The notes under the pieces are model-generated. The model saw only the letters and a list, made by a program, of their open reading frames with translations. It was not told the origin of the DNA and searched no databases. A DNA stretch of 64,000 bases, taken from IMG/VR virus record IMGVR_UViG_3300045988_182490; one strand, given 5' to 3'. The DNA comes from a virus. The translations under genes were made by a program, and so were the position numbers. Shown piece by piece: positions 1-64,000 of this stretch (within the stretch, counting starts at the first letter, position 1; every line of letters starts with the position of its first letter).

Positions 1-53
1 TCTTGAAAAATGCCGAAAATATGCGGTTTGCAGGCATTTTTCTGTGCATGTTT

Positions 54-395
54 TTATTCCTGTTTCAGGGCTTTGGGCTGGTCGATATCGATACCGGACA
101 TGAGCCAGTCAAACTCTCTCCAGGTCAGATTTCTGACCTCAGAGTGTTTCCTCGGCCACTGGTATCCGCCATGCACTGTCAGCTTTTTATAGATCAGTAC
201 AAAACCATCTGCATCGCGGTACAAGGCCTTGATCCGGTCCCGGCGTCTGCCACAGAACAGAAACAGAGAACTGGATGCAGGATCCAGCTTCAGCTGTTCT
301 TCCACGACTGCACAAAGTCCGTCAATAGATTTGCGCATATCGGTGTAACCGCAGACAATGTAGATCCGTTCCAACCCTGAAATATCGCCTAACAT
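54..395 (-). CDS. IS66 family accessory protein TnpB (Orf2)
   Basis: 113 aa; YIVCGYTDMRKSIDGL ... LFLFCGRRRDRIKALY ... GFVLIYKKL motifs typical of IS66 Orf2. Confidence 0.8.
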   Translation of the reverse strand: MLGDISGLERIYIVCGYTDMRKSIDGLCAVVEEQLKLDPASSSLFLFCGRRRDRIKALYRDADGFVLIYKKLTVHGGYQWPRKHSEVRNLTWREFDWLMSGIDIDQPKALKQE

Positions 396-793
396 AAAGA
401 ACCTTTCAGAATCTGAAGCGTTCTGGAAAGCAGCTGGGGATCCGTTTCATTGGTAACGCGTATCGTTGCAGATCCTAGAATGATCTCTAATGTATGAGGA
501 TTGTCAAGGTACGGAGTATGCTGTACCGGGAAGCGTTCCGGTACTATGTCAATGGGAACCACGTCCTGTTTGGGGCGGGGATTCTCAGAATGACCATAGG
601 CAGGTGCCGGTATCTGGGCAGCTTCTTTTCGAAGCTGCTTTACCCAGTAGTAAAAGGTGCTGACAGCAATGCCGTGCTCGCGGCACCAGTCAATGTCTGT
701 CATGCCACTGGTCCGGCATTCATTGATAAGTTTCAACTGTTCTTCCTTTGGAACTCGAGATTTTCTGGTGTTTGCCATGATGTTGTCCTCCAT
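389..793 (-). CDS. IS66 family Orf1 (HTH transposase accessory protein)
   Basis: 134 aa; N-terminal HTH (STFYYWVKQLRKEA), 4-nt overlap with orf2 as in IS66 operons. Confidence 0.7.
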   Translation of the reverse strand: MEDNIMANTRKSRVPKEEQLKLINECRTSGMTDIDWCREHGIAVSTFYYWVKQLRKEAAQIPAPAYGHSENPRPKQDVVPIDIVPERFPVQHTPYLDNPHTLEIILGSATIRVTNETDPQLLSRTLQILKGSLC

Positions 794-1175
794 AATTGTA
801 GTTGTTGTAGTAAAATAGTCTAACTACGATTATGAAGTTAGAAGCGGTTGTTGGCTAGCCGCGGGATTATTTGGCGCTTACATTAAATGTGAAAGTCGAT
901 AAGCAAGGTTATCCTTGGGGTTATGAGTGTTTAAAATATGGAGATTCAGTATTTCAGGAGGAATTTAAGGATACTAAAGAATTTCCCGATTTTAGCACCA
1001 GATGAAACAGACATTAAAAGTAGAAATGTTGCAGAGAGCAAGTAAAAATTAAAAAAGATCAGATACGAGAAATTAAAGAGGAACCATAATTGGTTCCTTT
1101 TTGTATGCAGAAATATCCTTATATATTCATTATCTGTCATATTAATAAAAACAGAAAACATAGGAGGATTAAAAT

Positions 1176-1895
1176 ATGTCTACATTACTTATCTGGAGTG
1201 ACGAAATCCAGAAATTTACAGATCTGTTGAAGGAAAACAAAAAGCTCCCGTCTACATACGATCAGTTTATGGTCCTGGGAACAGAGTTACGCATCAGCGA
1301 TTATAATAAGCTCCGCCAGCTTCCTATTCCGGATGATAAGCTACGTCTTTCCACAGCCCTTTCTGAAAAGAGAGATACATTATTATTTGTTCTCGGAATG
1401 TTGAAGGCAAAAGAAGAAACCCGCGTATGTACGATTGCATCTGTTTCAAAAGAGTTATCTGATTTTGCAAAAGAACAAGATATGGAACTTTTATCCATGG
1501 CAGCTGCCGCAAAAGGATCAGATAAAAAGACTACAAAACCGAGAGTGCGAAATCTTCGAAAAAATGAATCGGTAGCAGAAGAGTCAAATAAAACATTGAA
1601 TCTTAATGATAATAATGGAACAGATTCTATCATTGAGCCAGTTAAAAATGAAAGTATTGATGAATCAGAAAAGACAGAAGAAACGGTCCCAGGGTTACTT
1701 GAAGATCTGGTAAAAGCAGCGGAAAAGAAGACTGGATATGACTATAGTAAGCGGATCGATGAAATCAGAAAAGCAGTTGCTGCAGCATCCGATGACAAGA
1801 TTGGACTTCCGTTCCAGATGCAGATGTTGTTTGGTGAAAAGGGACAAGCGTTGGCTGATGAGTTAACGGGATTTTTCCGGGAACTAAAGGGGTGA
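1176..1895 (+). CDS. hypothetical protein, member of LIWSD N-terminal paralog family
   Basis: 239 aa; RBS AGGAGG; N-terminus MSTLLIWSDEIQ shared with ORFs at 18819 and 19185. Confidence 0.5.
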   Translation: MSTLLIWSDEIQKFTDLLKENKKLPSTYDQFMVLGTELRISDYNKLRQLPIPDDKLRLSTALSEKRDTLLFVLGMLKAKEETRVCTIASVSKELSDFAKEQDMELLSMAAAAKGSDKKTTKPRVRNLRKNESVAEESNKTLNLNDNNGTDSIIEPVKNESIDESEKTEETVPGLLEDLVKAAEKKTGYDYSKRIDEIRKAVAAASDDKIGLPFQMQMLFGEKGQALADELTGFFRELKG

Positions 1896-2111
1896 TTAAA
1901 ATTGATAAATTTAATTGATATTTGTATGCTTTTTGTAGCTACTCTAGGAATATTTTCAATGATTCTTTTGATGATATCACCTTTTTTTAATGATGATGAA
2001 AAGAAAGGAAATATGAAATATATAGGAATTACAGAGTTAATAATAAGTGTTGTTGCGTATGAAGTATTATTTCTTATTTAACATAAAAGATTGTAAAAGA
2101 AAGGAAAAATA

Positions 2112-2771
2112 ATGGATCATAATTTTATTTCATGCTTGTTAATTACTTTTATTGTTCTATATCTAATAAAAGAATGTTTTACGATTCATATGGGACCAAT
2201 ATGTGCATACGATAACACTTTATATTTCGTTCTATTAATCGCCGTTCTTTTGATTGTAGCTATAGGTCGTTCTACCAACCTCATAGAATTTAATTTACCG
2301 GGTACTTTATTAGGAATTGTATGCTTTCTGATTTCGTTCATTATATCTTATTTTTCCTATAAAGCACAGGTTAAAAAATATGAAAAAGAATATCGTGATA
2401 AAAGAAAACTTGTTATTGAAAATATTGACGTTGATGCTCTCAAAGAAGTGATGAAAGAATGTAAAGAATCAGACGTTGATATTTCAAAAAAACAATGTAA
2501 TTGTGCTTGTAAATTTTCTGATAGGAATCCATCAAAAGAACAGTGTTTGGAAGACACATTGCCAACGCCAGATAAGTGTTGTCCTATTTTTGGATGTGAA
2601 AGCGCATATTGTTCCGTATTTAACACTACTGTAGATCATTACACAGATTGTGTATGGTGTGAGCAAAAAGGTTCACGAGAAAGCTGTAAATGTCTTTGTT
2701 TATTAACAAGGATAAATGAGAATAAAGAATTAAAGGATCTTGTTGACAATATTAATTCCAAATCATCGTAG
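2112..2771 (+). CDS. membrane protein with cysteine-rich C-terminal domain
   Basis: 219 aa; 3 predicted TM helices then about 20 Cys in last 100 aa. Confidence 0.45.
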   Translation: MDHNFISCLLITFIVLYLIKECFTIHMGPICAYDNTLYFVLLIAVLLIVAIGRSTNLIEFNLPGTLLGIVCFLISFIISYFSYKAQVKKYEKEYRDKRKLVIENIDVDALKEVMKECKESDVDISKKQCNCACKFSDRNPSKEQCLEDTLPTPDKCCPIFGCESAYCSVFNTTVDHYTDCVWCEQKGSRESCKCLCLLTRINENKELKDLVDNINSKSS

Positions 2772-2949
2772 AAGAAAACATAGCATAGGAGAACAGGCGA
2801 TTTTCTTTTCTATGTCACCGAGTAACAATTTCATTATAAGATATAGATAGTGTATTACTAAGATGGTTTTCATATATGAGACGGCTAATCATATGAGAAC
2901 CTTCTGCGAAGAGCATGGATTAATCTAAAACAAATTTTAATAAAACCTA

Positions 2950-2978
2950 TTGACAAATATAAGCAGAAGTGATATTCT
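2950..2978 (+). promoter_or_regulatory. sigma70-type promoter (TTGACA-17-TGaTATTCT, extended -10)
   Basis: consensus -35 TTGACA, 17-bp spacer, TG-extended -10 upstream of ORF 3136 and the tRNA array. Confidence 0.5.
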
Positions 2979-3135
2979 AATTACAGATGAACGGAGTGCC
3001 TGCCGTAAGTCTTAGATTGTTCTAAGATTTATTGTAAGCGCTCCGTATTTTGTTTTTCAAAAAAATCTGACATAATAATTATGAAGGATAGAAACTACTT
3101 CATACAATGAATTTTTAGAAAGGATAGAAAAGACC

Positions 3136-3381
3136 ATGACTACGATGATCATGAAACATGAACCTCAGTTTTTACAGACATCAGCACTGGAAACAGGGCT
3201 TGGTTCACTGTGCTCTAATTATCATTACGGATGGGATCGAATTGTCGATAATACACCGAAATATAGTCTTTTTGCGAGAAGTTTAGTAAACTTTACACAA
3301 TTGCATAAAACATTCAGTGGTTCTTTTCATAGCCTTTTTAAGCGGGCAGTAGGTATCGGAACAGGCACCCGAGAACTATAA
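3136..3381 (+). CDS. hypothetical protein
   Basis: 81 aa ORF with weak RBS; no motif. Confidence 0.3.
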   Translation: MTTMIMKHEPQFLQTSALETGLGSLCSNYHYGWDRIVDNTPKYSLFARSLVNFTQLHKTFSGSFHSLFKRAVGIGTGTREL

Positions 3382-3551
3382 TAAGAACCGCGCATAGATT
3401 GGAAATATGAAATCATGACCACTGGATTAGGAAATTATCTTAATTTAGTGGTCTTTTTTATGAATGAAAGAAAAATTTTTGTGCAGAAATTTCTATAAAA
3501 CTTATAATCTGTCATAATAAATATATAAGTATTTAACACAATCTTTGATAT

Positions 3552-3624
3552 GGGGCTGTAGCTCAGTTGGGAGAGCGCTTGTCTTGCGAACAAGATGTCG
3601 TGGGTTCAAATCCCACCAGCTCCA
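3552..3624 (+). tRNA. tRNA-Ala (UGC)
   Basis: GGGGCTGTAGCTCAG start, anticodon loop CTTGCGA, GGTTCAAATCC T-arm, 7-bp acceptor. Confidence 0.8.
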
Positions 3625-3630
3625 CTATAT

Positions 3631-3705
3631 GGCCGATTCGACTAGATGGTTTAGGTCACGAGGCTTTCAACCTCGTAGCAGCGGGTTCAAGTCCCCTATC
3701 GGTCA
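3631..3705 (+). tRNA. tRNA-Glu (UUC)
   Basis: anticodon stem CGAGG/CCTCG, loop CTTTCAA; acceptor GGCCGAT/ATCGGTC. Confidence 0.7.
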
Positions 3706-3776
3706 CTGCAGAATAATCTGCGATACAATTTAAAACAATGGGACTTATGGAACCAGGCACTCCGGGAGTCCCAGAT

Positions 3777-3849
3777 GCAGGTGTAGTATAACTGGTCAGT
3801 ACGGTGGCTTGCCAAGTCATAGACGCGGGTTCAAATCCCGTCGCTTGCT
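3777..3849 (+). tRNA. tRNA-Gly (GCC)
   Basis: loop TTGCCAA, GGTTCAAATCC T-arm, acceptor GCAGGTG/CGCTTGC; flanked by 13-bp direct repeat GAACCAGGCACTC. Confidence 0.7.
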
Positions 3850-3951
3850 TTAATTCTGAACCAGGCACTCAGAATTTAAAAAATCTATTACAGGAGAAAA
3901 TAATATGAACAAACGATTTAGCAAGGATAAAACCGAAAGTAATTTTATCCA

Positions 3952-4023
3952 GCCTCGTAAGCTAACTTGGTAGAAGCGCCAGTCTGAAAAACTGGAGGAT
4001 CGGATCGTAACCGAAACGAGGCA
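3952..4023 (+). tRNA. tRNA-Phe (GAA)-like, atypical T-arm (possible pseudo-tRNA)
   Basis: acceptor GCCTCGT/ACGAGGC, D-arm AGCTAACTTGGTAGAAGC, loop CTGAAAA; T-loop ATCGTAA non-canonical. Confidence 0.35.
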
Positions 4024-4027
4024 TTAT

Positions 4028-4102
4028 GGCTGCATCGCCTAGCTGGTTATGGCACCTCCCTGTCACGGAGGAATAACACGGGTTCAAGTCCCGTTGCAGT
4101 CG
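4028..4102 (+). tRNA. tRNA-Asp (GUC)
   Basis: loop CTGTCAC, GGGTTCAAGTCCC T-arm, acceptor GGCTGCA/TGCAGTC. Confidence 0.75.
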
Positions 4103-4109
4103 CTATTGT

Positions 4110-4185
4110 GCATGTGTGGTCCAGTGGTTTTGGACACCTGCCTTCCAAGCAGGACATCACGCGGGTTCGAATCCCGTCACATGCT
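4110..4185 (+). tRNA. tRNA-Gly (UCC)
   Basis: loop CTTCCAA, GCGGGTTCGAATCCCGT T-arm, acceptor GCATGTG/CACATGC. Confidence 0.75.
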
Positions 4186-4254
4186 CTATATCAAAAGTAA
4201 AGGAGATGAAAAAATATGCCAGACTATTATTATATGGGAACTGAATATTATTAA

Positions 4255-4342
4255 CGGCAGGTATGCAAAGGGCTGAAGCAAAGTGTCTGTAAAACACTGA
4301 CCCACGCGGTAAACATTGTGAGTCCGAATCTCACCCTGCCGA
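4255..4342 (+). tRNA. tRNA-Tyr (GUA), long variable arm
   Basis: loop CTGTAAA, variable arm about 14 nt, T-loop TCCGAAT. Confidence 0.6.
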
Positions 4343-4347
4343 CTTCT

Positions 4348-4430
4348 GGGCAGGTATCCCGTAATTGGCAGCGGTGCAGTCTGTAAAACTGTTGGCTTCG
4401 GCTTCTGGCGGTTCAAGTCCGTCTCTGCCC
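4348..4430 (+). tRNA. tRNA-Tyr (GUA)-like second copy, long variable arm
   Basis: acceptor GGGCAGG/TCTGCCC, loop CTGTAAA, GGTTCAAGTCC. Confidence 0.55.
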
Positions 4431-4442
4431 ATTAAAAAATAT

Positions 4443-4521
4443 GTCCTGATACGCAAATTGGCAAAGCGGCCACGCTAAGGACGTGGTGAATTGTTTGTGG
4501 GTTCGACTCCCACTCAGGATA
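4443..4521 (+). tRNA. tRNA, isotype unresolved (anticodon loop CTAAGGA)
   Basis: GGGTTCGACTCCCAC T-arm, acceptor GTCCTGA/TCAGGAT; anticodon ambiguous. Confidence 0.4.
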
Positions 4522-4528
4522 TTAAGAT

Positions 4529-4602
4529 GTCCATGTGGTGCAACTGGCAGACACGCTGGTTTCAGAGACCAGATGTTGGAAGTTCGAATCTTCTCATGGG
4601 CA
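4529..4602 (+). tRNA. tRNA with Leu anticodon (CAG) but short variable arm
   Basis: Leu-like D-arm GTGCAACTGGCAGAC, stem CTGGT/ACCAG, loop TTCAGAG, 5-nt variable region. Confidence 0.5.
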
Positions 4603-4608
4603 CTTTAT

Positions 4609-4681
4609 CGGGATGTGGCGCAATTGGTAGCGCGCGTGATTTGGGATCATGAGGCTGCAGGTTCGAGACCTGTCATTCCGA
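4609..4681 (+). tRNA. tRNA-Pro (UGG)
   Basis: loop TTTGGGA, GCAGGTTCGAGACCTGT T-arm. Confidence 0.7.
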
Positions 4682-4687
4682 CTGTAT

Positions 4688-4761
4688 GCATCAGTGCCGC
4701 AACTGGCAGACGGGACCGGCTCAAACCCGGTTTTCTATGGGTTCGAATCCCTTCTGGTGCA
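4688..4761 (+). tRNA. tRNA with Leu anticodon (CAA) but short variable arm
   Basis: paralog of 4529 tRNA; stem ACCGG/CCGGT perfect, loop CTCAAAC. Confidence 0.5.
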
Positions 4762-4776
4762 TTTGTTTTAAAATTT

Positions 4777-4848
4777 TGGTTTGTAGCTCAATGGTAGAGC
4801 AACCGGCTGTTAACCGGTAGGTTGTGGGTTCAAGTCCCACCATTCCAG
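4777..4848 (+). tRNA. tRNA-Asn (GUU)
   Basis: TAGCTCAATGGTAGAGC D-arm, loop CTGTTAA, GTGGGTTCAAGTCCCAC; acceptor has 2 mismatches. Confidence 0.55.
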
Positions 4849-4852
4849 CTAT

Positions 4853-4936
4853 GGAGGCTGTGGCCGAGTTGGTTAGGCAGCAGATTGTGGCTCTGCGGAA
4901 GTAATTCCTACGTGGGTTCGAGCCCCACTGGTCTCC
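4853..4936 (+). tRNA. type-II tRNA (Ser-like D-arm TGGCCGAGTTGGTTAGGC), anticodon reads GUG; identity uncertain
   Basis: long variable arm with GGAA/TTCC hairpin, GTGGGTTCGAGCCCCAC T-arm. Confidence 0.45.
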
Positions 4937-4950
4937 CTGAAATCAAATAT

Positions 4951-5022
4951 GCCGCTGTAGCACAATGGCAATGCACCTGCTTTGTAATCAGGGGATTAAG
5001 GGTTCGAGTCCCTTCTGCGGCT
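4951..5022 (+). tRNA. tRNA-Thr (UGU)
   Basis: loop TTTGTAA, AAGGGTTCGAGTCCCTT. Confidence 0.6.
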
Positions 5023-5024
5023 TA

Positions 5025-5095
5025 TAGGCGGTTAGGCTAGAGGTAAACCGTGCGGTTCTGAACCGTTAGACACCCGTTCGATTCGGTTACTGTCT
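5025..5095 (+). tRNA. tRNA-like, possibly Gln (CUG); acceptor stem not resolved
   Basis: loop TTCTGAA between CGG/CCG, T-loop TTCGATT; could not pair a clean acceptor. Confidence 0.3.
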
Positions 5096-5100
5096 GCTAT

Positions 5101-5172
5101 GTCCCCATAGCTTAATGGATAGAGTTTTCGGCTACGAACCGAAAGATTGGCGTTCGAGTCGCCATGAGGACA
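5101..5172 (+). tRNA. tRNA-Arg (ACG)
   Basis: stem TTCGG/CCGAA, loop CTACGAA, TGGCGTTCGAGTCGCCA. Confidence 0.7.
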
Positions 5173-5178
5173 TTAAAC

Positions 5179-5252
5179 GCCTGTGTAGCTCCAATTGGCA
5201 GAGCGTCTATCTCGTAAGTAGAGGGTTGCAAGTTCAAATCTTGTCACAGGCT
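5179..5252 (+). tRNA. tRNA-Thr (CGU)
   Basis: perfect acceptor GCCTGTG/CACAGGC, loop CTCGTAA, GCAAGTTCAAATCTTGT. Confidence 0.7.
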
Positions 5253-5265
5253 TTATAAAAATATT

Positions 5266-5335
5266 GTGGTGTATTTCAATGGTAGAAAGACCGTCTGATG
5301 AGCGGTTAATATCAGTTCAATTCTGTTCACCACAA
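5266..5335 (+). tRNA. tRNA-Ile (GAU)
   Basis: acceptor TGTGGTG/CACCACA, loop CTGATGA, T-loop TTCAATT. Confidence 0.55.
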
Positions 5336-5339
5336 CTAT

Positions 5340-5412
5340 GCTGATATAGCTCAACTGGGAGAGCACATGCCTTACAAGCATGGGGTTACAGGTTCGAGTC
5401 CTGTTATCAGCA
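5340..5412 (+). tRNA. tRNA-Val (UAC)
   Basis: TAGCTCAACTGGGAGAGC D-arm, loop CTTACAA, ACAGGTTCGAGTCCTGT. Confidence 0.8.
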
Positions 5413-5415
5413 TTT

Positions 5416-5490
5416 GCGGGTGAGTGGAACGGATTTACCATGCAGGGTTCATAACCCTTGCGATACCAGGCTTCGACTCCTGGACCCGCT
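5416..5490 (+). tRNA. tRNA-Met (CAU)
   Basis: loop TTCATAA, T-loop TTCGACT. Confidence 0.55.
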
Positions 5491-5492
5491 AC

Positions 5493-5564
5493 TCCAGGGT
5501 AGTATAGCGGCGAGTACGGCCGGTTCATGCCCGGTAGACCCGAGTTCGATTCTCGGCCTTGGAA
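5493..5564 (+). tRNA. tRNA-Met/Ile2 (CAU), second CAU tRNA
   Basis: stem GCCGG/CCGGT, loop TTCATGC, CCGAGTTCGATTCTCGG. Confidence 0.6.
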
Positions 5565-5645
5565 TCAAAAAATATTGATAAATGAGGAGAAAACAATCAT
5601 GAAACGAAAACAGTTATATAAGCGATTATCAAAGTTATAATGTAT

Positions 5646-5729
5646 GCATCCGTCGCCTAATTGGTATGGCACCAGACTTTTAATCTGGCGGAATTACTTT
5701 CCATGCGAGTTCGAGTCTCGTCGGGTGCA
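5646..5729 (+). tRNA. type-II (long-arm) tRNA whose anticodon reads UUU; identity uncertain (Leu-like body)
   Basis: stem CCAGA/TCTGG, loop CTTTTAA, 17-nt variable arm with GGAA/TTCC hairpin, GCGAGTTCGAGTCTCGT. Confidence 0.45.
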
Positions 5730-5751
5730 CTGACACTGTATGTGTATCCGC

Positions 5752-5824
5752 GGGTATGTAACTCAAGTGGCAGAGTAGCGGCCTCTTAAGCCGAAGGTTG
5801 CAGGATCATGGCCTGTCATGCCCA
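5752..5824 (+). tRNA. tRNA-Lys (CUU)-like with degenerate T-loop
   Basis: acceptor GGGTATG/CATGCCC, TAACTCAAGTGGCAGAGTA D-arm, loop CTCTTAA; T-loop ATCATGG. Confidence 0.45.
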
Positions 5825-5828
5825 TTAT

Positions 5829-5902
5829 GCGCCAGTAGCCCAATCGGCAGAGGCACAGGGTTTAAGCCCCTGTCAGTATCGGTTCGAATCCGATTTGGCG
5901 TA
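5829..5902 (+). tRNA. tRNA with anticodon UAA (Leu-type) and short variable arm
   Basis: perfect anticodon stem CAGGG/CCCTG, loop TTTAAGC, ATCGGTTCGAATCCGAT. Confidence 0.5.
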
Positions 5903-6221
5903 CTTTTTCAATATATTCAACAACAATTTATGAAAATTGTAAGAAAGGATAACCAATATGCGTAACACAAACATATGTAAAAGACAATCCAATAGTTCAT
6001 GGTCAGAGAGTAGACATAATAAGAAGATGTACTGCTTTATTTGTTGATGCAATTTTTTTGCATAACAATATTTGGCATTAGTTATTTTAGTAACAGCATC
6101 TTCTGATAAAAACATTATCGAAGGATGCTGTTTTTTGTATATAAAATTTCTGCATGAAAATTTATTAAAATCATTCATATTAATAATAAAAATAAAAAGT
6201 GCATTTTTTATAATTTTATAT

Positions 6222-6295
6222 GGGCATATAGTTTAATGGTTTAGAATACGAGATTCCAAATCTCGAAGATGTGGGTTCGAATCCTACTGTGCCTG
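6222..6295 (+). tRNA. tRNA-Trp (CCA)
   Basis: stem CGAGA/TCTCG, loop TTCCAAA, GTGGGTTCGAATCCTAC. Confidence 0.7.
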
Positions 6296-6325
6296 TTATA
6301 AGTCAATATTTAATAGACAGAAGGG

Positions 6326-6844
6326 ATGGTCGTAATGACAAATAATAATTGGATATCTCCAACATACGGACATTTAATTTTGGAAGAAATCCCTCAATAT
6401 ATCCGTGAATATTACAATAAAATGAAACAATATGATACAAATATACGAATTACGATTGGTACAGACTCTCAAAATTTCAACTATACAAAAGAAGTAAATG
6501 TCATTGCTGTTATCTGCGAGGGACATGGAGGCATATTCTTCTATAAAATCAATAATAGAGACCGTATTCTGGATGTAAGGACAAAATTGCAGATGGAAAC
6601 CGGAGACTCTTTGGAAATAGCAGATAAGCTGATTCATTTGTTAGAAGCAGAAGAGTACGAAGAAGTCTTTCTAAATACTACTTTTTCTATCCATATTGAC
6701 GCAGGATATTCTGAAAAAGGGAAAACCAAAGATTTGATACCTGAACTTGTCGGATGGGTAAAAGGAAGTATTTCAAATTGCGAAGTATATGTAAAACCAG
6801 ACAGCTACGTAGCATCTGGAATCGCTGATAAAATATCAAAATAA
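6326..6844 (+). CDS. YkuK/DUF458 family RNase H-like protein
   Basis: 172 aa; ITIGTDSQ motif and overall pattern of DUF458; embedded inside tRNA array. Confidence 0.5.
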   Translation: MVVMTNNNWISPTYGHLILEEIPQYIREYYNKMKQYDTNIRITIGTDSQNFNYTKEVNVIAVICEGHGGIFFYKINNRDRILDVRTKLQMETGDSLEIADKLIHLLEAEEYEEVFLNTTFSIHIDAGYSEKGKTKDLIPELVGWVKGSISNCEVYVKPDSYVASGIADKISK

Positions 6845-6867
6845 CAGGGGGTTCAAAAGCCCCAAAT

Positions 6868-6958
6868 GGAGCGGTGCCTCAATTGGTACAGGACCCGGTT
6901 GGAAGCCGGGCATGTCGTGTCAATCCACGCTTTGAGGGTTCAAGTCCCTCCCGTTCCG
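6868..6958 (+). tRNA. tRNA-Ser (GGA)
   Basis: stem CCCGG/CCGGG, loop TTGGAAG, long variable arm, GAGGGTTCAAGTCCCTC. Confidence 0.65.
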
Positions 6959-6963
6959 CTTTT

Positions 6964-7055
6964 GCTGTGATGGCTCAACTGGTACAGCACTGGTCTTGAA
7001 AACCGGCATGTCGGGTGAGATTCCCGCTTTCAGGGTTCGAATCCCTGTCACAGCG
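6964..7055 (+). tRNA. tRNA-Ser (UGA)
   Basis: perfect acceptor GCTGTGA/TCACAGC, loop CTTGAAA, long variable arm, CAGGGTTCGAATCCCTG. Confidence 0.75.
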
Positions 7056-7059
7056 CTAT

Positions 7060-7133
7060 GCCTCCGTAGTCTAATGGTTAGTGACGTCAGCTTCTCACGC
7101 TGAAGATGCGGGGTTCAAGTCCCCTCGGAGGTT
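7060..7133 (+). tRNA. tRNA-Glu (CUC)
   Basis: stem TCAGC/GCTGA, loop TTCTCAC, GGGGTTCAAGTCCCC. Confidence 0.6.
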
Positions 7134-7138
7134 CTTAT

Positions 7139-7212
7139 ACGGGCGTAGTCTAATTGGACAAAACAACGGTCTTCTAAATCGTACCTTGCGGGTTCGAGTC
7201 CCGTCGTCCGTA
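7139..7212 (+). tRNA. tRNA-Arg (UCU)
   Basis: loop CTTCTAA, GCGGGTTCGAGTCCCGT, acceptor ACGGGCG/CGTCCGT. Confidence 0.7.
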
Positions 7213-7219
7213 GTATTAT

Positions 7220-7295
7220 GGCATCGTGGTCGAGTGGTCTAAGGCGCCTGTCTGCAAAACAGGTTTTACCGTGGGTTCGAATCCCACCGATGTCT
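7220..7295 (+). tRNA. tRNA-Cys (GCA)
   Basis: stem CCTGT/ACAGG, loop CTGCAAA, GTGGGTTCGAATCCCAC. Confidence 0.65.
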
Positions 7296-7443
7296 TTGCA
7301 TTTAAGCTGTGCGAAGCAGATTAGTCACCTGTTTCTATTCAGTGTATATGCAAAAAGCCCGTGCTAAACGGTATTTCAGTCGAAATTGACTAACGGCTGC
7401 GGTATTCGTGATAAACCTGCCAATCTGCGGGGCACGGGAGTCT

Positions 7444-7534
7444 GCCAGTGTGGCTCAATTGGTACAGCACCTGCTTCGAACACAGGCAAGCCGGCATTTA
7501 TGTCGACGTACAGGTTCAAGTCCTGTCACTGGCG
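7444..7534 (+). tRNA. tRNA-Ser (CGA)
   Basis: perfect acceptor GCCAGTG/CACTGGC, loop TTCGAAC, long variable arm, ACAGGTTCAAGTCCTGT. Confidence 0.65.
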
Positions 7535-7540
7535 TTTTTA

Positions 7541-7609
7541 GTCCATTAGCATAGCGGTTAATGCACTGGGCCTTGACCCGGGGACTGCGGTTCGAATCCG
7601 CAATGGGCC
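7541..7609 (+). tRNA. tRNA, possibly Gln (UUG); short
   Basis: TGCGGTTCGAATCCGCA T-arm, acceptor GTCCATT/AATGGGC, anticodon region CCTTGAC. Confidence 0.4.
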
Positions 7610-7621
7610 GTTTATATTTTT

Positions 7622-7713
7622 TGCCGTGGTGGCTCAAATGGTAAAGCAGCGGATTGCTAATCCGCCATCTCGGAGTAAAATCCGGTTTCAGGGTTCGAGT
7701 CCCTGTCACGGCG
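7622..7713 (+). tRNA. tRNA-Ser (GCU)
   Basis: stem GCGGA/TCCGC, loop TTGCTAA, long variable arm, CAGGGTTCGAGTCCCTG. Confidence 0.7.
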
Positions 7714-7718
7714 TTTAT

Positions 7719-7747
7719 AGAGAAGTCCAATAGGACTTCTTTTTTGT
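7719..7747 (+). terminator. intrinsic terminator closing the tRNA array
   Basis: AGAAGTCC-AATA-GGACTTCT hairpin followed by TTTTTTGT. Confidence 0.6.
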
Positions 7748-7800
7748 ATATCTAAAATCTGACATATTAAATGTATCAATAAAGAAAAAAGGAGATTAAT

Positions 7801-7983
7801 ATGGAAGAAAAAATTAGAAAATATCTTGATCAGATATATGAAGAATGTGAAACTCTTCCTGAAAAATTTGGAGATGCAATTGTCAAAGAATTAAAGGCCA
7901 GATTTGATGAGGATGGTTATGAAATCACAAAGAAAACAGTACTGGAAGAAATGCTTTGGTGTTATATGTGCAAAATACAGTAA
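7801..7983 (+). CDS. hypothetical small protein
   Basis: 60 aa; AAGGAG RBS. Confidence 0.45.
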   Translation: MEEKIRKYLDQIYEECETLPEKFGDAIVKELKARFDEDGYEITKKTVLEEMLWCYMCKIQ

Positions 7984-7995
7984 AAGGAGAAAAAC

Positions 7996-10059
7996 ATGAC
8001 ATTAAAAGAAAAATTGGATCTTTGGGTAAAAATAACGGGTGTAAATCCAAGTGAAAAGAATAAAAAATATACGATCTATATGGATGGCCGTTTATCTGAT
8101 TATGACATTCAAAAGATGAATGAGCGGATTATGAATTCGTTAAAATACGATGAAACCGGATTATTTGCAGATACTTATCTAAAAATCTATCTTAAGAAAT
8201 TCATGAACGGAAAGAATGTTTCCTTCATGGAATTAATGGAAAATCCTGATCTCCAAGAGTATTTAAAGGATGTCAGAACATTATATGATTCCGTAAATAA
8301 TAGTAATGCAGAAGAAACAGTGCTGAATAATATGAAAGCAGCCATGGACTTTTATGATCTTCCGTCAGATAAATTAACATCGGAAGATGTTATGAGTGTT
8401 GTGTCGTCTGCTAAAAACTGCATGAACGGAAAATTGAAGTTGGATCAAATAACAAAGGGCTCATTTGCTGATGATGAGTTTAAAGGATCTCTTGATATCT
8501 ATATGTACAAGAGTATTGGCGATGTTATCCGTTTTGCTGCAAAAGGAGACATCTCAGGTATTTCGATGTGCTACATTTGTGATGATAAGAATCTTGAACA
8601 GAGTTTTTTTGCTTTTATAATCAGAAATGGAGAAAATCTGTATATATTGTCTGACCGTCCTATTTATAAACATCCACTACAGGCTAAAATGTCCAGGTGT
8701 CCGGGGAGAGATATGAGTGAAAGAATAGAAGGTAATTATTTCCCTTATAATTCTATCTCCGGTATCGATGTTAGTGATTTATGGGGCAGCGGAAGATATG
8801 GTGTATCCAAAAATGATGACAATATGGCTCCTGCTGTAAATAACGACTGCGTAAGAACAAAAATCGGAACGTTTGCTTCTTTAAATCAGGATGAAGCATT
8901 CTGGGCTATCTATATGTTTTCTTTGATTAAAGATCGGTTTTATAAGGAACATATTGAATTAGAGGATCTTTCTTTCTGTGAAGCAAATATTATTTATGAC
9001 AGGCTGGAAGAAAATGAAAAGAATGAGATTGCATTAAGAACAACTATTCCATATATTGTAGTGAAACCTGTTGAAAATCCAAAGAATATTGAAATGGAAT
9101 ACGGTAGAAAATCGGAACACCTGTATGATTATCTCATTGATAGATATGTTAATAAAGTAGACACAAATGTTTTTAATCTTATCAAACAAAGAGATAAGAC
9201 GTTACCTATGCTTACCGATAATAAATCAACTTGCTTCCGTCAGTATGAAACACTTGATTTAAGTTCGATGCGGACAGAAAAAGAACTCATTTATGATCAG
9301 CAATGGTTAGCAAGATATAACATGGCCGTATCCATAGGCGGTATGTTGAATTCTGATTTCGATAAAAATAAAAACCGAGTTATATCTGAAATGCTATCTA
9401 TGATTAGAAATTCGGCTGGGTATATTGTTAATCTCATTTTAACCAAAAAGTTTGATGGAAAAATCGATTCTTTTGAATATGCAGCCAAAAATATATCATA
9501 CAGAGATATTACTTTAGGTAAGGAATACGATGACGATTATAAGAGCAAATATCGTTGTTTCTTTACAGGGAAAAATCCAGCCGTCATCATTTCCTTTAAC
9601 GTTAAAACAGCCGAGGAACTTGCAACTCTGTGTGGAGTCGATATTAAAAGCATCCCGATAGAGCTGCAACATTATCACAAGAATAAACGTTGTTGCGGAA
9701 ATAGCATTCTTGATAACCTCGATCCATTGGATTGGGCTTTATCTGATCCATATGATGATCTTTCATTCTATTTTCATATAATTTTAAGTGGTAATGAAAT
9801 GTTAAGGCGCCAGGCAATAGCGGGTGTACAGCAGAATGCTTTTTGGAAGGAACAGATACCGTTATGTTATTTTGAAAAATATAGTTTTGATAAAGATCGT
9901 AGCTATATGAATAAAAAGGAGGCTAATTTAGAAAAAGAAAAATATTATAATACATGTCTTGGAATATTCAGAGGCTATGACGAAAACTATAAAGATAAAC
10001 TGCTAAAGAAATGCGAAAAATGTAAATATCACAGAGTCTCTAAAAATATGGAAGCATAA
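7996..10059 (+). CDS. large hypothetical protein
   Basis: 687 aa; AAGGAG RBS; no motif recognised. Confidence 0.6.
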   Translation: MTLKEKLDLWVKITGVNPSEKNKKYTIYMDGRLSDYDIQKMNERIMNSLKYDETGLFADTYLKIYLKKFMNGKNVSFMELMENPDLQEYLKDVRTLYDSVNNSNAEETVLNNMKAAMDFYDLPSDKLTSEDVMSVVSSAKNCMNGKLKLDQITKGSFADDEFKGSLDIYMYKSIGDVIRFAAKGDISGISMCYICDDKNLEQSFFAFIIRNGENLYILSDRPIYKHPLQAKMSRCPGRDMSERIEGNYFPYNSISGIDVSDLWGSGRYGVSKNDDNMAPAVNNDCVRTKIGTFASLNQDEAFWAIYMFSLIKDRFYKEHIELEDLSFCEANIIYDRLEENEKNEIALRTTIPYIVVKPVENPKNIEMEYGRKSEHLYDYLIDRYVNKVDTNVFNLIKQRDKTLPMLTDNKSTCFRQYETLDLSSMRTEKELIYDQQWLARYNMAVSIGGMLNSDFDKNKNRVISEMLSMIRNSAGYIVNLILTKKFDGKIDSFEYAAKNISYRDITLGKEYDDDYKSKYRCFFTGKNPAVIISFNVKTAEELATLCGVDIKSIPIELQHYHKNKRCCGNSILDNLDPLDWALSDPYDDLSFYFHIILSGNEMLRRQAIAGVQQNAFWKEQIPLCYFEKYSFDKDRSYMNKKEANLEKEKYYNTCLGIFRGYDENYKDKLLKKCEKCKYHRVSKNMEA

Positions 10060-10063
10060 AAAG

Positions 10064-10095
10064 AAAAGTCCCGTGAGAGGGACTTTTCTTTTTTC
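10064..10095 (+). terminator. intrinsic terminator
   Basis: AAAAGTCCCGTGAGAGGGACTTTT hairpin plus T-run, immediately followed by promoter box. Confidence 0.6.
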
Positions 10096-10098
10096 TTT

Positions 10099-10111
10099 TC
10101 TGTCATATTAA
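10099..10111 (+). promoter_or_regulatory. conserved promoter-like box TCTGTCATATTAA (representative instance)
   Basis: one of about 28 copies placed directly after a terminator and 25-40 nt before an RBS. Confidence 0.5.
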
Positions 10112-10140
10112 GATAAATTAATGATAGAAGGAGGAAACAT

Positions 10141-11547
10141 ATGGCTCTTTTAGATTTTCTTATGCGAAAAAGTAAAGAATCCATCTCTTTAGATGAAGCT
10201 GCGCAGATTCTAAAGACAGATCCGGAATTACTCCGGAAATTTGATGAAAAATATCAGGAATGTATCCTGTCTGAAACGGATTCTGATAATCTTTTTACTA
10301 TAAATGCTAAACAAGTAGCAGAAGAAAAAGAGGGAATCGAAGCAAGAAACTGCAATCAGAATATTATTGATAAAATCGTAGAGGAACTTATTTCTCAAAC
10401 ATCAGTGTGGAAATACGATGGTCGAAGTGTAAGCGGATCATTGAATACTGCGCTCCTTCCGGAAACAGCTCCTATAGTAACAAAAAATGATATTATGACT
10501 GTACCTGAGAGTATACGTCCTCAATTCACTGGATTTCTGATGCAGCGTGATATCAAAGAAAGTAGTTATAAAACGCTCTTATTTATGTTTGAACATTATG
10601 AAAAAGCAAAAGTATCTGGAAATATCAATCAAATGAGAGAATCTTATGGAATGTTCCGGCAGGGATTGGATATCTTGGATGTGGATGACGTTATGTATGA
10701 TATGATTGGACGTAATCGGAATTCAATGGGATATTGGCTGCCGAAAATTGTTGGACCAGTTACGGAACAGGGCTTCTTTAAGATCCCATCCACTACAATC
10801 ATTAAGATTCCACTCACAATGCTACAATTAACAAGGCAGGATTATATGTCTTTTAACAGAACAACATTGGATATTGTTGATCGATATTGCCAGAAAGTAT
10901 TTGGATTGAACGAAAATAAAGAATATTTCATTAAGACTGGAACCTATTCTTCAAAGTATGATTTTCGGAACGCTCATGTCCATGGTGTAAAAGAAGTCTG
11001 GGAATTAGGAGAGTATCTGCTTTTTATTCATTGGCAGGCTTTGCAGATGGCATCACCATTGACAAAACCACATCCCATTTATGGAGTTTCAACAACAAAT
11101 GAATGGGTGGTCCGTGATTTTATTCCAGATAAAGAAAATAATCCAACCATCTATAAAGGCATGCCGTTGCATACGGAGTACCGTGTGTTTGTGGATTTTG
11201 ACACTAAGCAAATTCTTGGAATTCATCCTTATTGGGATTCCGTAGTTATGAAAAAAAGATTTGCTGAAGACCACAGTTTACATGATCGACACGACTATGT
11301 AATCTATTCTATGCATGAGCAGGAATTATATAGACGATATGAGATAAATAAACAGACAGTTTTGGATAATATAAGTTCTTGGTTAGCAGAAGTGGAACTC
11401 ACGGGTCAATGGTCCATTGATATTATGCAAAATGGTGATGATTTCTGGTTAATCGACATGGCGGTTGCATCTGAATCAGCTTTTTATAAAGAAACAGTTG
11501 CACCAGAACTGTGGAAAAAATCGGAAGAAAATTGGCTTCCGGAATAA
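10141..11547 (+). CDS. hypothetical protein, possible C-terminal ATP-grasp-like fold
   Basis: 468 aa; C-terminal WSIDIMQNGDDFWLIDMA resembles ATP-grasp strand-loop motif (weak). Confidence 0.5.
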   Translation: MALLDFLMRKSKESISLDEAAQILKTDPELLRKFDEKYQECILSETDSDNLFTINAKQVAEEKEGIEARNCNQNIIDKIVEELISQTSVWKYDGRSVSGSLNTALLPETAPIVTKNDIMTVPESIRPQFTGFLMQRDIKESSYKTLLFMFEHYEKAKVSGNINQMRESYGMFRQGLDILDVDDVMYDMIGRNRNSMGYWLPKIVGPVTEQGFFKIPSTTIIKIPLTMLQLTRQDYMSFNRTTLDIVDRYCQKVFGLNENKEYFIKTGTYSSKYDFRNAHVHGVKEVWELGEYLLFIHWQALQMASPLTKPHPIYGVSTTNEWVVRDFIPDKENNPTIYKGMPLHTEYRVFVDFDTKQILGIHPYWDSVVMKKRFAEDHSLHDRHDYVIYSMHEQELYRRYEINKQTVLDNISSWLAEVELTGQWSIDIMQNGDDFWLIDMAVASESAFYKETVAPELWKKSEENWLPE

Positions 11548-11573
11548 AATAAAAGAATGAGAGGTATTAAAAT

Positions 11574-12410
11574 ATGAGTTATTATTATAAGGATTCGGGA
11601 TACGGAGGATGTGATTTTTTAATTACAACAGCCAAAGGACAGAAAGAAGGTGGATTGCCGAAAGGAATTATTATTCCTGGAGGATTACAATTCAGTGATA
11701 AGAATTTTAATATGTGGGTACAGGAGCAGAAAGATTTTTATATTTATCCGGTCAAACATTCCGACACAGATCAGCGAGAAATAACCCACATTGCAAAAAC
11801 AGGTTTTGTAAATCGTTTTGGATATTTTATTACAAAAGAAAATCTGTTCGCAAATGCAAATACCAATTATATTGATATAATTGATAGGTGTTGGTTTACA
11901 AGAAAGAATGCTAGAAGTTATGTGGAAGCTTTAAAATCTGTTTTTCCGGAACAAAAATGGAATAATTCATGTGTCGCTGCAAATGAAAATATAATAGACT
12001 ATGCAAACAGAATGGCCAGAAACCATTACAGAAGATGTACTTACGATCATGCAGTCAGGGTTGCAGATTATGTTAGGCAAAATGAATTAATTCCAAATGA
12101 TTTGCAGGAAAAATGCCAGGCAGTAGCTTATATGCATGATCTTTTAGAGGATACTGATTACGAAATTCCAAATGTAGTCAGACAAGAATACCCTGATATA
12201 GATGAGGCATTGGAATTATTAACAAAACCTTCTGGTATGTCGTATGACGAATATTGTAACCAAATCAATGTGTATGCCAGCACGAGTGTTGGAGGCCAGA
12301 TAGCGTATTGGGTTAAGCTTGCAGATATGAAAGATCACCTAAGTCAAAAAGAAACGCTGACCGAACACTTGAAAGAAAAATATCTTTCCGGACTGGCAAA
12401 ATTATTGTAA
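11574..12410 (+). CDS. protein with C-terminal Rel/SpoT-type HD hydrolase domain (small alarmone hydrolase-like)
   Basis: 278 aa; HAVRVADYV ... AYMHDLLEDTD ... KLADMKDHL matches RelA/SpoT HD motifs (HPLAVA ... LLHDVIEDT ... KLADRLHNM). Confidence 0.6.
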   Translation: MSYYYKDSGYGGCDFLITTAKGQKEGGLPKGIIIPGGLQFSDKNFNMWVQEQKDFYIYPVKHSDTDQREITHIAKTGFVNRFGYFITKENLFANANTNYIDIIDRCWFTRKNARSYVEALKSVFPEQKWNNSCVAANENIIDYANRMARNHYRRCTYDHAVRVADYVRQNELIPNDLQEKCQAVAYMHDLLEDTDYEIPNVVRQEYPDIDEALELLTKPSGMSYDEYCNQINVYASTSVGGQIAYWVKLADMKDHLSQKETLTEHLKEKYLSGLAKLL

Positions 12411-12518
12411 AAATTTAGGCAGCTATACTAAAAACAAAGGATCTCTTTTGAGGTCCTTTATTTTTTAAGCAGTTATTCTGTCATATTAATATCAAATTAG
12501 ACAATTGGAGGAAAAGAT

Positions 12519-12689
12519 ATGAAATATTTGGTTTACTTTAATGCAGATGAACAGCCCGGAAGAGCAATTGTAACATTACAAAATGTGGATGCTTTCACAG
12601 AAAAAGGTGTCTATTTTATTGAAGAACAGATTAAAAAGAAACAGCATTGTGAAAGTGTGATTCTGCTTAATATGATTCCACTGAGGGGG
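12519..12689 (+). CDS. hypothetical small protein
   Basis: 57 aa; GGAGG RBS, promoter box upstream. Confidence 0.4.
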
Positions 12690-12746
12690 TAAATGGTATG
12701 AGTATAATAGAAATTATTTGGATAATATTAATTATATTGGTATTCA

Positions 12747-13589
12747 TTGGCGTTTTTTTTTGCGTTATTTCTGGATAAGGACGCTTTATGTATGAGTATT
12801 TTGTGCTTTGCCACAGTAGGAGCAATCATTATGATACCTATCTCTATAATTGCAGATACGGAAGACAAAGCACAAAATGATTCGGTTACGGTTTGTGAAG
12901 AAGTGGTATCAGAATCAATAGAAAAAGAGCCTGCAGAAACAGTGGTCGATGAAACAGAGGATACTATTACTGAAGAAGATTCAGAGACAGAGGAAAGATT
13001 TGTGATTGTAGCAATTGTGTGTCTTTTTGTGATTTTCGTATTAGAACCGATTATCTTAATAGTAGAATCAGGTTTCTTTGAAGATGTGACATACGATATA
13101 AAAGAATCTGTTAGAAAGTTCAAAGAAAAGAAACAATTAAAAACAGAAACCAAAACAGAACAGAAAGAAAAAACCTCTTCGGATACTTCAAAAGAAGTTT
13201 TTACGAATACCGAAAAAATGTTAAAAAATATGGCATCTTCGGATTCCAAAGTAAAGTATATCCTTTGGGCGGTCAACTATTTAGATCAGAATGGAAAAGC
13301 GGATAATACCAGAAAACTTAAAAATTATTATATTCCGGAAATTCTGAAAGCTTATGAGCAATTTAAAAAGATAAAGGACTATGGCATGGACGAGATGACT
13401 ACAGAAGCGAAAAAGCATTATAAGAAGATTATCTCATTAGCTTATAGTGTCGCCAAAGCAGAAGTAAAGAAAGCAGCTTCAGAAATTCTGATGGATATGG
13501 ATTGCAACGCAGATGTATGTGAGGATATTTATAAGAAAGATGGATATTCCTCTATGCAGGAAGAATTTGAAAAAAACAATCAAAATTAA
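12747..13589 (+). CDS. membrane/acidic protein; N-terminus interrupted by T9 homopolymer frameshift (upstream piece 12698-12794)
   Basis: 280 aa from TTG; upstream 31-codon hydrophobic ORF would fuse in frame with +/-1 T at 12753-12761. Confidence 0.45.
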   Translation: MAFFFALFLDKDALCMSILCFATVGAIIMIPISIIADTEDKAQNDSVTVCEEVVSESIEKEPAETVVDETEDTITEEDSETEERFVIVAIVCLFVIFVLEPIILIVESGFFEDVTYDIKESVRKFKEKKQLKTETKTEQKEKTSSDTSKEVFTNTEKMLKNMASSDSKVKYILWAVNYLDQNGKADNTRKLKNYYIPEILKAYEQFKKIKDYGMDEMTTEAKKHYKKIISLAYSVAKAEVKKAASEILMDMDCNADVCEDIYKKDGYSSMQEEFEKNNQN

Positions 13590-13605
13590 AATAGGAGAAA
13601 ATAAA

Positions 13606-13758
13606 ATGGAATTATTTTATTCTTTAATTGGTTTAGGAGTTGTATTTTCTGAATTTTTACTCGGTGATTCTATTGATTGGTGGTTTTTAATTCTTACGTT
13701 TTGTTGCTCTATTTTGTATCACATAATATCCAATTGTATTTACACTAAAGGATTATAA
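13606..13758 (+). CDS. small membrane protein
   Basis: 50 aa, two hydrophobic segments, AGGAG RBS. Confidence 0.45.
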   Translation: MELFYSLIGLGVVFSEFLLGDSIDWWFLILTFCCSILYHIISNCIYTKGL

Positions 13759-13864
13759 CACTTTTAGGCAGATGCTATCTATCGTCTGGCGAATATGTAT
13801 ACGGATCCGGATAATCTGGAAGAATTAAGAAAAATGATCAATAATACTTAAGGAGGAAAATAAT

Positions 13865-14170
13865 ATGTTAATATCTGGTGTTGTAAGAAGATTTGATGAT
13901 CTGGGACGTATTGTGATTCCTAAAGAAATCAGAGCAAAGCTTTTTGGCACAAAAGGAAATATGCCATTGAGTGAAAATGAACCGATGGAAATTTTCTTAA
14001 ATGGCGAGGATATAATTCTTCGCCGATATAAAGGAGAGGAACTGTGCGAATGGAAGAAGAATCTGCTATATCCAGGAAAGATCAATAATCCGCATGTAGA
14101 TGAAAGCATGAACATTGCTACCACAAAATATTGTCCTTGCTGTGGAAAAGAGATTAAAATCGTAGATTAG
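13865..14170 (+). CDS. AbrB/MazE/SpoVT family DNA-binding protein with C-terminal zinc ribbon
   Basis: 101 aa; VVRRFDDLGRIVIPKEIR swapped-hairpin motif; CPCCGKE at C-terminus. Confidence 0.75.
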   Translation: MLISGVVRRFDDLGRIVIPKEIRAKLFGTKGNMPLSENEPMEIFLNGEDIILRRYKGEELCEWKKNLLYPGKINNPHVDESMNIATTKYCPCCGKEIKIVD

Positions 14171-14341
14171 CTAGACTTTCCATAATTAAAAAACAGTAGA
14201 GTATTGTACAAACCAATATCATTTTCAAAACACAATACAAAAAGGGACAGAACGATGACTTTTTAAAGCCTTCCGAAATGTTTTTTCGGGAGGTTTTTTT
14301 CTTTCATACTAATAGTATTAAAAGAAAATAGGAGGAATTGT

Positions 14342-14545
14342 ATGAGAAACATTAAAAATATCACATCAAATCAGTTACGAATTACTCCTGAGCAGAGAGA
14401 AGTTCTCGAATCAGGAGAAAGCATACTGTATACATGTGAAAACTACTTAGGAAATTTTAAAGAAAAAGAAGTTTTAAAATATGACGGGAAATACTATCGT
14501 GTACAAGCAAGCAATAAAATTTTAACGGAATATACGGAGGTATAA
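14342..14545 (+). CDS. hypothetical small protein
   Basis: 67 aa; AGGAGG RBS. Confidence 0.45.
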   Translation: MRNIKNITSNQLRITPEQREVLESGESILYTCENYLGNFKEKEVLKYDGKYYRVQASNKILTEYTEV

Positions 14546-14591
14546 AAAATGGAGCCTGCTATAGCATAAAATTAGCAGCAAAATTAAAGGA

Positions 14592-15407
14592 ATGGTACTG
14601 GAGACTGGAACTTTCAATCCACACCTGATGAAGGATCCTATGTTAGCATATCGGCCCTGGGGTTATCAGAAAGGACCGAATTATGGTTTCAGCAATACAA
14701 AGGCCATGGTCCTGAACAGAGACAACTATACCTGCCAGCATTGCAAAGGCAAGCATAAGGATTCTCATCTGGAGGTACATCATATCGTATATCGGAGTCA
14801 GGGAGGCGGCGATGATCCGGAGAATCTGATCACGCTTTGTCATACCTGCCACACCGGAGTTCATAAAGGTATCATAAAACTTCGGATTTCAGGTAAGAAG
14901 AAGGGATTCCTGAAGTATGCGACCCAGATGAACAGCATCCGCTGCCAGCTTCTTAAAAGCTATCCGGATGCCACAGAGACTTTCGGCTATATCACAAAAG
15001 AGAACCGGCAGCTTCTCGGAGTACCAAAAGAGCATTATTATGATGCCTGTACGATTGCATCCGGTGGAAATCCATTTGTTGTAAATACTCTGTTGTACCG
15101 GAAGAAATGTATTCCGGCCGGTGATTTTCAGCAGACAAAAGGTGTCCGTTCGGAGCAGAAAATAACTACCGGCAAGATCCTTGGCTTTCGGAAGTTTGAT
15201 AAAGTAAGCTATCTGGGATCTGCATATTTCATCAAAGGCCGTATGTCATCAGGATACGTAATACTTATGGACCTGGATGGTAACAAAACAGATTTTTCAC
15301 AGATGCCGAAGGGCTACAAAACGCCTAAGCTTTCGAATCTGACCAGACGGGAGGCAAGATCCACATGGATGACTATACCCGTGGCGGTCACTCAAAATAC
15401 AGCCTGA
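14592..15407 (+). CDS. IscB-derived HNH nuclease, N-terminally truncated (HNH + RuvC-III + C-terminal domain only)
   Basis: 271 aa; CQHCKGKHKD ... VHHIVYRSQGGGDDPENLITLCHTCH and KEHYYDACTIASGGNP, GFRKFDKVSYLGSAYFIKG align with the C-terminal 60% of the IscB ORFs at 45362/58613. Confidence 0.6.
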   Translation: MVLETGTFNPHLMKDPMLAYRPWGYQKGPNYGFSNTKAMVLNRDNYTCQHCKGKHKDSHLEVHHIVYRSQGGGDDPENLITLCHTCHTGVHKGIIKLRISGKKKGFLKYATQMNSIRCQLLKSYPDATETFGYITKENRQLLGVPKEHYYDACTIASGGNPFVVNTLLYRKKCIPAGDFQQTKGVRSEQKITTGKILGFRKFDKVSYLGSAYFIKGRMSSGYVILMDLDGNKTDFSQMPKGYKTPKLSNLTRREARSTWMTIPVAVTQNTA

Positions 15408-15599
15408 AAGTGCATATGATTATTGTAACCAAAGCTACTATTGAAACATATATAAGGAATCAGGGCTAAGCCCTGCACCTTACATCCACACACCATAATG
15501 GAGTGTGGTTTTACGGCGAAGATTATAAAAACCTTCCGGAATTTTCCGGAAGGCTTTTCTTTCATATTAACTATATCAAGGAAAACAGGAGGAAAATAA

Positions 15600-16301
15600 A
15601 TGACATTCAATAATTCAAACGAATTAAAAGAATATTTAAAATGCCAGGAAGATTTGTATTGTCCTGCATTAGAACTTTTTGTTACAGTTTCGGCAAATTG
15701 GATCGTTTGTTCAATGAAATGTTCTTTACCGGAGGCTAAAGAATCTGTATATTTATCGTTAAAAAATAGGACATACAGTTTGCCTCATACAGCTTTTGTA
15801 AATACAGATCTATTTGAAATCAATGATTTTTGCGGAAAATATTTTAATAAGGAATGGATGAGTTGGCCAGATTTTTCGGATAGCGTATTAATCAATGACA
15901 CAAAAAACCGGAAGGATTATGATTTTTCAGAGGAAATACAATATTATCTGGAAAACCTTCGATCAAATTGGTTTCCAGAATTACACGAAAATATGGATCC
16001 GGTACGGGGAGCTGCCGTTCTTGAAATTGGCTATGTAGACATCGAATTAAATATTCATTCTATAGCTCAGATCACAGACAAAGATTATATGAAAGAAAAT
16101 TTTTCTCCTGTTTGCAGTTATTTTTGCTGTATTAAACATGGAGATAGTGATGACGACTGGGAATCTGACGACTATATCGATGAATCCGTAAACGTAGACT
16201 GGAATACTGAGAACTGGAAGGAACAATTGGAAAACGATATGATTGTAAAACTTCATAAATACGCAGCAAAGAAAGGATATAGTTTTGATAAAGCAAATTA
16301 A
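15600..16301 (+). CDS. hypothetical protein
   Basis: 233 aa; AGGAGG RBS. Confidence 0.55.
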   Translation: MTFNNSNELKEYLKCQEDLYCPALELFVTVSANWIVCSMKCSLPEAKESVYLSLKNRTYSLPHTAFVNTDLFEINDFCGKYFNKEWMSWPDFSDSVLINDTKNRKDYDFSEEIQYYLENLRSNWFPELHENMDPVRGAAVLEIGYVDIELNIHSIAQITDKDYMKENFSPVCSYFCCIKHGDSDDDWESDDYIDESVNVDWNTENWKEQLENDMIVKLHKYAAKKGYSFDKAN

Positions 16302-16376
16302 AATATTAAGCAATCAAATTATCTACGAAGCATGCTATTTAATAAAAAAGAGAGCAAAAGCTCTCTTTTTTTATTG

Positions 16377-16697
16377 CTATTCATAATCATCAATATTTTG
16401 TCTAGATGAATTATTTTCTTCAGGTCCTTTTTCTTCCTTTTTTTCCTGATGAGTAATGATATCCTGCAAAAGAATTTTTAGATCACTATATAAGGCATCT
16501 TTTTCTTCTTGTCTTGCTTGGAAAAGAATGATGCTTCGATGGTCCGTTTTTTCAAAAAACAAAACTACATCATCATTTCCTTCAAAATCCTTTAATTGCT
16601 CATAAAGTTCACTTGCAGAATTCTTATATGTTGGAATGTCTAATACTTGATAAATTTCCAATAAAACATCTTTTAGTTCATCACCATTAATATACAT
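16377..16697 (-). CDS. hypothetical acidic protein (minus strand)
   Basis: 106 aa; divergent from HTH regulator gene at 16926. Confidence 0.45.
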   Translation of the reverse strand: MYINGDELKDVLLEIYQVLDIPTYKNSASELYEQLKDFEGNDDVVLFFEKTDHRSIILFQARQEEKDALYSDLKILLQDIITHQEKKEEKGPEENNSSRQNIDDYE

Positions 16698-16925
16698 AAC
16701 ATTTATTCCTCCTTGTATTTCTATTATACTTTAATTACAAATATATACAAGCGTTTTTTCATAGATGGTTTTGCATAAAAGATGCGAAAAAGCAATTGAA
16801 TATTTAAGTATAGGATTCCAAAATTTTATCTTATTATGTTCAATAAAAATAAATAAAATGCGGCGCAGTTGCATAAAGCAGAACAATACTATAGAATCAA
16901 TATGTATAAAATGTGAGGTGACAAT

Positions 16926-18104
16926 ATGAGCCTTAAGAGCTGGGCAGCCACAAATGAAAATCAAATAGAAGAGTGGTTGAATAATCGGGAATATACAAAA
17001 CTATTAAATGAATATTATAAGACATCGGATCAATCCATTACCAGATTAGCCGTGTCATTTCAGTGTTCCAGAAGAGCACTAAACAGGTATTTGTCCGGGC
17101 AAAGACAGGTCCCGTTTTCAATCATTAAAATCATGTTAAATACCCTTGGAATAAATACTGCCATTAATGATACAAATATAGATGATAATTCATACATGGT
17201 ATGGAGAGGTGAGCCCGATACACTCTTCAACCTTATGTTTGCATATAGAATATTGCATATGAAATGGAATAAATTCGAAGCGGCGTGCAACCTTAATATA
17301 CCTATCGAAAAAATTTCAGATTATGAATGTGGACTGCGAAAAATGCCGGTTTCCGATATCAAAAAAATTTTGGAAGTATATGGATTAAAAATAGAAGAAT
17401 TATTTCCAGAATTAGTGTCTTATGATGGAAGAAGAACATTTCTTCCTTTGCGTCCTGTTAGTGAATTTAGTATTGATGGAACCAAATATGACATCCTTTA
17501 TGATGAAAAGCCATTATATATGTCACCTCAAAAAGAAGAACTTTTGATTTGGCCTAGTTTTCCAATAATGAGATATAATTGTGACGGAACGCCATTGCTA
17601 AATTATATGCCGAATGAATTAACGATTGATGAATACATTAATACAAGTGATTTAATTTTTCTAAAAAAGGATTATGAAACATATTTCGAATACGATTTTT
17701 CCGGGAAAAAGCTCCCGCCATCATATCGTCATTTATTGGAAAAAAGCAAAAAATCATACTCAGTGAAAATCCATACAAAAGTAATTAGTGATATTATATT
17801 TACGGATGATTATAATGTAATATTGCAGGTCGGATCTAAAAATAATACATTTGATTTACATGATTATGTTTTTTCAGATAGTATTTGGTATTCCATGCTT
17901 CAAGATATAACTTATTTTTGGCAAGGTAAATTAAAATATATAGGACATCAAATATTCCAAAATCTAAGTATTGTATGGCCTGATGGACAATATGTTCGCA
18001 TTATCGAGCTATATTTGGATAAATATCCAAATCAGCATTTAACAAATAAAACAGGAATAGGTGGCAATGAATTTTATGATAACTGGACCGATTACGAAAT
18101 TTAA
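16926..18104 (+). CDS. tandem-HTH (XRE-like) domain protein with large C-terminal domain
   Basis: 392 aa; two HTH-like segments (residues about 35-75 and 105-150). Confidence 0.5.
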   Translation: MSLKSWAATNENQIEEWLNNREYTKLLNEYYKTSDQSITRLAVSFQCSRRALNRYLSGQRQVPFSIIKIMLNTLGINTAINDTNIDDNSYMVWRGEPDTLFNLMFAYRILHMKWNKFEAACNLNIPIEKISDYECGLRKMPVSDIKKILEVYGLKIEELFPELVSYDGRRTFLPLRPVSEFSIDGTKYDILYDEKPLYMSPQKEELLIWPSFPIMRYNCDGTPLLNYMPNELTIDEYINTSDLIFLKKDYETYFEYDFSGKKLPPSYRHLLEKSKKSYSVKIHTKVISDIIFTDDYNVILQVGSKNNTFDLHDYVFSDSIWYSMLQDITYFWQGKLKYIGHQIFQNLSIVWPDGQYVRIIELYLDKYPNQHLTNKTGIGGNEFYDNWTDYEI

Positions 18105-18116
18105 CCGAAAATACTT

Positions 18117-18141
18117 AAAGAGGCTTAGGCCTCTTTTTTTA
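18117..18141 (+). terminator. intrinsic terminator
   Basis: AAAGAGGCTTAGGCCTCTTT hairpin plus T-run. Confidence 0.6.
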
Positions 18142-18194
18142 TTTCTTTTTTCTGACATATTATTTTTATAAATAAAGAAAAAAGGAGAATAATT

Positions 18195-18773
18195 ATGGCA
18201 AATATTAACGGATTAAGTATCAAAAAGGTAAGAAGTTTTGTGGGCCCGGAAGGTCACGTATATCAGGGTGATTTATATCTTGGAAAGAAAAAGATTGCTT
18301 TCTGGAGCCAGGATGCAAATGGTGGTATCGAAGATCATCTTACCATGGAACCTGAATATAGCGAAGCAAAACTACGGAAGGCAATTATTGCTGCAAATTC
18401 TGATAAAGCTATAGTGTTGCACCCTAATGGTAGCAATAATTCATTCACCATCGATTACGACATTGAAGAACTTATGTATGATTTATTATTTCTTTTGGAT
18501 TCTGAAAAAGAATGGAAGAAAGGTATAAAGGGCGGTTATTCGGGGTTACTTCAGATTACCGACGGATATCATATAGCTGGATATCATCTGCCGGATGCAT
18601 GGAAGGAATTGGCGAAGACGACTGACGAAGCACTACATTTGATTGACCAGAATTCATTGAAGGAAGATTACGAAAAGATGCGCAAAGGTCGTGATATAAA
18701 AGCACAGATTTTCTGGAATGATTCTGATTTTTCTATTGGAAATCCAATTCTGTTGGAAAATATTTTGAAATAA
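18195..18773 (+). CDS. hypothetical protein
   Basis: 192 aa; AAGGAG RBS. Confidence 0.55.
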   Translation: MANINGLSIKKVRSFVGPEGHVYQGDLYLGKKKIAFWSQDANGGIEDHLTMEPEYSEAKLRKAIIAANSDKAIVLHPNGSNNSFTIDYDIEELMYDLLFLLDSEKEWKKGIKGGYSGLLQITDGYHIAGYHLPDAWKELAKTTDEALHLIDQNSLKEDYEKMRKGRDIKAQIFWNDSDFSIGNPILLENILK

Positions 18774-18818
18774 TAAAATTGAAAAAAGTACAGTTAGGCA
18801 ACTATGGAGGAAAATAGG

Positions 18819-19130
18819 ATGAAAGCTATATTAGTTTGGTCAGATAGAACAAATATGAAATACAGCTTATTTGATGATAAAGATGGAATATCCGGATATG
18901 AAAGAGCAGTAGAAGCGATGTATAAAGAATTTGATATCTATAATCAGAAGAACATTATTCCTAATCCTTATGTGTACAAAGGGAATGATTACTGTTACTT
19001 TGAAGCAAATGGGCAAGAACCTTATATTTGGAAGGTATTTAATGTTCCAGAAGAAAATACTATTATTTCATTTAGTTCGTGTCCAGATGCACAGGAATTT
19101 TTTGGACATTTATTTGCCGGGTGCCCTTAA
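18819..19130 (+). CDS. hypothetical protein, LIWSD paralog
   Basis: 103 aa; MKAILVWSDRTNMKYSLFDDKDGISGYERAVEAMYKEF parallels 19185 ORF. Confidence 0.5.
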   Translation: MKAILVWSDRTNMKYSLFDDKDGISGYERAVEAMYKEFDIYNQKNIIPNPYVYKGNDYCYFEANGQEPYIWKVFNVPEENTIISFSSCPDAQEFFGHLFAGCP

Positions 19131-19184
19131 TATCTAGATATTTTTAAATAGTTAAATTAATAATACAACGGAGGAAACTAAAAA

Positions 19185-19910
19185 ATGAAAGCAATGTTAA
19201 TTTGGTCCGATGGGACAGAAATCAATCAGTCTATTTATGAAGATAAAGACGGAGTAAGTGGAGTAGATAGAGCCGTAGCACAAATGCATAAAGAGTATGC
19301 AGAGCATGGCGATAACCCGGATGAAGAATATGGTTCCTATGAAGGAGATAGAGATTGCTGCTACTGTAATGATAGCGAAGATATGTGTCATTGGCAGGTA
19401 GTTGAACTGCCGGAAGATAAGAATTTTGTTTTACCGCTGTTATATCCTGATGCCATGGAGCTTCTCGGGACACTAATTGATAGCGTGGAATATTTCCTTG
19501 ATGATAAGGGCATTACTCCGGAAATGCTTCCGAATGCAGATAGAGAAAGCAATTCCGATGCCGCTCTTATTTATGGAACAGACTATGATGATCTTGCAAA
19601 CCGGTTTGCTGTCAATCTTGGAATCAGTATCGATCCAAATGATTACTATAATGACCCGGAAAAAGTGGCAAAAAAGATTGCAAATCATTTACCGAAAGAT
19701 ATACTGTATGCAGCATATAGACGGCAACAGATGCTTTATCGCGTGGATGATGTGTATAGCCATGCGGACGATCTCGGAATTGAAATTTCGGATGAAGAGG
19801 CTGAGCAGATTGCTGAAAAGTTTATTGAGAATTATGACTGTAATGTTGCGGAAAATGACCTGTTTCGGGAATTGATCAGAGATTTTAACAAAAACAGGAA
19901 AAGAAACTAA
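19185..19910 (+). CDS. hypothetical acidic protein, LIWSD paralog
   Basis: 241 aa; MKAMLIWSDGTEINQSIYEDKDGVSGVDRAVAQMHKEY. Confidence 0.55.
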   Translation: MKAMLIWSDGTEINQSIYEDKDGVSGVDRAVAQMHKEYAEHGDNPDEEYGSYEGDRDCCYCNDSEDMCHWQVVELPEDKNFVLPLLYPDAMELLGTLIDSVEYFLDDKGITPEMLPNADRESNSDAALIYGTDYDDLANRFAVNLGISIDPNDYYNDPEKVAKKIANHLPKDILYAAYRRQQMLYRVDDVYSHADDLGIEISDEEAEQIAEKFIENYDCNVAENDLFRELIRDFNKNRKRN

Positions 19911-19993
19911 ATAACAAATAGGAAAAAGGATCCTTATGGATCCTTTTTCTGACATATTATTTGCATCAAGGAAGAAAGGTGGAGAATCTATAG

Positions 19994-20176
19994 GTGAAAA
20001 AACATAAAATTGAGGCCAAAAACAAAATTGCAATTAAAGGGGATAGAGATGAACCCATTATAGTAGCAATTCAGGATATTAAACAAGCTCATCCAGAGTT
20101 ATACAGAGAGTTATCGAAAGTGATTGATATTGAGCTTTGGGACGGATATTCCCTTATGATTCAGGAAGAAGTTTAG
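19994..20176 (+). CDS. hypothetical small protein (GTG start)
   Basis: 60 aa. Confidence 0.35.
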   Translation: MKKHKIEAKNKIAIKGDRDEPIIVAIQDIKQAHPELYRELSKVIDIELWDGYSLMIQEEV

Positions 20177-20270
20177 AAAAAATTAAAAAATACCAAATTA
20201 TATGCCTACGGGCTGCCCGGTGTCATGCGACCAACCGGATATGCCCATTGGGGCATAGATTGGAAAATAT

Positions 20271-21848
20271 ATGAACGACAATTTTATAAATTTTTATCCT
20301 ACTCCGAAAGAGTTATTCAGAGATATTACTTCTAAACTTCATTGGTGGACGATCGATGGCATTCTGGAACCTTCTGCTGGCAAGGGAAATATGGTTGATT
20401 ACATACTGGAAGAGAGATTAGATCGAAATATTGATTGCATTGAAATTAATCCAGAATTACAAGCAACATTAAAAGGAAAGGGATATTCGGTTATCCATGA
20501 TGATTTTCTTACTTTCATTCCGAAGTACCATTATGATCTGATTCTCATGAATCCTCCGTTTGATATGGGAGCAGCACATCTTCTGAAAGCCATAGATATT
20601 CAAAAAAATGGTGGAAAAATCATTTGTATCCTGAATGCTGAAACTATTCGCAATCCGTATACGAATGAAAGAAAAGTGCTTGTACAAAAATTGGAGGATC
20701 TGAATGCAAAAATTGAATACCGAGAAGACGAATTTACATCTGCCGAACGAACAACAAATGTAGAAATCGCAGTTGTTTATATTGATATTCCTGAGAAAAA
20801 TGTAGCATCTGTTATTTTTGAGAATCTGAAACAAAAGTATTATACTGATCAGAAAGTAAAAGAAGTTACCGACATCGTAGATAACGATTATCTTTCCGCA
20901 GCCGTAACACGTTTTAATATTGAAGTGGATGCTGGCATTAAACTTATTCGTGAGTATAAAGCAATGAAACCGTACATTATGGAAACATTGAATAAAGATA
21001 ATGAATATGCTAAACCTACACTTTCCCTATATGTCGGAGATAAAGGCGATCTTTCGGAGATTTCTTATGTTCGTAAAGTACGAAGAAAATATTGGGAAGC
21101 CTTATTTAAAGATAAGCGCTTTATCGGTCCCATGACAGAATCCATGCGAACAGAATATAACTCTAAGGTTCGCAAATTAGAAAAGTATGACTTTAGTATT
21201 TCTAATATCAAGGAACTTCAAATTCAGATGTGCGGAAACTTGATCAAAGGAATCGAAGACACTATAATGTCTCTCTTTGATGAATTATCATATAAACACA
21301 GTTGGGCTGCTGAATTCGGGAATAATATTCATTATTATAACGGCTGGGCTACAAATAAAGCATGGTATGTTAATAACAAAGTAGTTCTCCCATCCTATGC
21401 ATGGAGCAAACTTTGGAATAAATTTGATTTTTCATATTCCGTTTCAGAAAAATTTGGAGATATAGAAAAAGCTTTTAATTATTTAGCCGGCTGCCCAGGT
21501 GCAGAAATTTCCATATATACAATTCTGCGTAACGCAGAACACTCTGGACAGACAAAAAATATTGAGTGTAAATATTTCACTTTAACATTTTATAAAAAAG
21601 GAACCGTGCATATTACATTCAAGGATCCGGATCTGGTAAAGAAGCTGAATATCTTTGCAGGAAAGAATAAAAATATGTTACCCCCTTCCTATGGAACGAA
21701 AGCGTATTCTGATATGACAACTGAAGAAAAAGCCGTTGTAGACGAGTTTGACGGTGGAGAAGAGGAGTATAATAAAATATATTCCAACCCAGAAAAGTAT
21801 TTAGTCCAGAATAAGTCAGACTTGCTTCGTTTAGAAGAAATAGCATAA
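20271..21848 (+). CDS. N6-adenine (or N4-cytosine) DNA methyltransferase, orphan
   Basis: 525 aa; motif I-like EPSAGKGNM and catalytic NPPF; no adjacent restriction enzyme. Confidence 0.7.
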   Translation: MNDNFINFYPTPKELFRDITSKLHWWTIDGILEPSAGKGNMVDYILEERLDRNIDCIEINPELQATLKGKGYSVIHDDFLTFIPKYHYDLILMNPPFDMGAAHLLKAIDIQKNGGKIICILNAETIRNPYTNERKVLVQKLEDLNAKIEYREDEFTSAERTTNVEIAVVYIDIPEKNVASVIFENLKQKYYTDQKVKEVTDIVDNDYLSAAVTRFNIEVDAGIKLIREYKAMKPYIMETLNKDNEYAKPTLSLYVGDKGDLSEISYVRKVRRKYWEALFKDKRFIGPMTESMRTEYNSKVRKLEKYDFSISNIKELQIQMCGNLIKGIEDTIMSLFDELSYKHSWAAEFGNNIHYYNGWATNKAWYVNNKVVLPSYAWSKLWNKFDFSYSVSEKFGDIEKAFNYLAGCPGAEISIYTILRNAEHSGQTKNIECKYFTLTFYKKGTVHITFKDPDLVKKLNIFAGKNKNMLPPSYGTKAYSDMTTEEKAVVDEFDGGEEEYNKIYSNPEKYLVQNKSDLLRLEEIA

Positions 21849-21939
21849 AATTAGAAGAAGCCCGTGAGGGCTTTTTCTATGCAGAAAAAATTGGCCTCTA
21901 AATAAATCTTTCATATTAATTATAAATTTGGAGGTTAGA

Positions 21940-22806
21940 ATGGCAATCGTTTACAGATATATTGATTTACGCGATAATATCATTAAATATGTTGGAATCG
22001 TATGGGCAAATAATCGAACTTTAGATGATAGGATCCGGGAGCATAGTGCAAATGATTCCTGGTGCAAAGGTGGATATTGGAAAGTAGAATATCTAAACCG
22101 GGATATTCAAAACCGTATGGATGCCGAACTTTTAGAAGCACATTATATAGGAAAATTTGATACGGGTAAATGGTATAATACCTATAAATCTTCCTGGGGA
22201 CGATCTACATTATTAGATGATTCAAATGATCAATGGATCGAATATGGAATTATCTGCAATACATTTTCAAATACCGTATCTTCGAAATATGATTCGTTAA
22301 AAATTCAATGGATTGGAACACCCAATGATACATATTCTGTGCAGCTATCTGTAATAGATATTAAAGAGCAGCGTGAAATTTGCCTATCTTTAAATCATTG
22401 GATGGATGCTAGGATAAAAGAAAATAAAAACATCGCTTTTGCAAGCATAAAAGTTTTTTATCTATGGTTTCTTGAAAATATTGCATGTATTAATAATCCA
22501 GAATTAATGATAAATCATATTATTTGCAGCAAATCTCCAGTAGTGATAAACGCGGATATCGAGTTATTTCCAACTGCTATAACAGGAGAGTATAATAAAA
22601 TAATTATAAACGGCATTCCTCTCGAAATTGAAGGAAATAGTATATTAATAAAGTATGAAAATGCTTCTAAAGGAACCACTTATAGAGATTTTGTATATTC
22701 TCCTTTTATAGAAAATAGTAATGATATAATTTGTTCACTACATAGCCTAGAATCATATTTAGATCCCAATAATTTTTATGATGAATTTATGTATTCAGAA
22801 GAATAA
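21940..22806 (+). CDS. GIY-YIG domain endonuclease (homing endonuclease-like)
   Basis: about 288 aa; N-terminal VYRYID...NIIKYVGIV...RIREH GIY-YIG signature. Confidence 0.55.
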   Translation: MAIVYRYIDLRDNIIKYVGIVWANNRTLDDRIREHSANDSWCKGGYWKVEYLNRDIQNRMDAELLEAHYIGKFDTGKWYNTYKSSWGRSTLLDDSNDQWIEYGIICNTFSNTVSSKYDSLKIQWIGTPNDTYSVQLSVIDIKEQREICLSLNHWMDARIKENKNIAFASIKVFYLWFLENIACINNPELMINHIICSKSPVVINADIELFPTAITGEYNKIIINGIPLEIEGNSILIKYENASKGTTYRDFVYSPFIENSNDIICSLHSLESYLDPNNFYDEFMYSEE

Positions 22807-22868
22807 ACAAAAATTATATATATTTTTCTGTCATTATAAATATATCAAGAAAATAGGAGGAAAATAAT

Positions 22869-23471
22869 ATGAGTTGGATTGGTGGAGGTATTGTTATTGA
22901 TGACATTTCTGAAAAGAGTCTTTCTTATGCAAAGGCCATGATCAGATCCCGTGTTCTCGATGAGGGAAATTGCGGTGAATTTCCCAATCTTTGGAATTCT
23001 ATTTTTCCGATTATAGATTTTGCCCCTGGAGTAATTTTTTCGAGTTATACTGCGGCAGAAAATTATTTGGAAAAGAACAGGAATAAATGGGGACGAAAAA
23101 CTAATGTAGCGGTAGCTTTCAGAAATACCATTGAAGCAAAAAATACAAAGAGAATGGAAGAATTGAAAAATAGACAGGCAACGGAACTTGTAAAAGTAAA
23201 TGAAATGACGAAGGCTTCTTATATCAAGAATTACAAGTCAGCTATTATCAGTTGTGCTAAATGTAATTCCAAAATTAATAAGGAGTATATTCCTGATTAC
23301 AGATGCCCGATTTGTAACGCAGATATGCGGTCTGAATCGACAATTAAACGAATCGATGCACACAGAAAAAATGTTGAAACGATTCAGAAAGAAATTGATG
23401 CTGAAGTGAAGAAACAGGAAAGAAAATTACCGGTAAAATATCTGGTGATGTACGAAGAATATGTTGGCTAG
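22869..23471 (+). CDS. hypothetical protein with C-terminal zinc ribbon
   Basis: 200 aa; CAKC...CPIC. Confidence 0.5.
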   Translation: MSWIGGGIVIDDISEKSLSYAKAMIRSRVLDEGNCGEFPNLWNSIFPIIDFAPGVIFSSYTAAENYLEKNRNKWGRKTNVAVAFRNTIEAKNTKRMEELKNRQATELVKVNEMTKASYIKNYKSAIISCAKCNSKINKEYIPDYRCPICNADMRSESTIKRIDAHRKNVETIQKEIDAEVKKQERKLPVKYLVMYEEYVG

Positions 23472-23671
23472 ATGGAAATGGTAAAATCAAGAAAATTTGA
23501 TAAAGTATAAAAACCTGGCTATTTAATAGTCAGGTTTTTTAAAATCTATTTTCTGTCATATTAGAGATATCAAAATAAAGATAAATGGAGGATATATAAT
23601 ATGATAATTTATAATAATGGAACGATTTCTGTTCCGGAAAAAATTATGCCACATTAGCAAATGCTGTAAGT

Positions 23672-24178
23672 ATGTCAGATATTTGCATGGATACATGTAA
23701 TTTAGAAGATATTCGTTATGAAAATGGAAGAGCTTATTTTGATTTGGATTGTGATCGCTGTATGGGTGATTTAGAAAATAAACTGAATAAGTTGATTGAT
23801 TTTTTGCATGAAATTGGAATAACAGATATTTTGATAGATATTAACATTTCCGGAGAATGTGAAGGAAAATATATTTACGAAGATAGAAAAATCGTTTATT
23901 TGTCTCCGGATGAAGTTGCTGTTAGAGAAATGGCTTCCACTGATGAATTAATTGCCGAACTCAAAAGAAGAGGTTGTGATGTTATTAAAACGGACGATCT
24001 TATCAAGAAGTTGAGAGAATCTCAGGTAAAAGCAGCTAAATGTATTGGTTTTATTGCCGGCATGGTATCTCAGATATGGGTCATTAATGATCTTCTCGGA
24101 AAATTAATCGAAGATTATGGTGGAGAACCATACAAGGTTGAAAACGGGAAGCTTGTTATAAAAAACAAAGAAAATTAA
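23672..24178 (+). CDS. hypothetical protein
   Basis: 168 aa; no RBS of its own, an 18-codon ORF with strong RBS lies just upstream (23601-23657). Confidence 0.4.
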   Translation: MSDICMDTCNLEDIRYENGRAYFDLDCDRCMGDLENKLNKLIDFLHEIGITDILIDINISGECEGKYIYEDRKIVYLSPDEVAVREMASTDELIAELKRRGCDVIKTDDLIKKLRESQVKAAKCIGFIAGMVSQIWVINDLLGKLIEDYGGEPYKVENGKLVIKNKEN

Positions 24179-24194
24179 AAGGTGGTAAAGCGAG

Positions 24195-24572
24195 ATGATT
24201 TTGAATGCGAAATGTATAGATTGCAAGGAACCCACGAAATTCGTGGCAGGCTTTTTTGATGGAGAGAATGGAAGCCACGGTTGCCTTTACGACTGCCATA
24301 ACAAAAAATGCGAAATAAAGCAAATAAAGGAAATATCTGCGTCAAAGGAAGTGCAAGAAAGATCGAGAGTACAGCTTGCCAACGGTGATAAGGGCATGTA
24401 TGCTGGATATATTGCGGCACTACGGAGAGATGCGAAAGTAACCATGTTTAGAATGGCGCAGATCGGTGGTTGCAGTTCGGCAGATTACAGTGCATATGAA
24501 AATGAGCGGAAAGAATTTGATCCGGAAGTGTATCGGAAATGCAAAGAGTACCTGAATGCAGTGAGGAATTAA
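24195..24572 (+). CDS. hypothetical Cys-rich protein
   Basis: 125 aa; AAAGGTGG RBS. Confidence 0.5.
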   Translation: MILNAKCIDCKEPTKFVAGFFDGENGSHGCLYDCHNKKCEIKQIKEISASKEVQERSRVQLANGDKGMYAGYIAALRRDAKVTMFRMAQIGGCSSADYSAYENERKEFDPEVYRKCKEYLNAVRN

Positions 24573-24616
24573 GTATGTAACTTAGGAGTTTCTTTGGGAG
24601 AATGGAGGCAGTGAAA

Positions 24617-24871
24617 ATGTCAGACATTACAGAAATTATCAATATTATAGAAAAATCATGGGGAGTGAATTCTATTGGTAGTCCTTTCGGTTCATGCACA
24701 GAAAAATTTGCGAATGAAAAGATGATAGAAATTGCCAATAAAAATAATTTTCCTGATGATGTACTTAAATTGATTAAAGCTAATCCGATTAAGTTTCATA
24801 AATATCAGAAATTTGACAATGGGCGTGGTATAGGTAGATACTATGCAAATTTGGTAAGACAAATAAATTAG
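24617..24871 (+). CDS. hypothetical small protein
   Basis: 84 aa; GGAGG RBS. Confidence 0.45.
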   Translation: MSDITEIINIIEKSWGVNSIGSPFGSCTEKFANEKMIEIANKNNFPDDVLKLIKANPIKFHKYQKFDNGRGIGRYYANLVRQIN

Positions 24872-24959
24872 GAGAATACATGAAAGTAAAAAATGAAGAA
24901 GTCAGATATTATCAGCCAAGATTTAAAAGGTGGTAACTTGGGATTTAGCGGAGGTATGC

Positions 24960-25181
24960 ATGGATATCAAGAGTAATAAAGAGGATTATAAAAAGGCATT
25001 AAAGAAAGCACATGAAGAATATCCTTTAATGAAAGGTAAATACAGAAATAAGCCAGATGAATGCGATCATAATTATTCTTTCTGCGTATTTTGCGATGGC
25101 GGGGATTGGGACATTATGCGCTGTCCAAAATGCGGATCAGAAAGAGTTATGAGATGCACTTTCGATGATGATTTTGATTAA
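24960..25181 (+). CDS. small zinc-ribbon protein
   Basis: 73 aa; CDHN...CVFCDG...CPKCGS. Confidence 0.45.
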   Translation: MDIKSNKEDYKKALKKAHEEYPLMKGKYRNKPDECDHNYSFCVFCDGGDWDIMRCPKCGSERVMRCTFDDDFD

Positions 25182-25204
25182 CATTTAGCGGAGGAGACAA
25201 TATT

Positions 25205-25564
25205 ATGTGGAAAAGAGGTAAAACTGTTACGGAATTGGAACGAGATAAAATTGCAGAAATTGCAGATAAATACGAAGTTCCAAAGCGAGACGTAACATCT
25301 ATGTTTCAAAGCGGACTGAATTTCAATAAAAAAAATGACAATTTTGTCATAGGTAAAAAAGGAACAGGAATGGTTCGACTTTTTATAAAACCGATTAATA
25401 AAATCCAGATTGGAGATATTGTAGAAATTAAAGCGCAAGTCGTTGATTATAATGACGGGGACAAAAAAATAAAGCTTAGAATCACTGGTTATGCACCGAA
25501 TAAGATAACTCCCGTAGATAGATATATCTGGGTAAAATATACTGATATTAATAATTTAAACTAA
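25205..25564 (+). CDS. hypothetical protein
   Basis: 119 aa; AGCGGAGG RBS context. Confidence 0.5.
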   Translation: MWKRGKTVTELERDKIAEIADKYEVPKRDVTSMFQSGLNFNKKNDNFVIGKKGTGMVRLFIKPINKIQIGDIVEIKAQVVDYNDGDKKIKLRITGYAPNKITPVDRYIWVKYTDINNLN

Positions 25565-25587
25565 CGATTTAAGGAGAAACAGAATAT

Positions 25588-25851
25588 ATGGTCAGAAGTG
25601 TAGATACATTCTTCATAAACGGAGAAAGCTTTATTAATTATTGCTCAGATAATGACTTTAATTATACAATTTATATTGGACAAAAATGTAAAGTTTTGAG
25701 AAATGGAAAGTGTTTTATAGGTACGCTGCACGAAGTAGACTCAAACAAAAATACATTCTCGATAAAACAAAATAATGGAGAAATAATAGAAATAAATTGT
25801 GCTGATGTAGAAAAAGTTTTCAGCGAAGAGGAAATTGGAACGATAAATTAG
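25588..25851 (+). CDS. hypothetical small protein
   Basis: 87 aa. Confidence 0.45.
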   Translation: MVRSVDTFFINGESFINYCSDNDFNYTIYIGQKCKVLRNGKCFIGTLHEVDSNKNTFSIKQNNGEIIEINCADVEKVFSEEEIGTIN

Positions 25852-25873
25852 GATTTAGCGGAGGAAATAAATT

Positions 25874-26785
25874 ATGGGAATGACGAGAAATCAACTTGCC
25901 TTAGTGCGATATGTGGCTGAAAACAATATACAAAAAGCAAAAGATGCAGCTCTTTGCTGTTGCGCTGAGGATACAACTCAGAAAAATCATTATGCAGTCA
26001 CAAAATATCAAAGTTTGTTACGATCTGGTGGAATGAATCTTATGGAGCTACCAGCAAATGTTTCCAGTTTTGCAACGATGGAAGATCTGACAAATACATA
26101 TTTGGAAAACAGATATTATTTAACGCAGGATGAAAGAAAGTTATTTGAGCTAATCAAGAACATGAACGATGTGAGTTTACAGCTTATGGAGAAACAGATC
26201 CCGTATTTGAATGCAACATTGCTCTATGGCGAGAGCGGAGTCGGGAAGACGGCTTTTTCCAGGTATGTAGCATATAAACTTGAAATGCCGTATTTATATG
26301 TGAATTTTTCAAGAATGCTTGATAGTTATCTTGGTGGAACTGCAAAAAATCTTACGAATCTGTTTAATTTCATCAATCAGCATCAATGCGTTGTAATGTT
26401 GGATGAAATCGACAGCTTGGCAGTAAAGAGGGAATATGGTGGAGGAGGAGCGAGCGCAGAGGTTTCCAGAAGTACAACATGCTTGTTACAGCTGTTAGAT
26501 GCAGTTACTAACGACCATGTAATCATTGCCGCAACAAACCTCATAGATGATGTTGATACTGCAGTGAAGCGTAGATTTACAGAAAAGCATGAATTGCATC
26601 GTCTTTCATCAGAAGATAATGAACGGTTTATCAGACAGTACCTTGATGATGCAGGCTTTTCTTATGATTTGGATTCTATTAGAAAGTATGCTACAGAAAA
26701 TCATTCACAGGCTGAAATTATGACACATGTAACAAGAAGTATTGCCAGTACGCTTATCAACAAGGGTGAACTGGTAATGTTGTAA
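25874..26785 (+). CDS. AAA+ family ATPase
   Basis: 303 aa; Walker A GESGVGKT, Walker B VVMLDEID, sensor/Arg-finger region AATNLIDDVDTAVKRRF. Confidence 0.8.
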   Translation: MGMTRNQLALVRYVAENNIQKAKDAALCCCAEDTTQKNHYAVTKYQSLLRSGGMNLMELPANVSSFATMEDLTNTYLENRYYLTQDERKLFELIKNMNDVSLQLMEKQIPYLNATLLYGESGVGKTAFSRYVAYKLEMPYLYVNFSRMLDSYLGGTAKNLTNLFNFINQHQCVVMLDEIDSLAVKREYGGGGASAEVSRSTTCLLQLLDAVTNDHVIIAATNLIDDVDTAVKRRFTEKHELHRLSSEDNERFIRQYLDDAGFSYDLDSIRKYATENHSQAEIMTHVTRSIASTLINKGELVML

Positions 26786-26811
26786 ATTAGGATTTAACGG
26801 AGGAAGTGAAG

Positions 26812-27249
26812 ATGGCTATATTAAATTATACCACTACGGTGGATAGCTTAAAGACGGTGTCAGAAATTGAATATATCTTGGTGAAGCACAATGCCAAAAG
26901 CATCATGAAAAATTATGATGGTGAGAGTATTATGGGGTTGTCCTTTTTAATCGATACTGGCGTCCAGCAGATTCCGGTAAGACTGCCGGTGAGAGTAGAT
27001 GAATGTCTGGAAGTGCTGAAGAAAGAAAAGAAAAACAGCCCTCGCAGCAACATTAAAGCAACCAGGGAACAGGCTGAGCGTGTGGCGTGGAGGATCCTGA
27101 AGGACTGGGTAGAAGCGCAGATGGCGCTGCTGGATATTCAGATGGTGCGATTTGAAGAAATATTTCTGCCGTACATAGAAACCGAAAATGGACAGACCAT
27201 TTATGAGAGACTGGAAGAAAAACAGTTCCTTCTTAAAGCGATAAACTGA
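26812..27249 (+). CDS. hypothetical protein
   Basis: 145 aa; GGAGG RBS. Confidence 0.5.
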   Translation: MAILNYTTTVDSLKTVSEIEYILVKHNAKSIMKNYDGESIMGLSFLIDTGVQQIPVRLPVRVDECLEVLKKEKKNSPRSNIKATREQAERVAWRILKDWVEAQMALLDIQMVRFEEIFLPYIETENGQTIYERLEEKQFLLKAIN

Positions 27250-27276
27250 AATATTAAGATTTATGGAGGCATTTGT

Positions 27277-27510
27277 ATGAGAAAAATACATGAATGTGCA
27301 GAAGATATAAAAAATATTTTAAATGATGCAGAACGAACCGAAGAGGTTGACGGAGATATGTTATGTAGTATTAATGAGTTGGTGGATGAAATTTTATCAA
27401 TATATTGTTTAGAAAAACAACAAAGAAAAATGGCTATAGCTGAAGAAAATGAGATTCTATCAGAAGAGGCTAAAAAAGCAGGATGGAAGTCTGGTGTTAT
27501 GAACATCTAA
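27277..27510 (+). CDS. hypothetical small protein
   Basis: 77 aa. Confidence 0.45.
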   Translation: MRKIHECAEDIKNILNDAERTEEVDGDMLCSINELVDEILSIYCLEKQQRKMAIAEENEILSEEAKKAGWKSGVMNI

Positions 27511-27559
27511 ACTGAAAGTTAAATTACAATATTTAAAAAATTCATGGAAACATGAATTT

Positions 27560-27603
27560 TTTTGTGCAGAAAAATCTAAAATCCATAAAATCTGTCATAT
27601 TAA
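27560..27603 (+). promoter_or_regulatory. bipartite promoter cassette TTGTGCAGAAA-N17-weak -10 followed by TCTGTCATATTAA box (representative)
   Basis: same architecture at 3476-3520, 32887-32929, 50296-50340, 1103-1145. Confidence 0.45.
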
Positions 27604-27634
27604 AGATAGCAAATAACATTCAGGAGGAAAAATA

Positions 27635-27862
27635 ATGAAAAAAGTATTAGTAAAACTATCAAGCGTAGAAATGGTAAAAGATTTCAATTCCAAATTATTC
27701 CCGTTGGAAGGAGAATTTGATCTTGGGACCGGCCATTATATTGTGGATGCAAGGAGTATTATGGGTATCTTCAGCCTGGATTTGTCTAAACCTTTAAACC
27801 TGACAATCCATTCTTCTGATCCCGATGCCGTTGTAGCTGCTTTAAAAGATTTTATCGTTTAA
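27635..27862 (+). CDS. HPr-like phosphocarrier-fold protein
   Basis: 75 aa; VDARSIMGIFSLDLSKPLNLTIHSSDPDAVVAAL parallels HPr NLKSIMGVMSLGVAKDAEITI...DEADAIQAI. Confidence 0.4.
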   Translation: MKKVLVKLSSVEMVKDFNSKLFPLEGEFDLGTGHYIVDARSIMGIFSLDLSKPLNLTIHSSDPDAVVAALKDFIV

Positions 27863-27871
27863 AAGTCGCCT

Positions 27872-28189
27872 ATGAAAACTTCTAATCATGCTAAAACACG
27901 GATTAAAGAACGTTGTGGACTGGGAAAAAATAGCGGTGATCGTTTAGCTGCTATTGCTTTAGAAAAAGGATTAAAAAGGAATGAAGCAAATGGGCAGCTA
28001 AAAAGATATATGGATAAGCTGTATTTCACTAATCCCGATGCAGGAAATATTCGAATATATGCGGAAAAAGTTTGGATATTTTCCGAAGACAAATTGGTTA
28101 CTGTTTTTGGAATTTCCAAAGGTCTTAAGGATCAAGCCAATACGCAAATCAAAAGAAAATCAAGAAAGGAGAATTATATGGGAAACTAA
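27872..28189 (+). CDS. hypothetical basic protein
   Basis: 105 aa. Confidence 0.4.
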   Translation: MKTSNHAKTRIKERCGLGKNSGDRLAAIALEKGLKRNEANGQLKRYMDKLYFTNPDAGNIRIYAEKVWIFSEDKLVTVFGISKGLKDQANTQIKRKSRKENYMGN

Positions 28190-28382
28190 GAATACGTAAT
28201 TTTATTTCTATAATAAGTCTTTCATTAACACTAATTATTATGGTAACACTGATGTTAAGCTCTGTTGCAATGATGGTTCCAACATCATCTATAGTGGTTA
28301 CCGACAACAAATAGCCCTATTAAAAATACACATATAAAAGGAGAAACTAAAGTGACGAGTTTATCGTAAAGTAGGAGGAAGC

Positions 28383-29138
28383 ATGAGAACAAAAAAACGC
28401 AGAGTATTGTCTTTTATTAGTCTGAGTTTTGCGTTGATCATCATGACAACATTGATGTTGGGATCTGTGGTAATGGCAGCTCCCACATCGGATATGTTGG
28501 TGATTGACAATGCGGATATGCTGACAAAAGAAGAAGAACAGACAATCGAAAGTGCATTATATCAGATTTATAAACAAACCGATATCGAATATGTCGTATA
28601 TTTAGCACCATCACTAGACGGCAAAACTGTCGAAGAAGCATCTTTGGAAGCCGGTAGAAAATTAGGCATCGGTGATAAAGAGGATAACACAGGATTACTT
28701 ATTTATGTAGCTCTGGCAGACAGAGAATTTCGAATGGAAGTAGGTTATGGACTGGAAGGCGTGATTCCGGATTCACAGGCAAAAAAGATTATCGATTGTA
28801 TGCCATCTTTCTTTAAAGAAGAAAAATATGCGGACGGTCTTTTAGCTGCGATTACTAAGACAGTATCCGTTTTAAATGATTCTGGGGAATATACCATTTC
28901 GCAGGATGACAACTATGTTGTAGAGACAGACACAGATGATGACGACCTACTGGTAGGAATGATTGTCGTCATTGTATTTATTGTTGTATTATGTGTGATT
29001 TCAGCATTCGTTGATGGTGGTTCTGGTTCCTTATTATCAGGTCATTATTATTCAAGCGGATATAGCAGTAGTTCCCATTCGAGCGGATCCTTTGGCGGTG
29101 GTAGCTTTGGAGGCGGTGGCGCTTCGGGAGGTTGGTAA
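28383..29138 (+). CDS. TPM-domain (YgcG/Psb32-like) membrane protein with Gly/Ser-rich tail
   Basis: 251 aa; signal/TM, TPM motifs VIDNADMLTKEEEQ...GLLIYVALADREFRMEVGYGLEG, C-terminal TM and GGGS tail. Confidence 0.8.
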   Translation: MRTKKRRVLSFISLSFALIIMTTLMLGSVVMAAPTSDMLVIDNADMLTKEEEQTIESALYQIYKQTDIEYVVYLAPSLDGKTVEEASLEAGRKLGIGDKEDNTGLLIYVALADREFRMEVGYGLEGVIPDSQAKKIIDCMPSFFKEEKYADGLLAAITKTVSVLNDSGEYTISQDDNYVVETDTDDDDLLVGMIVVIVFIVVLCVISAFVDGGSGSLLSGHYYSSGYSSSSHSSGSFGGGSFGGGGASGGW

Positions 29139-29139
29139 A

Positions 29140-29328
29140 ATGGCTTTAGTAGATGTATCACTTGTGGCGGTGATTGTGCTATCCATTACGATGACTCTTG
29201 TATATGGATTGCCACTTATTGAGCAAATAAAGAATAAAAAAGTTAATATAATACAAATGTTAGCTGTATGTTTATTTATTTGCGCAACAATATCAGGAAT
29301 AATTATTTTATATTTTATAAGGAGATAA
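29140..29328 (+). CDS. small two-TM membrane protein, flanked by 30-bp direct repeats
   Basis: 62 aa; start overlaps TPM stop (TAAAATG). Confidence 0.4.
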   Translation: MALVDVSLVAVIVLSITMTLVYGLPLIEQIKNKKVNIIQMLAVCLFICATISGIIILYFIRR

Positions 29329-29364
29329 TTTGGCGGTAGCGCTTCGGGAGGTTGGTAAAGAAAA

Positions 29365-29604
29365 GTGAATAAAGAAAATGTGTATGATTTAGCAAAAAGG
29401 CTGGCTGAACCATATTTTGACGAACAACAGATTCCAATGATTGGCGCCACGATAGTAGATGGATATCTGTATGCAAAAGGAGAAGACAGAGGATTTCCAC
29501 ATAGAAGTGATGCTATAAAAATTGATTTGAGTACTGAGAAAATTATTGAAAGTTATGGGGCTAGAGGATGTCCAGTAACTATCAACAAAATTGAAATTTC
29601 ATAA
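29365..29604 (+). CDS. hypothetical protein (GTG start)
   Basis: 79 aa. Confidence 0.4.
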   Translation: MNKENVYDLAKRLAEPYFDEQQIPMIGATIVDGYLYAKGEDRGFPHRSDAIKIDLSTEKIIESYGARGCPVTINKIEIS

Positions 29605-29618
29605 GAAGGAGATAACAT

Positions 29619-30176
29619 ATGAAAAATAAAGGATGGGTAGTATTAGTTGTAGTAATCTGCGCAATTGTGCTTTTGTTTGGAGGTTCTTATAACTCTTTAC
29701 AGCGTGCAGATGAAAATGTAAATGAAAAATGGGCACAGGTGGAAAATCAGTTACAGCGTAGATATGATCTGATTCCACAGTTGGTATCCGTAGTAAAGCA
29801 GTACTCCGATTATGAAGCATCTACATTGGAAAGTGTTGTTGCTTTGCGCGGGGATGGCACTTTGGGTGAAGAAGCTGCCGCAGATTCCGCTTATCAGTCC
29901 GCAATGAAAGAATTCAATATTGCGGTGGAAGCATATCCGGAATTAAAGGCAAGTGAAGAGTATAGTCAGTTGATGACTGATCTTGCAGGCACCGAAAATC
30001 GAATTGCCGTAGCAAGAAAAGACTATAATGACGCCGTAAGTTCCTTAAACAAAAAGATTCGTTCCTTCCCCATGAATATCATTGCAAATATGAGTGGTGT
30101 AGATAGCAGATATTATTTTGAAGCAAGTGACAATGCCTCAGAAGTACCCAATGTATCGGAGCTATTTAATCAGTAA
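29619..30176 (+). CDS. lemA: LemA family protein
   Basis: 185 aa; N-terminal TM then YNSLQRADENVNEKWAQVENQLQRRYDLIPQLV signature. Confidence 0.85.
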   Translation: MKNKGWVVLVVVICAIVLLFGGSYNSLQRADENVNEKWAQVENQLQRRYDLIPQLVSVVKQYSDYEASTLESVVALRGDGTLGEEAAADSAYQSAMKEFNIAVEAYPELKASEEYSQLMTDLAGTENRIAVARKDYNDAVSSLNKKIRSFPMNIIANMSGVDSRYYFEASDNASEVPNVSELFNQ

Positions 30177-30199
30177 GGCAACTAAAAAAGGAAGAATAT

Positions 30200-30403
30200 A
30201 TGAGATATTTATTATATATTTTACCACCTATAAGTTTTATTATGGGAATTTGGAGAATCGTATCTGCAATAAAACATTGTCATGATCCGGATTTTGCGAT
30301 TCAGTTGGTTCTTGGATTCTTTTTAATCCTTGCGAGTGTAGTATTCTTCTTCTGTAATATAGTAACATGGGAGTTTAATGTAATTCCTCCAGCAGGATAT
30401 TGA
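30200..30403 (+). CDS. small membrane protein
   Basis: 67 aa, two hydrophobic helices. Confidence 0.45.
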   Translation: MRYLLYILPPISFIMGIWRIVSAIKHCHDPDFAIQLVLGFFLILASVVFFFCNIVTWEFNVIPPAGY

Positions 30404-30477
30404 TAGGAGAAAGAAAATAGAAAATAAAAATATAGATTACGAATCAAAACAAAAAAACACAAAAGGAGAAAATTAAA

Positions 30478-31188
30478 ATGAAGAAAAATGCATTAATTAT
30501 TTTAACAACAGTTATTTTATGTATGACTGGATGTGGATACAAACCAATAAATACTGAAAGTACATTAGAAAATTATATTGATACAATCGCAAATGACATT
30601 CCCACGGAAAATTATATATCATTGGAAACTTCAGAAACTGAAGCTACTTTAGATTCGGTTTCTGAAACACCTCGGGAAATCGATTTTCCAGTTTACCGTG
30701 TAAACTCTGTATTTTCGCAGGAATATTTTTATGTCCCGTATAACGGAGATGCAACAACTTATGAAGTAAAGAGTGGCAAAAAAGACGAAATAGAAAATTA
30801 TAATACTAACGGAAATTTTCTTATATGTGAAGAAAATGGAACTGAAGTTTATTACGCAGATTCACGCGTTGAAAACGAAGACGTAACTGATGCAAATGAT
30901 CCCTTTATTTCATTGAATATATATAACATTGGCGATGAAAAAGACTGCGAAGAATATTCCACAAAATCCGGCGCACCGGTATACATATTCCACAAAAATC
31001 TCGAAGATAAATTCTATGTCTGCATTATGCAGAAAGTAAGAGATTTAGATGACAATGATCTTTTACGAATAGAGATACTTACACCTGATTTTGAAGCGGA
31101 TATACATGAACTAGCTGATAAATATGCGCTTGATATGACCAAAACACAGGATGAATTAAGAGAAATTTACGAAAGTAATACAAAATAA
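30478..31188 (+). CDS. lipoprotein
   Basis: 236 aa; signal peptide with lipobox LCMTGC. Confidence 0.6.
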   Translation: MKKNALIILTTVILCMTGCGYKPINTESTLENYIDTIANDIPTENYISLETSETEATLDSVSETPREIDFPVYRVNSVFSQEYFYVPYNGDATTYEVKSGKKDEIENYNTNGNFLICEENGTEVYYADSRVENEDVTDANDPFISLNIYNIGDEKDCEEYSTKSGAPVYIFHKNLEDKFYVCIMQKVRDLDDNDLLRIEILTPDFEADIHELADKYALDMTKTQDELREIYESNTK

Positions 31189-31210
31189 TATATTAAAGGA
31201 GAAAATTAAA

Positions 31211-32845
31211 ATGAATGGAATTAACATTGGAGTAATCGTAGCAGTTGTAGCTGTTGTGGCGGTGCTTGGCATTTTGATGTCCGGGTATGTAAAGGCATCC
31301 CCGGATAAGGCGTACATCATTTCCGGTCTCAAAAAGGAACCTAAAGTACTTATTGGTCGTGCCGGTATTAAGATTCCCTTTTTAGAGAAAAAGGATGAAT
31401 TGATGCTAAGACAGATCAGTATCGATATTAAGACAAACGGATATATTCCCACCAAGGATTTTATCGGTGTAGATATTGATGCAGTAGCAAAGGTCAGAGT
31501 TTTGACCGCAAAAGATATTACCGTAAATAAAGAGGGAAATATTCTGCCTGGTTGTGATCCAAATAAGAGAGTTACCCATGAAATGGTACAGGCAGCGATG
31601 AAGAACTTCTTAAATATGAAGGAACAGCAGATTCGTGAAGCACTGACCGATTCCTTACAGGGTAATATGCGTGAGATTATCGGTACCCAGTGTTTAAAGG
31701 AGTTGTGTAACGATCGTAAGACCTTTGGTGACGAGGTACAGGCAAAAGCACAGAAAGATATGAATGCTCTGGGTATCTGGATCGAGTCCTGTAACATCCA
31801 GAAGATCGAGGATGAGAACAACCTGATCACTGCTTTGGGACAGGATAACATGTCCCAGATCCAGAAGGACGCTTCCGTAGCAAAGGCACAGGCAGACAGA
31901 GATGTGGCCATCGCCAGAGCACAGGCACAGAAGGATGCCAATGATGCACAGGTCATCGCAGAGACCGAGATCGCACAGAAGCAGACTGAGCTGGCGATCA
32001 AGAAGGCAGAACTGAAGAAAGAGTCCGATATCAAGAAGGCAGAAGCTGACGCAGCATATAAGATCCAGGAAGAGGAACAGCGTAAGACCGTGGAGATCAC
32101 CACAGCGAATGCGAACCTGGCCCGTCAGGAGAAGGAACTGGAATTAAAGGAGAGAGAAGTATCCATCAAGGAGAAAGCTCTGGAAGCTGAGGTCAAGAAG
32201 ACCGCAGAAGCAAACAAATACGCAGCACAGCAGAAGGCAGATGCCGAGCAGTATGAGAGACAGAAGAGAGCGGAGGCCGAACTCTTCGAGATCCAGAGAC
32301 AGGCAGAGGCAGAAAAGGCAAAATCCGAGGCAGAAAGATTCGCCAAGGAGCAGGCGGCAGAGGCAGTCAAGGCAGCAGGCCTGGCAGAGGCAGCAGCTGT
32401 AGCAGCCAAAGGTAAGGCGGAAGCAGAAGCCATTCAGGCAAAAGCAGAGGCAGAGGCAGCCGGTATTCTGAAGAAAGCGGAAGCTATGAAACAGTACGGC
32501 GATGCTGCAAGACAGCAGATGGAGCTGGATACTTTGAAAGTATACTTCGAACAGCTGCCTAAGATTGCAGAGGCAGTGGCAAAGGGCTACACCAATGTTG
32601 ACTCCATTAAGATGTTTGGTGGAAATACCAGCCAGCTTGCAGGGGATATTATGACCACCATTACACAGGTATCTGATGGTATTAAAGAATCTACCGGTAT
32701 TGATCCGACTGAAGCACTGAAAGGTGCTTTAAAAAAGAAGGACTCTAATGTAAAAACATCTGATCTTAAGGATGATTATACAGAAGTAACCACCTTATCA
32801 AACGCATCAACGGAAACCGATACAGATATGCTTTCTGAAGAATAA
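31211..32845 (+). CDS. flotillin-like SPFH/band-7 protein (FloT/YuaG-like)
   Basis: 544 aa; N-terminal TM, SPFH start PDKAYIISGL, long Ala/Glu-rich coiled coil (AEAEKAKSEAER...), FloT-like C-terminus. Confidence 0.85.
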   Translation: MNGINIGVIVAVVAVVAVLGILMSGYVKASPDKAYIISGLKKEPKVLIGRAGIKIPFLEKKDELMLRQISIDIKTNGYIPTKDFIGVDIDAVAKVRVLTAKDITVNKEGNILPGCDPNKRVTHEMVQAAMKNFLNMKEQQIREALTDSLQGNMREIIGTQCLKELCNDRKTFGDEVQAKAQKDMNALGIWIESCNIQKIEDENNLITALGQDNMSQIQKDASVAKAQADRDVAIARAQAQKDANDAQVIAETEIAQKQTELAIKKAELKKESDIKKAEADAAYKIQEEEQRKTVEITTANANLARQEKELELKEREVSIKEKALEAEVKKTAEANKYAAQQKADAEQYERQKRAEAELFEIQRQAEAEKAKSEAERFAKEQAAEAVKAAGLAEAAAVAAKGKAEAEAIQAKAEAEAAGILKKAEAMKQYGDAARQQMELDTLKVYFEQLPKIAEAVAKGYTNVDSIKMFGGNTSQLAGDIMTTITQVSDGIKESTGIDPTEALKGALKKKDSNVKTSDLKDDYTEVTTLSNASTETDTDMLSEE

Positions 32846-32857
32846 TATGTAGCTATA

Positions 32858-32890
32858 ATCCCACGGTTTATTCATGCCGTGGGATTTTTG
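32858..32890 (+). terminator. intrinsic terminator
   Basis: ATCCCACGG-loop-CCGTGGGAT hairpin plus TTTTTG. Confidence 0.6.
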
Positions 32891-32992
32891 TGCAGAAAAA
32901 TACATTTAATCATAAATCTGTCATAATAAAGATAAAGAACATAAATGGTAATTAGATGGTACATTAAACTAAAATTTAAAGGAGAACATAAA

Positions 32993-33142
32993 ATGAAAAA
33001 AGATATTTTTTATTACGGGATGAATATTCACACTGGAAAACCTATTTACTATGACAGAAGGCAATCTGCTTATTCGAATAGTTTAATTACTGGAACTTCT
33101 GAAACTGGAAAAAGTACCTTTGCAATAAAAGAAATTGAATAA
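32993..33142 (+). pseudogene. N-terminal fragment of a P-loop NTPase (Walker A GTSETGKST), truncated exactly at the TnpB element insertion
   Basis: 49 codons, stop codon TAA abuts IS left end at 33143; no continuation downstream of the IS. Confidence 0.45.
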
Positions 33143-33240
33143 CTTCCGGCGCATTCCCCGTCTATAGCGTAACTTAGGCGGGGTAAGCCGGTTAATCTCT
33201 TGTTAACCAATAACACTATATAAGGAAAGGATTAAACTGT

Positions 33241-34569
33241 ATGAAGATCATTACTTCCTACAATGTACGTCTGAAAACAGAATACATTTCAGCCATGAAG
33301 CAGACCGTAATGCTTTATACAGATGCAGTCTGTTTCTATATGGATGTCATTCTGGAGGAGTGGAACACGTTTGCAGGCTTGAGCACCAATGAAGCCGTTC
33401 TGTGTGCCGAGAGGTTATCCCATGCCACCACAGCACATCCGGCTCCGAAGTATGACTTTGATGGACGATTTCCAAAGTTCCCATGTTACCTGCGCAGGGC
33501 TGCTATCAGTAGTGCATTTGGTAAATGCTGTGCTTACATCAGCAGTCTTGCTAACTGGGAAAAGCTGGATCCTGCAGTCAGAAAGAAAGCTCCCGGCAGG
33601 CCGCGTATTACCATGGAGATGCCGGCTTTCTACAAAGGAAACATGTTTGTGCGGACCGGTGACTATACCGCAAGACTGAAGTTATTTTACCGGAATGACT
33701 GGCAGTATGTGGACGTCGGCCTGCGTAAGTGTGATGTGGATTATTTATTACGACACTGTGGATCCCGGAAGGAATCCTCACCGGTGCTGCGGCATTGCCA
33801 CAAGGTATGGGAACTGTGCTTTTCTTATGAAGAGGACCGGATGCTCAATAAGACACCGGTTTCCGGCCAACGAATCCTTGCTGTGGATCTTGGCATCCAT
33901 AATCCCTGTACCTGCTGCGTTATGACTTCGGATGGTACTGTCCTGGGGCGGCATTTCCATAAAGCCCCGGTAGAAGAAGACTCTCTGAATCATAAACTCG
34001 GCAAGATCAGGAAGGCTCAGCGCCAAGGCAGTCAGCGCATACCTAAGAAATGGGCTTCCATCCATGGTTCGAATACCAGTATTTCCCGGAAGACTGCGGA
34101 TTTCATTATCAGCATGGCCGTACTCTATAACGTAGATGTCATCGTTATGGAGTATCTGGATACTTCAGGAAAGAAACACGGCTCCGGTAAGCAGCGTCTG
34201 CATATGTGGCGTAAGGCAGCCATCTGGAAGCAGACAGAGCTTCAGGCCCACAGACTCGGGATCCGTGTCAGCCGGGTATGTGCCTATAATACCTCAAGAC
34301 TGGCATTCGACGGATCCGGAAGTGTACTGCGCGGCCGGGAAGCAGATCTGGGTTCCTACAGTATCTGCCAGTTCCGGACCGGCAAGATATATAACTGTGA
34401 CCTGAATGCATCCTACAACATAGGAGCTAGATATTTCATAAGAGAACTCTTAAAACCTTTTTCTGAAAAGGAAAAGTTGCCCGTCCTGGCAAAAGTCCCG
34501 GACTGTGGTAAGAGAAGCACCTGCACCCTGGCTTCGCTCATTAGACTGAATGCGGTTCTGGCAGCGTAA
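33241..34569 (+). CDS. tnpB: TnpB (OrfB_IS605) RNA-guided nuclease
   Basis: 442 aa; RuvC-I LAVDLGIHN, RuvC-II VIVMEYLD, Zn-finger Cys cluster, RuvC-III CDLNASYNIG. Confidence 0.85.
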   Translation: MKIITSYNVRLKTEYISAMKQTVMLYTDAVCFYMDVILEEWNTFAGLSTNEAVLCAERLSHATTAHPAPKYDFDGRFPKFPCYLRRAAISSAFGKCCAYISSLANWEKLDPAVRKKAPGRPRITMEMPAFYKGNMFVRTGDYTARLKLFYRNDWQYVDVGLRKCDVDYLLRHCGSRKESSPVLRHCHKVWELCFSYEEDRMLNKTPVSGQRILAVDLGIHNPCTCCVMTSDGTVLGRHFHKAPVEEDSLNHKLGKIRKAQRQGSQRIPKKWASIHGSNTSISRKTADFIISMAVLYNVDVIVMEYLDTSGKKHGSGKQRLHMWRKAAIWKQTELQAHRLGIRVSRVCAYNTSRLAFDGSGSVLRGREADLGSYSICQFRTGKIYNCDLNASYNIGARYFIRELLKPFSEKEKLPVLAKVPDCGKRSTCTLASLIRLNAVLAA

Positions 34570-34710
34570 AGCTGTTATGTGCTGAGTCCAGACTGTATCC
34601 AAGTCAGGTATTCCAAGTCCCTAAAGGACAAAATAAAATCTATCCGTATGGGTATGTTTTATACTTTGGAAGCACCGCCTATAGCATGAAATGTTTAGGC
34701 GGGGAGTCTT
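34570..34710 (+). ncRNA. putative TnpB right-end guide RNA (reRNA/omega RNA) scaffold
   Basis: non-coding, GC-enriched 140 nt between tnpB stop and RE hairpin, the position of reRNA in IS200/605 elements. Confidence 0.45.
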
Positions 34711-35096
34711 CACAAGCTATGTAGCTTTCAATTAGGAAGAATAATACTTTATAATACCTCTTTCTTAATCAGTTTTAATCAAAGAGCAGCTGGCAGGGAT
34801 ATAATTCAAAAATTATTCAATATAAATGATCAAGTTATGAGCTGTATGCAAAAGGGGTTAGGAGTCGGAAAAGGGTTACAATACATTCATGATAAAAATG
34901 ATGAAATAATTGTATTTCGACAATAGTAGTTATGAAGTGGACCGGTTCTTAACATAAATGTTTATATTTTCGCATTTGCAGACTAAAACCATCTATGAGT
35001 AATCCAAAAATATCTGTCATATTAATTATGGAACAATGAATAAAGGGTTTCGATCTTAACTCTTTAACTATGAGGAAAACCTCTGGAAAGGAGTTT

Positions 35097-35687
35097 ATGA
35101 TCGAAACCTATCAGAATTACCAAAATTACACAAAACTTCTTGATTTATTAAAACAATATGATTTTACCACATACACCCACAGTATGAGAGTAGCTAAAAA
35201 TGCTGCCGTTCTCACCAAAACGACCGATCTCATAAATACGGATCCAGAAATATTTATAATGGGTTGTGCTTTACATGATATCGGAAAACTTAAAGTACCC
35301 TTGGATATCATTAATAAACCAGAGAAACTATCTAATGTAGAAAAACTCATTATAAATTCGCATACAAGTGATGGGATTAGTTTTGTGACAGAGTTCCCAT
35401 TGGATATACATATGTGTGTTCTTCTCCATCATGAACGGGAAGATGGAACGGGATATCCACTAGGTTTAATGGGTGACCAGATTCCAAATTTCTGTAAAGT
35501 TTTATCTGTTCTGGATGTATTGGATGCATTAACATCTCAACGATCATATAATCACCCAATAACAGACTTTAATGAACTAAATAAAGAGATGAGTGAATTA
35601 AATTTAAACGGATATTATGTAAAAAAAATCATGGATTTAGTTAAAAACGGAAGTATTGTAACGGAAAAGGAGCTTATTTATGATTAA
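35097..35687 (+). CDS. HD-GYP domain protein (c-di-GMP phosphodiesterase family), stand-alone
   Basis: 196 aa; HSMRVAKNA...LHDIGK...HHEREDGTGYPLGL signature. Confidence 0.85.
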   Translation: MIETYQNYQNYTKLLDLLKQYDFTTYTHSMRVAKNAAVLTKTTDLINTDPEIFIMGCALHDIGKLKVPLDIINKPEKLSNVEKLIINSHTSDGISFVTEFPLDIHMCVLLHHEREDGTGYPLGLMGDQIPNFCKVLSVLDVLDALTSQRSYNHPITDFNELNKEMSELNLNGYYVKKIMDLVKNGSIVTEKELIYD

Positions 35688-36342
35688 TAAAATCAGAAAC
35701 TCAAAAATTATTTATCTTATAATTACACTTGTTATTATTTTAATAATTGTTTTTACTATCATACATTTTTCAAATAATAAAGCACTATCAGATACAACAG
35801 ATATACTGGATGTATCCGGAAATGATATTTCCGGTAATGATATCTCAGGCAACGATTTTGCTGATAATATTTCTGAAACGGAACAACAAGAAGAAAAAAA
35901 TATTATGCCAAACGTCATTGGAATGAAAATAGATGATGCAACTTATGAGCTGGTAAACAATGGTATCACTTTTTACGATATTGAATGGATTGACGACGAA
36001 CAGCATCCAGGTCAGGTTCTTGAACAGAATATACCAGAAGGAGAAGAAGTAGATGTTTCTATTCCCATATTAATTAAAGTCAGCAGTGCAGAGTACTTCG
36101 AAGAGTCGGAGAAAGACATAAATAATAAAATATATATTCCAGGGGTAGTGGGAGAAAATATTGATGATGCAATTATTGATATCAGTGAAGCCGGATTGAA
36201 AATAGGAGGTATTCTTCCGTATGAAGGATATATTGAATATTCTGATTTTTTTGAAATTGGAAGTGTAGTAGCGCAGGACCCTTCATCCAATACCGAGGTA
36301 GATGCCGGGACAGAAGTAATACTTTATTATAAAGGAGAATAA
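35680..36342 (+). CDS. membrane-anchored protein with two PASTA-like domains and (SGNDI)x3 repeat
   Basis: 220 aa; N-terminal TM; MPNVIGMKIDDATYELVNNGI... and IPGVVGENIDDAIIDISEAGLKIGG... PASTA-like units. Confidence 0.55.
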   Translation: MINKIRNSKIIYLIITLVIILIIVFTIIHFSNNKALSDTTDILDVSGNDISGNDISGNDFADNISETEQQEEKNIMPNVIGMKIDDATYELVNNGITFYDIEWIDDEQHPGQVLEQNIPEGEEVDVSIPILIKVSSAEYFEESEKDINNKIYIPGVVGENIDDAIIDISEAGLKIGGILPYEGYIEYSDFFEIGSVVAQDPSSNTEVDAGTEVILYYKGE

Positions 36343-36347
36343 CGTCA

Positions 36348-36995
36348 ATGATGTATACCGCACTTAAAGGTACATGTTTCCTTTTATGTAACCTTTTAAC
36401 TACATCTGCCGTTAACTCTACTTTATTATGTTCGGCAGATCATTCTGAACAAAAAACAGTAAAATGTATTGAATATCATAATTCCATGCAGGAAGATATT
36501 ATAATCAACGTATTGGAAAATACACAGGAAAAAGAACTGCGGAGATTTCAAAAAGCATTAGATCAACTTCCAAAAGAAGCCAGAAGTTTATTTGCGGATG
36601 AAGATTTTCAGTTAAACTTTCTGCAGATATGTCAGGATTATGAGCTTGATCCTTATCTGATGCTATGTCTTATTAAAAAGGAATCTGCTTTTCTTCCTGA
36701 TGTATCAAACGGACATTGTTTAGGGTTATGTCAGATCAATGAATATTCACATAAATCAAGAATGGAAAGACTTGAATGTGATGATTTATATGATCCTTAT
36801 CAAAATATAATAGTTGCTGCTGATTATCTTGCTGAGCTTATATCCACAAAAAGAGATATGACCGAAGTGCTTATGTATTACAATATGCCTTCAGAGACGG
36901 CCCGGAAACGATATGAAGCCGGAAACTATAGCAACTATGCAATAAATATACAAAAAGAAGCCATACAACTAAGAGAAATAGCTGAAGCAGAATAG
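36348..36995 (+). CDS. lytic transglycosylase (SLT domain)
   Basis: 215 aa; CLIKKESAF...GLCQIN...DPYQNIIVAADYLAELI...YYNM SLT motifs. Confidence 0.75.
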   Translation: MMYTALKGTCFLLCNLLTTSAVNSTLLCSADHSEQKTVKCIEYHNSMQEDIIINVLENTQEKELRRFQKALDQLPKEARSLFADEDFQLNFLQICQDYELDPYLMLCLIKKESAFLPDVSNGHCLGLCQINEYSHKSRMERLECDDLYDPYQNIIVAADYLAELISTKRDMTEVLMYYNMPSETARKRYEAGNYSNYAINIQKEAIQLREIAEAE

Positions 36996-37004
36996 GAGCG
37001 TTTC

Positions 37005-37568
37005 ATGAATAATTTACCTAGTAGACCTGGAGAAGTGTTTTATATTATTAGAAGGACGCCATACAGCGAATCAATACTAAGTACTAAGGCTGTTATTTGT
37101 GAACAGTCATACATGCGCTGGGGGCGTCGAAAATCCCAGTATCGATTAGTTGATATTGATAACGGTGAGATTTTGGATTTTAAGGCTCAAACATTTTCTG
37201 AAATGTTGGATTTTGTGGAAGACGTTATTTCTGTTCCAGTTTCCTTTGAACGAAGATACACTGATTATAATTATGTCATTAATTTGCAAAAAGGATTAAA
37301 AGAAATTGCACAGGATTCCAATTTTGCTAACGATTTTCCTCAACGTTTTGTTGTTGGCGTATACTCAATTGGAAAATTTAAAGCTGAAATTAACGTGAGT
37401 CGAATCGGAATTACTTTGGAGTTTATTCATGATAAACCGATGCCAAATGGAATTCCGCCGGTTGGACTTCAGTATCTGAAAAACTTCCCTAAAACAGAAA
37501 AAGAAATGATTGAAGCGGTGGAAAAAGAGTTAAGACAGTTTATTAAAAAATATGATACGCTGTTGTAA
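37005..37568 (+). CDS. hypothetical protein
   Basis: 187 aa. Confidence 0.5.
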   Translation: MNNLPSRPGEVFYIIRRTPYSESILSTKAVICEQSYMRWGRRKSQYRLVDIDNGEILDFKAQTFSEMLDFVEDVISVPVSFERRYTDYNYVINLQKGLKEIAQDSNFANDFPQRFVVGVYSIGKFKAEINVSRIGITLEFIHDKPMPNGIPPVGLQYLKNFPKTEKEMIEAVEKELRQFIKKYDTLL

Positions 37569-37586
37569 GAATTTCTATGCAGAAAT

Positions 37587-37614
37587 TTGCATCTATAGAA
37601 CCATTTGTTATAAT
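37587..37614 (+). promoter_or_regulatory. sigma70 promoter (TTGCAT-16-TATAAT) driving sRNA copy A
   Basis: consensus -35/-10 with TG-extended -10 (TGTTATAAT). Confidence 0.6.
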
Positions 37615-37620
37615 AAGAAT

Positions 37621-37703
37621 ATCAAATGAGTTAATCATTTGTTTCTTCCATCTTTTATCTTTGATACAATCTCCGGATATTTTTATCCGGAGAATTTTTT
37701 TTT
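37621..37703 (+). ncRNA. small RNA, family copy A (5' hairpin, conserved core CTTTTATCTTTGAT, intrinsic terminator)
   Basis: promoter-to-terminator unit about 83 nt; terminator CTCCGGATATTTTTATCCGGAG + T9. Confidence 0.55.
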
Positions 37704-37769
37704 GCTATTTTCTGTCATATTATAAATAACATAAGAAAATAGGAGAATTTATTTTGGAGGATAAATAAT

Positions 37770-37970
37770 ATGAATTGGAATAATGCTTTTGCTATGAAGA
37801 AAAACATAAACGGTAAGATCGTTACTGTAGGACAGCAGGACTTTGATAATATGACTATTATGATTAAAGAGGAAAATGGAAATGTTATTAGCTGTCCTAT
37901 GGATTTTGATAATGACGGTGACTGTTACTTCATTTATGATTCTACTCAAGTGTACATAAGAGAAGTATGA
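37770..37970 (+). CDS. hypothetical small protein
   Basis: 66 aa; GGAGG RBS. Confidence 0.45.
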   Translation: MNWNNAFAMKKNINGKIVTVGQQDFDNMTIMIKEENGNVISCPMDFDNDGDCYFIYDSTQVYIREV

Positions 37971-37999
37971 TTAATTGCTGAATGGAGGAAAATAAAAGT

Positions 38000-38152
38000 A
38001 TGATTATAGAAGCTAAATTTACAGTAGCTGGTATGACGAGAGGCAAGAGATACGATGTCATTGACCTCATCAATGATAGATATTACAAAATTGTACTCGA
38101 CGGAGGCATTATAGGAATTCGGCATAGATGTAACTTCAATATTATTAAATAA
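38000..38152 (+). CDS. hypothetical small protein
   Basis: 50 aa; GGAGG RBS. Confidence 0.4.
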   Translation: MIIEAKFTVAGMTRGKRYDVIDLINDRYYKIVLDGGIIGIRHRCNFNIIK

Positions 38153-38173
38153 ATATAAGAAAGGAAAATAAAA

Positions 38174-38332
38174 ATGAGAACAAATAATGGTTGCATATGG
38201 GCATATAATACCGAAGTTGAGTGTAAACATAAAGAATGTACAGATTGCCCTTATTACAGGGCTGGGTACCAGAATAATAGATACGGATCTTTTAGTAACC
38301 CCTATGACGATAGTGGATGGGACGGAGAGTAA
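38174..38332 (+). CDS. hypothetical small Cys-rich protein
   Basis: 52 aa; AAGGAAA RBS. Confidence 0.4.
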   Translation: MRTNNGCIWAYNTEVECKHKECTDCPYYRAGYQNNRYGSFSNPYDDSGWDGE

Positions 38333-38411
38333 TCACTATCCACAATAAAAGGTGTGGTTTTACATCAAAAATTATAAATCAAAAAGAAAAGAGGAAATTA
38401 AAGTGAATAAT

Positions 38412-38573
38412 ATGTTTGAAGAAATGGGTAAAGCAAATATCAGAGCATTTTGTGATAAGCTGGAAGACAAGGTGTTAAATCATACACCTGATGTAATTGC
38501 CGAGTGTCCATTATTGGAAACAACAACCGTAATTAATATTATCAGAGAGTTGCGGAAAGAAATGGCTGAATAA
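38412..38573 (+). CDS. hypothetical small protein
   Basis: 53 aa. Confidence 0.4.
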   Translation: MFEEMGKANIRAFCDKLEDKVLNHTPDVIAECPLLETTTVINIIRELRKEMAE

Positions 38574-38653
38574 GAGGTAACGTAATAATCTATGAGATGA
38601 AGATATAGAGGCAGACAAAATTCGCATTTCTTTAGAAGATTGGAGGTAATATT

Positions 38654-38806
38654 ATGTCAAAAAGAGAACGAAGAGAATTTACAAAAGAACTAATTGAAAA
38701 ATGTATTGCTGCTATCAATGAACTGCCTAATTGTCCAAATGGACATTCAGATGTGTATGATAAGGCAACAATTGAAAGAGTTTTGAAAAATGTAATTGAT
38801 AATTAA
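38654..38806 (+). CDS. hypothetical small protein
   Basis: 50 aa; GGAGG RBS. Confidence 0.4.
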   Translation: MSKRERREFTKELIEKCIAAINELPNCPNGHSDVYDKATIERVLKNVIDN

Positions 38807-38884
38807 GAGGATTTTGAAAATTGGATTTACGAAATAAAAAATAGCCATTGAAACTAAGATTTCTTAGGAAAGTAGTGAAGAGAA

Positions 38885-39106
38885 ATGAGTAAAAACAATT
38901 ATGAAAAATATGCTGAAGCAAAACAGCAGGAATTATTGCATACAGAAAGGAGTCTACTACAGGCAATCAGTTGTCTAAGGTGTAGACAGAAGTTTACATC
39001 CTTGCAATGTATGGATAGTGCAATAGATTTTGTTGCAGACTTATATGATTTATCCATTGATGAAGTGAAGCGAGCAATGGATGGAGAAGAATACTGGTGT
39101 ATATAA
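38885..39106 (+). CDS. hypothetical small protein
   Basis: 73 aa. Confidence 0.4.
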   Translation: MSKNNYEKYAEAKQQELLHTERSLLQAISCLRCRQKFTSLQCMDSAIDFVADLYDLSIDEVKRAMDGEEYWCI

Positions 39107-39141
39107 AAATTGCATTTCTTTTAGATTAGAGGTAAGAGGAA

Positions 39142-39363
39142 ATGATTGTAAATGCTTATTTGAATGTAACGCAAGAGCAATGGGAGGGAATCAAAGAGAA
39201 GTACGTAGAACAGAATATGTATCATATTGTGAGCAATTCAAAGCGAAAGTGTAAACGCTGTGATGATTGCAAAATGTATAATCCTTGTTCTACTTATGAA
39301 GGATTTTGTTTAGAGACAAATGAATTGGTTGACGGAAATTTCACCTGCGAAAGTTGGTATTAA
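39142..39363 (+). CDS. hypothetical small Cys-rich protein
   Basis: 73 aa; CKRCDDC...C...C. Confidence 0.4.
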   Translation: MIVNAYLNVTQEQWEGIKEKYVEQNMYHIVSNSKRKCKRCDDCKMYNPCSTYEGFCLETNELVDGNFTCESWY

Positions 39364-39393
39364 AAATGGAGAAACCATAAGAGGGAAATAATA

Positions 39394-39543
39394 ATGTGGA
39401 CACCATGTGACGAACCTATTGAAGAGTATAATGAAGAAACCGGTAAAATGGAAACACGATACCATTGTCCTTATACAGATACTTACACTGGATACGAAGA
39501 TGAAATGTGTAGAAACTGCTGTGGGCTTGGTGTAGATGAATGA
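39394..39543 (+). CDS. hypothetical small Cys-rich protein
   Basis: 49 aa; GAGGG RBS. Confidence 0.35.
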   Translation: MWTPCDEPIEEYNEETGKMETRYHCPYTDTYTGYEDEMCRNCCGLGVDE

Positions 39544-39556
39544 GAGGAATAATATA

Positions 39557-40345
39557 ATGAATACAAGCAAAACAAGAAATTTATACTATGTAATGGATGA
39601 AAAAGAAGAAATGTTTGTAAAAGGAAACCTAAATAATCATGAAAACTCCTATACTGGAGAAATTGATCGAGCTTTTCGAACATATAGTAAAGAAGAAGCA
39701 ATTCATATATCCAATGAGTGTAATGACATTGGTATGAATACAAAGGTGGTTATGTTTACATGGAGATGCACTCTGGTAGCCAGAAATGTTAAAGGTATTG
39801 AAAATAATTCTGGTATCAAAGGTGATAGAAAACTTTCTGAGCTAAATGCAGGGGAAACATTCAAAGATGGAAATGGAATTGAATACATTGTATGCCAACA
39901 GTTTGAGAATGGGACTGCAGCAGTTGTAAGAAAGGGTCTTTTTGATCACAGACTATATTTTGGAGATACAAATGATTGGCGTGATAGTAATATTCGAGAA
40001 TATTTAAACAAAGAATATTTTAAGGAGCTTGCAGCACAATTCGGAGAAGATAATATCGTTGAATTCACTAGAGACCTGATATCTCTTGATGGATACGATG
40101 ATTATGGTAAATGTAGAGACAAGGTAAGTATTATGAGTCTTTTAGACTACATGAAGTACCATAAGGACATTGGCGATTGTGAAAATATTTACTATTTATT
40201 GACTCCCGCAACGATTCTTTCTGGCTGCAGTTATAAAACTGTTCTGTATATTGATGACAATGATTTACCTAACTATACATTATGCAGTTCCATTATGGCT
40301 GTACGCCCGTTTTTCGTCCTTAAATCTGATATCTACGTTTTCTAA
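39557..40345 (+). CDS. hypothetical protein
   Basis: 262 aa. Confidence 0.55.
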   Translation: MNTSKTRNLYYVMDEKEEMFVKGNLNNHENSYTGEIDRAFRTYSKEEAIHISNECNDIGMNTKVVMFTWRCTLVARNVKGIENNSGIKGDRKLSELNAGETFKDGNGIEYIVCQQFENGTAAVVRKGLFDHRLYFGDTNDWRDSNIREYLNKEYFKELAAQFGEDNIVEFTRDLISLDGYDDYGKCRDKVSIMSLLDYMKYHKDIGDCENIYYLLTPATILSGCSYKTVLYIDDNDLPNYTLCSSIMAVRPFFVLKSDIYVF

Positions 40346-40346
40346 T

Positions 40347-40371
40347 AAAAAGAAGCCTTTTGGCTTCTTTT
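40347..40371 (+). terminator. intrinsic terminator
   Basis: AAAAGAAGCCTTTTGGCTTCTTTTT. Confidence 0.6.
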
Positions 40372-40432
40372 TATTTTGTCTTGTTTCATCTGTCATATTA
40401 ATTACATCAAAAAGATAAATGGAGGAAATAAT

Positions 40433-41431
40433 ATGAAAGAAACAACGAACATTTTGGAATTATTTGGAGGTGTAGGAGCTCCACGTAGAGCGTTGGAATT
40501 ATGTGGGCTGAACATCAAATCCATCGATTATGTTGAGATTCTTCCTTATGCCGTATTAGCTTATAACAATATTTTTGATATTAGCTATAAACCGCAGAAT
40601 ATCATAAACTGGAATATGGATGTTGATATTCTAATTCATGGATCTCCTTGCCAGGACTTTACAAAAGAAGGTAAAAATGACATTAATACCGGTCGCTCTA
40701 TCCTTTATAACCGGACACTTGAAATTATCGAAAAGGGATTACATAAGAGACCTCCGGTAGTCATCTGGGAAAATGTCCCGAATCTGGCTTCTCAGGGTAA
40801 AAAGGTATCTCATAAACACCATTTGGACCATTATATCGAAACAATGGAAGCTATGGGATATAAAAGCACATATGCTATTCTTGATGCAAGTAAATACGGG
40901 ATTCCACAGGCAAGAGAACGGTTATATGTCGTGAGCTTATTATCTGGAAATGAATTTGAATTTCCGGATGAAATACCCCTTAAATTTCATCTACGGGATT
41001 TCCTTGATAAAACAGTGAATCCAGCTGATTACCAGCTCTCTGATGCAGAAAAACAGCTTTTCTTTACGAATAATGGAAAACTATATGTAAAGGAAGCTAC
41101 AAAAATTGGATATAAGCTCGTGGAAGATGGAGATTGCATCAATGTAGCTTTTCCTAATTCCAAAACAAGACGCGGTAGAGTAGGAAAAGGTGTTGCCAAA
41201 ACACTTACTACAGCCCCTAGACAAGCTGTATATACAAATGGTGTCCTTCGGATGTTGACTGCAAAGGAATATTGGCGGCTTATGGGTTTTAAGGATCGTG
41301 ATTATGCAGCAATGAAAAAAGTTGGTTTGACTGATGCTCAGATCTGTCATCTGGCCGGTAATTCAATTTGTGTTCCGGTACTTCAACATATTTTTACAAA
41401 ACTTATTGCCATGGGTGAAATCGAAAGATAA
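40433..41431 (+). CDS. DNA (cytosine-5)-methyltransferase, orphan
   Basis: 332 aa; motif I LFGGVGA, motif IV PCQDFT, motif VI ENVPNL, motif [13 protein letters not shown]. Confidence 0.9.
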
Positions 41432-41445
41432 AAAGGAGAAAAATA

Positions 41446-41667
41446 ATGGAAAACAAAAACAATTGGATCCCTGTTAGTTCTGGACTTTATCCAGAAGAAA
41501 ACGAGGCCGTGCAAGTCACTTATCTTGGATATAATGATCATGTGCCATATTGTGACCAATTTGCATATAGGTGTTCAGGAGAATGGCATTGGGTATATGA
41601 TAATACCATTCCCAATATAGAAATTACTGCATGGAAAAGTAATTGTGAACCATATAGTAAAAATTAA
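41446..41667 (+). CDS. hypothetical small protein
   Basis: 73 aa; AAAGGAG RBS. Confidence 0.45.
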   Translation: MENKNNWIPVSSGLYPEENEAVQVTYLGYNDHVPYCDQFAYRCSGEWHWVYDNTIPNIEITAWKSNCEPYSKN

Positions 41668-41750
41668 AAGAAGTCTCTTGGCTTCTTTTTCTTTTATATT
41701 CCTTTATCTGTCATATTAACTATATCAAACAGATAATAGGAGGAAATTAT

Positions 41751-42074
41751 ATGGAATTTTCGGATTTTTATGACATAGCTGAATATGGAAATAAACACTG
41801 GAAGGGTGCATATTCTCAAAAAGAGGTTAAGCAGAACGCTTATGATTATTATACGGATTTTCTTGCCTGTATGGACGAAGGAGAATTAACACCAGTTATC
41901 AAAGAATTAGCCAGACTTCTTGCCGATGATGGCAGCGATGAAGCAAAATACTGGTTGTTTATGATCGCAAGTTCTCTGAATCTTATTAATATAACCTTTG
42001 CTGATTGCCTGAAGACTGATGAATGGTTAAAAAATTTTTTATTATGTAAGGAGAACGGTTATGAAAATTACTAA
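41751..42074 (+). CDS. hypothetical protein
   Basis: 107 aa; AGGAGG RBS. Confidence 0.5.
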   Translation: MEFSDFYDIAEYGNKHWKGAYSQKEVKQNAYDYYTDFLACMDEGELTPVIKELARLLADDGSDEAKYWLFMIASSLNLINITFADCLKTDEWLKNFLLCKENGYENY

Positions 42075-42270
42075 TATCAAATGGGATACTGATGGTGATG
42101 AAGAAGTTTTTGCAACTCTTCCTCAAGAAATCGATGTTCCGGAATATTTTCTAGAAAAGAAAAATTTCGAAGTTGACGGAGAATATAGTAGAGATGAAAT
42201 GTTAGATCAATTGTCTGATTGGCTTTCTGATGAATATGGATTCTGCCATGGCGGATTCGATGTCGAATAG
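42061..42270 (+). CDS. hypothetical acidic small protein
   Basis: 69 aa; overlaps upstream gene. Confidence 0.4.
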   Translation: MKITNIKWDTDGDEEVFATLPQEIDVPEYFLEKKNFEVDGEYSRDEMLDQLSDWLSDEYGFCHGGFDVE

Positions 42271-42279
42271 GAGGCAGAT

Positions 42280-42483
42280 ATGCAGTATCAATTATATGCT
42301 AGATATGGCAAAAAAGATAATGTATGGCATTCTCTCGGATTATTCCAGAAAAGAAAAGAAGCTGAAAAGAATCAGAAGAAGCACAATCCCGATTGGCTAT
42401 ATAGAGTAGCTCCTTATTATGGAAAAATAATTTACGCAGATTTGCCACCGGCATATGAATTGTGGCCGAGAATGTGTGGATAA
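42280..42483 (+). CDS. hypothetical small protein
   Basis: 67 aa. Confidence 0.4.
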   Translation: MQYQLYARYGKKDNVWHSLGLFQKRKEAEKNQKKHNPDWLYRVAPYYGKIIYADLPPAYELWPRMCG

Positions 42484-42577
42484 GAAAGAAGCCTTTTGGT
42501 TTCTTTTCTTTTATTTTATGCAGAAATTTGCAATAACACTACTTTTAATTTATAATTGGTCTATCAGGAGGAAAATA

Positions 42578-42832
42578 ATGGAAACCTTAAATATAGAAAT
42601 TGTCAAAACAGAAGAACCACAGGTATGCGTGCTCCCTAATATCGCTGCCATGAAAGTTAAAGATTTTCTGGACGAAAAGAAAATTGAATACAGATGTGTA
42701 GGACAGGAAAAATTTGTAGACGGTTGGCCTGGAGGATGCACCTTCAATGGTAAAGTGTATACCCGTTTCGTTCAGGCAATAATCACCTGTATTGACAGTG
42801 AATGCTTACATGATCTTGCTGCAATGTTATAA
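42578..42832 (+). CDS. hypothetical small protein
   Basis: 84 aa; AGGAGG RBS; TTGCAA-17-TATAAT promoter upstream. Confidence 0.45.
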   Translation: METLNIEIVKTEEPQVCVLPNIAAMKVKDFLDEKKIEYRCVGQEKFVDGWPGGCTFNGKVYTRFVQAIITCIDSECLHDLAAML

Positions 42833-42923
42833 GTTAGAAAAAGAAGTCAAAAGGCTTCTTTTTCTTTTATCCTCCTTTATCTGTCATATTAACTATATCA
42901 ACAGATAACAGGAGGAAAATAAT

Positions 42924-43523
42924 ATGGGATGGACAGGATATCAGCCAACTCACTTTAAAAAAGGTGGAATAGTAGACCGTAAAGCAGAATGTGATGCTTA
43001 TTTTATGGAAGGCCTCAATAGAGGTAACTTCCAGGTATTGAAATCTTCAATAAAAGGCAGCGTGTATTATGCAGCCGTAAAGGATATGGTACGATATGCA
43101 GGTGAAGATGAAAAAGAACACAGTATCTATGTCCCGATAGATGACGGAAAAGTACGGGGATATGTTTTTCTTACGTCCGTCAAAGATGGAATGTTTTATT
43201 ACAAGGACATTTCTGAAGACATGGGCCCAGGCTACTATGATTGTCCGGAGTCTATTTTAAAGCTTCTTAGCGAGACGCATTCCGAGTATGCTCTGAATTG
43301 GAGAAAACATTGCTGGGAAGAAAATGAGAAAAAGAAAACACATAATCTTTCCAAGTTACCAATTGGAACAAAAATCATTTGGACGAGAAAAGATGGAGTT
43401 GAGGTAGAGTTATTGAAACATGCTCCAGCATATCAGTTCAAAAGACCATTTTGGTTCAATGCAGCGGATCGGACTTATATGTCTGCAAAATGGATCGTTG
43501 ACTGGGAAGTGAAGGAGGACTAA
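42924..43523 (+). CDS. hypothetical protein
   Basis: 199 aa; AGGAGG RBS. Confidence 0.55.
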   Translation: MGWTGYQPTHFKKGGIVDRKAECDAYFMEGLNRGNFQVLKSSIKGSVYYAAVKDMVRYAGEDEKEHSIYVPIDDGKVRGYVFLTSVKDGMFYYKDISEDMGPGYYDCPESILKLLSETHSEYALNWRKHCWEENEKKKTHNLSKLPIGTKIIWTRKDGVEVELLKHAPAYQFKRPFWFNAADRTYMSAKWIVDWEVKED

Positions 43524-43660
43524 CGATGAGTAAGGTAGAGCTGAATATCTGGCAGATTACGAAGGATATTCATTAACTGAAGGCTGCAAAATTGCAGAAA
43601 AAGAGTGGAATGAGATGTATAAGTAAATGGACATTCTAACGTGAAGTGAGGAGAAATGAT

Positions 43661-43894
43661 ATGGATAGACGAAATATTGCAATAACAAATAAAATGACAG
43701 AAATATTGAATAATGTAAAAGGGTTCGAAGCTGCAATGTCAAATCCAAAACAAGGGAAAATGCTGGTGCGTCATAATGGTGTTACTTTTTATGTTACAGT
43801 TGAACCAGTATTTAATGACAATGCCGAAGGAAATAGAGCTGAAAGTAAATCATTTGAAGATATCGTAGATTCACATAGTTGGATTTGGAACTAA
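43661..43894 (+). CDS. hypothetical small protein
   Basis: 77 aa. Confidence 0.4.
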   Translation: MDRRNIAITNKMTEILNNVKGFEAAMSNPKQGKMLVRHNGVTFYVTVEPVFNDNAEGNRAESKSFEDIVDSHSWIWN

Positions 43895-43959
43895 GTTATA
43901 TTAATACATTGGGCGGCAGATAACTGCCGTCCTTCAGTATATTACGAAAGGAGTAATAC

Positions 43960-44319
43960 ATGATACATCTCGAAAACGGGCATATTTATGAACTCACGAG
44001 TGATTTCGATATTTATTCATGTGATGACGGAAAGATAACAGTAAAAGCCGGTGCCGTTTTTGTAGCTGAGCGTGGAAATAATAGAATAATAAATGGCAGA
44101 GAATTGCCTTTTTACAATATATATATTTTACGGTCAAAAAGTTATCTTCCTTATTCATCCGCCTGTATATTTCAATCAATCAGTGGTATAACAATTAAAG
44201 AAATCACGATGGATATGTTGGATAAAGAAGCATTTGCAGGGTATCTACCATGGAATATCCGATTCGGAACAAATAGCAGTATCAGAGCAATGCAAAAAAT
44301 GATGGAGGAACGAAAATGA
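43960..44319 (+). CDS. hypothetical protein
   Basis: 119 aa. Confidence 0.45.
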   Translation: MIHLENGHIYELTSDFDIYSCDDGKITVKAGAVFVAERGNNRIINGRELPFYNIYILRSKSYLPYSSACIFQSISGITIKEITMDMLDKEAFAGYLPWNIRFGTNSSIRAMQKMMEERK

Positions 44320-45101
44320 TCTATATTACAGGAGATATTCATGGAGATCCCACAAGATTTTCCAAAGAAGCGTTTCCAGAACAATCAAAAATGACAAAAG
44401 AGGATTACGTTATTGTCTGTGGAGATTTTGGACTCGTATGGGATCAAATGGAATCAAGAACAGAAGAATATTGGCTTAACTGGCTTCAGAATAAGCCGTT
44501 CACTACATTATTCGTGGATGGTAATCATGAAAATCATGATAGATTGGATGCTATGCCAGTATCTGAATGGAATGGAGGAAATGTTCACTTTGTAAGACCT
44601 AATGTTATTCATTTAATGCGAGGCCAGGTATTTACTCTTTGTGAAAAAACATTCTTTACGTTTGGAGGAGCATCTTCCCATGATATCCAGGATGGTATTT
44701 TGGATCCTGATAATTATCAGTACGGAATTAAAGATCCTCTATTCAAAGAAGATAAAAAGAAGTTAGATGATAGAAGAGCCATGTACCGTATCAAGAGAGT
44801 ATCCTGGTGGGAACGTGAGCTTCCTAGCGAACAGGAGATGTCTGAAGGAATCGAAAATCTTAAGAAATACGGAAATAAAGTGGACTATATTATTTCCCAT
44901 AGTCCGTGCACCAGTGATATGTTCCTAATGGGCGGTAAAGGCATTTACCAGCCGGATATTATTTCGAACTATCTGGAAGAAGTAAGAGCCACAACGGAGT
45001 ATAAGAAATGGTATTTTGGACATATGCATATCAATAAGCAGGTGTCTATGCAGGATATTTGCTTGTATGAGCAAATTTTATTTGTCCCTACTTGTCAATA
45101 A
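44316..45101 (+). CDS. calcineurin-like metallophosphoesterase
   Basis: 261 aa; GDIHGD, GDFGLVWD, GNHENHD motifs; stop codon lies within first bases of IscB element copy 1. Confidence 0.8.
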   Translation: MIYITGDIHGDPTRFSKEAFPEQSKMTKEDYVIVCGDFGLVWDQMESRTEEYWLNWLQNKPFTTLFVDGNHENHDRLDAMPVSEWNGGNVHFVRPNVIHLMRGQVFTLCEKTFFTFGGASSHDIQDGILDPDNYQYGIKDPLFKEDKKKLDDRRAMYRIKRVSWWERELPSEQEMSEGIENLKKYGNKVDYIISHSPCTSDMFLMGGKGIYQPDIISNYLEEVRATTEYKKWYFGHMHINKQVSMQDICLYEQILFVPTCQ

Positions 45102-45361
45102 CCCATCACTAAAGTGACGGGCTTGTAAAAGCCCGATATTGACTAGCCTAAGTGTTTCGAACACTACGTTACGAGAGAATATATAGTCACCTGCGGATGT
45201 AATACCTAGTCTGCAGCTCTGAGGTCCGTGATTAAACAGTCCTGTTGGATAGGGACAGTGTTGCGGATATCCAAAACCTCTCATTAACATTGGCGAAGGT
45301 ATCATTACAGAGGAATGACCTCTGATTTATGTGATTTGGTTCACAGAAAGGAGTGCCTGTT
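45100..45361 (+). ncRNA. putative omega RNA (IscB guide scaffold), copy 1
   Basis: about 260-nt non-coding, GC-enriched, hairpin-rich region between IS left end and iscB start, canonical omega-RNA position. Confidence 0.6.
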
Positions 45362-46633
45362 ATGGTATATGTTCTTAACATTGACGGACAGCCGCTTATG
45401 CCCACTGACAGGCATGGAAAGGTCCGGCATCTTTTGAAAGACGGCCGGGCGGAAGTAGTAAAGCGCTGTCCGTTTACCATACGACTGTTGTATGACAGCA
45501 CGCACTATACACAGGATATCGTATTAGGTGTGGATGCCGGCAGCAAACATATCGGTTTGTCGGCCACCACAGAAACAAAAGAACTCTATGCTTCCGATGT
45601 GGAGCTAAGAAATGACATTGTGGATCTGATTTCCACACGCAGACAGAACCGCCGGTCACGGCGTAATCGTAAGATTCGTTATCGGAAGGCTCGTTTTCAG
45701 AACAGGGTATCCGGAAAGAAAAACTGGTTGGCTCCCAGTATCCGGCAGAAAGTCGATACACATATGACCGTGGTATCCAGAGTATGCATGATACTTCCGG
45801 TTACAAAGATCATCGTGGAGACAGCTTCTTTTGATATCCAGAAGATCAAGGATCCGGATATCAGTGGTACTGGTTATCAGCAGGGAGAGCAGCTCGATTT
45901 CTGGAACGTCCGGGAGTATGTATTATCCCGGGATGGTCATACCTGCCAGTGCTGCAAAGGCAAATCCAAGGATCCGGTGCTCAATGTACATCATATCGAG
46001 AGCCGAAAGACTGGTGGCGATGCTCCCAATAACCTGATCACCTTATGTGAGACATGCCATAAGAGTTATCACTCAGGTGCGGTGCAGCTGCCGAAAGCCA
46101 TCCATCGTGGCATGAGATTCAAGGATGCTGCATTCATGGGAGTCATGCGATGGAATTTCTATAACAAACTGAAGGAAATCTATGAGCTACAGGGCATTGA
46201 GATACGTATGACATTTGGGTATCTCACAAAGAATACCCGTATCCGTCATCATCTGCCAAAGGAGCATTACATAGATGCCAGGTGCATCAGCGGTCATCCG
46301 GAAGCAATACCCAGCAACGAAGTTTTCTATCAGAAGAAGGTTCGCTGCCATAACCGCCAGATACATAAGAACACTATCCTTAAAGGTGGTATCCGAAAAC
46401 GAAATCAGGCCGGCTATCTGGTAAAAGGCTTCCGGCTGTTCGATAAAGTAGCTTACAAAGGCAGAGAGTACTTCATTTTTGGACGCAGGCAAAGTGGATT
46501 CTTCGATTTGCGGAATCTGTCCGGATGCAAAGTAAACAAAGGCAGTCTCAGTTACCGGAAGATCGGATTTCTGGAACCGAGACAATACTATTTATGTGAA
46601 AGGAGAGTAATGGACACCCAGGGCTGTGCTTAA
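45362..46633 (+). CDS. iscB: IscB RNA-guided nuclease (PLMP-RuvC-BH-HNH-RuvC)
   Basis: 423 aa; PLMP (GQPLMP), RuvC-I GVDAGSKHIGLS, Arg-rich bridge helix, RuvC-II IIVETASFD, HNH CQCCKG...HHI...NLITLCETCH, RuvC-III EHYIDARC. Confidence 0.9.
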   Translation: MVYVLNIDGQPLMPTDRHGKVRHLLKDGRAEVVKRCPFTIRLLYDSTHYTQDIVLGVDAGSKHIGLSATTETKELYASDVELRNDIVDLISTRRQNRRSRRNRKIRYRKARFQNRVSGKKNWLAPSIRQKVDTHMTVVSRVCMILPVTKIIVETASFDIQKIKDPDISGTGYQQGEQLDFWNVREYVLSRDGHTCQCCKGKSKDPVLNVHHIESRKTGGDAPNNLITLCETCHKSYHSGAVQLPKAIHRGMRFKDAAFMGVMRWNFYNKLKEIYELQGIEIRMTFGYLTKNTRIRHHLPKEHYIDARCISGHPEAIPSNEVFYQKKVRCHNRQIHKNTILKGGIRKRNQAGYLVKGFRLFDKVAYKGREYFIFGRRQSGFFDLRNLSGCKVNKGSLSYRKIGFLEPRQYYLCERRVMDTQGCA

Positions 46634-46981
46634 CAGCACTCCTCCCACGACTAAAGTCACGGGTGCCCGTGCTAAGCGAATTTATGAAATATTACCTATA
46701 ATAACGAAGAGGGACAGATAGCTGTTCCTCTTTGTTATTATCTAAAAGGGATAGTATATTGGTACTTTCGATGTAAACGGGACAATAATCTGTGCCGGTT
46801 GCATAAAGGGATAATATACTATTCCTTTAAATTTATTAATTAAAGGAACATAATTCTATCACTTTCAATCATATAAGGGATATAATATTATCCTTTTAAC
46901 ATATAGCTTATAATTTTTAGAAATGATCTTTTTGTCTCTTTATCTGTCATATTAATGGTAGAAAAACAAACGGAGGTGCTT

Positions 46982-47770
46982 ATGTTAAAAGAATTACGCA
47001 GCAGATCCTTTACAAATGGAAAGGTATATGCATTAGAAACAGAGGATGGATATCCATTGGAAGTCACCGATACTTTTTTACCAAATTATACAAAGGACGC
47101 AATCAATAACAATGAAAACACACTGAAGACATATGAAGTTGGAGACCGGACCAATCGCTGGATGATTGGTGTTAGTTGTATGAGCGGCTGTCCTGTGCAT
47201 TGTAAGTTCTGCGCAACCGGAAAACTTAAAAGATGGCGTTGCTTAACAGCCGAAGAGATTGTAGCTCAGGTGGAATTTATTATCAAACAGAATCCGGAAT
47301 ATCGATTTGAAGATGCTTGGGAACATAAAATCAATTACACCAGAATGGGAGAGCCGTTCCTAAATATAGAAGAAGTAAAAAAAGCTATTCAGATGATTGA
47401 CGAAAAGTATCCAGGAACGCATCATTATATCTCTACAGTTGGATTACAGGGAAGCGATTTTAGCTGGATTAAAGACAATATTACGTTACAAGTTAGCTTA
47501 CATAGTCTTGATGAGGAAAGACGACACAATTTAATTCCTATCAGTAATCTGATGTCTATCGAAGAACTGGGCCAGATTCGGACAAATAGTAATTTAAAAA
47601 CAACTGTCAATATGACATTAGTTGACTATGAAGATTTTGACATCAATATCTTGACCAAATATTTTGATCCTAGATATTTTTTTATAAAATTAAGTCCTAT
47701 TAACGAGAACGAGATTTCTGAGAAAAATCATATGGGATCTGGTATTATCGAGAAAAGAAATTTGATGTAA
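46982..47770 (+). CDS. RlmN/Cfr-like radical SAM methyltransferase, N-terminal and core part (split gene)
   Basis: 263 aa; SCMSGCPVHCKFCATG (CxxxCxxC in RlmN-specific context), MGEPFLN, ISTVGL, VSLHSLDEERRHNLIPI align with RlmN residues about 60-320. Confidence 0.65.
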   Translation: MLKELRSRSFTNGKVYALETEDGYPLEVTDTFLPNYTKDAINNNENTLKTYEVGDRTNRWMIGVSCMSGCPVHCKFCATGKLKRWRCLTAEEIVAQVEFIIKQNPEYRFEDAWEHKINYTRMGEPFLNIEEVKKAIQMIDEKYPGTHHYISTVGLQGSDFSWIKDNITLQVSLHSLDEERRHNLIPISNLMSIEELGQIRTNSNLKTTVNMTLVDYEDFDINILTKYFDPRYFFIKLSPINENEISEKNHMGSGIIEKRNLM

Positions 47771-47791
47771 TACGCAAAGGAGGAAAAACTC

Positions 47792-47917
47792 ATGGAGAAA
47801 ATCGCAAATCAGTTAAGGGCAGCAGGTTATGATTACGCAGTTGCCATTGCGACTGAAGCAGAAATTACTGCAAAAGCTGCATGCGGCCAGTTAGCCATTA
47901 TTACTGAGGATAAGTAA
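47792..47917 (+). CDS. RlmN-like C-terminal fragment carrying conserved ACGQL cysteine motif (separate micro-ORF)
   Basis: 41 aa with own AAAGGAGG RBS; LRAAGYDYAVAIATEAEITAKAACGQLAI parallels RlmN ...[27 protein letters not shown]. Confidence 0.55.
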   Translation: MEKIANQLRAAGYDYAVAIATEAEITAKAACGQLAIITEDK

Positions 47918-47968
47918 TCGTTAACAGGAAATGCCCCACTCAGGGGCATTTTCTATGGAGGAAAAAAT

Positions 47969-48769
47969 ATGTTACATAATCATAGAGTGTTCCGGTATCG
48001 AATTATCACGAATTTTCATTGTAATCAGAACTGTTATTTTTGCTTTCAGCCGGAAAAGCGAGAAAAGATATTAGATATTGAAAAAATGGAAGATACTATG
48101 AAAAAGGTAGGTATGTTGGAAAGAGCTACCATTATGGGCGGAGAGAGTTTACTTTTACCGAATATCGTAGATTATTTCAAAGTAGTGCATAAATATGTAA
48201 ATACAATTTGCCTGGTAACAAACGGTACGAAGTTAACTGAAGATTTGACAAAAGCTTTAGTAGAAAATGGACTGGAAGAAATGGCAATCTCTATATCTTC
48301 TAAAGAACAATATAAGGCCAGAAGAGAACAGATACTGATTGCAAAAAAGTACGTGCCTAATTTACGCATCAATCTTCCAAAATCTTGGGAGTCTACTGGG
48401 GAAAAGTTATATGAACTTGTTGATATGATTTTAGCAGATGATATCGGCGTGGTTGTATGTGAAGATCTTATGGGCAGATACAATTTAAACTATAAAAACA
48501 GCTATGAAGATCTGCTTTATGGTATGGGCGCTAAATTATTACGCAGTGATGGACATAATTTCTTCACGTTTGAGTGGAAGGGAAAAGAATTTGGGTTGTT
48601 TGGGTATCACGGAGATAAAAACGCATCCGCAGATACGGAAGAAGCCGGATACGAAAAGACAGATATTATCATTGCACCGAATTGTCATTCTGATGAACGG
48701 TATTCCCATAAAGTCTATTCTGTGTGGGAAGATTACTGCCATGATATAGGAAACCACGACTTGGCATAG
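47969..48769 (+). CDS. radical SAM domain protein (MoaA/PqqE-like core, no SPASM extension)
   Basis: 266 aa; ITNFHCNQNCYFCF (CxxxCxxC), MGGESLLL, LVTNGTKL. Confidence 0.65.
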   Translation: MLHNHRVFRYRIITNFHCNQNCYFCFQPEKREKILDIEKMEDTMKKVGMLERATIMGGESLLLPNIVDYFKVVHKYVNTICLVTNGTKLTEDLTKALVENGLEEMAISISSKEQYKARREQILIAKKYVPNLRINLPKSWESTGEKLYELVDMILADDIGVVVCEDLMGRYNLNYKNSYEDLLYGMGAKLLRSDGHNFFTFEWKGKEFGLFGYHGDKNASADTEEAGYEKTDIIIAPNCHSDERYSHKVYSVWEDYCHDIGNHDLA

Positions 48770-48778
48770 GAGTGCAGT

Positions 48779-49213
48779 ATGCTTAAAATTGATTTTGGCA
48801 GCGGATATAATCCATATCCTGGATATAAAACATGTGATATTACTCAAGGTCCCTATTTAGATTATGTATACAATACAGAGACAAACGAAATTATTGGATT
48901 GCAAGAAGGATCCGTTGATGAATTTCGCCTTAAAAACGTACTACATCATGCTGATATACCGAAGGTGATTCAGTGTCTCCACAGATATTTAAAATCAGGC
49001 GGAATTCTGCAAATTATTGAACCAAGGACGGAGTATTACGAACAAAACCGGTGTCTGGATCTGTTTTGGTATCGTTACATTTATCCGAGATATGAAATAG
49101 CAATTCCTCCCAAAAGGAGAGTTGACTACTTAAAAATATGCGAGGCATATTTTAAAATCTCATCACATCAAAATGCAGATGTTTATGACGTTTATTTTTT
49201 TGTTAACCGATAA
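48779..49213 (+). CDS. small class I SAM-dependent methyltransferase-fold protein
   Basis: 144 aa; motif I KIDFGSGYNP, motif III LKSGGILQI. Confidence 0.5.
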   Translation: MLKIDFGSGYNPYPGYKTCDITQGPYLDYVYNTETNEIIGLQEGSVDEFRLKNVLHHADIPKVIQCLHRYLKSGGILQIIEPRTEYYEQNRCLDLFWYRYIYPRYEIAIPPKRRVDYLKICEAYFKISSHQNADVYDVYFFVNR

Positions 49214-49248
49214 TAATTAGCAGAACCTTATATAAGGAGTAAATATAT

Positions 49249-49974
49249 ATGCTATCTTTTTTACAAAAATTAATTAATAGTAAAAATAATACAGTAATAT
49301 CTTCAAAACAAGATGCTGTCACTGCAAATAGTGACGACTTAATTCAGGAAAAGCCAATACCTAACTGCAAAAATGCTTTCCATATATTAATCATTACAGA
49401 TACGCATTGTCATATGAGAAAAGAACAAATAGAAGACTTTCTCTCTGACATCGAAGATAAAATTGATATTGTCTTTATATTAGGTGATATGAGCGAAAGA
49501 GATATGTTCGTTGCAAAAGAAATAGCTAAAAAATATAAAGCTCTCATCTATGGAATTCTTGGTAATCATGATTATGATGGACAATTAGAAGAAATGGATA
49601 TTCCAAATTTTGAAGGAAAGATGATAGAATTTAATGGAGTTACGTTTACAGGAATGCACGGAAGCTTTAAATATAAGAACTCTGACGCACCTATGTTAAC
49701 TAACGAAGAGAGTATAGAATTAGCAAAAATACTACCAACTTGTGATATTTTTCTTACTCACGATAAAGCTAGAACAAATAATGAAGAAAATTCGCATAGT
49801 GGATTAGAAGGCATAACTCAGTATATTTTAGATAAAAAACCAGAATATCATATTCATGGACATCTTCATGAAAATATGAACGAAAATATTGGCGGAATTA
49901 GTTCTTTGGGATTTTGTAGATATGCATATATCGAAGTATCTAAAAATGGATTAAAAATCAAAAAGATTTTTTAA
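49249..49974 (+). CDS. calcineurin-like metallophosphoesterase
   Basis: 241 aa; ILIITDTHCH, ILGDMSE, ILGNHDYD, GMHGS motifs. Confidence 0.75.
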   Translation: MLSFLQKLINSKNNTVISSKQDAVTANSDDLIQEKPIPNCKNAFHILIITDTHCHMRKEQIEDFLSDIEDKIDIVFILGDMSERDMFVAKEIAKKYKALIYGILGNHDYDGQLEEMDIPNFEGKMIEFNGVTFTGMHGSFKYKNSDAPMLTNEESIELAKILPTCDIFLTHDKARTNNEENSHSGLEGITQYILDKKPEYHIHGHLHENMNENIGGISSLGFCRYAYIEVSKNGLKIKKIF

Positions 49975-50087
49975 AGATAGTTCACTGAAATAAAGTACGA
50001 CAAAAAGCTCCTGTTACAAAGAGGTAAAATCAGATAAAGAACAATAAATCATTAAAAACATGGACGTAAAAATTTCTGTGCAGAAAT

Positions 50088-50115
50088 TTGCAATAATTTT
50101 CAAAGCTGTTATAAT
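50088..50115 (+). promoter_or_regulatory. sigma70 promoter (TTGCAA-16-TATAAT) driving sRNA copy B
   Basis: consensus -35/-10, TGTTATAAT extended -10. Confidence 0.6.
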
Positions 50116-50121
50116 AGCATT

Positions 50122-50203
50122 ATCAGATGAAGAACACATCTGATTTCCCCTTTTATCTTTGATGAAGATCCCCGGAACTTTCCCCTCCGGGGATCATTTT
50201 TTA
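50122..50203 (+). ncRNA. small RNA, family copy B
   Basis: 5' hairpin TCAGATG-AAGAACA-CATCTGA, core CCCTTTTATCTTTGATGAAGATC, terminator ATCCCCGGAACTTTCCCCTCCGGGGAT + T6. Confidence 0.55.
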
Positions 50204-50361
50204 TACATATATTTTCTTCCATATTATTTGTATAAACAAAGGAATTCAAAATAAAAACCAATATACTCAAAATCAAGATATTTTACGGTGAATTTTGTGC
50301 AGAAATTTACAGTGTTTTTAAATTTAATCTATCATATTAATATCAGAAAGGTGGTATAATT

Positions 50362-50634
50362 ATGACATGTTATGACAGTAAAGAAGGATCATTCCCTATT
50401 AGTTATAAAGATTGCCAGTTACTGGCTGATGCCTGCGAAGAGCAAATAATTCAAATGGAGAAAAACCTGGAAGAGATTAGTCCGGAAAAATATTTGCGCT
50501 ACAAGGAATTGCATCAGTATTTTCTTGGTATTCGGAAACTTATGGAAGCTCGTAAAATCAAGGAAGAAAATGCCAAAAAAGAAGAGGAAAATTTTCGAAA
50601 GCAGCTTACTGAAAGCTTGCAGAATCAGCAGTAA
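50362..50634 (+). CDS. hypothetical coiled-coil protein
   Basis: 90 aa. Confidence 0.45.
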   Translation: MTCYDSKEGSFPISYKDCQLLADACEEQIIQMEKNLEEISPEKYLRYKELHQYFLGIRKLMEARKIKEENAKKEEENFRKQLTESLQNQQ

Positions 50635-50706
50635 TTGCTATATAATAGCAATAGTCAAAAATTTAAAGCTGGGAAAAATCCCAGCTTTTGTTATGAGGAG
50701 AAAATT

Positions 50707-51162
50707 ATGTTTGATGGATTAAAATTAATGGATGCTCACGGATCCAGATTAGATATGGAATTTGAATTCGATTGGTTTTTGAGAACAATAGAAGTGAATT
50801 GTCCCAATAGATGGAATGAAGTAAGGGATGCTTTATATCATCTATTTTGTGGCGCCATGCGAGTGATTACAGATTATCGGTGGATTCCAGAATGCAAGGA
50901 AACAATTCTTTCAGGAATCAACATAACCTGTGAATTAAAAGAAGACGAAAACGGAAAAAGAGAAAGTAAGTCACTCGGTAAATGGACATTTTATCTAAAC
51001 GTAAAATCCGGGACGACTTCAAAAGAAACTATAGAAAATCTGGAAAAAGATATGGAACGTTTCCTTCGTGCAAGATTTAATATTAAAGAGTCTCATGATC
51101 TGAATGTTGTACGAGAAGAGTATGAACGGAAGAAATTGCTGGAGAAGATTATTTTGCAGTAA
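50707..51162 (+). CDS. hypothetical protein (weak HEPN-like Rx6H near C-terminus)
   Basis: 151 aa; GAGGAG RBS. Confidence 0.45.
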   Translation: MFDGLKLMDAHGSRLDMEFEFDWFLRTIEVNCPNRWNEVRDALYHLFCGAMRVITDYRWIPECKETILSGINITCELKEDENGKRESKSLGKWTFYLNVKSGTTSKETIENLEKDMERFLRARFNIKESHDLNVVREEYERKKLLEKIILQ

Positions 51163-51201
51163 AAGACCTATAATAGCATAATATATATAGGAGGATTTTC
51201 T

Positions 51202-51549
51202 ATGAATTTTGTTATTCCGAGCGAAAGACATCAAAAGTCATTAGAATACGCTGTTAATAAAGCATCTGCTTCACCGATTTTTCCATATATAAGAAATATT
51301 GTTTTATTTGGTAGCTGTGCAAGAGGAGATTTTCATTGGTCCAGTGATGTAGATTTGCTATTTATTATGGATGATTCGTTTAATGATCACACCGAATTAA
51401 AGAGCGATTTGTTTACGTTACGGGGGAATATAAGTCCAATTGATTCTGAATGCCCGGAAGTCGATGCTAAATTCTATTCAGAGTCAAATTGGAAAAATCA
51501 AAACAGTTTCTTTTTGCAGAACGCTAGAAAGGATGGGATTGTGTTATGA
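51202..51549 (+). CDS. minimal nucleotidyltransferase (MNT/Pol-beta superfamily)
   Basis: 115 aa; LFGSCARGDFHWSSDVDLLF motif. Confidence 0.75.
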   Translation: MNFVIPSERHQKSLEYAVNKASASPIFPYIRNIVLFGSCARGDFHWSSDVDLLFIMDDSFNDHTELKSDLFTLRGNISPIDSECPEVDAKFYSESNWKNQNSFFLQNARKDGIVL

Positions 51550-51773
51550 TAAATACAAATAATGATATCAATTACTTCAGAAGGCTCTATAGATGATACA
51601 ATCGCGAATGCCAGGCAAAAGACTGCCGAAATTAACACTCAGCAATCATTGCCAATACAAAAGCATGATTCTAGCATACATTAAAAATATATACTTCACA
51701 TTTAATTTAAATGGAATTTTTTATCTTGCATATTATAACGGTTATCCGTTATAATATATATGAGGTGATTTTT

Positions 51774-52340
51774 ATGCTTAAAACATTATGTAATTTAAAA
51801 GAAATAAGCGTATATAGATGCTCTAAAGACACAAATATTCCGTATTCGACATTAAGTGACATTGCAAATCATAAAACGGACCCCAATAATATCAACGCAC
51901 TTATACTAAAACGATTGGCTGAATATTTTTCTTTATCTATGGATGATTTATATACAATTTTAAATCTAAAACAGCGGGTTCCTTTTTCTTCATTTAGAAG
52001 CGAAATGTGTCACAAGCTTCACAGAAATGGCGATATAGAAATGCTATCATTTATTAGGAAAAATAATTATATTCCCATATTATGGAATATAAGATGGTAT
52101 CCGGAAGCCCTATATACATTGGCCATGTTCGATGAAATAACAGAAAAAAATAACGCAAGCTTATGTATGGATTATGAACAATATAGGAAGACAAAAATGA
52201 AAGAGCTGATCGTCTCTCCTGATATTATTTTAATGGAGAAGCTAACAGGCAAAGACGATGAGCGTCAAAAACTGATTGCAAATGCCAATCCATATTTTTT
52301 ACAGTACAACATATTGGAAGGAGATATTTATGCCGAGTGA
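51774..52340 (+). CDS. XRE-type HTH protein, putative antitoxin of NTase pair
   Basis: 188 aa; N-terminal HTH ISVYRCSKDTNIPYSTLSDIANHK; stop overlaps start of downstream NTase gene. Confidence 0.45.
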   Translation: MLKTLCNLKEISVYRCSKDTNIPYSTLSDIANHKTDPNNINALILKRLAEYFSLSMDDLYTILNLKQRVPFSSFRSEMCHKLHRNGDIEMLSFIRKNNYIPILWNIRWYPEALYTLAMFDEITEKNNASLCMDYEQYRKTKMKELIVSPDIILMEKLTGKDDERQKLIANANPYFLQYNILEGDIYAE

Positions 52341-53148
52341 AAATGATATACAACTTGACCGTGAACTAATGCTTACGTGTTTAAAAGAAGTAGCAAAAGA
52401 ATATCACAAACAGTTTAAAGGAGGAAATATTGAAATTATTATAGTCGGCGGAGCATCATTGGCTATGAATTATAATTTTCGACCGGGAACGACAGATATA
52501 GACGCTTTTATTGTAGCTAGGGAAGATTTAAAAGACATCATCAATAAAATCGGTGACAAATACAATTTACCAAATGGTTGGCTAAATCAGGATTTTAAAT
52601 ATACAGATTCTTACAGCCCTAACATCCGTCAATATAGTAAATATTATGCTTCTTATTCTCATTGTATGGAAGTTCGGACGATAAAAGACGAATATCTTAT
52701 AGCTATGAAATTAGCTTCTTATCGTCCTTATAAGCATGATCGATCTGATATTATTGGCATTATTATTGAAAATGATCGACAGGGCAGATCAATCACTTTC
52801 GACAAGGTAGATAAAGCTGTCCGGGATTTGTATGGAAACTGGAACAAAATATCTGTTGAGGCAAAGCTTTCGCTTAAATCGCTCCTTGCTGCACATAGTC
52901 TTGAAACTGTTTACGATGAGATAACCAAACAGGAGCAGATAAGTAAAAATACTTTGATAAACTTTGAAGAAAAATATCCAGGGATTCTTTCTGAAGACAA
53001 TGTTTCCGATATAGTAAACTGTCAAACTCCTAAAGAAGATGTTTTATCCGTTGATGATTTAATAGCTAAAGCAACAGAAAAAGTTCAACAGTCAAATTCC
53101 AGAAATGTGCATACTCAATCCCTGAGTATCGACGATTTCATTTTATAA
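52330..53148 (+). CDS. AbiEii/MenT-like nucleotidyltransferase (DUF1814-like) putative toxin
   Basis: 272 aa; IIIVGGASLAMNYNFRPGTTDIDAF resembles AbiEii KGGTAL...RFSEDIDF core. Confidence 0.5.
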   Translation: MPSENDIQLDRELMLTCLKEVAKEYHKQFKGGNIEIIIVGGASLAMNYNFRPGTTDIDAFIVAREDLKDIINKIGDKYNLPNGWLNQDFKYTDSYSPNIRQYSKYYASYSHCMEVRTIKDEYLIAMKLASYRPYKHDRSDIIGIIIENDRQGRSITFDKVDKAVRDLYGNWNKISVEAKLSLKSLLAAHSLETVYDEITKQEQISKNTLINFEEKYPGILSEDNVSDIVNCQTPKEDVLSVDDLIAKATEKVQQSNSRNVHTQSLSIDDFIL

Positions 53149-53203
53149 CAAATTTTACACCGTCTATTTCTGTCATATTAACAGCAGAAAGGACGGTGTT
53201 TTT

Positions 53204-54073
53204 ATGTATATAGAAAAGTTAAGATCACTAATGGAAAAAGCTCCCGGTGAAGCAGCAGATATTGCAGAATACGCACAAATGTTAACAAAATACGTAAACA
53301 CAGTGGCAGATCAAGTACTGGCAACAGAAAGAAATCGAGCTTTTCTAATTTCTGAACGTATAGATCAGACTGAATACATTGCCAGAATCGAGCGAGCAAA
53401 TGATGAAAGAAACAAAGCACATGACAAAGCATGTGCTGCCTGCAAAAATATCAATGATATCGCAGCTAGGAACGGGAAGCAGAAGATATTCGATTTTGAG
53501 CCACAGATAGAAACTATAAACGGAAGAATGGTTTTCACACAGGATAATCATTATCATGTGGCAAAATTTTGCGCGGATCTTACAAATGAATTATTCGAAC
53601 AGGGCGCTTTACAAAAATCCGAGCATTTGATTGACGAAGTAGTGGAAAAAGCCAAAGAGAAACCATATCCGATCCTGCAGACTGCCGAAATGAGAGAAAA
53701 AATTACAGAATATGAGAACTTGAATAAGACAGAAGAATTACAAGGTTTTATGAATGATAGAAAATCCGGATCCATCAAATTAAGAGATGGAAGCATGCTT
53801 GAACTATCAAAGCCTAATTCTTATGGTGAATATGATGTAAAAACAGCAAATATTTCCGATCTTGGATCAGCTGATTTTTATTTTATAAAACGGGACAACA
53901 GTTTTATCGGAGAAGAAATTCCAAAAAATGTTATACAGGAAATAGCTGCCGATCATGGTGGTCCTATAGACATTAAAGAAACGGAACCTATGCGGTCACA
54001 ATTATTAGAGTCCATATTAAATGGAGATTATGATAGAACAGAAAATGAAGAAATTCCGGACATTTCTCATTAA
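53204..54073 (+). CDS. hypothetical protein
   Basis: 289 aa. Confidence 0.55.
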   Translation: MYIEKLRSLMEKAPGEAADIAEYAQMLTKYVNTVADQVLATERNRAFLISERIDQTEYIARIERANDERNKAHDKACAACKNINDIAARNGKQKIFDFEPQIETINGRMVFTQDNHYHVAKFCADLTNELFEQGALQKSEHLIDEVVEKAKEKPYPILQTAEMREKITEYENLNKTEELQGFMNDRKSGSIKLRDGSMLELSKPNSYGEYDVKTANISDLGSADFYFIKRDNSFIGEEIPKNVIQEIAADHGGPIDIKETEPMRSQLLESILNGDYDRTENEEIPDISH

Positions 54074-54170
54074 AAAAGAGGCGGATGTCACTTTGACACC
54101 ACCTTTTCTATTTTTTCATATTTGTTTTCTATCATATTAGTGTTAGAATAATAGAAAAACGGAGGAAGAA

Positions 54171-54518
54171 ATGCAGGGTATTAAATTGATAGAAGAAACA
54201 AAAACGGATAATCCCTGGGGCGGAAAACATATTATCCGTAAAATGCAGGGATATGGATATGATATCCGGATTGTTTTTGATACGGAAGGAGACTTTCCAT
54301 TACGACAAGTTTTTTTTGAACCAACAAAATGCAAAAATGAATTCCATTTTTTATTCAAACCGGTATATAATCCATCATTTCAGGAAAAAGGCATTGAGAG
54401 CATCTCAACTGTGAAACTTAACGTTGAAAAGCTGGATGAAATAACAGCGGAATTTGTTAATATTAAAGAAATGTTCCATGAGTTAAAAGAAAGAGAGGCA
54501 GAGCTATTTCATGAATGA
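54171..54518 (+). CDS. hypothetical protein
   Basis: 115 aa; ACGGAGG RBS. Confidence 0.5.
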   Translation: MQGIKLIEETKTDNPWGGKHIIRKMQGYGYDIRIVFDTEGDFPLRQVFFEPTKCKNEFHFLFKPVYNPSFQEKGIESISTVKLNVEKLDEITAEFVNIKEMFHELKEREAELFHE

Positions 54519-54849
54519 TAATATTTTCGAAAATATTATGCTATTAGTTATTGATGGAACTAATTCAACAGATCCAGATACATCCGAGCTTGCAATAGAT
54601 GTATTAAAATCGGCAATCCGTTACGCAAAATACCGGATGGATTTCGCAATCAATGATAATGCATGGAAAATGGAGAATGACAAATATCGGACCTCGGCAC
54701 ATAACCGTTTCATGGACTGTCTCAATATCTATTTACGGTATTTGAAGAATAGTGGAATGAAAGTTATTGATTTGTCTGAATATGATCGGAAAACGCTGGG
54801 AGATATCGCTTGTTATATAGCATATAAAACAGCAATTTTGCAAAGATAA
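54511..54849 (+). CDS. hypothetical protein
   Basis: 112 aa; overlaps upstream gene. Confidence 0.45.
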   Translation: MNDNIFENIMLLVIDGTNSTDPDTSELAIDVLKSAIRYAKYRMDFAINDNAWKMENDKYRTSAHNRFMDCLNIYLRYLKNSGMKVIDLSEYDRKTLGDIACYIAYKTAILQR

Positions 54850-54868
54850 GAAAAGACCAATGATTAAT

Positions 54869-55435
54869 TCATTGGCCTTTTTTATCGCATTTTAATTCGG
54901 GATGAGCATATAAATATTTTTTAACATGATACTGTATACATCCAACAGAGCAGTTATATTTTTGAGACATTTGCGCATAAGATATTTTATTATAAAGATA
55001 ATCTTCTGCAATAGTAATTGTTTTTTGACCCAATTTTTCAGGCAGAATAGAACAAATTTTCTTTTGTCTCATTTGATCTTTTTTATGAAATTTAATATAT
55101 CTTTCTACGGTTGATAATGAAAGCTGATATTTTTCAGCAAGAACTCGCATTGATACTTTATTTTCATTATTATATTCTTCTATTATTTTCTTTTTAATCA
55201 AATCTCGTTTTGTTTCTGCAAAAGTATTTTTATTTTTATACAAATTCACATAATGCTGCACAAGGCTAATGCTGCAATTATGAGATAATGATATTTCTTT
55301 CCATGTTTTGCCTTCTTTAAAATATTCTTCCCCTATCTGATTGGAAATTTCAGTAATATATTTTTTGCTCCTATGACTATCATTAATGAGTGGATTGACA
55401 ATAATAGTCTCTACTTTATTTTCTTGATTTTGCAT
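54869..55435 (-). CDS. DNA-binding protein with three HTH repeats (minus strand; repressor/transposase-HTH-like)
   Basis: 188 aa; three approx 50-aa repeats each with an HTH-like segment; one of only three minus-strand genes right of the IS66 fragment. Confidence 0.5.
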   Translation of the reverse strand: MQNQENKVETIIVNPLINDSHRSKKYITEISNQIGEEYFKEGKTWKEISLSHNCSISLVQHYVNLYKNKNTFAETKRDLIKKKIIEEYNNENKVSMRVLAEKYQLSLSTVERYIKFHKKDQMRQKKICSILPEKLGQKTITIAEDYLYNKISYAQMSQKYNCSVGCIQYHVKKYLYAHPELKCDKKGQ

Positions 55436-55581
55436 GTAATATTACCTCTGATCTAAATAATATTTATTCCATAATAACAAAAATAATTCACAATAACAAT
55501 ATTTTTGCATACATTTTCTTTCATATTAATTTTGTATATATGAAAAATGGAGAAAACCATTAAAAACAGAAAGGATTTTTT

Positions 55582-56526
55582 ATGAATATCGTATTACTTG
55601 TTATTGGTGTTGTAGCTGCAATTTTGGGAATTATAATTAGAATTTTGACGAAGGATACTGGTTATGTAAAGCTCGGCAAACATTATGCACATCCTATGAT
55701 TATCGGTGGCCTTATACTACTGGTATTTAGTCAGTCGTTTGCAATTATTCCAACTGGATATACCGGAGTACGAATTACATTCGGACAGATTGATAATCGA
55801 ACGGTTCAGAATGGATTTAACTGGAAGATTCCTTTTGTGCAGTCTATTAATCAGGTCAACAATAAACAGCAGGATATTTCCTATACCGGCCAGGTTTGGA
55901 GTGAGACTGCTGAGCGTACCGTTTTATACTATGAAGGAATAACTGTCACATACACAATTAACCCCGAAAAGAGCGCCTGGATCTATGCGAACGTATCAGA
56001 TTATAAGAAAAATCTGATTTCAGATAATCTTGTTGCATCCGCAATCAAGAGTAGCAGTAAGGAACTGAATTCTACAGATGCAACCAATCGTGGAATCATT
56101 GAACCTATTGCACAGGAAAAGATTCAGGAAGCTTTAGATCAAAAGTATGGTCCCGATGTGGTATTTATCAATAAGGTAGTTATCGCAAATACTGACTTTG
56201 AAGAAAGCTATAATCAGGCCATTGCAGATAAACAGACTGCGCAGCTTGCGTATGAAAAGCAGCAGATTGAAAATAAACGGCAGATTGAAGCGGCGGAAGC
56301 AGATGCTCAGGTTAAAACGACGCAGGCAAAAGCTGAAGCTGACGCAGCTGTAATTAAGGCGCAGGGCGAGGCGGATGCAAATAAACTTTTGAATGATTCC
56401 ATTACGGATAAGATTTTGAGACAGCAGTATTATGAAAAGTGGAACGGACAGCTACCTAATGTTATTACCGGTGATTCCAGTGACATTATTATGGATATTG
56501 GAAAAACAACATTGGGAGAAGAATAA
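55582..56526 (+). CDS. SPFH/band-7 (prohibitin/HflC-K-like) membrane protein
   Basis: 314 aa; two N-terminal TM, TGYTGVRITFGQI...NWKIPFVQSI SPFH core, Ala/Gln-rich coiled coil. Confidence 0.8.
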   Translation: MNIVLLVIGVVAAILGIIIRILTKDTGYVKLGKHYAHPMIIGGLILLVFSQSFAIIPTGYTGVRITFGQIDNRTVQNGFNWKIPFVQSINQVNNKQQDISYTGQVWSETAERTVLYYEGITVTYTINPEKSAWIYANVSDYKKNLISDNLVASAIKSSSKELNSTDATNRGIIEPIAQEKIQEALDQKYGPDVVFINKVVIANTDFEESYNQAIADKQTAQLAYEKQQIENKRQIEAAEADAQVKTTQAKAEADAAVIKAQGEADANKLLNDSITDKILRQQYYEKWNGQLPNVITGDSSDIIMDIGKTTLGEE

Positions 56527-56693
56527 TTTGAAAAAGAAACATTAAACTTTCTTCAGACTGTATAATAAACGCTTTTGGCCAGCTGGCCAGAAGCGTTTAT
56601 TATACACATACATATTCATGATAACAATATTTTTGCATGTATTTTCTTTCATATTAATTTTATAAAATAACTTTTCGATAGGAGAATGAGTAT

Positions 56694-57326
56694 ATGTATG
56701 GAAAAATGATGATTGAGGAATTGAAACGTTTCTTTAATACAGATGAGCTAAAGCCAAGTATTGTGGTGCTGGATGTCGGTGTTTTCTTCCCATATGCGAA
56801 TCAGGATATTTTGAAGTTTGATATGGGTTTGAACGAACTCCCTCTGGATGCAGGACGGTTTGATGATATGAAGTTCAACCATAGATATCCGAACCGTAAT
56901 TATGTGACTCTGTCCTGTATTAACGAGCGGAAAATCAGTCGTGTGGGCTATCCTATTATAGGCGAAGTTGCGGAAATGACTGGAGAGAAGTATCTGTGTA
57001 TGGATTATGGCATTGGGGATTCTAATAAAATTTCTATTGTGGTTCCTATCATGTTCAATTTAACAGAGGATGCTCCCTGTGCGACAATACAGGTAAGAAT
57101 GAATCTGCGGAATCCAAATGAGCCGACTTTCAGTATTCATGTACATATTCCGTTAGATAAGGAAGAATGGAAAGTCATGAACTATTGGTCTCATGACGAG
57201 GTGCCGGAAGATGATTATAATGAACTGCTTATACCAGATGTGGCATTAACTTCCGAGAAAGATTGCAGAATCGTATATGAGCCGATTGTAATAAATGGCT
57301 ACGGAGAAAACGATATGGTCGTTTAG
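56694..57326 (+). CDS. hypothetical protein
   Basis: 210 aa. Confidence 0.55.
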   Translation: MYGKMMIEELKRFFNTDELKPSIVVLDVGVFFPYANQDILKFDMGLNELPLDAGRFDDMKFNHRYPNRNYVTLSCINERKISRVGYPIIGEVAEMTGEKYLCMDYGIGDSNKISIVVPIMFNLTEDAPCATIQVRMNLRNPNEPTFSIHVHIPLDKEEWKVMNYWSHDEVPEDDYNELLIPDVALTSEKDCRIVYEPIVINGYGENDMVV

Positions 57327-57639
57327 ATGCAATCTGCATCAGCTGAAGAAGCATCAAACAGAGAGCTAATAAGGTTTCTTTTTTTATGAGAAAAGTGGTT
57401 AATACAGATCAAGATATTGCATATTTTTTAAATTGATTTTCAAACAATTACTTTTACAAAAGTCTATTGTTTATGCTGTGTTGCAAGCATTTACATCCAC
57501 TTAACGGATGTATTTTAAACATCAATATTTTTATTCTTATTTTTAAGGAATATAAAATATGAAATATTATTTTTTCAAATAATTGTTTCCATAATTTCTT
57601 TCATATTAATTGTATCAAAAGAAAATTGGAGGAAACGAA

Positions 57640-58236
57640 ATGGACAAATTTGAAATATTTAATAACACAAATTTAGGACAGCTCACCGCTATATTTGGAG
57701 ACAATGGCAATATTTGGTTCCTGACAAAAGATGTTGCTAAAATTTTGTGTATGAAGGCAGAGCATGCTCTTCGTTTAGTTGATCCTGAAGATAGAACTGA
57801 ATTTTTCATCAATATCGGAACCGGCAGACGTAAATATCAGTGTGTAAATGAATACGGTATTTATGAAATGATTTTCGCATCCAAGAAACAGGAAGCAAAA
57901 ACATTCCGTAAGTGGGTGACTCATGAAGTATTGCCGTCTATTCGTAAAAACGGTGGTTATATCATTGGACAGGAAGAATTGAAAGGAGAAGAGAAAGAAA
58001 AACTGGAAGAACAGATTCGTCAGTTGGCAAAGCAGGTAAACGCTTACAGAGAAGACGGAAATCTTTGGATGAATATGTATTTTAACATTCAGAAAGATTA
58101 TCTGGATGCTGTTGAAAAAATCTATGGAAAAAAGACCAATATTGCAAACGATAAAACAACAAAGACAGAATATGTTGTTTCCCCCGAAGGATGGATTCTT
58201 CCAAAATCCCTATATTTATTGAACGATAATGATTAA
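57640..58236 (+). CDS. Bro-N domain antirepressor-like protein
   Basis: 198 aa; Bro-N motifs FNNTNLGQLTAIFGDNGNIWFL ... FRKWVTHEVLPSIRKNGGY. Confidence 0.8.
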   Translation: MDKFEIFNNTNLGQLTAIFGDNGNIWFLTKDVAKILCMKAEHALRLVDPEDRTEFFINIGTGRRKYQCVNEYGIYEMIFASKKQEAKTFRKWVTHEVLPSIRKNGGYIIGQEELKGEEKEKLEEQIRQLAKQVNAYREDGNLWMNMYFNIQKDYLDAVEKIYGKKTNIANDKTTKTEYVVSPEGWILPKSLYLLNDND

Positions 58237-58354
58237 TTTAGGCAGCTTTGGCTGCCTTTTTTATATAAAACCGTGAAAAAGCAGACTGTATAATTGGTAT
58301 AGGATTCCATAAAAATAATGTCATATTAATTATATATAATATAAGTCAATAACC

Positions 58355-58612
58355 CATCACTAAAGTGACGGGTTTGTAAAAGCCCGATATTGACTAGCCT
58401 AAGTGTTTCGAACACTACGTTACGAGAGAATATATAGTCACCTGCGGATGTAATACCTAGTCTGCAGCTCTGAGGTCCGTGATTAAACAGTCCTGTTGGA
58501 TAGGGACAGTGTTGCGGATATCCAAAACCTCTCATTAACATTGGCGAAGGTATCATTACAGAGGAATGACCTCTGATTTATGTGATTTGGTTCACAGAAA
58601 GGAGTGCCTGTT
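58355..58612 (+). ncRNA. putative omega RNA, copy 2
   Basis: same sequence as copy 1 scaffold. Confidence 0.6.
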
Positions 58613-59884
58613 ATGGTATATGTTCTTAACATTGACGGACAGCCGCTTATGCCCACTGACAGGCATGGAAAGGTCCGGCATCTTTTGAAGGACGGCCGGG
58701 CGGAAGTAGTAAAGTGCTGTCCGTTTACCATACGACTGTTGTATGACAGCACGCACTATACGCAGGATATCGTATTAGGCGTGGATGCCGGCAGCAAACA
58801 TATCGGTTTGTCGGGCACCACGGAAACAAAAGAACTCTATGCTTCCGATGTAGAGCTCAGAAATGACATTGTGGATCTTATTTCCACACGCAGACAGAAC
58901 CGCAGGTTCCGTCGTAATCGTAAGACACGGTACCGGAAAGCCCGATTCCTGAACCGGTTATCCGATAAGAAGGACTGGTTGGCTCCCAGTATCCGGCAGA
59001 AAGTCGATACCCACATGACCGTGGTATCCAGAGTATGTAAGATACTTCCGGTCACAAAGATCATCGTGGAGACAGCATCCTTTGATATCCAGAAGATCAA
59101 GGATCCGGATATCAGTGGTACTGGTTATCAACATGGTGAGCAGCTCGATTTCTGGAACGTCCGGGAGTATGTATTATTCCGGGATGGACATACCTGCCAG
59201 TGCTGCAAAGGCAAATCCAAGGATCCGGTACTCAATGTACATCATATCGAGAGCCGTAAGACTGGCGGCGATGCTCCCAATAACCTGATCACCTTATGTG
59301 AGACCTGTCATAAGGGTTATCACTCAGGTGCGGTGCAGCTGCCGAAAGCCATCCATCGTGGCATGAGATTCAAGGATGCTGCATTCATGGGAGTCATGCG
59401 ATGGAATTTCTATAACAAACTGAAGGAAATCTATGAGCTACAGGGCATTGAGATACGTATGACATTTGGGTATCTCACAAAGAATACCCGTATCCGTCAT
59501 CATCTGCCAAAGGAGCATTACATAGATGCCAGGTGCATCAGCGGTCATCCGGAAGCAATACCCAGCAACGAAGTTTTCTATCAGAAGAAGGTTCGCTGCC
59601 ATAACCGCCAGATACATAAGAACACTATCCTTAAAGGTGGTATCCGAAAACGAAATCAGGCCGGCTATCTGGTAAAAGGCTTCCGGCTGTTCGATAAAGT
59701 AGCTTACAAAGGCAGAGAGTACTTCATTTTTGGACGCAGGCAAAGTGGATTCTTCGATTTGCGGAATCTGTCCGGATGCAAAGTAAACAAAGGCAGTCTC
59801 AGTTACCGGAAGATCGGATTTCTGGAACCTAGACAATACTATTTATGTGAAAGGAGAGTAATGGACACCCAGGGCTATGCTTAA
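58613..59884 (+). CDS. iscB: IscB RNA-guided nuclease, copy 2
   Basis: 423 aa, all IscB motifs intact. Confidence 0.9.
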   Translation: MVYVLNIDGQPLMPTDRHGKVRHLLKDGRAEVVKCCPFTIRLLYDSTHYTQDIVLGVDAGSKHIGLSGTTETKELYASDVELRNDIVDLISTRRQNRRFRRNRKTRYRKARFLNRLSDKKDWLAPSIRQKVDTHMTVVSRVCKILPVTKIIVETASFDIQKIKDPDISGTGYQHGEQLDFWNVREYVLFRDGHTCQCCKGKSKDPVLNVHHIESRKTGGDAPNNLITLCETCHKGYHSGAVQLPKAIHRGMRFKDAAFMGVMRWNFYNKLKEIYELQGIEIRMTFGYLTKNTRIRHHLPKEHYIDARCISGHPEAIPSNEVFYQKKVRCHNRQIHKNTILKGGIRKRNQAGYLVKGFRLFDKVAYKGREYFIFGRRQSGFFDLRNLSGCKVNKGSLSYRKIGFLEPRQYYLCERRVMDTQGYA

Positions 59885-60284
59885 CCGCACTCCTCCCACG
59901 ACTAAAGTCACGGGTGTCCGTGCTAAGCGAATTTATGAATATAGCCACGTATCAAACAACGCCAGAACTGGAAAGAAAAACTCAATTCATCAAACAATAA
60001 GTAACAAGTAAATAAGATTGATTATATTGTTTTCTGCAACCAAAACTTTTATACACTTTTTCTGACATAATATAGTTGAAGAGAAAACTGGAGAAACTTT
60101 TTTACGGATTTAAGATAAAAAATCCGTTTGACCTTATAGATTTTACTTTTATAACTCCGGAATGTGACCGGAGATAACATAAACCAACCTTTTTCTTAAG
60201 ATACAGTCCAACCGGATGGACAAAATGTACTGCTTCATCCGGTTACGGAAGCAGTTACAATAATTAATAAAGAGGGAAAATGCA

Positions 60285-60659
60285 ATGAATAGAAAAGACA
60301 AAAACGAAATGGCCAACAAAAACGTAAAAGACTTCCACGTTCCGAAGGCAGAGAACATGCTTAAAGAAACAGAACCGAATACACTTATTAAATGGGTGGA
60401 CTTAATTACTAAAGCTAAGGATAGCGGAAACACATATTGTTACTTATGTTCTGATGACGGTAGAGTAACAAGAAATGCCGTTATAAAAATCCTCGAAGCA
60501 GGATATGATCTTAAATACTCATTCTTTAAGGATGAAATGACCGGACAGTCTCTTTTTATAAAGGCATTCTGGCAAGAAGGTTGCAGTGGCAGACTTTATG
60601 ATGAACGGTCAAAAGAATATGTAGACGTTGACACAATGTTTTATAGAATCATGGCATAA
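60285..60659 (+). CDS. hypothetical protein
   Basis: 124 aa. Confidence 0.5.
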   Translation: MNRKDKNEMANKNVKDFHVPKAENMLKETEPNTLIKWVDLITKAKDSGNTYCYLCSDDGRVTRNAVIKILEAGYDLKYSFFKDEMTGQSLFIKAFWQEGCSGRLYDERSKEYVDVDTMFYRIMA

Positions 60660-60761
60660 TTGTTGAGTAATTCCTTCCAAACTATATAGTGCTCCCGCCG
60701 AGCGAAACATTTCTTACTGTTTCCGGCGGGGAAACAGTATGGCCAATATGGAGGGCAAAAT

Positions 60762-61112
60762 ATGAAAAACTTAAATGAAACCAATCTGTTAAAAGCACTG
60801 AATACCCAGCCGAGACTTGCTTTTGAATTAATCAAAGCATTGGGAAAAGCTTCGGAAGATCTGATGATTTATGAAAGAATCAACAGCAGACCTGATCGCG
60901 AACTGGCGCGTCAGAGTAAACTCGGAGAAGCTATCAAATTCTCCAATAAAGTCGTAGGAGTCGTGTCTCGTATGGAACGCGAGACAGGTTGGACCATTAT
61001 AAAAAAATATCTGCATAATGACAGCGAAAAACTGGAATTCATGCAGGATCTGGACGATTTCTTTAACGAGCTCTATGCAGAGCAGGAAGAAAAAACAGTT
61101 AACAATGTTTAA
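60762..61112 (+). CDS. hypothetical protein
   Basis: 116 aa. Confidence 0.5.
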   Translation: MKNLNETNLLKALNTQPRLAFELIKALGKASEDLMIYERINSRPDRELARQSKLGEAIKFSNKVVGVVSRMERETGWTIIKKYLHNDSEKLEFMQDLDDFFNELYAEQEEKTVNNV

Positions 61113-61152
61113 AATAATAGCCCCGAGGATGTTTATCCTTAGGGCTATTTTC

Positions 61153-61453
61153 TTATAATTCAGAAATAATCTTGCAAATCTTATCCTGTAATTCTCCAGC
61201 TTCCTTAGCATAAGCAATTCCGGAAAGAAATTCCTTATTCTGTGATGCCTCTTCAATTGTTTCCGGAGTTTTTCTCATGGAAGCTCTTGCAAGATTTGCA
61301 TATCCTTCTGTAGAAACTGCCCGGTACAGGTTAATCAGTTCTTTTAATTTCGGGTGGTTCTCATATTCCTCAAGAACCTTATTAAATTCTTCATTCTCCA
61401 TAAAAATCAGATCATCGTAATTTCTTTTCTTTCTGAATTCTTTGATTTCTGCC
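61153..61453 (-). CDS. hypothetical protein (minus strand)
   Basis: about 100 aa from internal Met with AAGAGG RBS. Confidence 0.4.
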
Positions 61454-61597
61454 ATTTTCTTTTTCCTCTTTATCTTTGCTGTATTCTGTTTTCTATAGAT
61501 AATATAACACGATTTGGAATGAACGGCAAATTTCTGCACAGAAATTTCAATTTATTTTTCAGTCATATTAACTATAACAATCGATAAAAGGAGAAAA

Positions 61598-61789
61598 TTC
61601 ACGAAACAGAAGATAGCAAATAAATTATATCATGTTACTACAAAGGAATCCGCCGATCATATCCTTAACGAAGGCTTGTTTCCACAAATAGGTGATAATT
61701 CAAGAAAAGCAGGAGAAGAGGATCCAGTTGTTTTCCTTTGTAATCGATTTCCGAGGAAGAAAAAGAAACAGTCCGAAAGAAAGCTCTGA
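61598..61789 (+). pseudogene. DarT-like (DUF4433 ssDNA ADP-ribosyltransferase) N-terminal remnant, no canonical start codon, truncated at about 60 codons
   Basis: frame encodes KLYHVTTKESADHILNEGLFP ... VVFLCNRFP resembling DarT N-terminus (LYHFTHIDNL..IL..GLL ... FYFCPRSP); RBS present but no ATG/GTG/TTG. Confidence 0.4.
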
Positions 61790-61873
61790 AGGATGTAACC
61801 CCGGCATTTTTGTCATTATATTATATGACTGAATTTGACGATTTTTCTTATTGTAACGGAAGGAGAAATGTTT

Positions 61874-62347
61874 ATGCAGCTAAAAGAAGAAAAAAGAGAT
61901 CTATTTTCAGTTAATAACGAAAAAGATATGTGGTATGTACAGTGTATCTCGGCAGATTTTGCCTGTGGTAAGGGAATTGCTCTGGAGTTCAATAAAAGAG
62001 GAGATGTTAAAAATCTCTTAATGAAAAATTATAAAAAGAATATGTGGAACGGCTATGGATATTGTCTTCCAACTTGTTCTTTACCGGAGACAAATGAAGA
62101 TAGAGAATATTTCAAAGTATTCAATCTGGTAACAAAGGCTAAATATTATATGAAACCATCTGAAAGAACCATACGAACTGCATTAATGTCATTACATGAC
62201 ATGGTTAAAGCATATGGAATTAAAAAAATGGCCATGCCACAGATTGGGTGTGGGTTGGACCGAATGGATTGGAATAATGTTAGAGAAATAATCCAACACA
62301 TTTTCCAGGATATTCAAGATCTTGAAATTTTAGTATGTAGAAAATAG
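61874..62347 (+). CDS. TARG1/DarG-type macrodomain protein (ADP-ribose glycohydrolase family)
   Basis: 157 aa; YVQCISADFACGKGIALEFNKR and MAMPQIGCGLDRMDWNNVREIIQHIF align closely with human TARG1 [21 protein letters not shown] and [26 protein letters not shown]. Confidence 0.75.
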   Translation: MQLKEEKRDLFSVNNEKDMWYVQCISADFACGKGIALEFNKRGDVKNLLMKNYKKNMWNGYGYCLPTCSLPETNEDREYFKVFNLVTKAKYYMKPSERTIRTALMSLHDMVKAYGIKKMAMPQIGCGLDRMDWNNVREIIQHIFQDIQDLEILVCRK

Positions 62348-62441
62348 AAGAGTTGCAGCATTGCTGCAACTTTTCTTTATATGCATCTTTTCTTACATAA
62401 TAAAGATATAAAGATAATCGGAGAAGAAAGCGAGGTATTTT

Positions 62442-62777
62442 ATGATGAATGCAAAAGAAATTGCAAATATTTGGAAAGAAGTTGTTAAGATTTACAATAA
62501 TACAAGAGAAAACAATCTGCCTGAAAAAACTATGGAAGAAATAATTCGTAAGTTTGGTTTAGAGAAAACAAAAGAAGTGTTTGCAACAGTAGCAGCTATC
62601 AAAAAACATGACGGTAGAATTTATGGAAAGAACAGAGAGTATATGAACAGTATTCCTGTTGATTCAGAGATTGTAGAATGGAGAAGCGGAAATCCCGTAG
62701 TATATGCAGGACTTGATGATATTCATACGACGCATATCAACCAGCTGATTACCGAATTAAGGAAACTGGATAACTAA
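62442..62777 (+). CDS. hypothetical protein
   Basis: 111 aa. Confidence 0.5.
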   Translation: MMNAKEIANIWKEVVKIYNNTRENNLPEKTMEEIIRKFGLEKTKEVFATVAAIKKHDGRIYGKNREYMNSIPVDSEIVEWRSGNPVVYAGLDDIHTTHINQLITELRKLDN

Positions 62778-62809
62778 ATACATCATTCATTTAGAAGGAA
62801 GGAAATAAT

Positions 62810-63100
62810 ATGTTAGGATATAAGATTTATTTTAATGGAGATAAATTTGTAGCAGATAATGCTGCAACAGAAGTTCAGACGATGCCATGCGATTCAACTG
62901 TTTCATGGATGGCTAATAAGGCATCTGCGGATGATGCCGTAGAAAAGCATAATGCAAATGATTTAAAGGATGTTAAAAAATGTAAGGAATGCGGCGAATA
63001 CTTCTGGCAGACAGACGAAGAAAGAACCTGGTTTGCTGATAGGAATATGAAAGCACCTTGCAGATGTTATTCTTGCAGAAAAAAGAAAAATAAACACTGA
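62810..63100 (+). CDS. hypothetical Cys-rich protein
   Basis: 96 aa; CKECGEY...CRCYSCRKK zinc-ribbon-like. Confidence 0.5.
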   Translation: MLGYKIYFNGDKFVADNAATEVQTMPCDSTVSWMANKASADDAVEKHNANDLKDVKKCKECGEYFWQTDEERTWFADRNMKAPCRCYSCRKKKNKH

Positions 63101-63135
63101 AATGGATATTTCATAAGGAAAATGGAGGAACAGAT

Positions 63136-63315
63136 ATGGAATTTACAGAAATGGATGAAATAAGGGTAAGAACCTATGGTGGTGCTATTGGCACTATTGA
63201 AAAAGTTGTATATGAAATGGTAGATGGAAAAGAAACAGATAATGTATATTGCTATGAAATGGAAATCAATGGTAAACATGGAGTCATAGTCTATCCAGAC
63301 GAGATTGACGAATAG
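63136..63315 (+). CDS. hypothetical small protein
   Basis: 59 aa; GGAGG RBS. Confidence 0.4.
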   Translation: MEFTEMDEIRVRTYGGAIGTIEKVVYEMVDGKETDNVYCYEMEINGKHGVIVYPDEIDE

Positions 63316-63371
63316 GGCTGATCATAGAACGGCAAATGCTCGTTTCCTATGGATTAGAAAGGAGAAATGGA

Positions 63372-63518
63372 ATGAGTATTATTGAAGAGAATGCAAAAAC
63401 AATTAAGGACTGGTTAAAACATTTAGATTTTGAACACGAACATCCAGGCTATGGCAAAGATGTTTATAAAAAGTTAGACGAAATTATTACAGAGGCACAG
63501 AAGATAAAAGAGGACTAA
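63372..63518 (+). CDS. hypothetical small protein
   Basis: 48 aa; AAAGGAG RBS. Confidence 0.4.
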   Translation: MSIIEENAKTIKDWLKHLDFEHEHPGYGKDVYKKLDEIITEAQKIKED

Positions 63519-63553
63519 ATGCGTGTTTCAACAGTTTAGAAAGAGGTAAAAGT

Positions 63554-63814
63554 ATGAGAAAATTACTGAAAAAAATATCCGATTTAAAAAATGCATATAG
63601 AGTTCTTGAAATAATGGACAAAGCAGGATGCGATATTGAACAAGTATCAAATATGAATGGATATTATAAACTCAAACCCAAATGGTATGTATCAGAAAGA
63701 GATGCAAAAGACCTACAAAAGATAGTTTTACATAAAAAAAATTATTATGGTAATCATCACATGTTTTGGAAAATTTGGTTTAAAAATATTCGTGACGGAT
63801 ATAGATATTTATAA
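63554..63814 (+). CDS. hypothetical protein
   Basis: 86 aa. Confidence 0.45.
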   Translation: MRKLLKKISDLKNAYRVLEIMDKAGCDIEQVSNMNGYYKLKPKWYVSERDAKDLQKIVLHKKNYYGNHHMFWKIWFKNIRDGYRYL

Positions 63815-63851
63815 TTAAATTCGCAGTTCTTTAAAAGATTGGAGGAAATAT

Positions 63852-63986
63852 ATGTTTGAATATAATGGATATCATTTTGAATCAGTAAGAAAACTAAAAG
63901 AATCAGAAAAGAAGGATATATGCACATTCTCTAAACATATCAGAAGCGATAGAGAACTTGGGATATGTGATTATGATGTTGATTGA
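63852..63986 (+). CDS. hypothetical small protein
   Basis: 44 aa; GGAGG RBS. Confidence 0.35.
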   Translation: MFEYNGYHFESVRKLKESEKKDICTFSKHIRSDRELGICDYDVD

Positions 63987-64000
63987 AAAAAACATGATTA

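Follow-up and report, generated by a model that had tools for sequence, protein, structure and literature searches.

Several described systems resemble the repeated intergenic box analyzed here. Extended −10 (TGn) promoters of sigma-70/SigA, including those with the Firmicute 'TRTGn' −16 region, carry TG one base upstream of the −10 element together with A(−11) and T(−7) and do not need a −35 element. SPO1 gp28 and gp33/34 and T4 gp55 are examples of phage-encoded sigma factors by which a mobile element steers the host core polymerase to a private repeated consensus. At class II activator-dependent promoters, such as those of CRP, FNR, and lambda cI at PRM, the activator site lies near −41.5. 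The substitutions Q437H and T440I in E. coli sigma-70 suppress a T-to-C change at −12 (PMC2613000). In T4-like phages, promoter-early stem-loops (PeSLs), i.e., modules of a terminator and a promoter, are found between small accessory genes (PMC2839356, PMC4122927).

Its sequence and placement make it very probable that the box serves as the standard promoter in a giant integrated phage-like element from Lachnospiraceae of the human gut. The window (the whole stretch of 64,000 nucleotides that was analyzed) contains 39 matches to TCTGTCATATTAA with at most two mismatches, 31 of them on the + strand; 4.9 ± 2.1 matches were expected, and none of 100 shuffled sequences reached 39. A weight matrix trained on 56 sites from related contigs only, with the window left out, returned at a cut-off of ≥14 bits 33 sites on the + strand and none on the − strand, the null expectation being 0.1 per strand. 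All 28 boxes listed in an earlier note on this DNA were recovered with positions agreeing within 2 nt, and five were added (3066, 6171, 7758, 50215, and 62391). The 33 sites, all on the + strand, are as follows.

1133–1145, +, box TCTGTCATATTAA, ahead of ORF 1176–1895; 26.1 bits
3066–3078, +, box TCTGACATAATAA, ahead of ORF 3136–3381; 21.2 bits
3508–3520, +, box TCTGTCATAATAA; first tRNA of the array 3552–5903 starts 44 nt on
6171–6183, +, box TCATTCATATTAA; tRNA-Trp at 6221 starts 50 nt on
7758–7770, +, box TCTGACATATTAA, ahead of ORFs 7801–7983 and 7996–10059; terminator stem ends 15 nt upstream
10099–10111, +, box, ahead of ORF 10141–11547; terminator stem ends 5 nt upstream
12477–12489, +, box, ahead of ORF 12519–12692; terminator 14 nt upstream
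14300–14312, +, box TCTTTCATACTAA, ahead of ORF 14342–14545; terminator 2 nt upstream
15558–15570, +, box TCTTTCATATTAA, ahead of ORF 15600–16301; terminator 4 nt upstream
18151–18163, +, box TCTGACATATTAT, ahead of ORF 18195–18773; terminator 14 nt upstream
19948–19960, +, box TCTGACATATTAT, ahead of ORF 19994–20176; terminator 2 nt upstream
21907–21919, +, box TCTTTCATATTAA, ahead of ORF 21940–22806
22827–22839, +, box TCTGTCATTATAA, ahead of ORF 22869–23471
23552–23564, +, box TCTGTCATATTAG, ahead of a short ORF with an RBS; terminator 14 nt upstream
27591–27603, +, box, ahead of ORF 27635–27862
32917–32929, +, box TCTGTCATAATAA, ahead of region 32993–33142 and TnpB-like 33241–34569
35013–35025, +, box, ahead of ORF 35070/35097–35687
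37711–37723, +, box TCTGTCATATTAT, ahead of ORF 37770–37970; adjoins the terminator of an sRNA-like unit
40389–40401, +, box, ahead of C5 DNA methylase gene 40433–41431; terminator 13 nt upstream
41707–41719, +, box, ahead of ORF 41751–42074; terminator 17 nt upstream
42880–42892, +, box, ahead of ORF 42924–43523; terminator 14 nt upstream
46943–46955, +, box, ahead of ORF 46982–47770
50215–50227, +, box variant TCTTCCATATTAT, then ~100 nt of non-coding DNA to the next box; 18.4 bits
50328–50340, +, box TCTATCATATTAA, ahead of ORF 50362–50634; TGCAGAA starts 30 nt upstream
53169–53181, +, box, ahead of ORF 53204–54073
54128–54140, +, box TCTATCATATTAG, ahead of ORF 54171–54518
55517–55529, +, box TCTTTCATATTAA, ahead of SPFH gene 55582–56526
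56645–56657, +, box TCTTTCATATTAA, ahead of ORF 56694–57326
57597–57609, +, box TCTTTCATATTAA, ahead of Bro-N gene 57640–58236
58317–58329, +, box variant AATGTCATATTAA; HEARO/omega RNA 58345–58559 lies 28 nt on, then IscB 58604–59884
60061–60073, +, box variant TCTGACATAATAT, ahead of a short terminator-ended non-coding unit; 15.9 bits
61559–61571, +, box TCAGTCATATTAA; the next ORF has ACG here versus ATG in contig L032
62391–62403, +, box variant TCTTACATAATAA, ahead of ORF 62442–62777; terminator 14 nt upstream; 20.8 bits

Intergenic DNA makes up 10,169 of the 64,000 nt (16% of the window), and in line with the earlier observation that the box never falls inside an ORF, 30 of 30 tabulated sites were intergenic, with those at 50215, 60061, and 62391 also lying within intergenic intervals. 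The distance from box start to start codon peaks at 42 to 44 nt, i.e., 29 to 31 nt counted from the box end, in agreement with the 25 to 45 nt noted previously. A terminator-like hairpin was found within 80 nt upstream of 22 of the 33 boxes versus 15% of random positions; the reported position behind a terminator thus holds for these 22, its narrower form (0 to 15 nt) for only about 13. Terminator-like sites are in excess (26 versus 11.7 expected), and canonical sigma-70 promoter matches are not enriched in the window (87 versus 76.9 expected). In units such as that at 10099, only the box is conserved between terminator and RBS. Box orientation tracks the gene: in contig L053, the YdjM gene is on the − strand, and so is the box that lies 52 nt upstream of it. 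Since the tRNA arrays (3508 and 6171), the HEARO/omega RNA (58317), and short terminator-ended RNAs are preceded by boxes as well, the box is no translation signal. No box was found in host DNA past the integrase or at a bacterial chromosome locus, and GTDB representative genomes gave single chance hits only.

The variation of gene cassettes among strains raises the question of whether the boxes are mainly mobile or recombinogenic junctions (MITE-like or PeSL-like cassettes), their regulatory appearance being secondary. Specifically, 8 of 46 strain-to-strain breakpoints lie between −60 and +40 nt of a box (2.4 expected), and some neighbors, e.g., 41707/42880 and 55517/56645, have a flank of ~80 nt in common. 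Most breakpoints, however, lie away from boxes, target duplications are absent, conservation is confined to ~22 nt plus the palindrome described below, and the strict co-orientation with genes at a fixed start-codon spacing argues for regulatory constraint. We consider this explanation extremely unlikely; the MITE alternative named in the earlier note fails, as box flanks are not conserved and terminal inverted repeats are absent. As in PeSLs, the modules are repeated in plastic regions and some strain-specific indels end there, but the breakpoint enrichment is modest, the modules extend over the whole readable element rather than only hyperplastic islands, and in PeSLs the early promoters belong to host sigma-70, not to a reader such as the one proposed here. 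Under the promoter reading, PeSL-like recombination could still occur as a side effect.

With the consensus TCTGT-CATAWT-AA-nnn-TA, the box matches an extended −10 promoter that lacks a −35 and carries C in place of the T(−12) of sigma-A promoters. T-C-T-G-T would occupy −17 to −13 as a 'TnTG' extended −10 like that of Firmicutes, with CATAWT spanning −12 to −7 and AA at −6 and −5; box positions 17 and 18 would then be T(−1) and A(+1). Conservation extends past the 13 nt to T17/A18 and M20-A21-A22, giving ~22 nt in all. As in the known extended −10 promoters, TG lies one base ahead of CATAWT, and A(−11) and T(−7) are invariant. The box differs in C(−12), which is invariant at 33 of 33 window sites and in sister lineages, in its strongly conserved C(−16) and AA(−6/−5), and in G(−14), which occurs in only ~70% of boxes. 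No box-associated −35 hexamer was found. The shortest leaders measure 33 to 35 nt from box start to ATG; therefore, the start site would have to lie at or before approximately box position 23. A typical unit would run from a terminator through the box and a ~25-nt leader with GGAGG into the gene. If the true −10 were instead TATTAA (box positions 8 to 13), the C would fall at −14, and the argument from region 2.4 given below would no longer hold.

The earlier proposal of a promoter without −35 is borne out insofar as the box, in its strand specificity and intergenic placement, behaves like such a promoter, and we regard its promoter function as highly probable. Alternatively, the box could work in the transcript or bind a protein (as an RNase processing site, a translational or sRNA leader, or an operator), with read-through of leaky terminators supplying transcription. 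The leader just past the box, ATCAAAGATAAA..GGAGG, is partly conserved, and ~10 leaders are complementary to a motif of two sRNA-like units (−17 to −25 kcal/mol); this complementarity, however, is no better than that of RBS regions of box-free genes (P = 0.16). Moreover, the conserved core is built like a −10 element and is located ahead of every plausible start, the box also precedes tRNAs and non-coding RNAs, for which an RBS is not needed, many terminator-to-gene gaps offer no other promoter, and the box is not palindromic, so that we give this alternative very little credence. Reading by a host sporulation-type sigma factor, which would tie element expression to sporulation, must be weighed as well. 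Promoters of sigma-G and sigma-F have a −10 of the form CATnnTA, which CATATTA and CATAATA match. Phages are documented to interfere with sporulation sigmas (PMC9429907), which also speaks for this reading. Nevertheless, it appears very unlikely, as no GnATA-like −35 lies 17 to 18 nt upstream of the box, sigma-G/sigma-F promoters have nothing that corresponds to the conserved TCTGT block, and the element has a SigA-like sigma of its own.

About a fifth of the boxes, including those ahead of tRNA arrays, replication genes, and the sigma gene, are accompanied by the 14-bp palindrome TTTCTGTGCAGAAA (TTTCTG-TG-CAGAAA), which is probably a regulator site. The following instances were located, the last two in promoters with T at −12.

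1100–1113, no strand, palindrome TTTGTATGCAGAAA, upstream of box 1133
3476–3489, no strand, palindrome TTTTTGTGCAGAAA, start 32 nt ahead of box 3508
21874–21887, no strand, palindrome TTTCTATGCAGAAA, upstream of box 21907
27559–27572, no strand, palindrome TTTTTGTGCAGAAA, start 32 nt ahead of box 27591
32885–32898, no strand, palindrome TTTTTGTGCAGAAA, start 32 nt ahead of box 32917
50292–50305, no strand, palindrome ATTTTGTGCAGAAA, upstream of box 50328
61531–61544, no strand, perfect palindrome (TTTCTGTGCAGAAA on the − strand), upstream of box 61559
37572–37614, +, palindrome and full sigma-A-type promoter TTTGCA-17-TG-T-TATAAT; sRNA-like unit 37615–37706 downstream
50073–50115, +, perfect palindrome and full sigma-A-type promoter TTTGCA-17-TG-T-TATAAT; paralogous sRNA-like unit 50116–50206 downstream

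The earlier note had described TTTTTGTGCAGAAA upstream of a box subset, with TTGTGC as −35. The sequence is present where reported, but TTGTGC falls in one half of the palindrome and, being 28 nt from the −10, is too distant for a −35. The candidate pairing of TTGTGC with an AT-rich hexamer was rejected: the hexamer is not conserved, and TGCAGAA is half of the palindrome, starting exactly 26 nt ahead of the box in 13 of 16 cases. The palindrome thus keeps a fixed distance, with its center near −42.5 in the numbering deduced above, where a class II activator or an operator would be placed; presumably, a dimeric regulator binds it. The arrangement resembles class II promoters in position and in the lack of a −35, the differences being that the regulator is only predicted, that activation and repression fit alike, and that the numbering hangs on the deduced start site. 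The paralogous promoters at 37572 and 50073 have TGT-TATAAT in exact box register and the same palindrome spacing, but T at −12; they support the register proposed for the box.

Sequence beyond the window was obtained by a walk over overlapping metagenome contigs from other samples, through which >140 kb of the element was read. The search for a sigma gene suggested earlier led to a sigma-70-family protein encoded ~33 kb downstream of the window (contig L059, 14679–15566) and tied to it only via contigs 98 to 100% identical in their overlaps. This SigA-like protein of 295 residues comprises Pfam regions 1.2, 2, 3, and 4, has Firmicute SigA as its closest structures, is 44 to 46% identical to aligned cellular SigA/RpoD sequences, and scores ~255 bits with RpoD models versus 133 bits with the SigB/F/G model. 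Its region 2.4 reads FSTYATFWIRQAALRGI, compared to WWIRQAITR(A/S)I in aligned SigA sequences (three solved structures and six cellular homologues). Specifically, Leu takes the place of T440, the E. coli residue that reads −12; further changes are I439A/T, S442G, and, in the lineage to which the window is linked, W433F, whereas H455 and E458, the readers of the extended −10, are kept. By analogy with T440I, a Thr-to-Leu change at this position would pair with the C(−12) promoters, in a natural sigma rather than a laboratory mutant and with the additional substitutions. Counting against the analogy, the residue is Leu, not Ile, and the genetics come from another protein, that of E. coli. In two sister lineages, the sigma proteins are 62 to 63% identical and keep xLRG with Leu, the box and palindrome spacing are the same, and a palindrome-bearing box leads into tRNA-Pro and then the sigma gene.

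Box-headed genes comprise accessory, tRNA, nucleotide-metabolism, replication, and CRISPR-Cas genes, xis, and the sigma gene itself; the class is thus not 'late', and the earlier comparison with T4 gp55 fails also in that the sigma has SigA-like regions throughout and the consensus is unlike TATAAATA of T4. It is presumably unlike the SPO1 motifs as well. In contrast to the SPO1 and T4 sigmas, the element protein is a near-complete SigA paralogue, neither minimal nor highly divergent, and its presumed promoter departs from the host type mainly at −12. A non-sigma RNA polymerase of the element (single-subunit, YonO-like, or jumbo-phage multisubunit) is a highly improbable reader: in its favor are a conserved block whose length (~22 nt) recalls T7-type promoters, the TATATTAC-like core of some early promoters in jumbo phages, and the still unread part of the element, but the Pfam tables contain no RNA polymerase gene in ~142 kb of the lineage, and a complete sigma implies the host core enzyme.

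Reading by host sigma-A as a −35-independent extended −10, with or without a palindrome factor, has a modest chance of being correct; the element sigma would then serve another class, e.g., virion genes. The box is close to TnTGnTATAAT, the CATAAT variant matching five of six positions, and boxes precede xis and the sigma gene, as would be expected of ordinary regulated genes. Region 4.2 of the element sigma is canonical (TRERIRQIEAK), which suggests that its promoters might have a −35; the box class has none, and the real target could be a −35-bearing class. On the other hand, sigma-A prefers T at −12 and selection should restore it, yet C is invariant. Promoters that share the register but have T(−12) are of full sigma-A type with a −35 and drive sRNA-like units only. 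A box also precedes a putative large-terminase gene in contig L119, with no separate late class evident, and the change common to the sigma clade sits exactly at the −12-reading residue.

On balance, we favor as rather probable that the box is the promoter of almost every unit of the element and is read by the element's own sigma, the 295-residue paralogue acting on host core RNA polymerase. Leu in place of the −12-reading Thr would make C(−12) promoters a private class of this sigma, and the few T(−12) promoters in box register would remain with host sigma-A. Because the sigma gene itself lies behind a box, its first expression needs weak sigma-A reading of the box or another promoter, for which TTGACA-17-TATATC upstream of the gene in contig L059 is a candidate. 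Palindrome-bearing boxes on tRNA arrays, replication genes, and the sigma gene suggest that the element may operate an auto-amplifying switch.

With up to two mismatches allowed, the box pattern TCTGTCATATTAA has 39 matches in the window, 31 of them on the plus strand, compared with 4.9 ± 2.1 expected from dinucleotide-preserving shuffles. A 22-column weight matrix, built from 56 non-redundant sites of related contigs only and with the window excluded to avoid circularity, found 33 sites of at least 14 bits on the plus strand and none on the minus strand, with 0.1 expected per strand. The 28 positions listed in the earlier note were all recovered within 2 nt, and the matrix scan added five.

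Boxes of the window added by the matrix scan
3066, plus strand, box
6171, plus strand, box
7758, plus strand, box
50215, plus strand, box
62391, plus strand, box

The box had been described as never lying inside a reading frame, and this holds: all 30 tabulated sites are intergenic and the remaining 3 also fall into listed intergenic intervals, in a window whose intergenic share is 16%. Box and gene point in the same direction for all 33 copies, and the spacing between box start and start codon has a sharp peak at 42 to 44 nt. The placement behind a terminator, claimed as general, applies to 22 of the 33 copies, which have a hairpin within 80 nt upstream (versus 15% of random positions), but not to the others; in 13 of these 22 the stem ends 2 to 17 nt 5′ of the box. 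A minus-strand gene in a related contig, YdjM in L053, has a minus-strand box 52 nt upstream, and box orientation therefore follows the gene. Boxes precede tRNA arrays, a HEARO/omega RNA, and short units that end with a terminator just before the next box, and in many terminator-to-RBS intervals the box is the sole conserved feature. Canonical sigma-70 patterns are not enriched in the window (87 versus 76.9 ± 8.9).

The surroundings of the window were read by walking along overlapping contigs, 97 to 100% identical in their overlaps, for about 39 kb on either side. A homologue search with the RecG fragment returned fragmentary representatives only, and a metagenome scan extended the walk. The window is a low-GC gene array with nearly all genes on the plus strand and many small ORFs preceded by strong GGAGG ribosome-binding sites; it also contains a TnpB-like gene, methyltransferases, SPFH proteins, and radical-SAM enzymes.

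Features of the window and its flanks (L-numbers denote related contigs)
Window 3552-7714: 33 tRNA genes, one of them (7539-7611) with an unusual anticodon loop
Window 45094-46633 and 58345-59884: two IscB plus HEARO/omega-RNA units
Left flank: type I-C cas genes, a restriction-modification system, a 1,508-aa InlB-repeat protein, and more small cassettes
L118:1-3606, about 39 kb left of the window: type I-C cas5d-cas8c-cas7 behind a box with half of the palindrome TTTCTG-TG-CAGAAA
Right flank, first part: guanylate kinase, thymidylate synthase, dUTPase, RuvB-like and RecG-like genes, HU
Right flank, second part: tRNA cluster, sigma factor, PARP-like protein, then integrase, then ybeY
Right flank in a sister lineage: extra Xis before the integrase, further host-like genes after ybeY
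L059:13649-15644: second small tRNA cluster flanking the sigma gene, including oversized tRNA-like genes of 95-96 nt
L059:18994-20118 and L115:14463-16448, right end of the element: tyrosine integrase and Tn916-type Xis (Xis in L115/L114)

Immediately after the integrase come ybeY and host-like oxidoreductase genes; the element, which is integrated and larger than 140 kb, is therefore inserted next to ybeY. Boxes are spread over the approximately 142 kb read, standing before cas5d, the 1,508-aa gene, nucleotide-metabolism and replication genes, and xis (box at L115:14417), with none past the integrase/host junction and none in the bacterial chromosome locus scanned. Judged by placement, orientation, and context combined, a promoter is by far the simplest reading of the box, and it is well supported by the sequence evidence, since boxes precede tRNA arrays and other RNA units, follow gene orientation, stand alone in many intervals, and stop at the host junction. 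The same points count against a translational leader or an RNA processing site, the latter suggested in the earlier note. A mobile micro-element (MITE), also raised there, would have terminal inverted repeats, a target-site duplication, a conserved body, and insertions in either orientation; it is contradicted by conservation confined to about 22 nt plus an optional palindrome and by 33 plus-strand and 0 minus-strand copies, each pointing the same way as its gene. Comparison with the near-identical contig L032 shows that the IscB/HEARO unit at 58345 is an insertion (breakpoints 58344 and 59967) located 15 nt after the box at 58317, so that its omega RNA would come from the box promoter.

No virion genes were found in the readable part of the element. 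The sole hint of a packaging gene is an 830-aa P-loop_TraG/DUF87 protein behind a box in a sister lineage (L119:8266-10758), which matches PHROG 2666 (E value of 3e-10), annotated as "terminase large subunit"; this protein is compatible with either a phage or a conjugative nature, and we regard the element as giant, temperate, and phage-like, not as a proven phage. The element seems to encode a CRISPR-Cas system of its own; the cas genes of L118 are followed by a possible array region and by an N6-methylase/BsuBI-PstI restriction-modification pair. Among the cargo genes of the window, one matches the anti-phage ATPase IteA, and we infer that this is the AAA gene at 25874-26785; others encode a DarG-like macro-domain antitoxin, FloT-like flotillins, and one viperin-like and one Cfr/RlmN-like radical-SAM enzyme. 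L059, beyond the window, encodes a PARP/WGR protein. A 392-aa protein with an N-terminal XRE-type HTH (16926-18104), divergent from a minus-strand 106-aa ORF, has in place of a box a sigma-A-like promoter identified by eye, TTGCAT-17-TAGAAT (16869-16897); a sequence search found no PDB relative, and the protein is possibly an early regulator or repressor. The ORF after the box at 61559 (61559-61640) begins with ATG in L032 and with ACG in the window and is probably a start-codon pseudogene.

The conserved block is longer than the 13-mer first noticed and, numbered from its start, reads T1 C2 T3 G4 T5 C6 A7 T8 A9 W10 T11 A12 A13 nnn T17 A18 n M20 A21 A22. The register that fits best would place TCTGT at -17 to -13, CATAWT at -12 to -7, AA at -6/-5, and T(-1)A(+1) at the start site. 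It is favored by an extended -10 TG (-15/-14) one base before CATAWT (T3 in 28 of 30 sites, G4 in 21 of 30 and in 48 of 68 of a larger set), by the invariant A(-11) and T(-7) of the hexamer, and by two paralogous promoters (37572-37614 and 50073-50115) that have TGT-TATAAT exactly in the box register with a TTTGCA -35 17 nt upstream. Clues to the start site itself, which in this promoter family lies 6 to 8 nt downstream of the hexamer, are the conserved T17/A18 dinucleotide and the leader lengths: the shortest leaders measure 33 to 35 nt from box start to ATG, so the RBS would be lost if transcription began much beyond box position 23, which also speaks for the register. Position -12 is C in 33 of 33 window sites, as opposed to the T(-12) of TATAAT, and the box thus fits the extended -10 sigma-70 family only if the reading of -12 by the sigma factor is altered. 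Among 68 palindrome-free sites there is no -35 signal; a run of T at about -32 to -30 is all that appears, and it coincides with terminator tails. Sporulation sigma-G/F promoters combine a -10 CATnnTA with a -35 GnATA/GTATA at 17 to 18 nt; the box fits this -10 but lacks a -35 signal, and this assignment is unlikely.

Upstream of some boxes, TGCAGAA starts exactly 26 nt before the box (13 of 16 cases). It is the right half of the 14-bp palindrome TTTCTG-TG-CAGAAA (site sequence TTTCTGTGCAGAAA), which, with up to 3 mismatches, has 41 sites versus 10.4 expected. The earlier note had taken TTGTGC here as a -35; at 28 nt from CATAWT it is too far away, and the AT-rich hexamer with which it had been paired is not conserved. 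Numbered from the inferred start site, the palindrome is centered near -42.5, the place of class II activators or of operators abutting a -35, class II sites being centered near -41.5. The fixed spacing would suit class II activator-dependent promoters, with the palindrome as a putative dimer site. Boxes bearing it stand before the tRNA array, the replication genes, the cas genes, and the sigma operon. Searches of PDB sequences with the two HTH proteins of the window, as candidates for the binding protein, yielded no useful match.

The two paralogous promoters with TATAAT have the palindrome at the same spacing as the boxes and belong to sRNA-like units.

Paralogous sRNA-like units, about 90 nt, 82% identical
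Window 37572-37706: sRNA-like unit
Window 50073-50206: sRNA-like unit

Both units combine the palindrome with a full sigma-A-type promoter (TTTGCA-17-TGTTATAAT), and both have a hairpin at the 5′ end, a conserved motif (CTTTTATCTTTGAT), and a terminator. Many box-driven mRNAs have a leader in common, ATCAAAGATAAA..GGAGG, to which this motif is antisense. Strong duplexes are predicted with about 10 of the leaders, but pairing is not significantly better than with the RBS regions of box-less genes (P = 0.16).

A sigma-like gene, which the earlier note had proposed to seek in the rest of the genome, does exist: a 295-aa sigma-70-family protein is encoded at L059:14679-15566, about 33 kb beyond the downstream end of the window in the strain walked. 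Inside the window, no sigma factor appeared among the 25 families listed per scan (Pfam and NCBIfam, 95 window proteins). The element sigma has the Pfam regions r1_2, r2, r3, and r4, has no region 1.1, and is most like RpoD/SigA, with RpoD_Cterm matching at 4.9e-70, yet far under the equivalog cut-offs; it is 44 to 46% identical to the cellular SigA/RpoD sequences aligned. It thus resembles group 1/2 (SigA/RpoD-like) sigmas in having regions 1.2, 2, 3, and 4 and differs in its region 2.4. The regions were compared by alignment to solved Firmicute SigA structures and cellular homologues.

Promoter-reading regions of the element sigma
Region 4.2: VTRERIRQIEAK, as in all but one of the cellular SigA aligned; -35-reading residues unchanged
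Region 3.0: equivalents of H455 and E458, the extended -10 TG readers, kept in both element sigma and cellular SigA
Region 2.4: FSTYATFWIRQAALRGI versus cellular FSTYATWWI(R/K)Q(A/S)ITR(A/S)I; W433F, I439A, T440L, S442G

The suppressors of a T-to-C change at -12 in E. coli sigma-70 are Q437H and T440I, at two residues that face the -12 base pair (PMC2613000). The clade to which the element sigma belongs is small; the ALRG signature is kept in two sister lineages with 62 to 63% identical sigmas. Box and palindrome spacing are unchanged in both lineages, and each shows the order box with palindrome, tRNA-Pro, sigma gene. Because T440L falls on the site of the E. coli -12 suppressor and box and sigma co-occur in the sister lineages, it is plausible from these comparisons that the box is read by the element's own sigma. 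On the host core polymerase, this sigma would recognize the extended -10 promoters that have C at -12, and host sigma-A would use the rare ones that combine T(-12) with a -35. Region 4.2 of this sigma is canonical, yet the boxes contain no -35 that would match it. Promoters of the jumbo-phage multisubunit or single-subunit phage polymerase type would require an element-encoded RNA polymerase, and none appeared in the Pfam tables covering the about 142 kb read of the lineage.

The sigma gene itself stands behind a box, so its expression needs a way to start: sigma-A may use the box weakly, or there may be another promoter, such as TTGACA-17-TATATC upstream of the gene in L059. A box also stands before xis, which suggests that boxes are silent in lysogens; regulation by the sigma or a palindrome factor would explain this better than constitutive use by sigma-A. 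We entertain, as a tentative and rather doubtful extension, that the Thr-to-Leu SigA paralogue and the C(-12) promoters, with C at -12 as their only systematic departure from the host extended -10 type, form a natural orthogonal pair insulating nearly all of the more than 140 kb from host transcription, the T(-12) versions being reserved for the leader-antisense sRNAs, with which host polymerase would damp element genes until the element sigma takes over.

The earlier comparison with late, gp55-like promoters does not carry over: the box has CATAWTAA after TCTGT versus TATAAATA at -10 in T4, the sigma is SigA-like with regions 1.2 to 4 as against a minimal sigma of the gp55 kind, and box-driven genes are not late genes. 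The proposed system resembles a phage sigma with a private promoter class, as in SPO1 or T4, but the element sigma is a near-complete SigA paralogue, and the promoter class is general, not late. With the PeSL modules of T4-like phages (PMC2839356, PMC4122927), the box units have in common a repeated terminator plus promoter between small accessory genes. Breakpoints between strains show a moderate excess near boxes (8 of 46 versus 2.4 expected), although most lie elsewhere; given this and the PeSL-like architecture, a side role of box modules in cassette shuffling is plausible.

The element is very common in human-gut assemblies, one protein being indexed in 1,841 blocks of a public assembly collection. 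Proteins identical to those of the window or linked contigs are named Anaerobutyricum soehngenii, Clostridium sp. AF34-10BH, and "Caudoviricetes sp.," and a close cluster member is labelled Eubacterium ventriosum. In GenBank phages and PLSDB plasmids, the element has no relative (megablast, tblastn) and its sigma nothing closer than about 45% identity; IMG/VR holds no match to the extended box pattern and no close sigma relatives, and the window has no close relative in IMG/VR or the GTDB representative genomes. Eight single box matches in the latter, all in unrelated contexts, were attributed to chance. The IMG/VR contigs L001 to L014, whose relatives of the 468-aa protein are about 50% identical to it, have other GC contents and no box, and the P0430 search led to a bacterial Tad-pilus locus, not the element. 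Contigs L029 to L031 carry an identical 86-aa gene (window 63554-63814; protein 100% identical) yet represent a different element with tightly packed genes and no boxes; since neighboring genes are common to both as well, a recent exchange between unrelated mobile elements is implied.

If confirmed, these assignments would give a very widespread, uncharacterized gut element a simple transcriptional logic and, if true, would provide a natural case of sigma specificity shifted by a single promoter base and a residue known from E. coli suppressor genetics. The box enables transcription units, non-coding ones included, to be annotated throughout the element family, and sigma and box together could serve as an orthogonal expression pair for Lachnospiraceae.

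Follow-up and report, generated by a model that had tools for sequence, protein, structure and literature searches.

A 34-gene tRNA array from an IMG/VR virus record with lost, reduced and gained variable arms and short leader ORFs

Results

The window, a 64,000-nucleotide stretch of DNA from IMG/VR virus record IMGVR_UViG_3300045988_182490, contains an array of 34 same-strand tRNA genes (3552..7714, + strand). ARAGORN called 33 of these on the plus strand between 3552 and 7714 and the 34th, with a CAU anticodon (5415-5492), only at a lower threshold, which agrees with the gene number of the original prediction. The Rfam tRNA model matched 31 genes at its gathering score and 32 with laxer filters, under which only one tRNA-Tyr (4255-4343) and the CAU gene at 5415-5492 were unmatched. 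The array was thought to cover most amino acids, and it covers all 20; we also found the four Ser and two Tyr tRNAs that had been claimed, together with two CAU tRNAs where two or three had been proposed. CCA is encoded in none of the 34 genes. Spacers of 2–10 nt had been described, and within blocks the genes are indeed tightly packed (2–14 nt), but this packing is not uniform, being interrupted by seven gaps of 68–571 nt.

Terminator-like hairpins followed by T-runs bracket the array on both sides. The first (3417..3463, + strand), in which a stem of 16 pairs precedes TTTTTT, lies just 5' of the array and ends the unit upstream of it, and the second (7719..7752, + strand) directly follows the last tRNA. 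A long hairpin with a T-run within the array (6092..6138, + strand), read from the sequence, is probably an internal terminator that divides the array into two transcription units. tRNA-Gly(GCC) is flanked by two further hairpins, one on its 5' side with the 9-nt loop ACCAGGCAC (3740..3772, + strand) and a second copy on its 3' side (3854-3874); both are kept in the related array L086, the second with a compensatory stem change. Embedded between tRNA-Trp and tRNA-Ser is a gene for an RNase H-like protein (PF04308/DUF458; 6326..6844, + strand), which has an exact copy in 260 sample blocks and whose homologues lie within tRNA arrays in every relative examined. The carrier of the array is a large mobile element of human-gut Clostridia, probably a big phage or a phage-like plasmid.

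The array supplies a near-complete decoding set. As had been suggested among other options, it mirrors the codon usage of the element, and a dedicated tRNA is lacking for one Leu codon alone, the rare CUA (7% of Leu codons). AAA accounts for 67% of 1150 Lys codons and CAT and CAC are used normally, so miscoding at these codons would be very costly. The absence of genetic-code reassignment was likewise borne out: all three stops are used in 60 ORFs (TAA 46, TGA 7, TAG 7).

Three leucine tRNAs had been singled out for short variable regions, and we find 4–5 nt in each: Leu(CAG) (4529..4603), Leu(CAA) (4687..4762) and Leu(UAA) (5829..5903, with G1·U72), all type-I genes on the + strand with A73, 3-bp D stems and 11-nt D loops. 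In Leu(AAG) (4442..4522, + strand; A73; Rfam 48.5 bits), the variable region is reduced to 9 unpaired nucleotides, and it measures 5–8 nt in L081, L079 and L086. All four Leu tRNAs of the array have lost or reduced the long arm while retaining A73 and a Leu-type D loop, and in L079 and L086, whose arrays are syntenic, four of four Leu genes are short-armed. Between strains, the anticodon arm and variable region of Leu(CAG) are exchanged as one cassette.

A search of IMG/VR with the motif GCAACTGGCAGAC-N27-31-GTTCGAATC returned 68 matches at 65 loci, every one with a Leu anticodon. Among the 72 distinct short-arm Leu sequences from all loci, 71 have A73, and nearly all stem positions are paired in at least 92% (one anticodon-stem position in 84%), with two to six pair types at each position and compensatory changes in every stem. 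A T5-like coliphage has an annotated 77-nt short-arm tRNA-Leu(UAA) with A73 and an encoded CCA. Short-arm Leu tRNAs are a widespread phage family, present in very different phages.

Two other tRNAs have gained an arm. tRNA-His(GUG) (4853..4937, + strand) has G-1 at 4853, C73 and a class-II-type D arm with C11:G24; its body (4854-4937) is 84 nt long, with a 15-nt variable region forming the arm GGAA-GTAA-TTCC. The gene had been described as Ser-like. It does have a long arm, but G-1:C73 and A2:U71 give it histidine identity, and its arm has a 4-bp stem, whereas the Ser tRNAs of the array have arms of ~23 nt and G73. The arm is kept in L073, L077/78 and L085 with GCAA or GAAA loops; the stem is unchanged and the loops are GNRA throughout. 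L077 shows a compensatory change from A2:U71 to U2:A71, and G-1:C73 is present in all gut lineages. His genes in L079, L086, L088 and L084 are normal (72–75 nt). Over a stretch of 37 nt, the arm and T arm of His(GUG) match the arm of T4 tRNA-Leu at 86%.

The predicted long-arm tRNA with a UUU anticodon is tRNA-Lys(UUU) (5646..5730, + strand), an 85-nt gene with A73 and a 16-nt variable region that includes the arm GGAA-TTACT-TTCC (stem GGAA/TTCC). In its L086 counterpart the acceptor, D and T arms are identical, the variable region measures 7 nt, and the anticodon stem has two compensatory pairs; the arms in L088 and L134 differ in sequence, stems included, and still form hairpins. The body is nearest (75%) to phage tRNA-Tyr genes, and A73 is common to Tyr and Leu tRNAs. 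By identity, neither the long-arm His(GUG) nor the long-arm Lys(UUU) is Ser-like.

Long-arm tRNAs also occur in other phage contigs, with Asn, Thr, Ile and further isotypes. Motif searches, which yield a biased sample with many related sequences, gave 37 distinct long-arm tRNAs with anticodons other than Leu, Ser or Tyr. Their discriminators mostly agree with the anticodon, U1:A72 and G73 are present in nine of nine distinct long-arm Asn tRNAs, and 13 of 16 tetraloops are GNRA, against a chance expectation of 1 in 32.

Other genes had been flagged as degenerate. The T-loops of tRNA-Phe(GAA) (3952..4023, + strand; Rfam 41.3 bits) and tRNA-Lys(CUU) (5752..5824, + strand) do read ATCGTAA and ATCATGG; judged by comparison across lineages, however, both are conserved T54/A58 to A54/T58 swaps rather than decay. 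L084/L076 Phe has ATCGTTA on different stems, and L086 Lys(CUU) has an identical T arm with a compensatory acceptor change. A Gln-like gene was said to have an unpairable acceptor stem, yet that of tRNA-Gln(CUG) (5026..5097, + strand; Rfam 39.2 bits), which has a slightly weak T stem, pairs over 7 bp including two G·U.

Wear is apparent in a few of the window copies. tRNA-Gln(UUG) (7539..7611, + strand; C33, loop CCTTGAC) has lost one nucleotide of the anticodon arm, and the acceptor stem of tRNA-Arg(ACG) (5100..5173, + strand) contains a C·A mismatch; the sister-strain version of the Arg gene is a chimera whose anticodon is ATG and whose acceptor stem is broken. The two tRNA-Tyr(GUA) genes (4255..4432, + strand) differ in their variable arms: the first (4255-4343), without an Rfam match, has C1:G72 and, in the window copy, C55, and the second (4347-4432) scores 30.1 bits. 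One of the two CAU genes (5415..5564, + strand) is weak, falling below default thresholds (5415-5492), and the other (5493-5564) scores 57 bits and has G37.

tRNA-Phe, tRNA-Tyr and tRNA-Lys are each directly preceded by a short ORF, as are tRNA-Ile(UAU) and tRNA-Trp in relatives. Every such ORF contains a codon that the downstream tRNA reads, and those of the array stop at or inside the tRNA or, for the Lys leader, 5 nt before it. The Phe leader (3905..3973, + strand; MNKRFSKDKTESNFIQPRKLTW) has a Shine-Dalgarno sequence (AGGAG) and a TTT test codon after AAA CGA; it extends 22 nt into tRNA-Phe, where its stop is the D-loop TAG, and homologues precede tRNA-Phe in L086, L088, L079 and the IMG/VR loci L046 and L185. 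The Tyr leader (4216..4254, + strand) lies directly 5' of the first tRNA-Tyr, with counterparts at the same position in L079 (MEDYYYNHINDY) and L086 (MESYYYSLTDYY). The Lys leader (5599..5640, + strand; MKRKQLYKRLSKL), which has two AAA and two AAG codons, precedes tRNA-Lys(UUU) and has homologues in L086, L079, L088 and the IMG/VR locus L128. Its lysines are partly those of a basic N-terminus common to most leader families, though not to Tyr.

The enrichment of cognate codons in the leaders was reached in 0 of 20000 shuffles of tRNA labels. The Ile-leader motif gave 186 matches, only three of them followed by a tRNA, in all three cases Ile(UAU). RNAfold predicted no terminator/antiterminator switch at the leaders.

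Discussion

We lean, by a modest degree, toward reading the unusual members of this array as working tRNAs in which the variable region has been rebuilt and the normal amino-acid identity kept; their arms would evade host enzymes, and the leaders would add a second layer. LeuRS, LysRS and HisRS recognize their tRNAs mainly through position 73, the tertiary core, the anticodon or G-1, and the cognate synthetases would be expected still to charge the short-arm Leu and the long-arm Lys and His tRNAs. For Leu this is not guaranteed, as the type-I tRNA-Leu of S. coelicolor is charged by its own LeuRS and not by that of E. coli (PMC6614811). Removal of the arm from A. aeolicus tRNA-Leu chiefly lowered affinity (PMC2377443).

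Among the ideas offered in the original prediction, escape from nucleases is the one that fits best, by analogy: a changed arm would probably block host enzymes for which the variable region or its surroundings serve as the site of recognition or cleavage. Defense enzymes with a cutting or recognition site in the variable loop or close to it are known (PMC12673091, PMC13096335, PMC12409363, PMC11541572). [quoted passage not shown] Lys(UUU) in the window retains U36-A-A-U-C, the sequence that AriB recognizes, so any protection would come from shape alone. We know of no tRNA-targeting defense system in the presumed host, nor of one that acts through the variable region of tRNA-His or tRNA-Leu.

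It is possible, though we think it considerably less likely, that the array is a plain codon supply of working tRNAs in which arms were lost and gained by neutral accident, for example by recombination between neighboring tRNA genes, with no role in evasion. The match to codon usage, the dispensability of the arm to bacterial LeuRS, which does not strictly need it (PMC2377443), and the likeness of the His arm to that of T4 tRNA-Leu are consistent with such drift, and arm transfer by recombination is plausible because strains swap tRNA segments as cassettes. However, short-arm Leu tRNAs persist across very different phages, and additional arms without sequence relationship appear repeatedly on the same isotypes with GNRA caps kept, a recurrence that argues for selection on the arm itself. 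Strains differ, moreover, in places that include the anticodon arm of Leu(CAG) and, in Lys(UUU) and His(GUG), the loops of the variable arms, as expected of recognition targets.

That the odd genes are decaying pseudo-tRNAs, non-functional remnants drifting in a redundant array, is very unlikely. The array does contain damage of this kind, in Gln(UUG), Arg(ACG) and its sister-strain chimera, and the first Tyr gene, and the latter and the weak CAU gene fail the Rfam model, but for the flagged genes decay is unsupported: these have Rfam scores of 45–58 bits and their classes, T-loop swaps among them, are conserved in lineages that share only 71–80% identity in the marker protein, with compensatory changes in every short-arm Leu stem, the His acceptor stem and the Lys anticodon stem, the identity nucleotides A73 and G-1:C73 retained, the His and Lys arms recurring and GNRA loops maintained. 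Marginally less probable still is deliberate mistranslation or recoding at Lys or His codons through charging by SerRS, which in bacteria reads the long arm and not the anticodon, or through A73 by TyrRS or LeuRS, in the manner of allo-tRNAs and nematode nev-tRNAs; the class-II-type His D arm with C11:G24 and the Tyr-like Lys body with its A73 would suit such charging, but the discriminators are of Lys and His type rather than the G73 of all four array Ser tRNAs, G-1 is present, the arm stems have 4 bp against Ser arms of ~23 nt, the same Lys gene has a short variable region in L086, discriminators in the wider collection mostly follow the anticodon, and the acceptor/T geometry is 7/5, not 8/4 or 9/3.

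The second layer of our preferred reading, evasion by working tRNAs with rebuilt arms, lies in the leader ORFs, whose codon content and position suggest that ribosomes sense the supply of tRNA. With little of the matching charged tRNA available, they would stall early and leave the precursor free for folding and processing; with plenty of it, they would advance into the tRNA's 5' half and interfere with maturation, the direction of both effects being our guess. The output of these tRNAs would then be driven by demand.

A complete tRNA array read by the standard genetic code

ARAGORN found 33 tRNA genes between positions 3552 and 7714 of the window, all on the plus strand, and a 34th with a CAU anticodon (5415-5492) when its threshold was lowered. 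The Rfam tRNA model, which is independent of ARAGORN, matched 31 of these at gathering score and 32 with laxer filters, confirming an array originally read by eye; that model failed to match just two members, the weak CAU gene and the first of the Tyr genes (4255-4343). Together the 34 co-oriented genes serve all 20 amino acids, in keeping with the size and coverage of mobile-element tRNA arrays (at least 20), and none of the 34 encodes CCA. The genes are grouped in blocks, with spacers of 2-14 nt inside and gaps of 68-571 nt between them. Terminator-like hairpins lie just 5′ (3417-3453) and just 3′ (7719-7742) of the array, and a long hairpin with a T-run, read from the sequence at 6092-6138, probably divides it into two transcription units. 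A gene for an RNase H-like protein (PF04308/DUF458; 6326-6844) is embedded among the tRNA genes.

The window has a G+C content of ~35%, and nearly every long ORF is on the plus strand. The 60 longest plus-strand ORFs end in TAA (46), TGA (7) or TAG (7), their codon frequencies are ordinary, and ARAGORN reported no suppressor tRNA among the array genes. Because all three stops are used and no suppressor tRNA is present, nothing points to a changed code; reassignment was rejected, as had been anticipated.

Short-arm leucine tRNAs belong to a widespread phage type

Leu(CAG) (4529-4603), Leu(CAA) (4687-4762) and Leu(UAA) (5829-5903) have variable regions of 4-5 nt, Leu-type D arms, A73 and a full cloverleaf, and are thus type-I tRNA-Leu genes, with U8, A14 and G18G19 present. 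The fourth Leu gene, Leu(AAG) (4442-4522), also carries A73, and its 9-nt variable region is unpaired. A search motif that admits a short variable region only, GCAACTGGCAGAC-N27-31-GTTCGAATC, gave 68 matches at 65 IMG/VR loci, every one with a Leu anticodon (UAG, CAG, CAA, GAG, UAA or AAG). Pooled over all loci, short-arm Leu tRNAs comprise 72 distinct sequences, 71 of them with A73. At nearly all stem positions, no fewer than 92% of sequences form a pair (84% at one position of the anticodon stem), and two to six pair types occur at each, so that the aligned sequences display strong covariation. Cultured phages contain these tRNAs as well: a consensus query matched 716 records, and a T5-like coliphage has an annotated 77-nt tRNA-Leu(UAA) with a 5-nt variable region and A73-CCA. 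In two diverged relatives with syntenic arrays (L079 and L086), the arm is likewise short or reduced in every one of the four Leu genes. Judged by this comparison, the short-arm Leu genes of the window belong to a phage tRNA type that is real, widespread and hardly described so far.

Streptomyces coelicolor (CAA) and mitochondria also have type-I tRNA-Leu, with a Leu anticodon and a 4-5-nt variable region; the phage family, in contrast, is marked by a conserved D loop of its own (GCAACUGGCAGAC), near-universal A73 and coverage of all six Leu anticodons. The S. coelicolor tRNA is charged by its own LeuRS and not by that of E. coli (PMC6614811); with A. aeolicus LeuRS, arm removal chiefly reduces affinity, and the key elements are A73 and the tertiary core (PMC2377443). 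For a mycobacterial tRNA cluster, one paper briefly mentions a tRNA-Leu(TAG) with a short loop (PMC6582537). A 74-nt "Ser(UGA)" listed in one IMG/VR locus (L185) is possibly a short-arm Ser tRNA.

Histidine and lysine tRNAs carry an added arm

The 84-nt His(GUG) (4854-4937) has a class-II-type D arm and a 15-nt variable region that forms an extra arm, GGAA-GTAA-TTCC. Its body had been described as Ser-like, a label that does not hold as an identity: the gene has G-1 (at 4853), C73, A2:U71 and a 4-bp arm stem, and G-1:C73 is the bacterial histidine identity pair. The arm is the same in relatives, with the loop GCAA in L073 and L085 and GAAA in L077 and L078, so a GNRA tetraloop is preserved; in L077, A2:U71 has changed in compensatory fashion to U2:A71. 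Four relatives (L079, L086, L088 and L084) have ordinary His genes of 72-75 nt, which makes the long arm a derived feature. An 88-nt long-arm His from IMG/VR (L163) has an arm unlike that of the window. Positions 4893-4929, which span the His extra arm and T arm, match the variable and T arms of a T4-type tRNA-Leu (GGAAUGAUUUCC…; 86% over 37 nt, E = 0.06), a resemblance that hints at transfer of arms between tRNAs through recombination.

Lys(UUU) (5646-5730) is 85 nt long, with A73, a non-Leu D loop and a 16-nt variable region bearing the arm GGAA-TTACT-TTCC; its minimum-energy fold in RNAfold is a cloverleaf plus an extra hairpin. Sister strains differ only in the arm loop. The same gene in L086 agrees fully in the acceptor, D and T arms, its variable region is 7 nt long, and two anticodon-stem pairs show compensatory change; differing arms occur in L088 (GTTG-GGAA-CAAC) and IMG/VR L134 (GGAAC-ATA-GTTCC).

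Both tRNAs are class II in shape, with a variable region of more than 10 nt that forms a stem-loop, and lack the identity nucleotides of Ser (G73, G2:C71 and an arm of some 6-7 bp), Leu or Tyr, having anticodon-matching discriminators and 4-bp arm stems. All array Ser tRNAs have G73 and arms of ~23 nt. The acceptor/T geometry of His(GUG) and Lys(UUU) is 7/5 in ARAGORN folds, and both match the Rfam tRNA model over its full length. Because of these Ser features and this geometry, neither Ser mischarging nor membership among the allo-tRNAs is supported, the stems being neither 8/4 nor 9/3. Allo-tRNAs (Mukai 2017, PMC5389517) and nematode nev-tRNAs resemble the window tRNAs in joining a long arm to a class-I amino-acid anticodon, but they have 8/4 or 9/3 stems or Leu/Ser identity, and miscode.

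Among loci fetched for other purposes, and hence a biased gathering, we found 37 distinct long-arm tRNAs with non-Leu/Ser/Tyr anticodons: nine sequences of Asn(GUU), six of Ile(UAU), several of Lys(UUU), and also Thr(UGU), Pro, Gly, Glu, Arg, Cys, Trp and Met. Their arm tetraloops are GNRA in 13 of 16 cases, against a chance expectation of 1 in 32, and their discriminators mostly match the anticodon (U1:A72 and G73 in 9/9 Asn, U73 in Cys and Gly, A73 in Lys). Even as a biased sample, these sequences show that the long-arm His and Lys of the window are no isolated accidents.

Several members of this set have features of their own. In long-arm "Ile(UAU)" tRNAs from IMG/VR (L015:2088-2182, L039:155-245 and 9154-9243, L119:313-403, L152:358-452), the extra arm is capped by a 7-nt loop, C[AC]GAT[AT]A, which looks like a second anticodon-type loop showing GAU, the normal Ile anticodon, and could serve as an IleRS decoy. 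Four IMG/VR loci (L114:3732-3827, L126:6033-6128, L132:6252-6347, L146:802-897) have a 96-nt tRNA-Pro(UGG) whose extra arm spans 8 bp and which carries A73. A Microbacterium phage "tRNA-Thr(gta)" was set aside as an annotation slip for an ordinary tRNA-Tyr.

Conserved T-loop variants, worn copies and exchange between strains

In the T-loops of Phe (3952-4023; ATCGTAA) and Lys(CUU) (5752-5824; ATCATGG), the usual T54/A58 is replaced by A54/T58. The same swap is present on different stems in other lineages, in Phe of L084 (1333) and L076 and in Lys(CUU) of L086 (8895). These loops had been called degenerate, with decay as one of the readings offered; kept across lineages as they are, they represent a conserved variant, in appearance a covarying swap of the reverse-Hoogsteen pair.

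Other genes depart from the norm in different ways. U33 is near-universal in tRNAs; in Gln(UUG) (7539-7611) its place is taken by C33, a trait shared by five lineages and accompanied by compensatory changes in the stems (also L086:11149, L088:10720, L077:6039, L085:6804), and the window copy has an additional 1-nt deletion. Arg(ACG) has a C·A mismatch in the window, and its sister-strain version is a chimera with an ATG anticodon. The first Tyr gene, Tyr-1 (also L079:8008 and L086:6986), combines A73 and a bacterial-style long variable region with C1:G72, an archaeal/eukaryotic-type first pair, in all lineages; its C55 is confined to the window copy. Judged by broken stems, low score and unconserved pairing together, the four Leu genes, His, both Lys genes and Phe do not count as pseudogenes, and the marks are partly present in the CAU gene at 5415-5492, Tyr-1 and the window Gln(UUG). 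Wear is genuine in some copies, yet it lies outside the classes singled out in the original prediction.

Near-identical strains (L067-L075) differ from the window by cassette-like replacements at 4529-4603, 5100-5173, 5415-5564 and 7060-7134. What is exchanged includes the anticodon arm of Leu(CAG) together with its variable region, the allele of Glu(CUC), and Arg, which is replaced by a chimera with an ATG anticodon. Strains with an inserted 276-aa HNH_3 homing endonuclease have lost the CAU tRNAs at that site. Besides this HNH_3 gene inside the array, sister strains have OrfB_IS605 insertions near it.

Leader ORFs with cognate codons precede some tRNA genes

Three of the larger gaps in the window contain short ORFs with strong Shine-Dalgarno (SD) sites, each immediately 5′ of a tRNA. 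The Phe leader (MNKRFSKDKTESNFIQPRKLTW*; 3905-3973) overlaps tRNA-Phe by 22 nt, the Tyr leader (MPDYYYMGTEYY*; 4216-4254) stops exactly at tRNA-Tyr, and the Lys leader (MKRKQLYKRLSKL*; 5599-5640) stops 5 nt short of tRNA-Lys(UUU). Counterparts of the Tyr leader occupy the same position in L079 (MEDYYYNHINDY) and L086 (MESYYYSLTDYY). Lys-leader counterparts (MKRK…) are found in L086, L079, L088 and IMG/VR L128; the Phe leader has counterparts of the form M(N/K)KRF… in two relatives, L086 and L088, and more diverged ones in L079 (MIRRF…), L046 (MRERF…) and L185 (MKRF…). Relatives and IMG/VR loci add leaders before Ile(UAU) (MKRIRI, MNKRIRI, MKRIHI and MKRIQI in L086, L081, L046 and L280), in which all Ile codons shown are ATA, and a Trp leader, MKKRW (L085). 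The non-Tyr families have a common start, ATG-(NNN)-AAA-CGA, after which comes the codon cognate to the downstream tRNA; Tyr leaders have a TAT-TAT-TAT run instead.

When tRNA labels were shuffled among 59 leader-like ORFs, the 46 cognate residues observed compared with 19.2 ± 4.4 expected, and none of 20000 shuffles reached that number, a result that overstates independence because the leader sequences are related. The Ile-leader motif had 186 database matches, only 3 of them followed by a tRNA within 120 nt; that tRNA was Ile(UAU) in 3/3. IMG/VR matches to the Phe-leader motif were mostly chance matches in coding DNA, real only at L046 and L185, and the single IMG/VR match to the Tyr-leader motif was due to chance.

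As short, SD-driven ORFs enriched in cognate codons, these ORFs resemble attenuation leaders such as trpL, pheL and hisL, whose key codons match the product supplied downstream. They differ in that the downstream gene is the tRNA itself rather than a biosynthetic operon, that the ORF ends at or inside it and that the non-Tyr families share a start. RNAfold predicted no terminator/antiterminator pair between leader and tRNA, which the leaders abut or overlap, so this is not classical attenuation. The AUA-containing minigenes of lambda bar are a parallel to such leader ORFs.

As a working model we infer ribosome stalling. A ribosome at the leader stop would cover the 5′ half of the tRNA and hinder its folding or processing; were the cognate charged tRNA scarce, the ribosome would stall early and leave the precursor free. 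Through leaders of this kind, a shortage of charged tRNA, as when nucleases attack, would be coupled to how the phage matures its own copy. The known targets of defence nucleases include tRNA-Tyr and tRNA-Lys (PMC11555353, PMC12409363).

Two further elements lie in the gaps. Hairpins at 3740-3772 and 3854-3874, either side of tRNA-Gly(GCC), have a common 9-nt loop, ACCAGGCAC; both are kept in L086, the second with a compensatory stem change, and they are possibly a processing or protein-binding site. A candidate Gly leader at 3747 was dropped in favor of this conserved hairpin motif. The gap from Leu(UAA) to the internal terminator contains a small ORF (5958-6047; 29 aa, MRNTNICKRQSNSSWSESRHNKKMYCFIC), whose L079 counterpart has a conserved C-terminus (…ESRHRKMYCFIS).

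The array probably belongs to a large gut-Clostridia mobile element

Exact copies of the RNase H-like protein turned up in 260 sample blocks; their contigs come from metagenomes labelled as gut and from others, and near-identical arrays were recovered around it (L066-L075). Homologues at 71-93% identity likewise lie inside tRNA arrays, on contigs of 84-232 kb that also encode ParA, a sigma factor, an RNA-polymerase-like domain, an integrase, UvrD, an RNA ligase, a CCA-adding enzyme and peptidyl-tRNA hydrolase. This DUF458/YkuK-family gene is usually just 3′ of tRNA-Trp and is within the array in every related element examined (window; L076-L089); its product may act on tRNA precursors. We found no solved structure related to it by sequence and no relative in IMG/VR or in plasmids. 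The reference collections gave a single match to it, at 30% identity, in a 735-kb uncultured phage. The array DNA had no close relative among 50,697 phage records, which gave scattered tRNA-length matches only.

The window encodes two IscB proteins with HEARO RNAs, a TnpB-like protein, HNH nucleases, DNA methylases, and SPFH, PASTA, SLT and radical-SAM proteins. Several of its protein families are PHROG-only, known solely from phages, and Pfam, PHROG and NCBIfam scans of ~30 ORFs detected no structural or replication hallmark. The two IscB genes (RRXRR + HNH, 426 aa each), with their preceding HEARO/omega RNAs, occupy 45094-46633 and 58345-59884, and the RNAs score 142 and 140 bits in Rfam. 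The closest IscB proteins, at 65-74% identity, are in MAGs of Lachnospiraceae and other Clostridia, a kinship that is suggestive of a Clostridia host, not decisive. The carrier is probably a large gut-Clostridia mobile element, either a big phage or a phage-like plasmid.

A TnpB/Cas12f-like transposon nuclease gene lies at 33241-34569 (weak Pfam TNB domain; PHROG transposase). Two radical-SAM proteins are encoded at 46955-47770 and 47969-48769; one matches RlmN/Cfr RNA methyltransferases below threshold, and the other resembles prokaryotic viperin or MoaA. RlmN also methylates tRNA A37.

Discussion

The array itself is an already known kind of object. It resembles the tRNA-rich region of T5, mycobacteriophage arrays and mycobacterial "tRNA array units" in having dozens of same-strand tRNAs with near-complete amino-acid coverage on what is probably a mobile element, and the HNH_3 gene of sister strains recalls the homing endonucleases interspersed in phage and plasmid tRNA arrays, for which an anti-defence role has been proposed (PMC12803027, PMC11555353). 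It differs from them in that 4/4 Leu tRNAs are short- or reduced-arm, that two class-I isotypes have an added arm, that an RNase H-like gene is embedded and that cognate-codon leader ORFs precede some tRNAs.

By analogy with known systems, the best reading is that of a working decoding kit, in which the reshaped variable arms would retain cognate charging and change recognition by host tRNA-binding enzymes. PtuAB (retron-Eco7, Septu) cuts tRNA-Tyr in its variable loop, and the loop of the phage tRNA-Tyr is the decisive element for resistance (PMC12673091, PMC13096335). The substrates of AriB are Lys(UUU), Thr(UGU) and Asn(GUU), which it cleaves at positions 40/41 while making a further contact with the D loop (PMC12409363), and MenT3 uses the long arm of tRNA-Ser as its anchor (PMC11541572). 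All three AriB targets occur among the long-arm tRNAs that we sampled. In T5 Lys, Thr and Asn, which resist PARIS AriB, and in T5 and SP15 Tyr, which resist retron-Eco7 PtuAB, decoding is kept and the nuclease-read site altered, by point changes or a longer loop within the class. Here, in contrast, the class itself is switched, and the window Lys retains the UAAUC site: its anticodon region reads U36-A-A-U-C-U41, with U39 retained and position 41 unlike the A of E. coli (cf. PMC12409363), and the added arm adjoins the 40/41 site.

A bolder version, which we advance tentatively and rate as short of probable, is a defence-proof, self-regulating translation kit, in which variable-arm class switching would be a general phage strategy and the leader ORFs stalling sensors. 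Leu would have lost its arm, and Lys and His would have gained one in this array, as would Asn, Thr, Ile and further isotypes elsewhere among phages, hiding phage tRNAs from shape-reading host enzymes while cognate charging is retained. Neutral drift in a plain codon-supply array could also account for the reshaped arms, though we regard it as unlikely. That the flagged genes are pseudogenes is very unlikely, because relatives keep the pairing of the four Leu, His, both Lys and Phe genes, and deliberate miscoding is most improbable in view of discriminators that fit the His and Lys anticodons, the 7/5 geometry and the distinct array Ser tRNAs. Of the original prediction, then, the unusual classes are real and escape from host nucleases fits by analogy; decay is not upheld for those classes.

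To our knowledge, bacterial long arms are confined to Leu, Ser, Tyr and Sec tRNAs, and the division into short and long is regarded as nearly fixed. The sequences compared here indicate that phages break this rule in both directions, repeatedly, with amino-acid identity apparently unchanged. Two things are new to us: this two-way class switching, which is both conserved and recurrent, and, more than anything, the leader ORFs with cognate codons. In open-access full texts, where absence is no proof, we found neither long-arm phage tRNAs for Lys, His, Asn or Thr described nor leader ORFs that precede tRNA genes. Class-switched tRNAs are natural material for testing how tRNA shape is read by synthetases, modification enzymes and defence nucleases, and they supply ready scaffolds for orthogonal tRNA engineering. 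If the arms block immune nucleases, they would explain the long-standing puzzle of why phage tRNAs differ from those of their hosts and would add a class of counter-defence. If the model of the leader ORFs is true, they would be the first case known to us in which translation senses tRNA supply and feeds back on a tRNA gene. Both class switching and leader ORFs yield directly testable hypotheses.

Follow-up and report, generated by a model that had tools for sequence, protein, structure and literature searches.

Our analyses have identified two short units that together constitute, as judged by their gene anatomy, their structure and their comparison with relatives, a new family of phage small RNAs (sRNAs), within a window of 64,000 nucleotides (64 kb of a larger genome, to which all copy and motif counts given here refer). 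The phage that carries both units is common in the human gut. The unpaired core of these RNAs is nearly complementary to a leader motif found downstream of many of the phage's own promoters, and an anti-leader, anti-Shine-Dalgarno role is likely for them. The complete proposal, viz. that RNAs of ~82 nt act in trans by pairing with box leaders of their own phage and blocking the initiation of translation, is put forward tentatively, as a plausible account about which we remain in real doubt. An earlier note on this DNA had described promoters, units of about this length and strong terminators at both loci; all of these are real, and its interpretation as a whole is partly supported by the results presented here. 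The features discussed are summarized in Table 1.

Table 1. Positions of the sRNA units, associated elements and predicted target leaders in the window.
Feature	Position	Strand	Sequence	Characteristics
Unit 1, promoter included	37587-37703			
Unit 1 palindrome	37570..37587	+	AATTTCTATGCAGAAATT	18 bp; abuts and overlaps -35; read from sequence
Unit 1 promoter	37587..37614	+	TTGCAT (37587-37592), TGTTATAAT (37606-37614)	16-bp spacer; extended -10
Unit 1 RNA (predicted)	37621..37703	+		5' hairpin 37623-37641; unpaired 37642-37669; terminator stem-loop 37670-37693; T run to 37703
Unit 1 core	37652-37665		CTTTTATCTTTGAT	
Box promoter after unit 1	37711..37722	+	TCTGTCATATTA	directly 3' of unit 1 terminator; drives 66-aa gene 37770-37970
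Unit 2, promoter included	50088-50203			
Unit 2 palindrome	50071..50088	+	AATTTCTGTGCAGAAATT	18 bp; abuts -35
Unit 2 promoter	50088..50115	+	TTGCAA (50088-50093), TGTTATAAT (50107-50115)	16-bp spacer
Unit 2 RNA (predicted)	50122..50202	+		5' hairpin 50122-50144; unpaired 50145-50166; terminator 50167-50195; T run to 50202
Unit 2 core	50150-50163		CTTTTATCTTTGAT	CCCC alongside, 50147-50150
Box promoter after unit 2	50215..50226	+	TCTTCCATATTA	3' of unit 2 terminator; orphan in window
Predicted target leader	15575..15599	+	ATCAAGGAAAACAGGAGG	233-aa gene; duplex and cofold prediction
Predicted target leader	40406..40432	+	ATCAAAAAGATAAATGGAGG...	C5 DNA methyltransferase gene (40433-41431)
Predicted target leader	41724..41750	+	ATCAAACAGATAATAGGAGG	107-aa gene; duplex prediction
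Predicted target leader	42897..42923	+	ATCAACAGATAACAGGAGG	199-aa gene; duplex and cofold prediction
Predicted target leader	57614..57639	+	ATCAAAAGAAAATTGGAGG	Bro-N gene; duplex and cofold prediction

The promoters of the two units are, by their sequence, the strongest of the sigma-70 type in the window, and the near-consensus architecture claimed for them earlier is confirmed: the pattern TTGCA-N14-TGTTATAAT occurs twice against an expectation of 0.09. At unit 1 both hexamers are unchanged in relatives and the spacer is variable. The palindrome immediately upstream of the -35 element, which is kept at unit 2 and in a distant lineage (L080), could be bound by a dimeric regulator or could act as an upstream promoter element; TGCAGAAATTT, allowing one mismatch, is found at 16 sites (3.9 expected). 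With start sites predicted from the -10 spacing alone, the transcripts of both units open with ATCA(A/G)ATGA, 7 nt past the -10 element, and end ~82 nt later at a G+C-rich stem of 10 bp with a T run behind it.

Both RNAs are predicted to fold into a 5' hairpin, an unpaired pyrimidine-rich region of 22–28 nt and an intrinsic terminator, with identical minimum free energy (MFE) and centroid structures and with stabilities of -22.3 kcal/mol for unit 1 (z -5.3 vs. shuffles) and -29.7 kcal/mol for unit 2 (z -5.2). The suggestion of compensatory 5' hairpins holds for one co-varying pair (A-U to G-C) and is otherwise overstated, the hairpins being mostly the same sequence, CA(A/G)AUG paired with CAU(U/C)UG. 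The shared core CTTTTATCTTTGAT is exact in both units and present nowhere else in the window, and a covariance-model search, in which unit 1 scores 99.8 bits and unit 2 scores 93.3 bits, finds no third copy there. No Rfam family matches the units. Neither unit contains a conserved ORF, in agreement with the earlier statement that an ORF is lacking, although taken literally that statement overlooks a mechanical 50-aa plus-strand ORF (37577-37729); this ORF begins inside the promoter, 5' of the predicted start site, and unit 2 contains no equivalent.

Comparison with related phages supports the identification of these units as genes for small RNAs. Orthologues of both are almost invariant in phages in which the flanking gene is 86–89% identical, and the unpaired region of unit 1 is identical at 27 of 27 positions across three lineages; where unit 1 does differ, the changes are in the spacer of the promoter, in the loop of the terminator and in the T tail. 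In the unit 2 orthologue of one relative (L059) a U-A pair of the hairpin has become U-G with pairing retained. A third type of the sRNA is present in the more distant lineage L080, where the neighboring SLT and 150-aa proteins share 59 and 71% amino acid identity, respectively; here UUCCCCUUUUAUCUUUGAUG is kept exactly, leaving the unpaired core identical, and the terminator has another sequence with its pairing preserved. In an alignment of nine variants fitted to the model, 97.6% of cells are paired, compared with at most 55% when the partners are slid, and three compensatory pairs are seen, one in the 5' hairpin and two in the terminator. On this comparative evidence the core is under purifying selection. 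The invariant stretch extends over 18–20 nt, while the candidate target leaders vary; because the leaders differ between lineages and the core does not, there is no co-variation of sRNA and target.

The putative targets belong to a class of genes transcribed from a box promoter, TCTGTCATATTA, which is enriched in the window (47 sites at up to two mismatches, 12.8 expected). A box also follows the sRNA terminator in unit 1, unit 2 and the L080 type; in L059 the counterpart of the TCTTCCATATTA box drives an AAA_33 gene of 87 aa, which the window has lost by deletion. The leader motif noted earlier is real: AGATAA is present in 14 of the 55 distinct leaders of box promoters vs. 3 of 178 regions preceding other Shine-Dalgarno sites, and ATCAA in 13 of 55 vs. 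12 of 178. However, three of the four leaders originally cited in its support (40406, 41722, and 42897) are copies of one repeated 95-nt terminator-box-leader cassette and therefore are not independent examples.

That the unpaired region is complementary to promoter-proximal box leaders beyond the level of dinucleotide-shuffled controls is supported statistically. With duplexfold, unit 2 against 21 such leaders, which are the same ones from which the pairing hypothesis arose and of which three of the best are copies of the 95-nt cassette, gives a top-five mean of -18.1 vs. -13.0 for shuffles (z -4.1, 0 of 300 shuffles) and unit 1 gives -17.0 vs. -14.8 (z -1.6, p 0.05), with no enrichment against 62 other initiation regions in the window. 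Full-length cofolding on the window leaders gives z -2.7 for unit 1 (0 of 60 shuffles) and z -1.7 for unit 2, the signal of unit 2 being weak once its small internal hairpin counts and that of unit 1 being weak by duplexfold. For 24 out-of-sample leaders from independent relatives (L080, L084, and L085), RNAs of the unit 2 type yield a mean z of -2.5 and a top-five z of -2.6, and unit 1 is non-significant; for other initiation regions the mean z is near 0 and the top-five z of -1.1 to -1.4 is non-significant. The signal is moderate (p about 0.01–0.08, depending on method and unit). Pyrimidine-rich RNA of any kind has some affinity for purine-rich leaders. Perfect complementarity to the sRNAs does not exceed 11 nt anywhere in the window.

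Good matches make up about one-quarter to one-third of the box leaders (those of the ATCAA...AGATAA...GGAGG type), several of them paralogous cassettes, and the idea that a whole promoter class is modulated is accordingly too broad. Among the predicted targets in the window the methyltransferase leader ranks at the top, with duplex energies of -18.3 (unit 1) and -17.1 kcal/mol (unit 2) and cofold energies of -18.8 and -16.0, respectively, and its orthologous leader likewise ranks top in L080; another of the best predicted matches in L080 is the leader (box at 7699) of the orthologue of the 107-aa gene.

In the mechanism that we propose, each unit would be an independent non-coding RNA gene with its own sigma-70-type promoter and intrinsic terminator. 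The 5' hairpin, beginning no more than 2 nt from the first transcribed base, most likely shields the 5' end and the terminator hairpin would shield the 3' end, the unpaired region between them being the putative working part. The invariant core of this region, UUUUAUCUUUGAU, is complementary to AUCAAAGAUAAAA, with which a subclass of the TCTGTCATATTA-box mRNAs is predicted to begin, and the C/U-rich stretch just 5' of the core (CCCC in unit 2, CUUCCAU in unit 1) complements the GGAGG Shine-Dalgarno of the leader, so that pairing in trans could run from nt 1 of the mRNA through the ribosome-binding site. Such pairing would block translation initiation and may also alter 5'-end-dependent decay; acting stoichiometrically, the sRNA would thus set an expression threshold for its target genes, which, if the proposal is true, include the C5 DNA methyltransferase operon. 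We infer that the sRNA is produced and pairs with its targets in vivo, that it represses them, and when it does so.

The same gene anatomy and core conservation would suit any base-pairing sRNA, and it is conceivable, if on balance unlikely, that these are genuine trans-acting RNAs whose real targets are host mRNAs, which may be better matches, or phage mRNAs beyond the window, the match to box leaders then arising incidentally when an anti-Shine-Dalgarno, U-rich seed encounters A/G-rich leaders. The moderate leader statistics and the short contiguous complementarity fit such an explanation, as does the C/U-rich seed, since Firmicutes sRNAs such as RsaE/RoxS typically use unpaired C/U-rich seeds to pair with ribosome-binding sites. 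However, a pure anti-Shine-Dalgarno effect would not produce the observed restriction of the enrichment to promoter-proximal box leaders and its absence from other GGAGG-bearing initiation regions, and the invariant core matches a part of the leader outside the Shine-Dalgarno (AUCAAAGAUAA), a motif specific to the box class. Invariance of the core despite varying leaders would also be expected of a protein-recognition site, and the very strong promoters predict an abundant RNA, as for a decoy or sponge of a host or phage RNA-binding protein or RNA chaperone that recognizes the U-rich core. We consider this improbable, for it comes without a candidate protein partner, the core lacks the internal repeat or structured motif typical of sponges, and coincidence would have to account for the ordered complementarity to a leader motif specific to its class.

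The remaining alternatives concern other uses of the same DNA. Box promoters with same-strand genes lie 8–15 nt beyond the unit in all three types and the L080 type has a weaker T tail (UUUUGUU), which might point to a cis-acting leader or attenuator, in which a strong early promoter reads downstream upon terminator override and the core is an antitermination-factor site. There is little likelihood of this: the terminators of units 1 and 2 are canonical and strong, the folds contain no alternative antiterminator pairing, no riboswitch or leader family matches, and the downstream genes, which have their own promoter, differ among unit 1, unit 2, and L059, with the gene after unit 2 deleted in the window though the unit is kept. 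The minus strand of both units reads a leader-like sequence, ATCAAAGATAAAAG, with a Shine-Dalgarno-like GGAAG or GGGG and an ATG 5–7 nt on, and the product could be a small minus-strand protein (31 aa opposite unit 1; a 41-aa ORF, 50014-50139, opposite unit 2) to which the plus-strand RNA is an antisense regulator, as in type I toxin–antitoxin systems. The 41-aa ORF is in the ORF list, and in two contigs (L006 and L009) a gene caller predicts a minus-strand gene of 57 aa at this place. Nevertheless, the residues that these peptides share (IIT, ANFC) result from reading the -10 and -35/palindrome elements in reverse complement, relatives differ by non-synonymous changes located in the promoter spacer (N-G-S to K-S-S, K-G-S or K-Q-F), and the C-termini are unrelated and of unequal length, that of unit 2 being changed completely where its upstream flank is replaced (L049). 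No promoter is positioned for an RNA start at ATCAA, the site being occupied by the G+C-rich terminator stem, and all genes neighboring the two units are on the plus strand, which makes a minus-strand product very improbable. Least probable of all is an element acting as DNA, either a site for a shared DNA-binding regulator or a promoter–terminator insulator or recombination module. The same 11–14-bp sequence does occur, inverted, just past box-promoter start sites, the mosaic boundary in L049 falls exactly at the palindrome, and terminator-box-leader cassettes are repeated; however, both hairpins show compensatory changes that preserve their pairing as RNA, the 5' inverted repeat has a different spacing and loop in each unit, as suits an RNA hairpin more than an operator, and a perfect promoter and terminator around a DNA site would have no obvious purpose.

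Among the closest known counterparts of the units are the C-rich base-pairing sRNAs of Firmicutes, RoxS/RsaE and FsrA, which are likewise ~80–110 nt in length, with their own promoter, hairpins and intrinsic terminator, and which use unpaired C/U-rich stretches to bind ribosome-binding sites of the GGAGG type; for RoxS, pairing with the very 5' end of one mRNA is reported as well. These families (RF01820 and RF02273) gave the lowest E-values in two Rfam E-value scans, yet the scores (25.3 vs. 79 bits and 23.1 vs. 80 bits) are far under the family thresholds and there is no sequence homology. The present RNAs are, moreover, phage-encoded and possess a single seed fitting the phage's own leader consensus, in contrast to the several C-rich regions of RoxS/RsaE and FsrA, which are directed at host metabolic mRNAs.

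Phage-encoded regulatory RNAs, including c4 and aQ, are summarized in PMC12197685, where the prophage sRNAs DicF, IpeX, AsxR/AgvB, VpdS and others are described as acting in trans by imperfect pairing. Most of the described cases come from Proteobacteria and most act on host mRNAs or host sRNAs, and none of them is reported as the complement of its phage's own leader consensus. The units identified here have no sequence similarity to DicF, IpeX, AsxR/AgvB, or VpdS. P22 sar, lambda OOP and aQ, and P1/P7 c4 are phage RNAs of ~70–80 nt that pair with phage ribosome-binding regions and control phage genes. The present RNAs resemble them as short phage RNAs with predicted pairing to phage leaders, but sar, OOP, aQ, and c4 are encoded opposite or within the operon that they control and are perfectly complementary to one target each, whereas our units have no gene on the opposite strand, an imperfect match (at most 11 contiguous nt) and many dispersed candidate leaders. 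The RegA translational repressor and RegB endoribonuclease of T4 provide phage-encoded post-transcriptional control over an entire set of phage mRNAs, acting at their initiation regions or GGAG Shine-Dalgarno motifs. Their likeness to the phage units is functional only, for RegA and RegB are proteins, whereas here the specificity would lie in an RNA seed.

Our analyses indicate that two units on the plus strand of the window (unit 1 and unit 2) are very probably real, functional small-RNA genes. The anatomy that the earlier note had described for them (viz. promoter, 5′ hairpin, unpaired stretch and terminator) was borne out at both loci, and the positions of the individual elements are collected in the table below. 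The combined promoter pattern has 2 occurrences in the 64 kb versus 0.09 expected, and the A of ATCA(A/G)ATGA is the seventh base 3′ of the −10 in both units. The predicted RNA of about 82 nt comprises a 5′ hairpin, a pyrimidine-rich unpaired stretch, a 10-bp G+C-rich terminator and a U tail, with fold energies of −22.3 (unit 1) and −29.7 (unit 2) kcal/mol (z −5.3 and −5.2, respectively). A 14-mer (CTTTTATCTTTGAT) is identical in both units and has no other exact copy within the window. With its own promoter and intrinsic terminator, and without a conserved ORF on either strand, each unit has the makeup of an independent transcription unit.

Positions of features in the window, except where a locus of a relative (L0xx) is named
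Feature	Position	Strand	Remarks
Unit 1, −35 hexamer TTGCAT	37587-37592	+	
Unit 1, extended −10 TGTTATAAT	37606-37614	+	
Unit 1, predicted RNA	37621-37703	+	
Unit 1, 5′ hairpin	37623-37641		
Unit 1, unpaired region	37642-37669		
Unit 1, terminator stem-loop	37670-37693		
Unit 2, −35 hexamer TTGCAA	50088-50093	+	
Unit 2, extended −10 TGTTATAAT	50107-50115	+	
Unit 2, predicted RNA	50122-50202	+	
Unit 2, 5′ hairpin	50122-50144		
Unit 2, unpaired region	50145-50166		
Unit 2, terminator stem-loop	50167-50195		
Promoter spacer, unit 1 and unit 2			16 bp each
Palindrome AATTTCTNTGCAGAAATT or right half TGCAGAAAWWT	37570-37587, 50071-50088		
Palindrome AATTTCTNTGCAGAAATT or right half TGCAGAAAWWT	61520-61545	−	
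Palindrome half-sites	1106, 3482, 42519, 50298		
TGCAGAAAAA variants	boxes at 21907, 27591, 32917		about 27 nt 5′ of the boxes
Typical box leader ATCAAAAAGATAAATGGAGGAAA	40406		
Typical box leader ATCAAACAGATAATAGGAGG	41724		
Typical box leader ATCAACAGATAACAGGAGG	42897		
95-nt cassette, three copies	40344-40438, 41662-41756, 42835-42929		72-83% identity
AcrIC5-like anti-CRISPR gene	L011 5597-5800, L014 1139-1342, L017 2301-2504, L080 2653-2844		63-67 aa
HEARO (IscB omega) RNA with the IscB-type gene that follows	45094-46633, 58345-59884		RNA, 142 and 140 bits
tRNA array	3552-7714	+	33 genes
TGCAGAAATTT element and TCTGTCATAATA box 5′ of tRNA array	3482-3519		
100-aa gene	61153-61455	−	

The units are conserved in related phages to an extent that argues for function at the RNA level. 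Ten contigs of the same phage have a unit 1 that varies in T-run length only. In three diverged lineages (L011, L014, and L017), where the adjacent 187-aa gene shows 86-89% nucleotide identity, its 27-nt unpaired region is identical at 27 of 27 positions; the changes are found in the promoter spacer, the T tail and the terminator loop, and at the hairpin base. In the unit 2 orthologue of the relative L059, a hairpin U-A pair has become U-G, the C run is preceded by an additional U and a loop is altered, with the core intact. A third type, syntenic with unit 2, is present in a distant lineage (L080, L086, L087, L091, and L092), in which the SLT protein and the downstream 150-aa protein are 59% and 71% identical. 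This type has the same palindrome, −35, −10 and AUCAGAUG hairpin as the two units and keeps UUCCCCUUUUAUCUUUGAUG exactly; the sequence of its terminator differs with the pairing kept, and the sequence 5′ of its palindrome is not alignable. The unpaired core is thus invariant across the three types and all orthologues, and a seed of about 20 nt that does not change while proteins diverge to 59-71% identity is what would be expected of a seed that has to fit many targets at once.

In an alignment of the nine variants, 97.6% of cells are paired versus at most 55% with slid partners; this alignment was fitted to the model and so favours the structure somewhat, and a MAFFT alignment gave the same picture. 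The comparison with related phages that the earlier note had proposed as a check came out in its favour, with both the pairing and the core conserved. Its description of compensatory 5′ hairpins holds for one of the three base pairs with compensatory change, but the other two lie in the terminator. A conserved structure that leaves the seed accessible, as expected of a trans-acting sRNA, was thus found. An additional small hairpin in unit 2 (UUUAUC/GAUGAA) is missing from unit 1 and L080 and was rejected as a family structure. In one gut contig (L049), the sequence 5′ of unit 2 is wholly different, with the junction at the palindrome (L049 14075-14170 versus 50040-50078 of the window) and a distance between the units of 11.75 kb versus 12.5 kb; the small-RNA cassette is preserved across this mosaic boundary.

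No family was assigned to either unit by Rfam at gathering and E-value thresholds. The best sub-threshold matches were to RsaE/RoxS (RF01820) for unit 1, at 25.3 bits versus a gathering threshold of 79, and to FsrA (RF02273) for unit 2, at 23.1 bits versus 80. A covariance model built from all variants and run with filters off detected neither a third copy nor a diverged paralogue within the window. Blastn against INPHARED and PLSDB gave no match, three DNA patterns and two protein-seeded scans of IMG/VR gave chance matches only, the phage lineage being absent there, and a scan of GTDB genomes with a core-plus-terminator pattern found nothing beyond chance; the phage itself is absent from GTDB representative genomes, INPHARED, PLSDB and IMG/VR. 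A scan of JGI metagenomes added no diversity: of its 16 loci, 14 belong to this phage species and carry identical units, and the remaining two are chance matches. At the place syntenic with unit 1, the L080 lineage has a terminator only, to which a 29-bit covariance match corresponds. No homologue was found in the 9-12 kb fetched of two more distant box-promoter phages (L084 and L085), and the human-faecal phage contig MT835757 has neither box promoters nor a homologue.

Several other readings of the units were considered. A coding function might be suggested by a 50-aa plus-strand ORF (37577-37729) and by the leader-like minus strands of both units, each with a weak Shine-Dalgarno sequence and an ATG opening peptides of 31 and 41 aa. 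However, the plus-strand ORF, whose start lies within the promoter, is not matched by one at unit 2. The minus-strand peptides share only residues that the reverse complement of the −10 and −35 elements encodes, their C-termini are unrelated, their variation among relatives falls in the promoter spacer and is non-synonymous, the L049 flank 5′ of unit 2 is replaced at the palindrome, and no promoter able to start a minus-strand mRNA is placed there. The coding reading was therefore rejected; the earlier statement that the units contain no ORF stands in the sense that none is conserved.

A type I toxin-antitoxin pair was likewise rejected, there being no conserved small toxin ORF antisense to the RNA, and a cis-encoded phage antisense RNA of the sar, OOP or c4 type does not fit, as no conserved gene lies on the opposite strand and perfect complementarity in the window, self-matches aside, does not exceed 11 nt. 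A riboswitch or transcription attenuator is disfavoured by the lack of an Rfam match and by MFE and centroid folds in which only the terminator forms, and a protein-dependent antiterminator acting at the units is conceivable. A link to the two HEARO/IscB elements was rejected, as their distances differ (7.5 versus 8.2 kb) and no complementarity to the IscB initiation region was found. Downstream of each HEARO RNA is an IscB-type gene of 423 aa whose product has RRXRR and HNH domains. Over their first 300 nt the two copies show 100% identity, a sign of an element recently duplicated or mobile inside the phage genome. The best-supported reading of the units is a trans-acting, imperfectly pairing, phage-encoded sRNA of the Firmicutes C/U-rich-seed type.

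The candidate targets of this sRNA are leaders of the phage's own mRNAs. Genes are arranged as cassettes consisting of a terminator, a TCTGTCATATTA box, a short leader and GGAGG, and the TCTGTCATATTA box is enriched (47 sites versus 12.8 expected). When the box is interpreted as an extended −10 (TG-T-CATATT), transcription would start at the A of ATCAA, and the predicted initial sequence of box-promoter mRNAs is the same as that of both small RNAs. The earlier note had likened the reverse complement of the core to a leader motif of many genes; that of the whole unpaired region reads ATCAAAGATAAAAGATGGAAGAAA in unit 1 and CATCAAAGATAAAAGGGGAAA in unit 2. Across six lineages, AGATAA is present in 14 of 55 distinct box leaders versus 3 of 178 16-nt stretches 5′ of other Shine-Dalgarno sites, and ATCAA in 13 of 55 versus 12 of 178. 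This makes the motif a real and class-specific one, although it is the mark of a subclass, roughly a quarter of box leaders, and not of the whole class. One 95-nt cassette, made up of a terminator hairpin, a T run, the TCTGTCATATTA box, an ATCAA...AGATAA leader and GGAGG, accounts for several of the candidate target leaders, which as its copies are not independent of one another. L080 has orthologues of these cassettes, and the cassettes may serve as recombination modules.

Pairing of the seed with leaders was compared with dinucleotide shuffles. For 21 promoter-proximal leaders of the window, taken from the predicted +1, the mean duplex energy of the top five was −17.0 versus −14.8 for unit 1 (z −1.6, p 0.05) and −18.1 versus −13.0 for unit 2 (z −4.1, 0/300), three of the best leaders being copies of the one cassette and the hypothesis having been framed on the same data. 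The corresponding z for 62 other initiation regions of the window was +0.5 (unit 1) and −0.5 (unit 2). Full-length cofolding, which counts each RNA's own structure, gave top-five values of z −2.7 (0/60) for unit 1 and z −1.7 (p 0.08) for unit 2 with 19 promoter-proximal leaders. Out of sample, on 24 box leaders of L080, L084, and L085, the unit 2 type gave a mean z of −2.5, a top-five z of −2.6 and a median z of about −2.3, and unit 1 was not significant; for 37 other initiation regions of the same loci, the mean z was about 0 for both, and the top-five z was about 0 for unit 1 and −1.1 to −1.4 (not significant) for the unit 2 type. Seed complementarity beyond chance is accordingly seen with promoter-proximal box leaders only and is of moderate strength, some of the leaders being paralogous. 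The predicted duplexes extend from the first nucleotides of the mRNA through GGAGG, and the leaders of the methyltransferase gene and of a 102/107-aa gene rank near the top in both the window and the L080 lineage. No sRNA-target co-variation was found, because the core never changes.

An 18-bp palindrome, AATTTCT(A/G)TGCAGAAATT, lies directly 5′ of the −35 in both units. Its right half (TGCAGAAAWWT) also precedes two promoters of this type that serve protein genes (plus-strand 42519 and minus-strand 61528), as well as several box promoters, that of the tRNA array among them; some promoters of either type have the palindrome or its right half about 26-31 nt 5′ of the −10. TGCAGAAATTT with at most one mismatch has 16 occurrences versus 3.9 expected. 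The palindrome element (AATTTCTGTGCAGAAATT) is likely a dimeric-regulator site or a phage-specific upstream promoter element, and together with the strong promoters it suggests that synthesis of the RNAs is abundant, regulated and, as we infer for its timing, probably early. The 100-aa gene, whose TGCAGAAATTTGCC / TGTTATATT promoter belongs to the small-RNA type, has a sub-threshold Pfam match to the antirestriction protein ArdA (E 0.01, 16.9 bits versus a cutoff of 27). This ArdA-like match behind the 61528 promoter hints weakly at an early, anti-defence class.

In the proposed mechanism, the seed would be antisense to the 5′ end and Shine-Dalgarno sequence in one subclass of mRNAs made by the phage itself, its pairing with the leader would occlude the ribosome-binding site, and this pairing could possibly alter 5′-end-dependent decay as well; RoxS affects such decay on one target. 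That the units act on box-promoter leaders in this way is quite possible, though we would stop short of expecting it. A broader proposal, which we consider doubtful, is that the units are class-wide "anti-leader" riboregulators, in which one unvarying seed would base-pair with many box transcripts, from +1 through the Shine-Dalgarno sequence, and a strongly expressed RNA, probably early and possibly palindrome-controlled, would set a translation threshold for a group of genes including the DNA methyltransferase operon.

The window belongs to a large Firmicute phage and contains 33 tRNA genes, PHROG matches and GGAGG ribosome-binding sites; the most distant recognisable kin of this phage in INPHARED are SPbeta-like phages. 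The phage is very common in human gut assemblies, one neighbouring protein being identical in 1506 blocks of the assembly collection, and its host is likely a Clostridium-like Firmicute, one of its proteins being identical to one deposited for Clostridium sp. AF34-10BH. One tRNA of the array (7539-7611) has an irregular anticodon loop and was not assigned by ARAGORN, and a same-sense 10-nt core match (ATCTTTGATA, 3541-3550) directly before the first tRNA is within chance for the composition. Just 5′ of the unit 1 position, relatives carry an AcrIC5-like gene between the SLT gene and the 187/196-aa gene; it is absent at that position in the window, where SLT (36348-36995) is directly followed by 37005-37568. 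The surroundings of unit 1 may thus be an anti-defence neighbourhood, and the AcrIC5-like gene is the only lead for the idea of an RNA anti-CRISPR (solitary repeat mimic). Upstream of unit 2, two adjacent genes of about 265 aa (46982-47770 and 47969-48769) match radical SAM proteins in the orthologous locus L058, and a SAM-methyltransferase-like gene (48779-49213) and a metallophosphoesterase gene (49249-49974) lie just 5′ of the unit; these genes may form a nucleic-acid modification module. In L059 (1841-2160), unit 2 is followed by a box promoter driving an AAA_33 gene of 87 aa, which is deleted in the window (50204-50300), leaving an orphan promoter (50215-50226) and a short remnant.

To our knowledge, almost nothing is known of RNA-based regulation in phages of gut Firmicutes, and the phage sRNAs described so far are mostly from Proteobacteria prophages. 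The present family is directly testable, as it offers a 13-20-nt seed, a candidate target set and three natural variants for comparative target prediction. If the anti-leader mechanism is true, one phage sRNA seed would gate translation of a group of the phage's own transcripts, and the box promoter with its leader module would be a ready-made orthogonal expression-control pair; if it is not, the units still represent a new conserved phage non-coding RNA absent from Rfam.

In comparison with known systems, the units are a new family of a known kind. They would work like the RoxS/RsaE-type sRNAs but fail the Rfam thresholds for these. The P22 sar and P1 c4 antisense RNAs are alike in phage logic, but the units are not cis-antisense. 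The resemblance to the T4 RegA and RegB proteins is also at the level of phage logic, without membership: under the class-wide proposal, the units would use RNA for what RegA and RegB achieve as proteins, and this class-wide anti-leader logic, if confirmed, would be the novel element.
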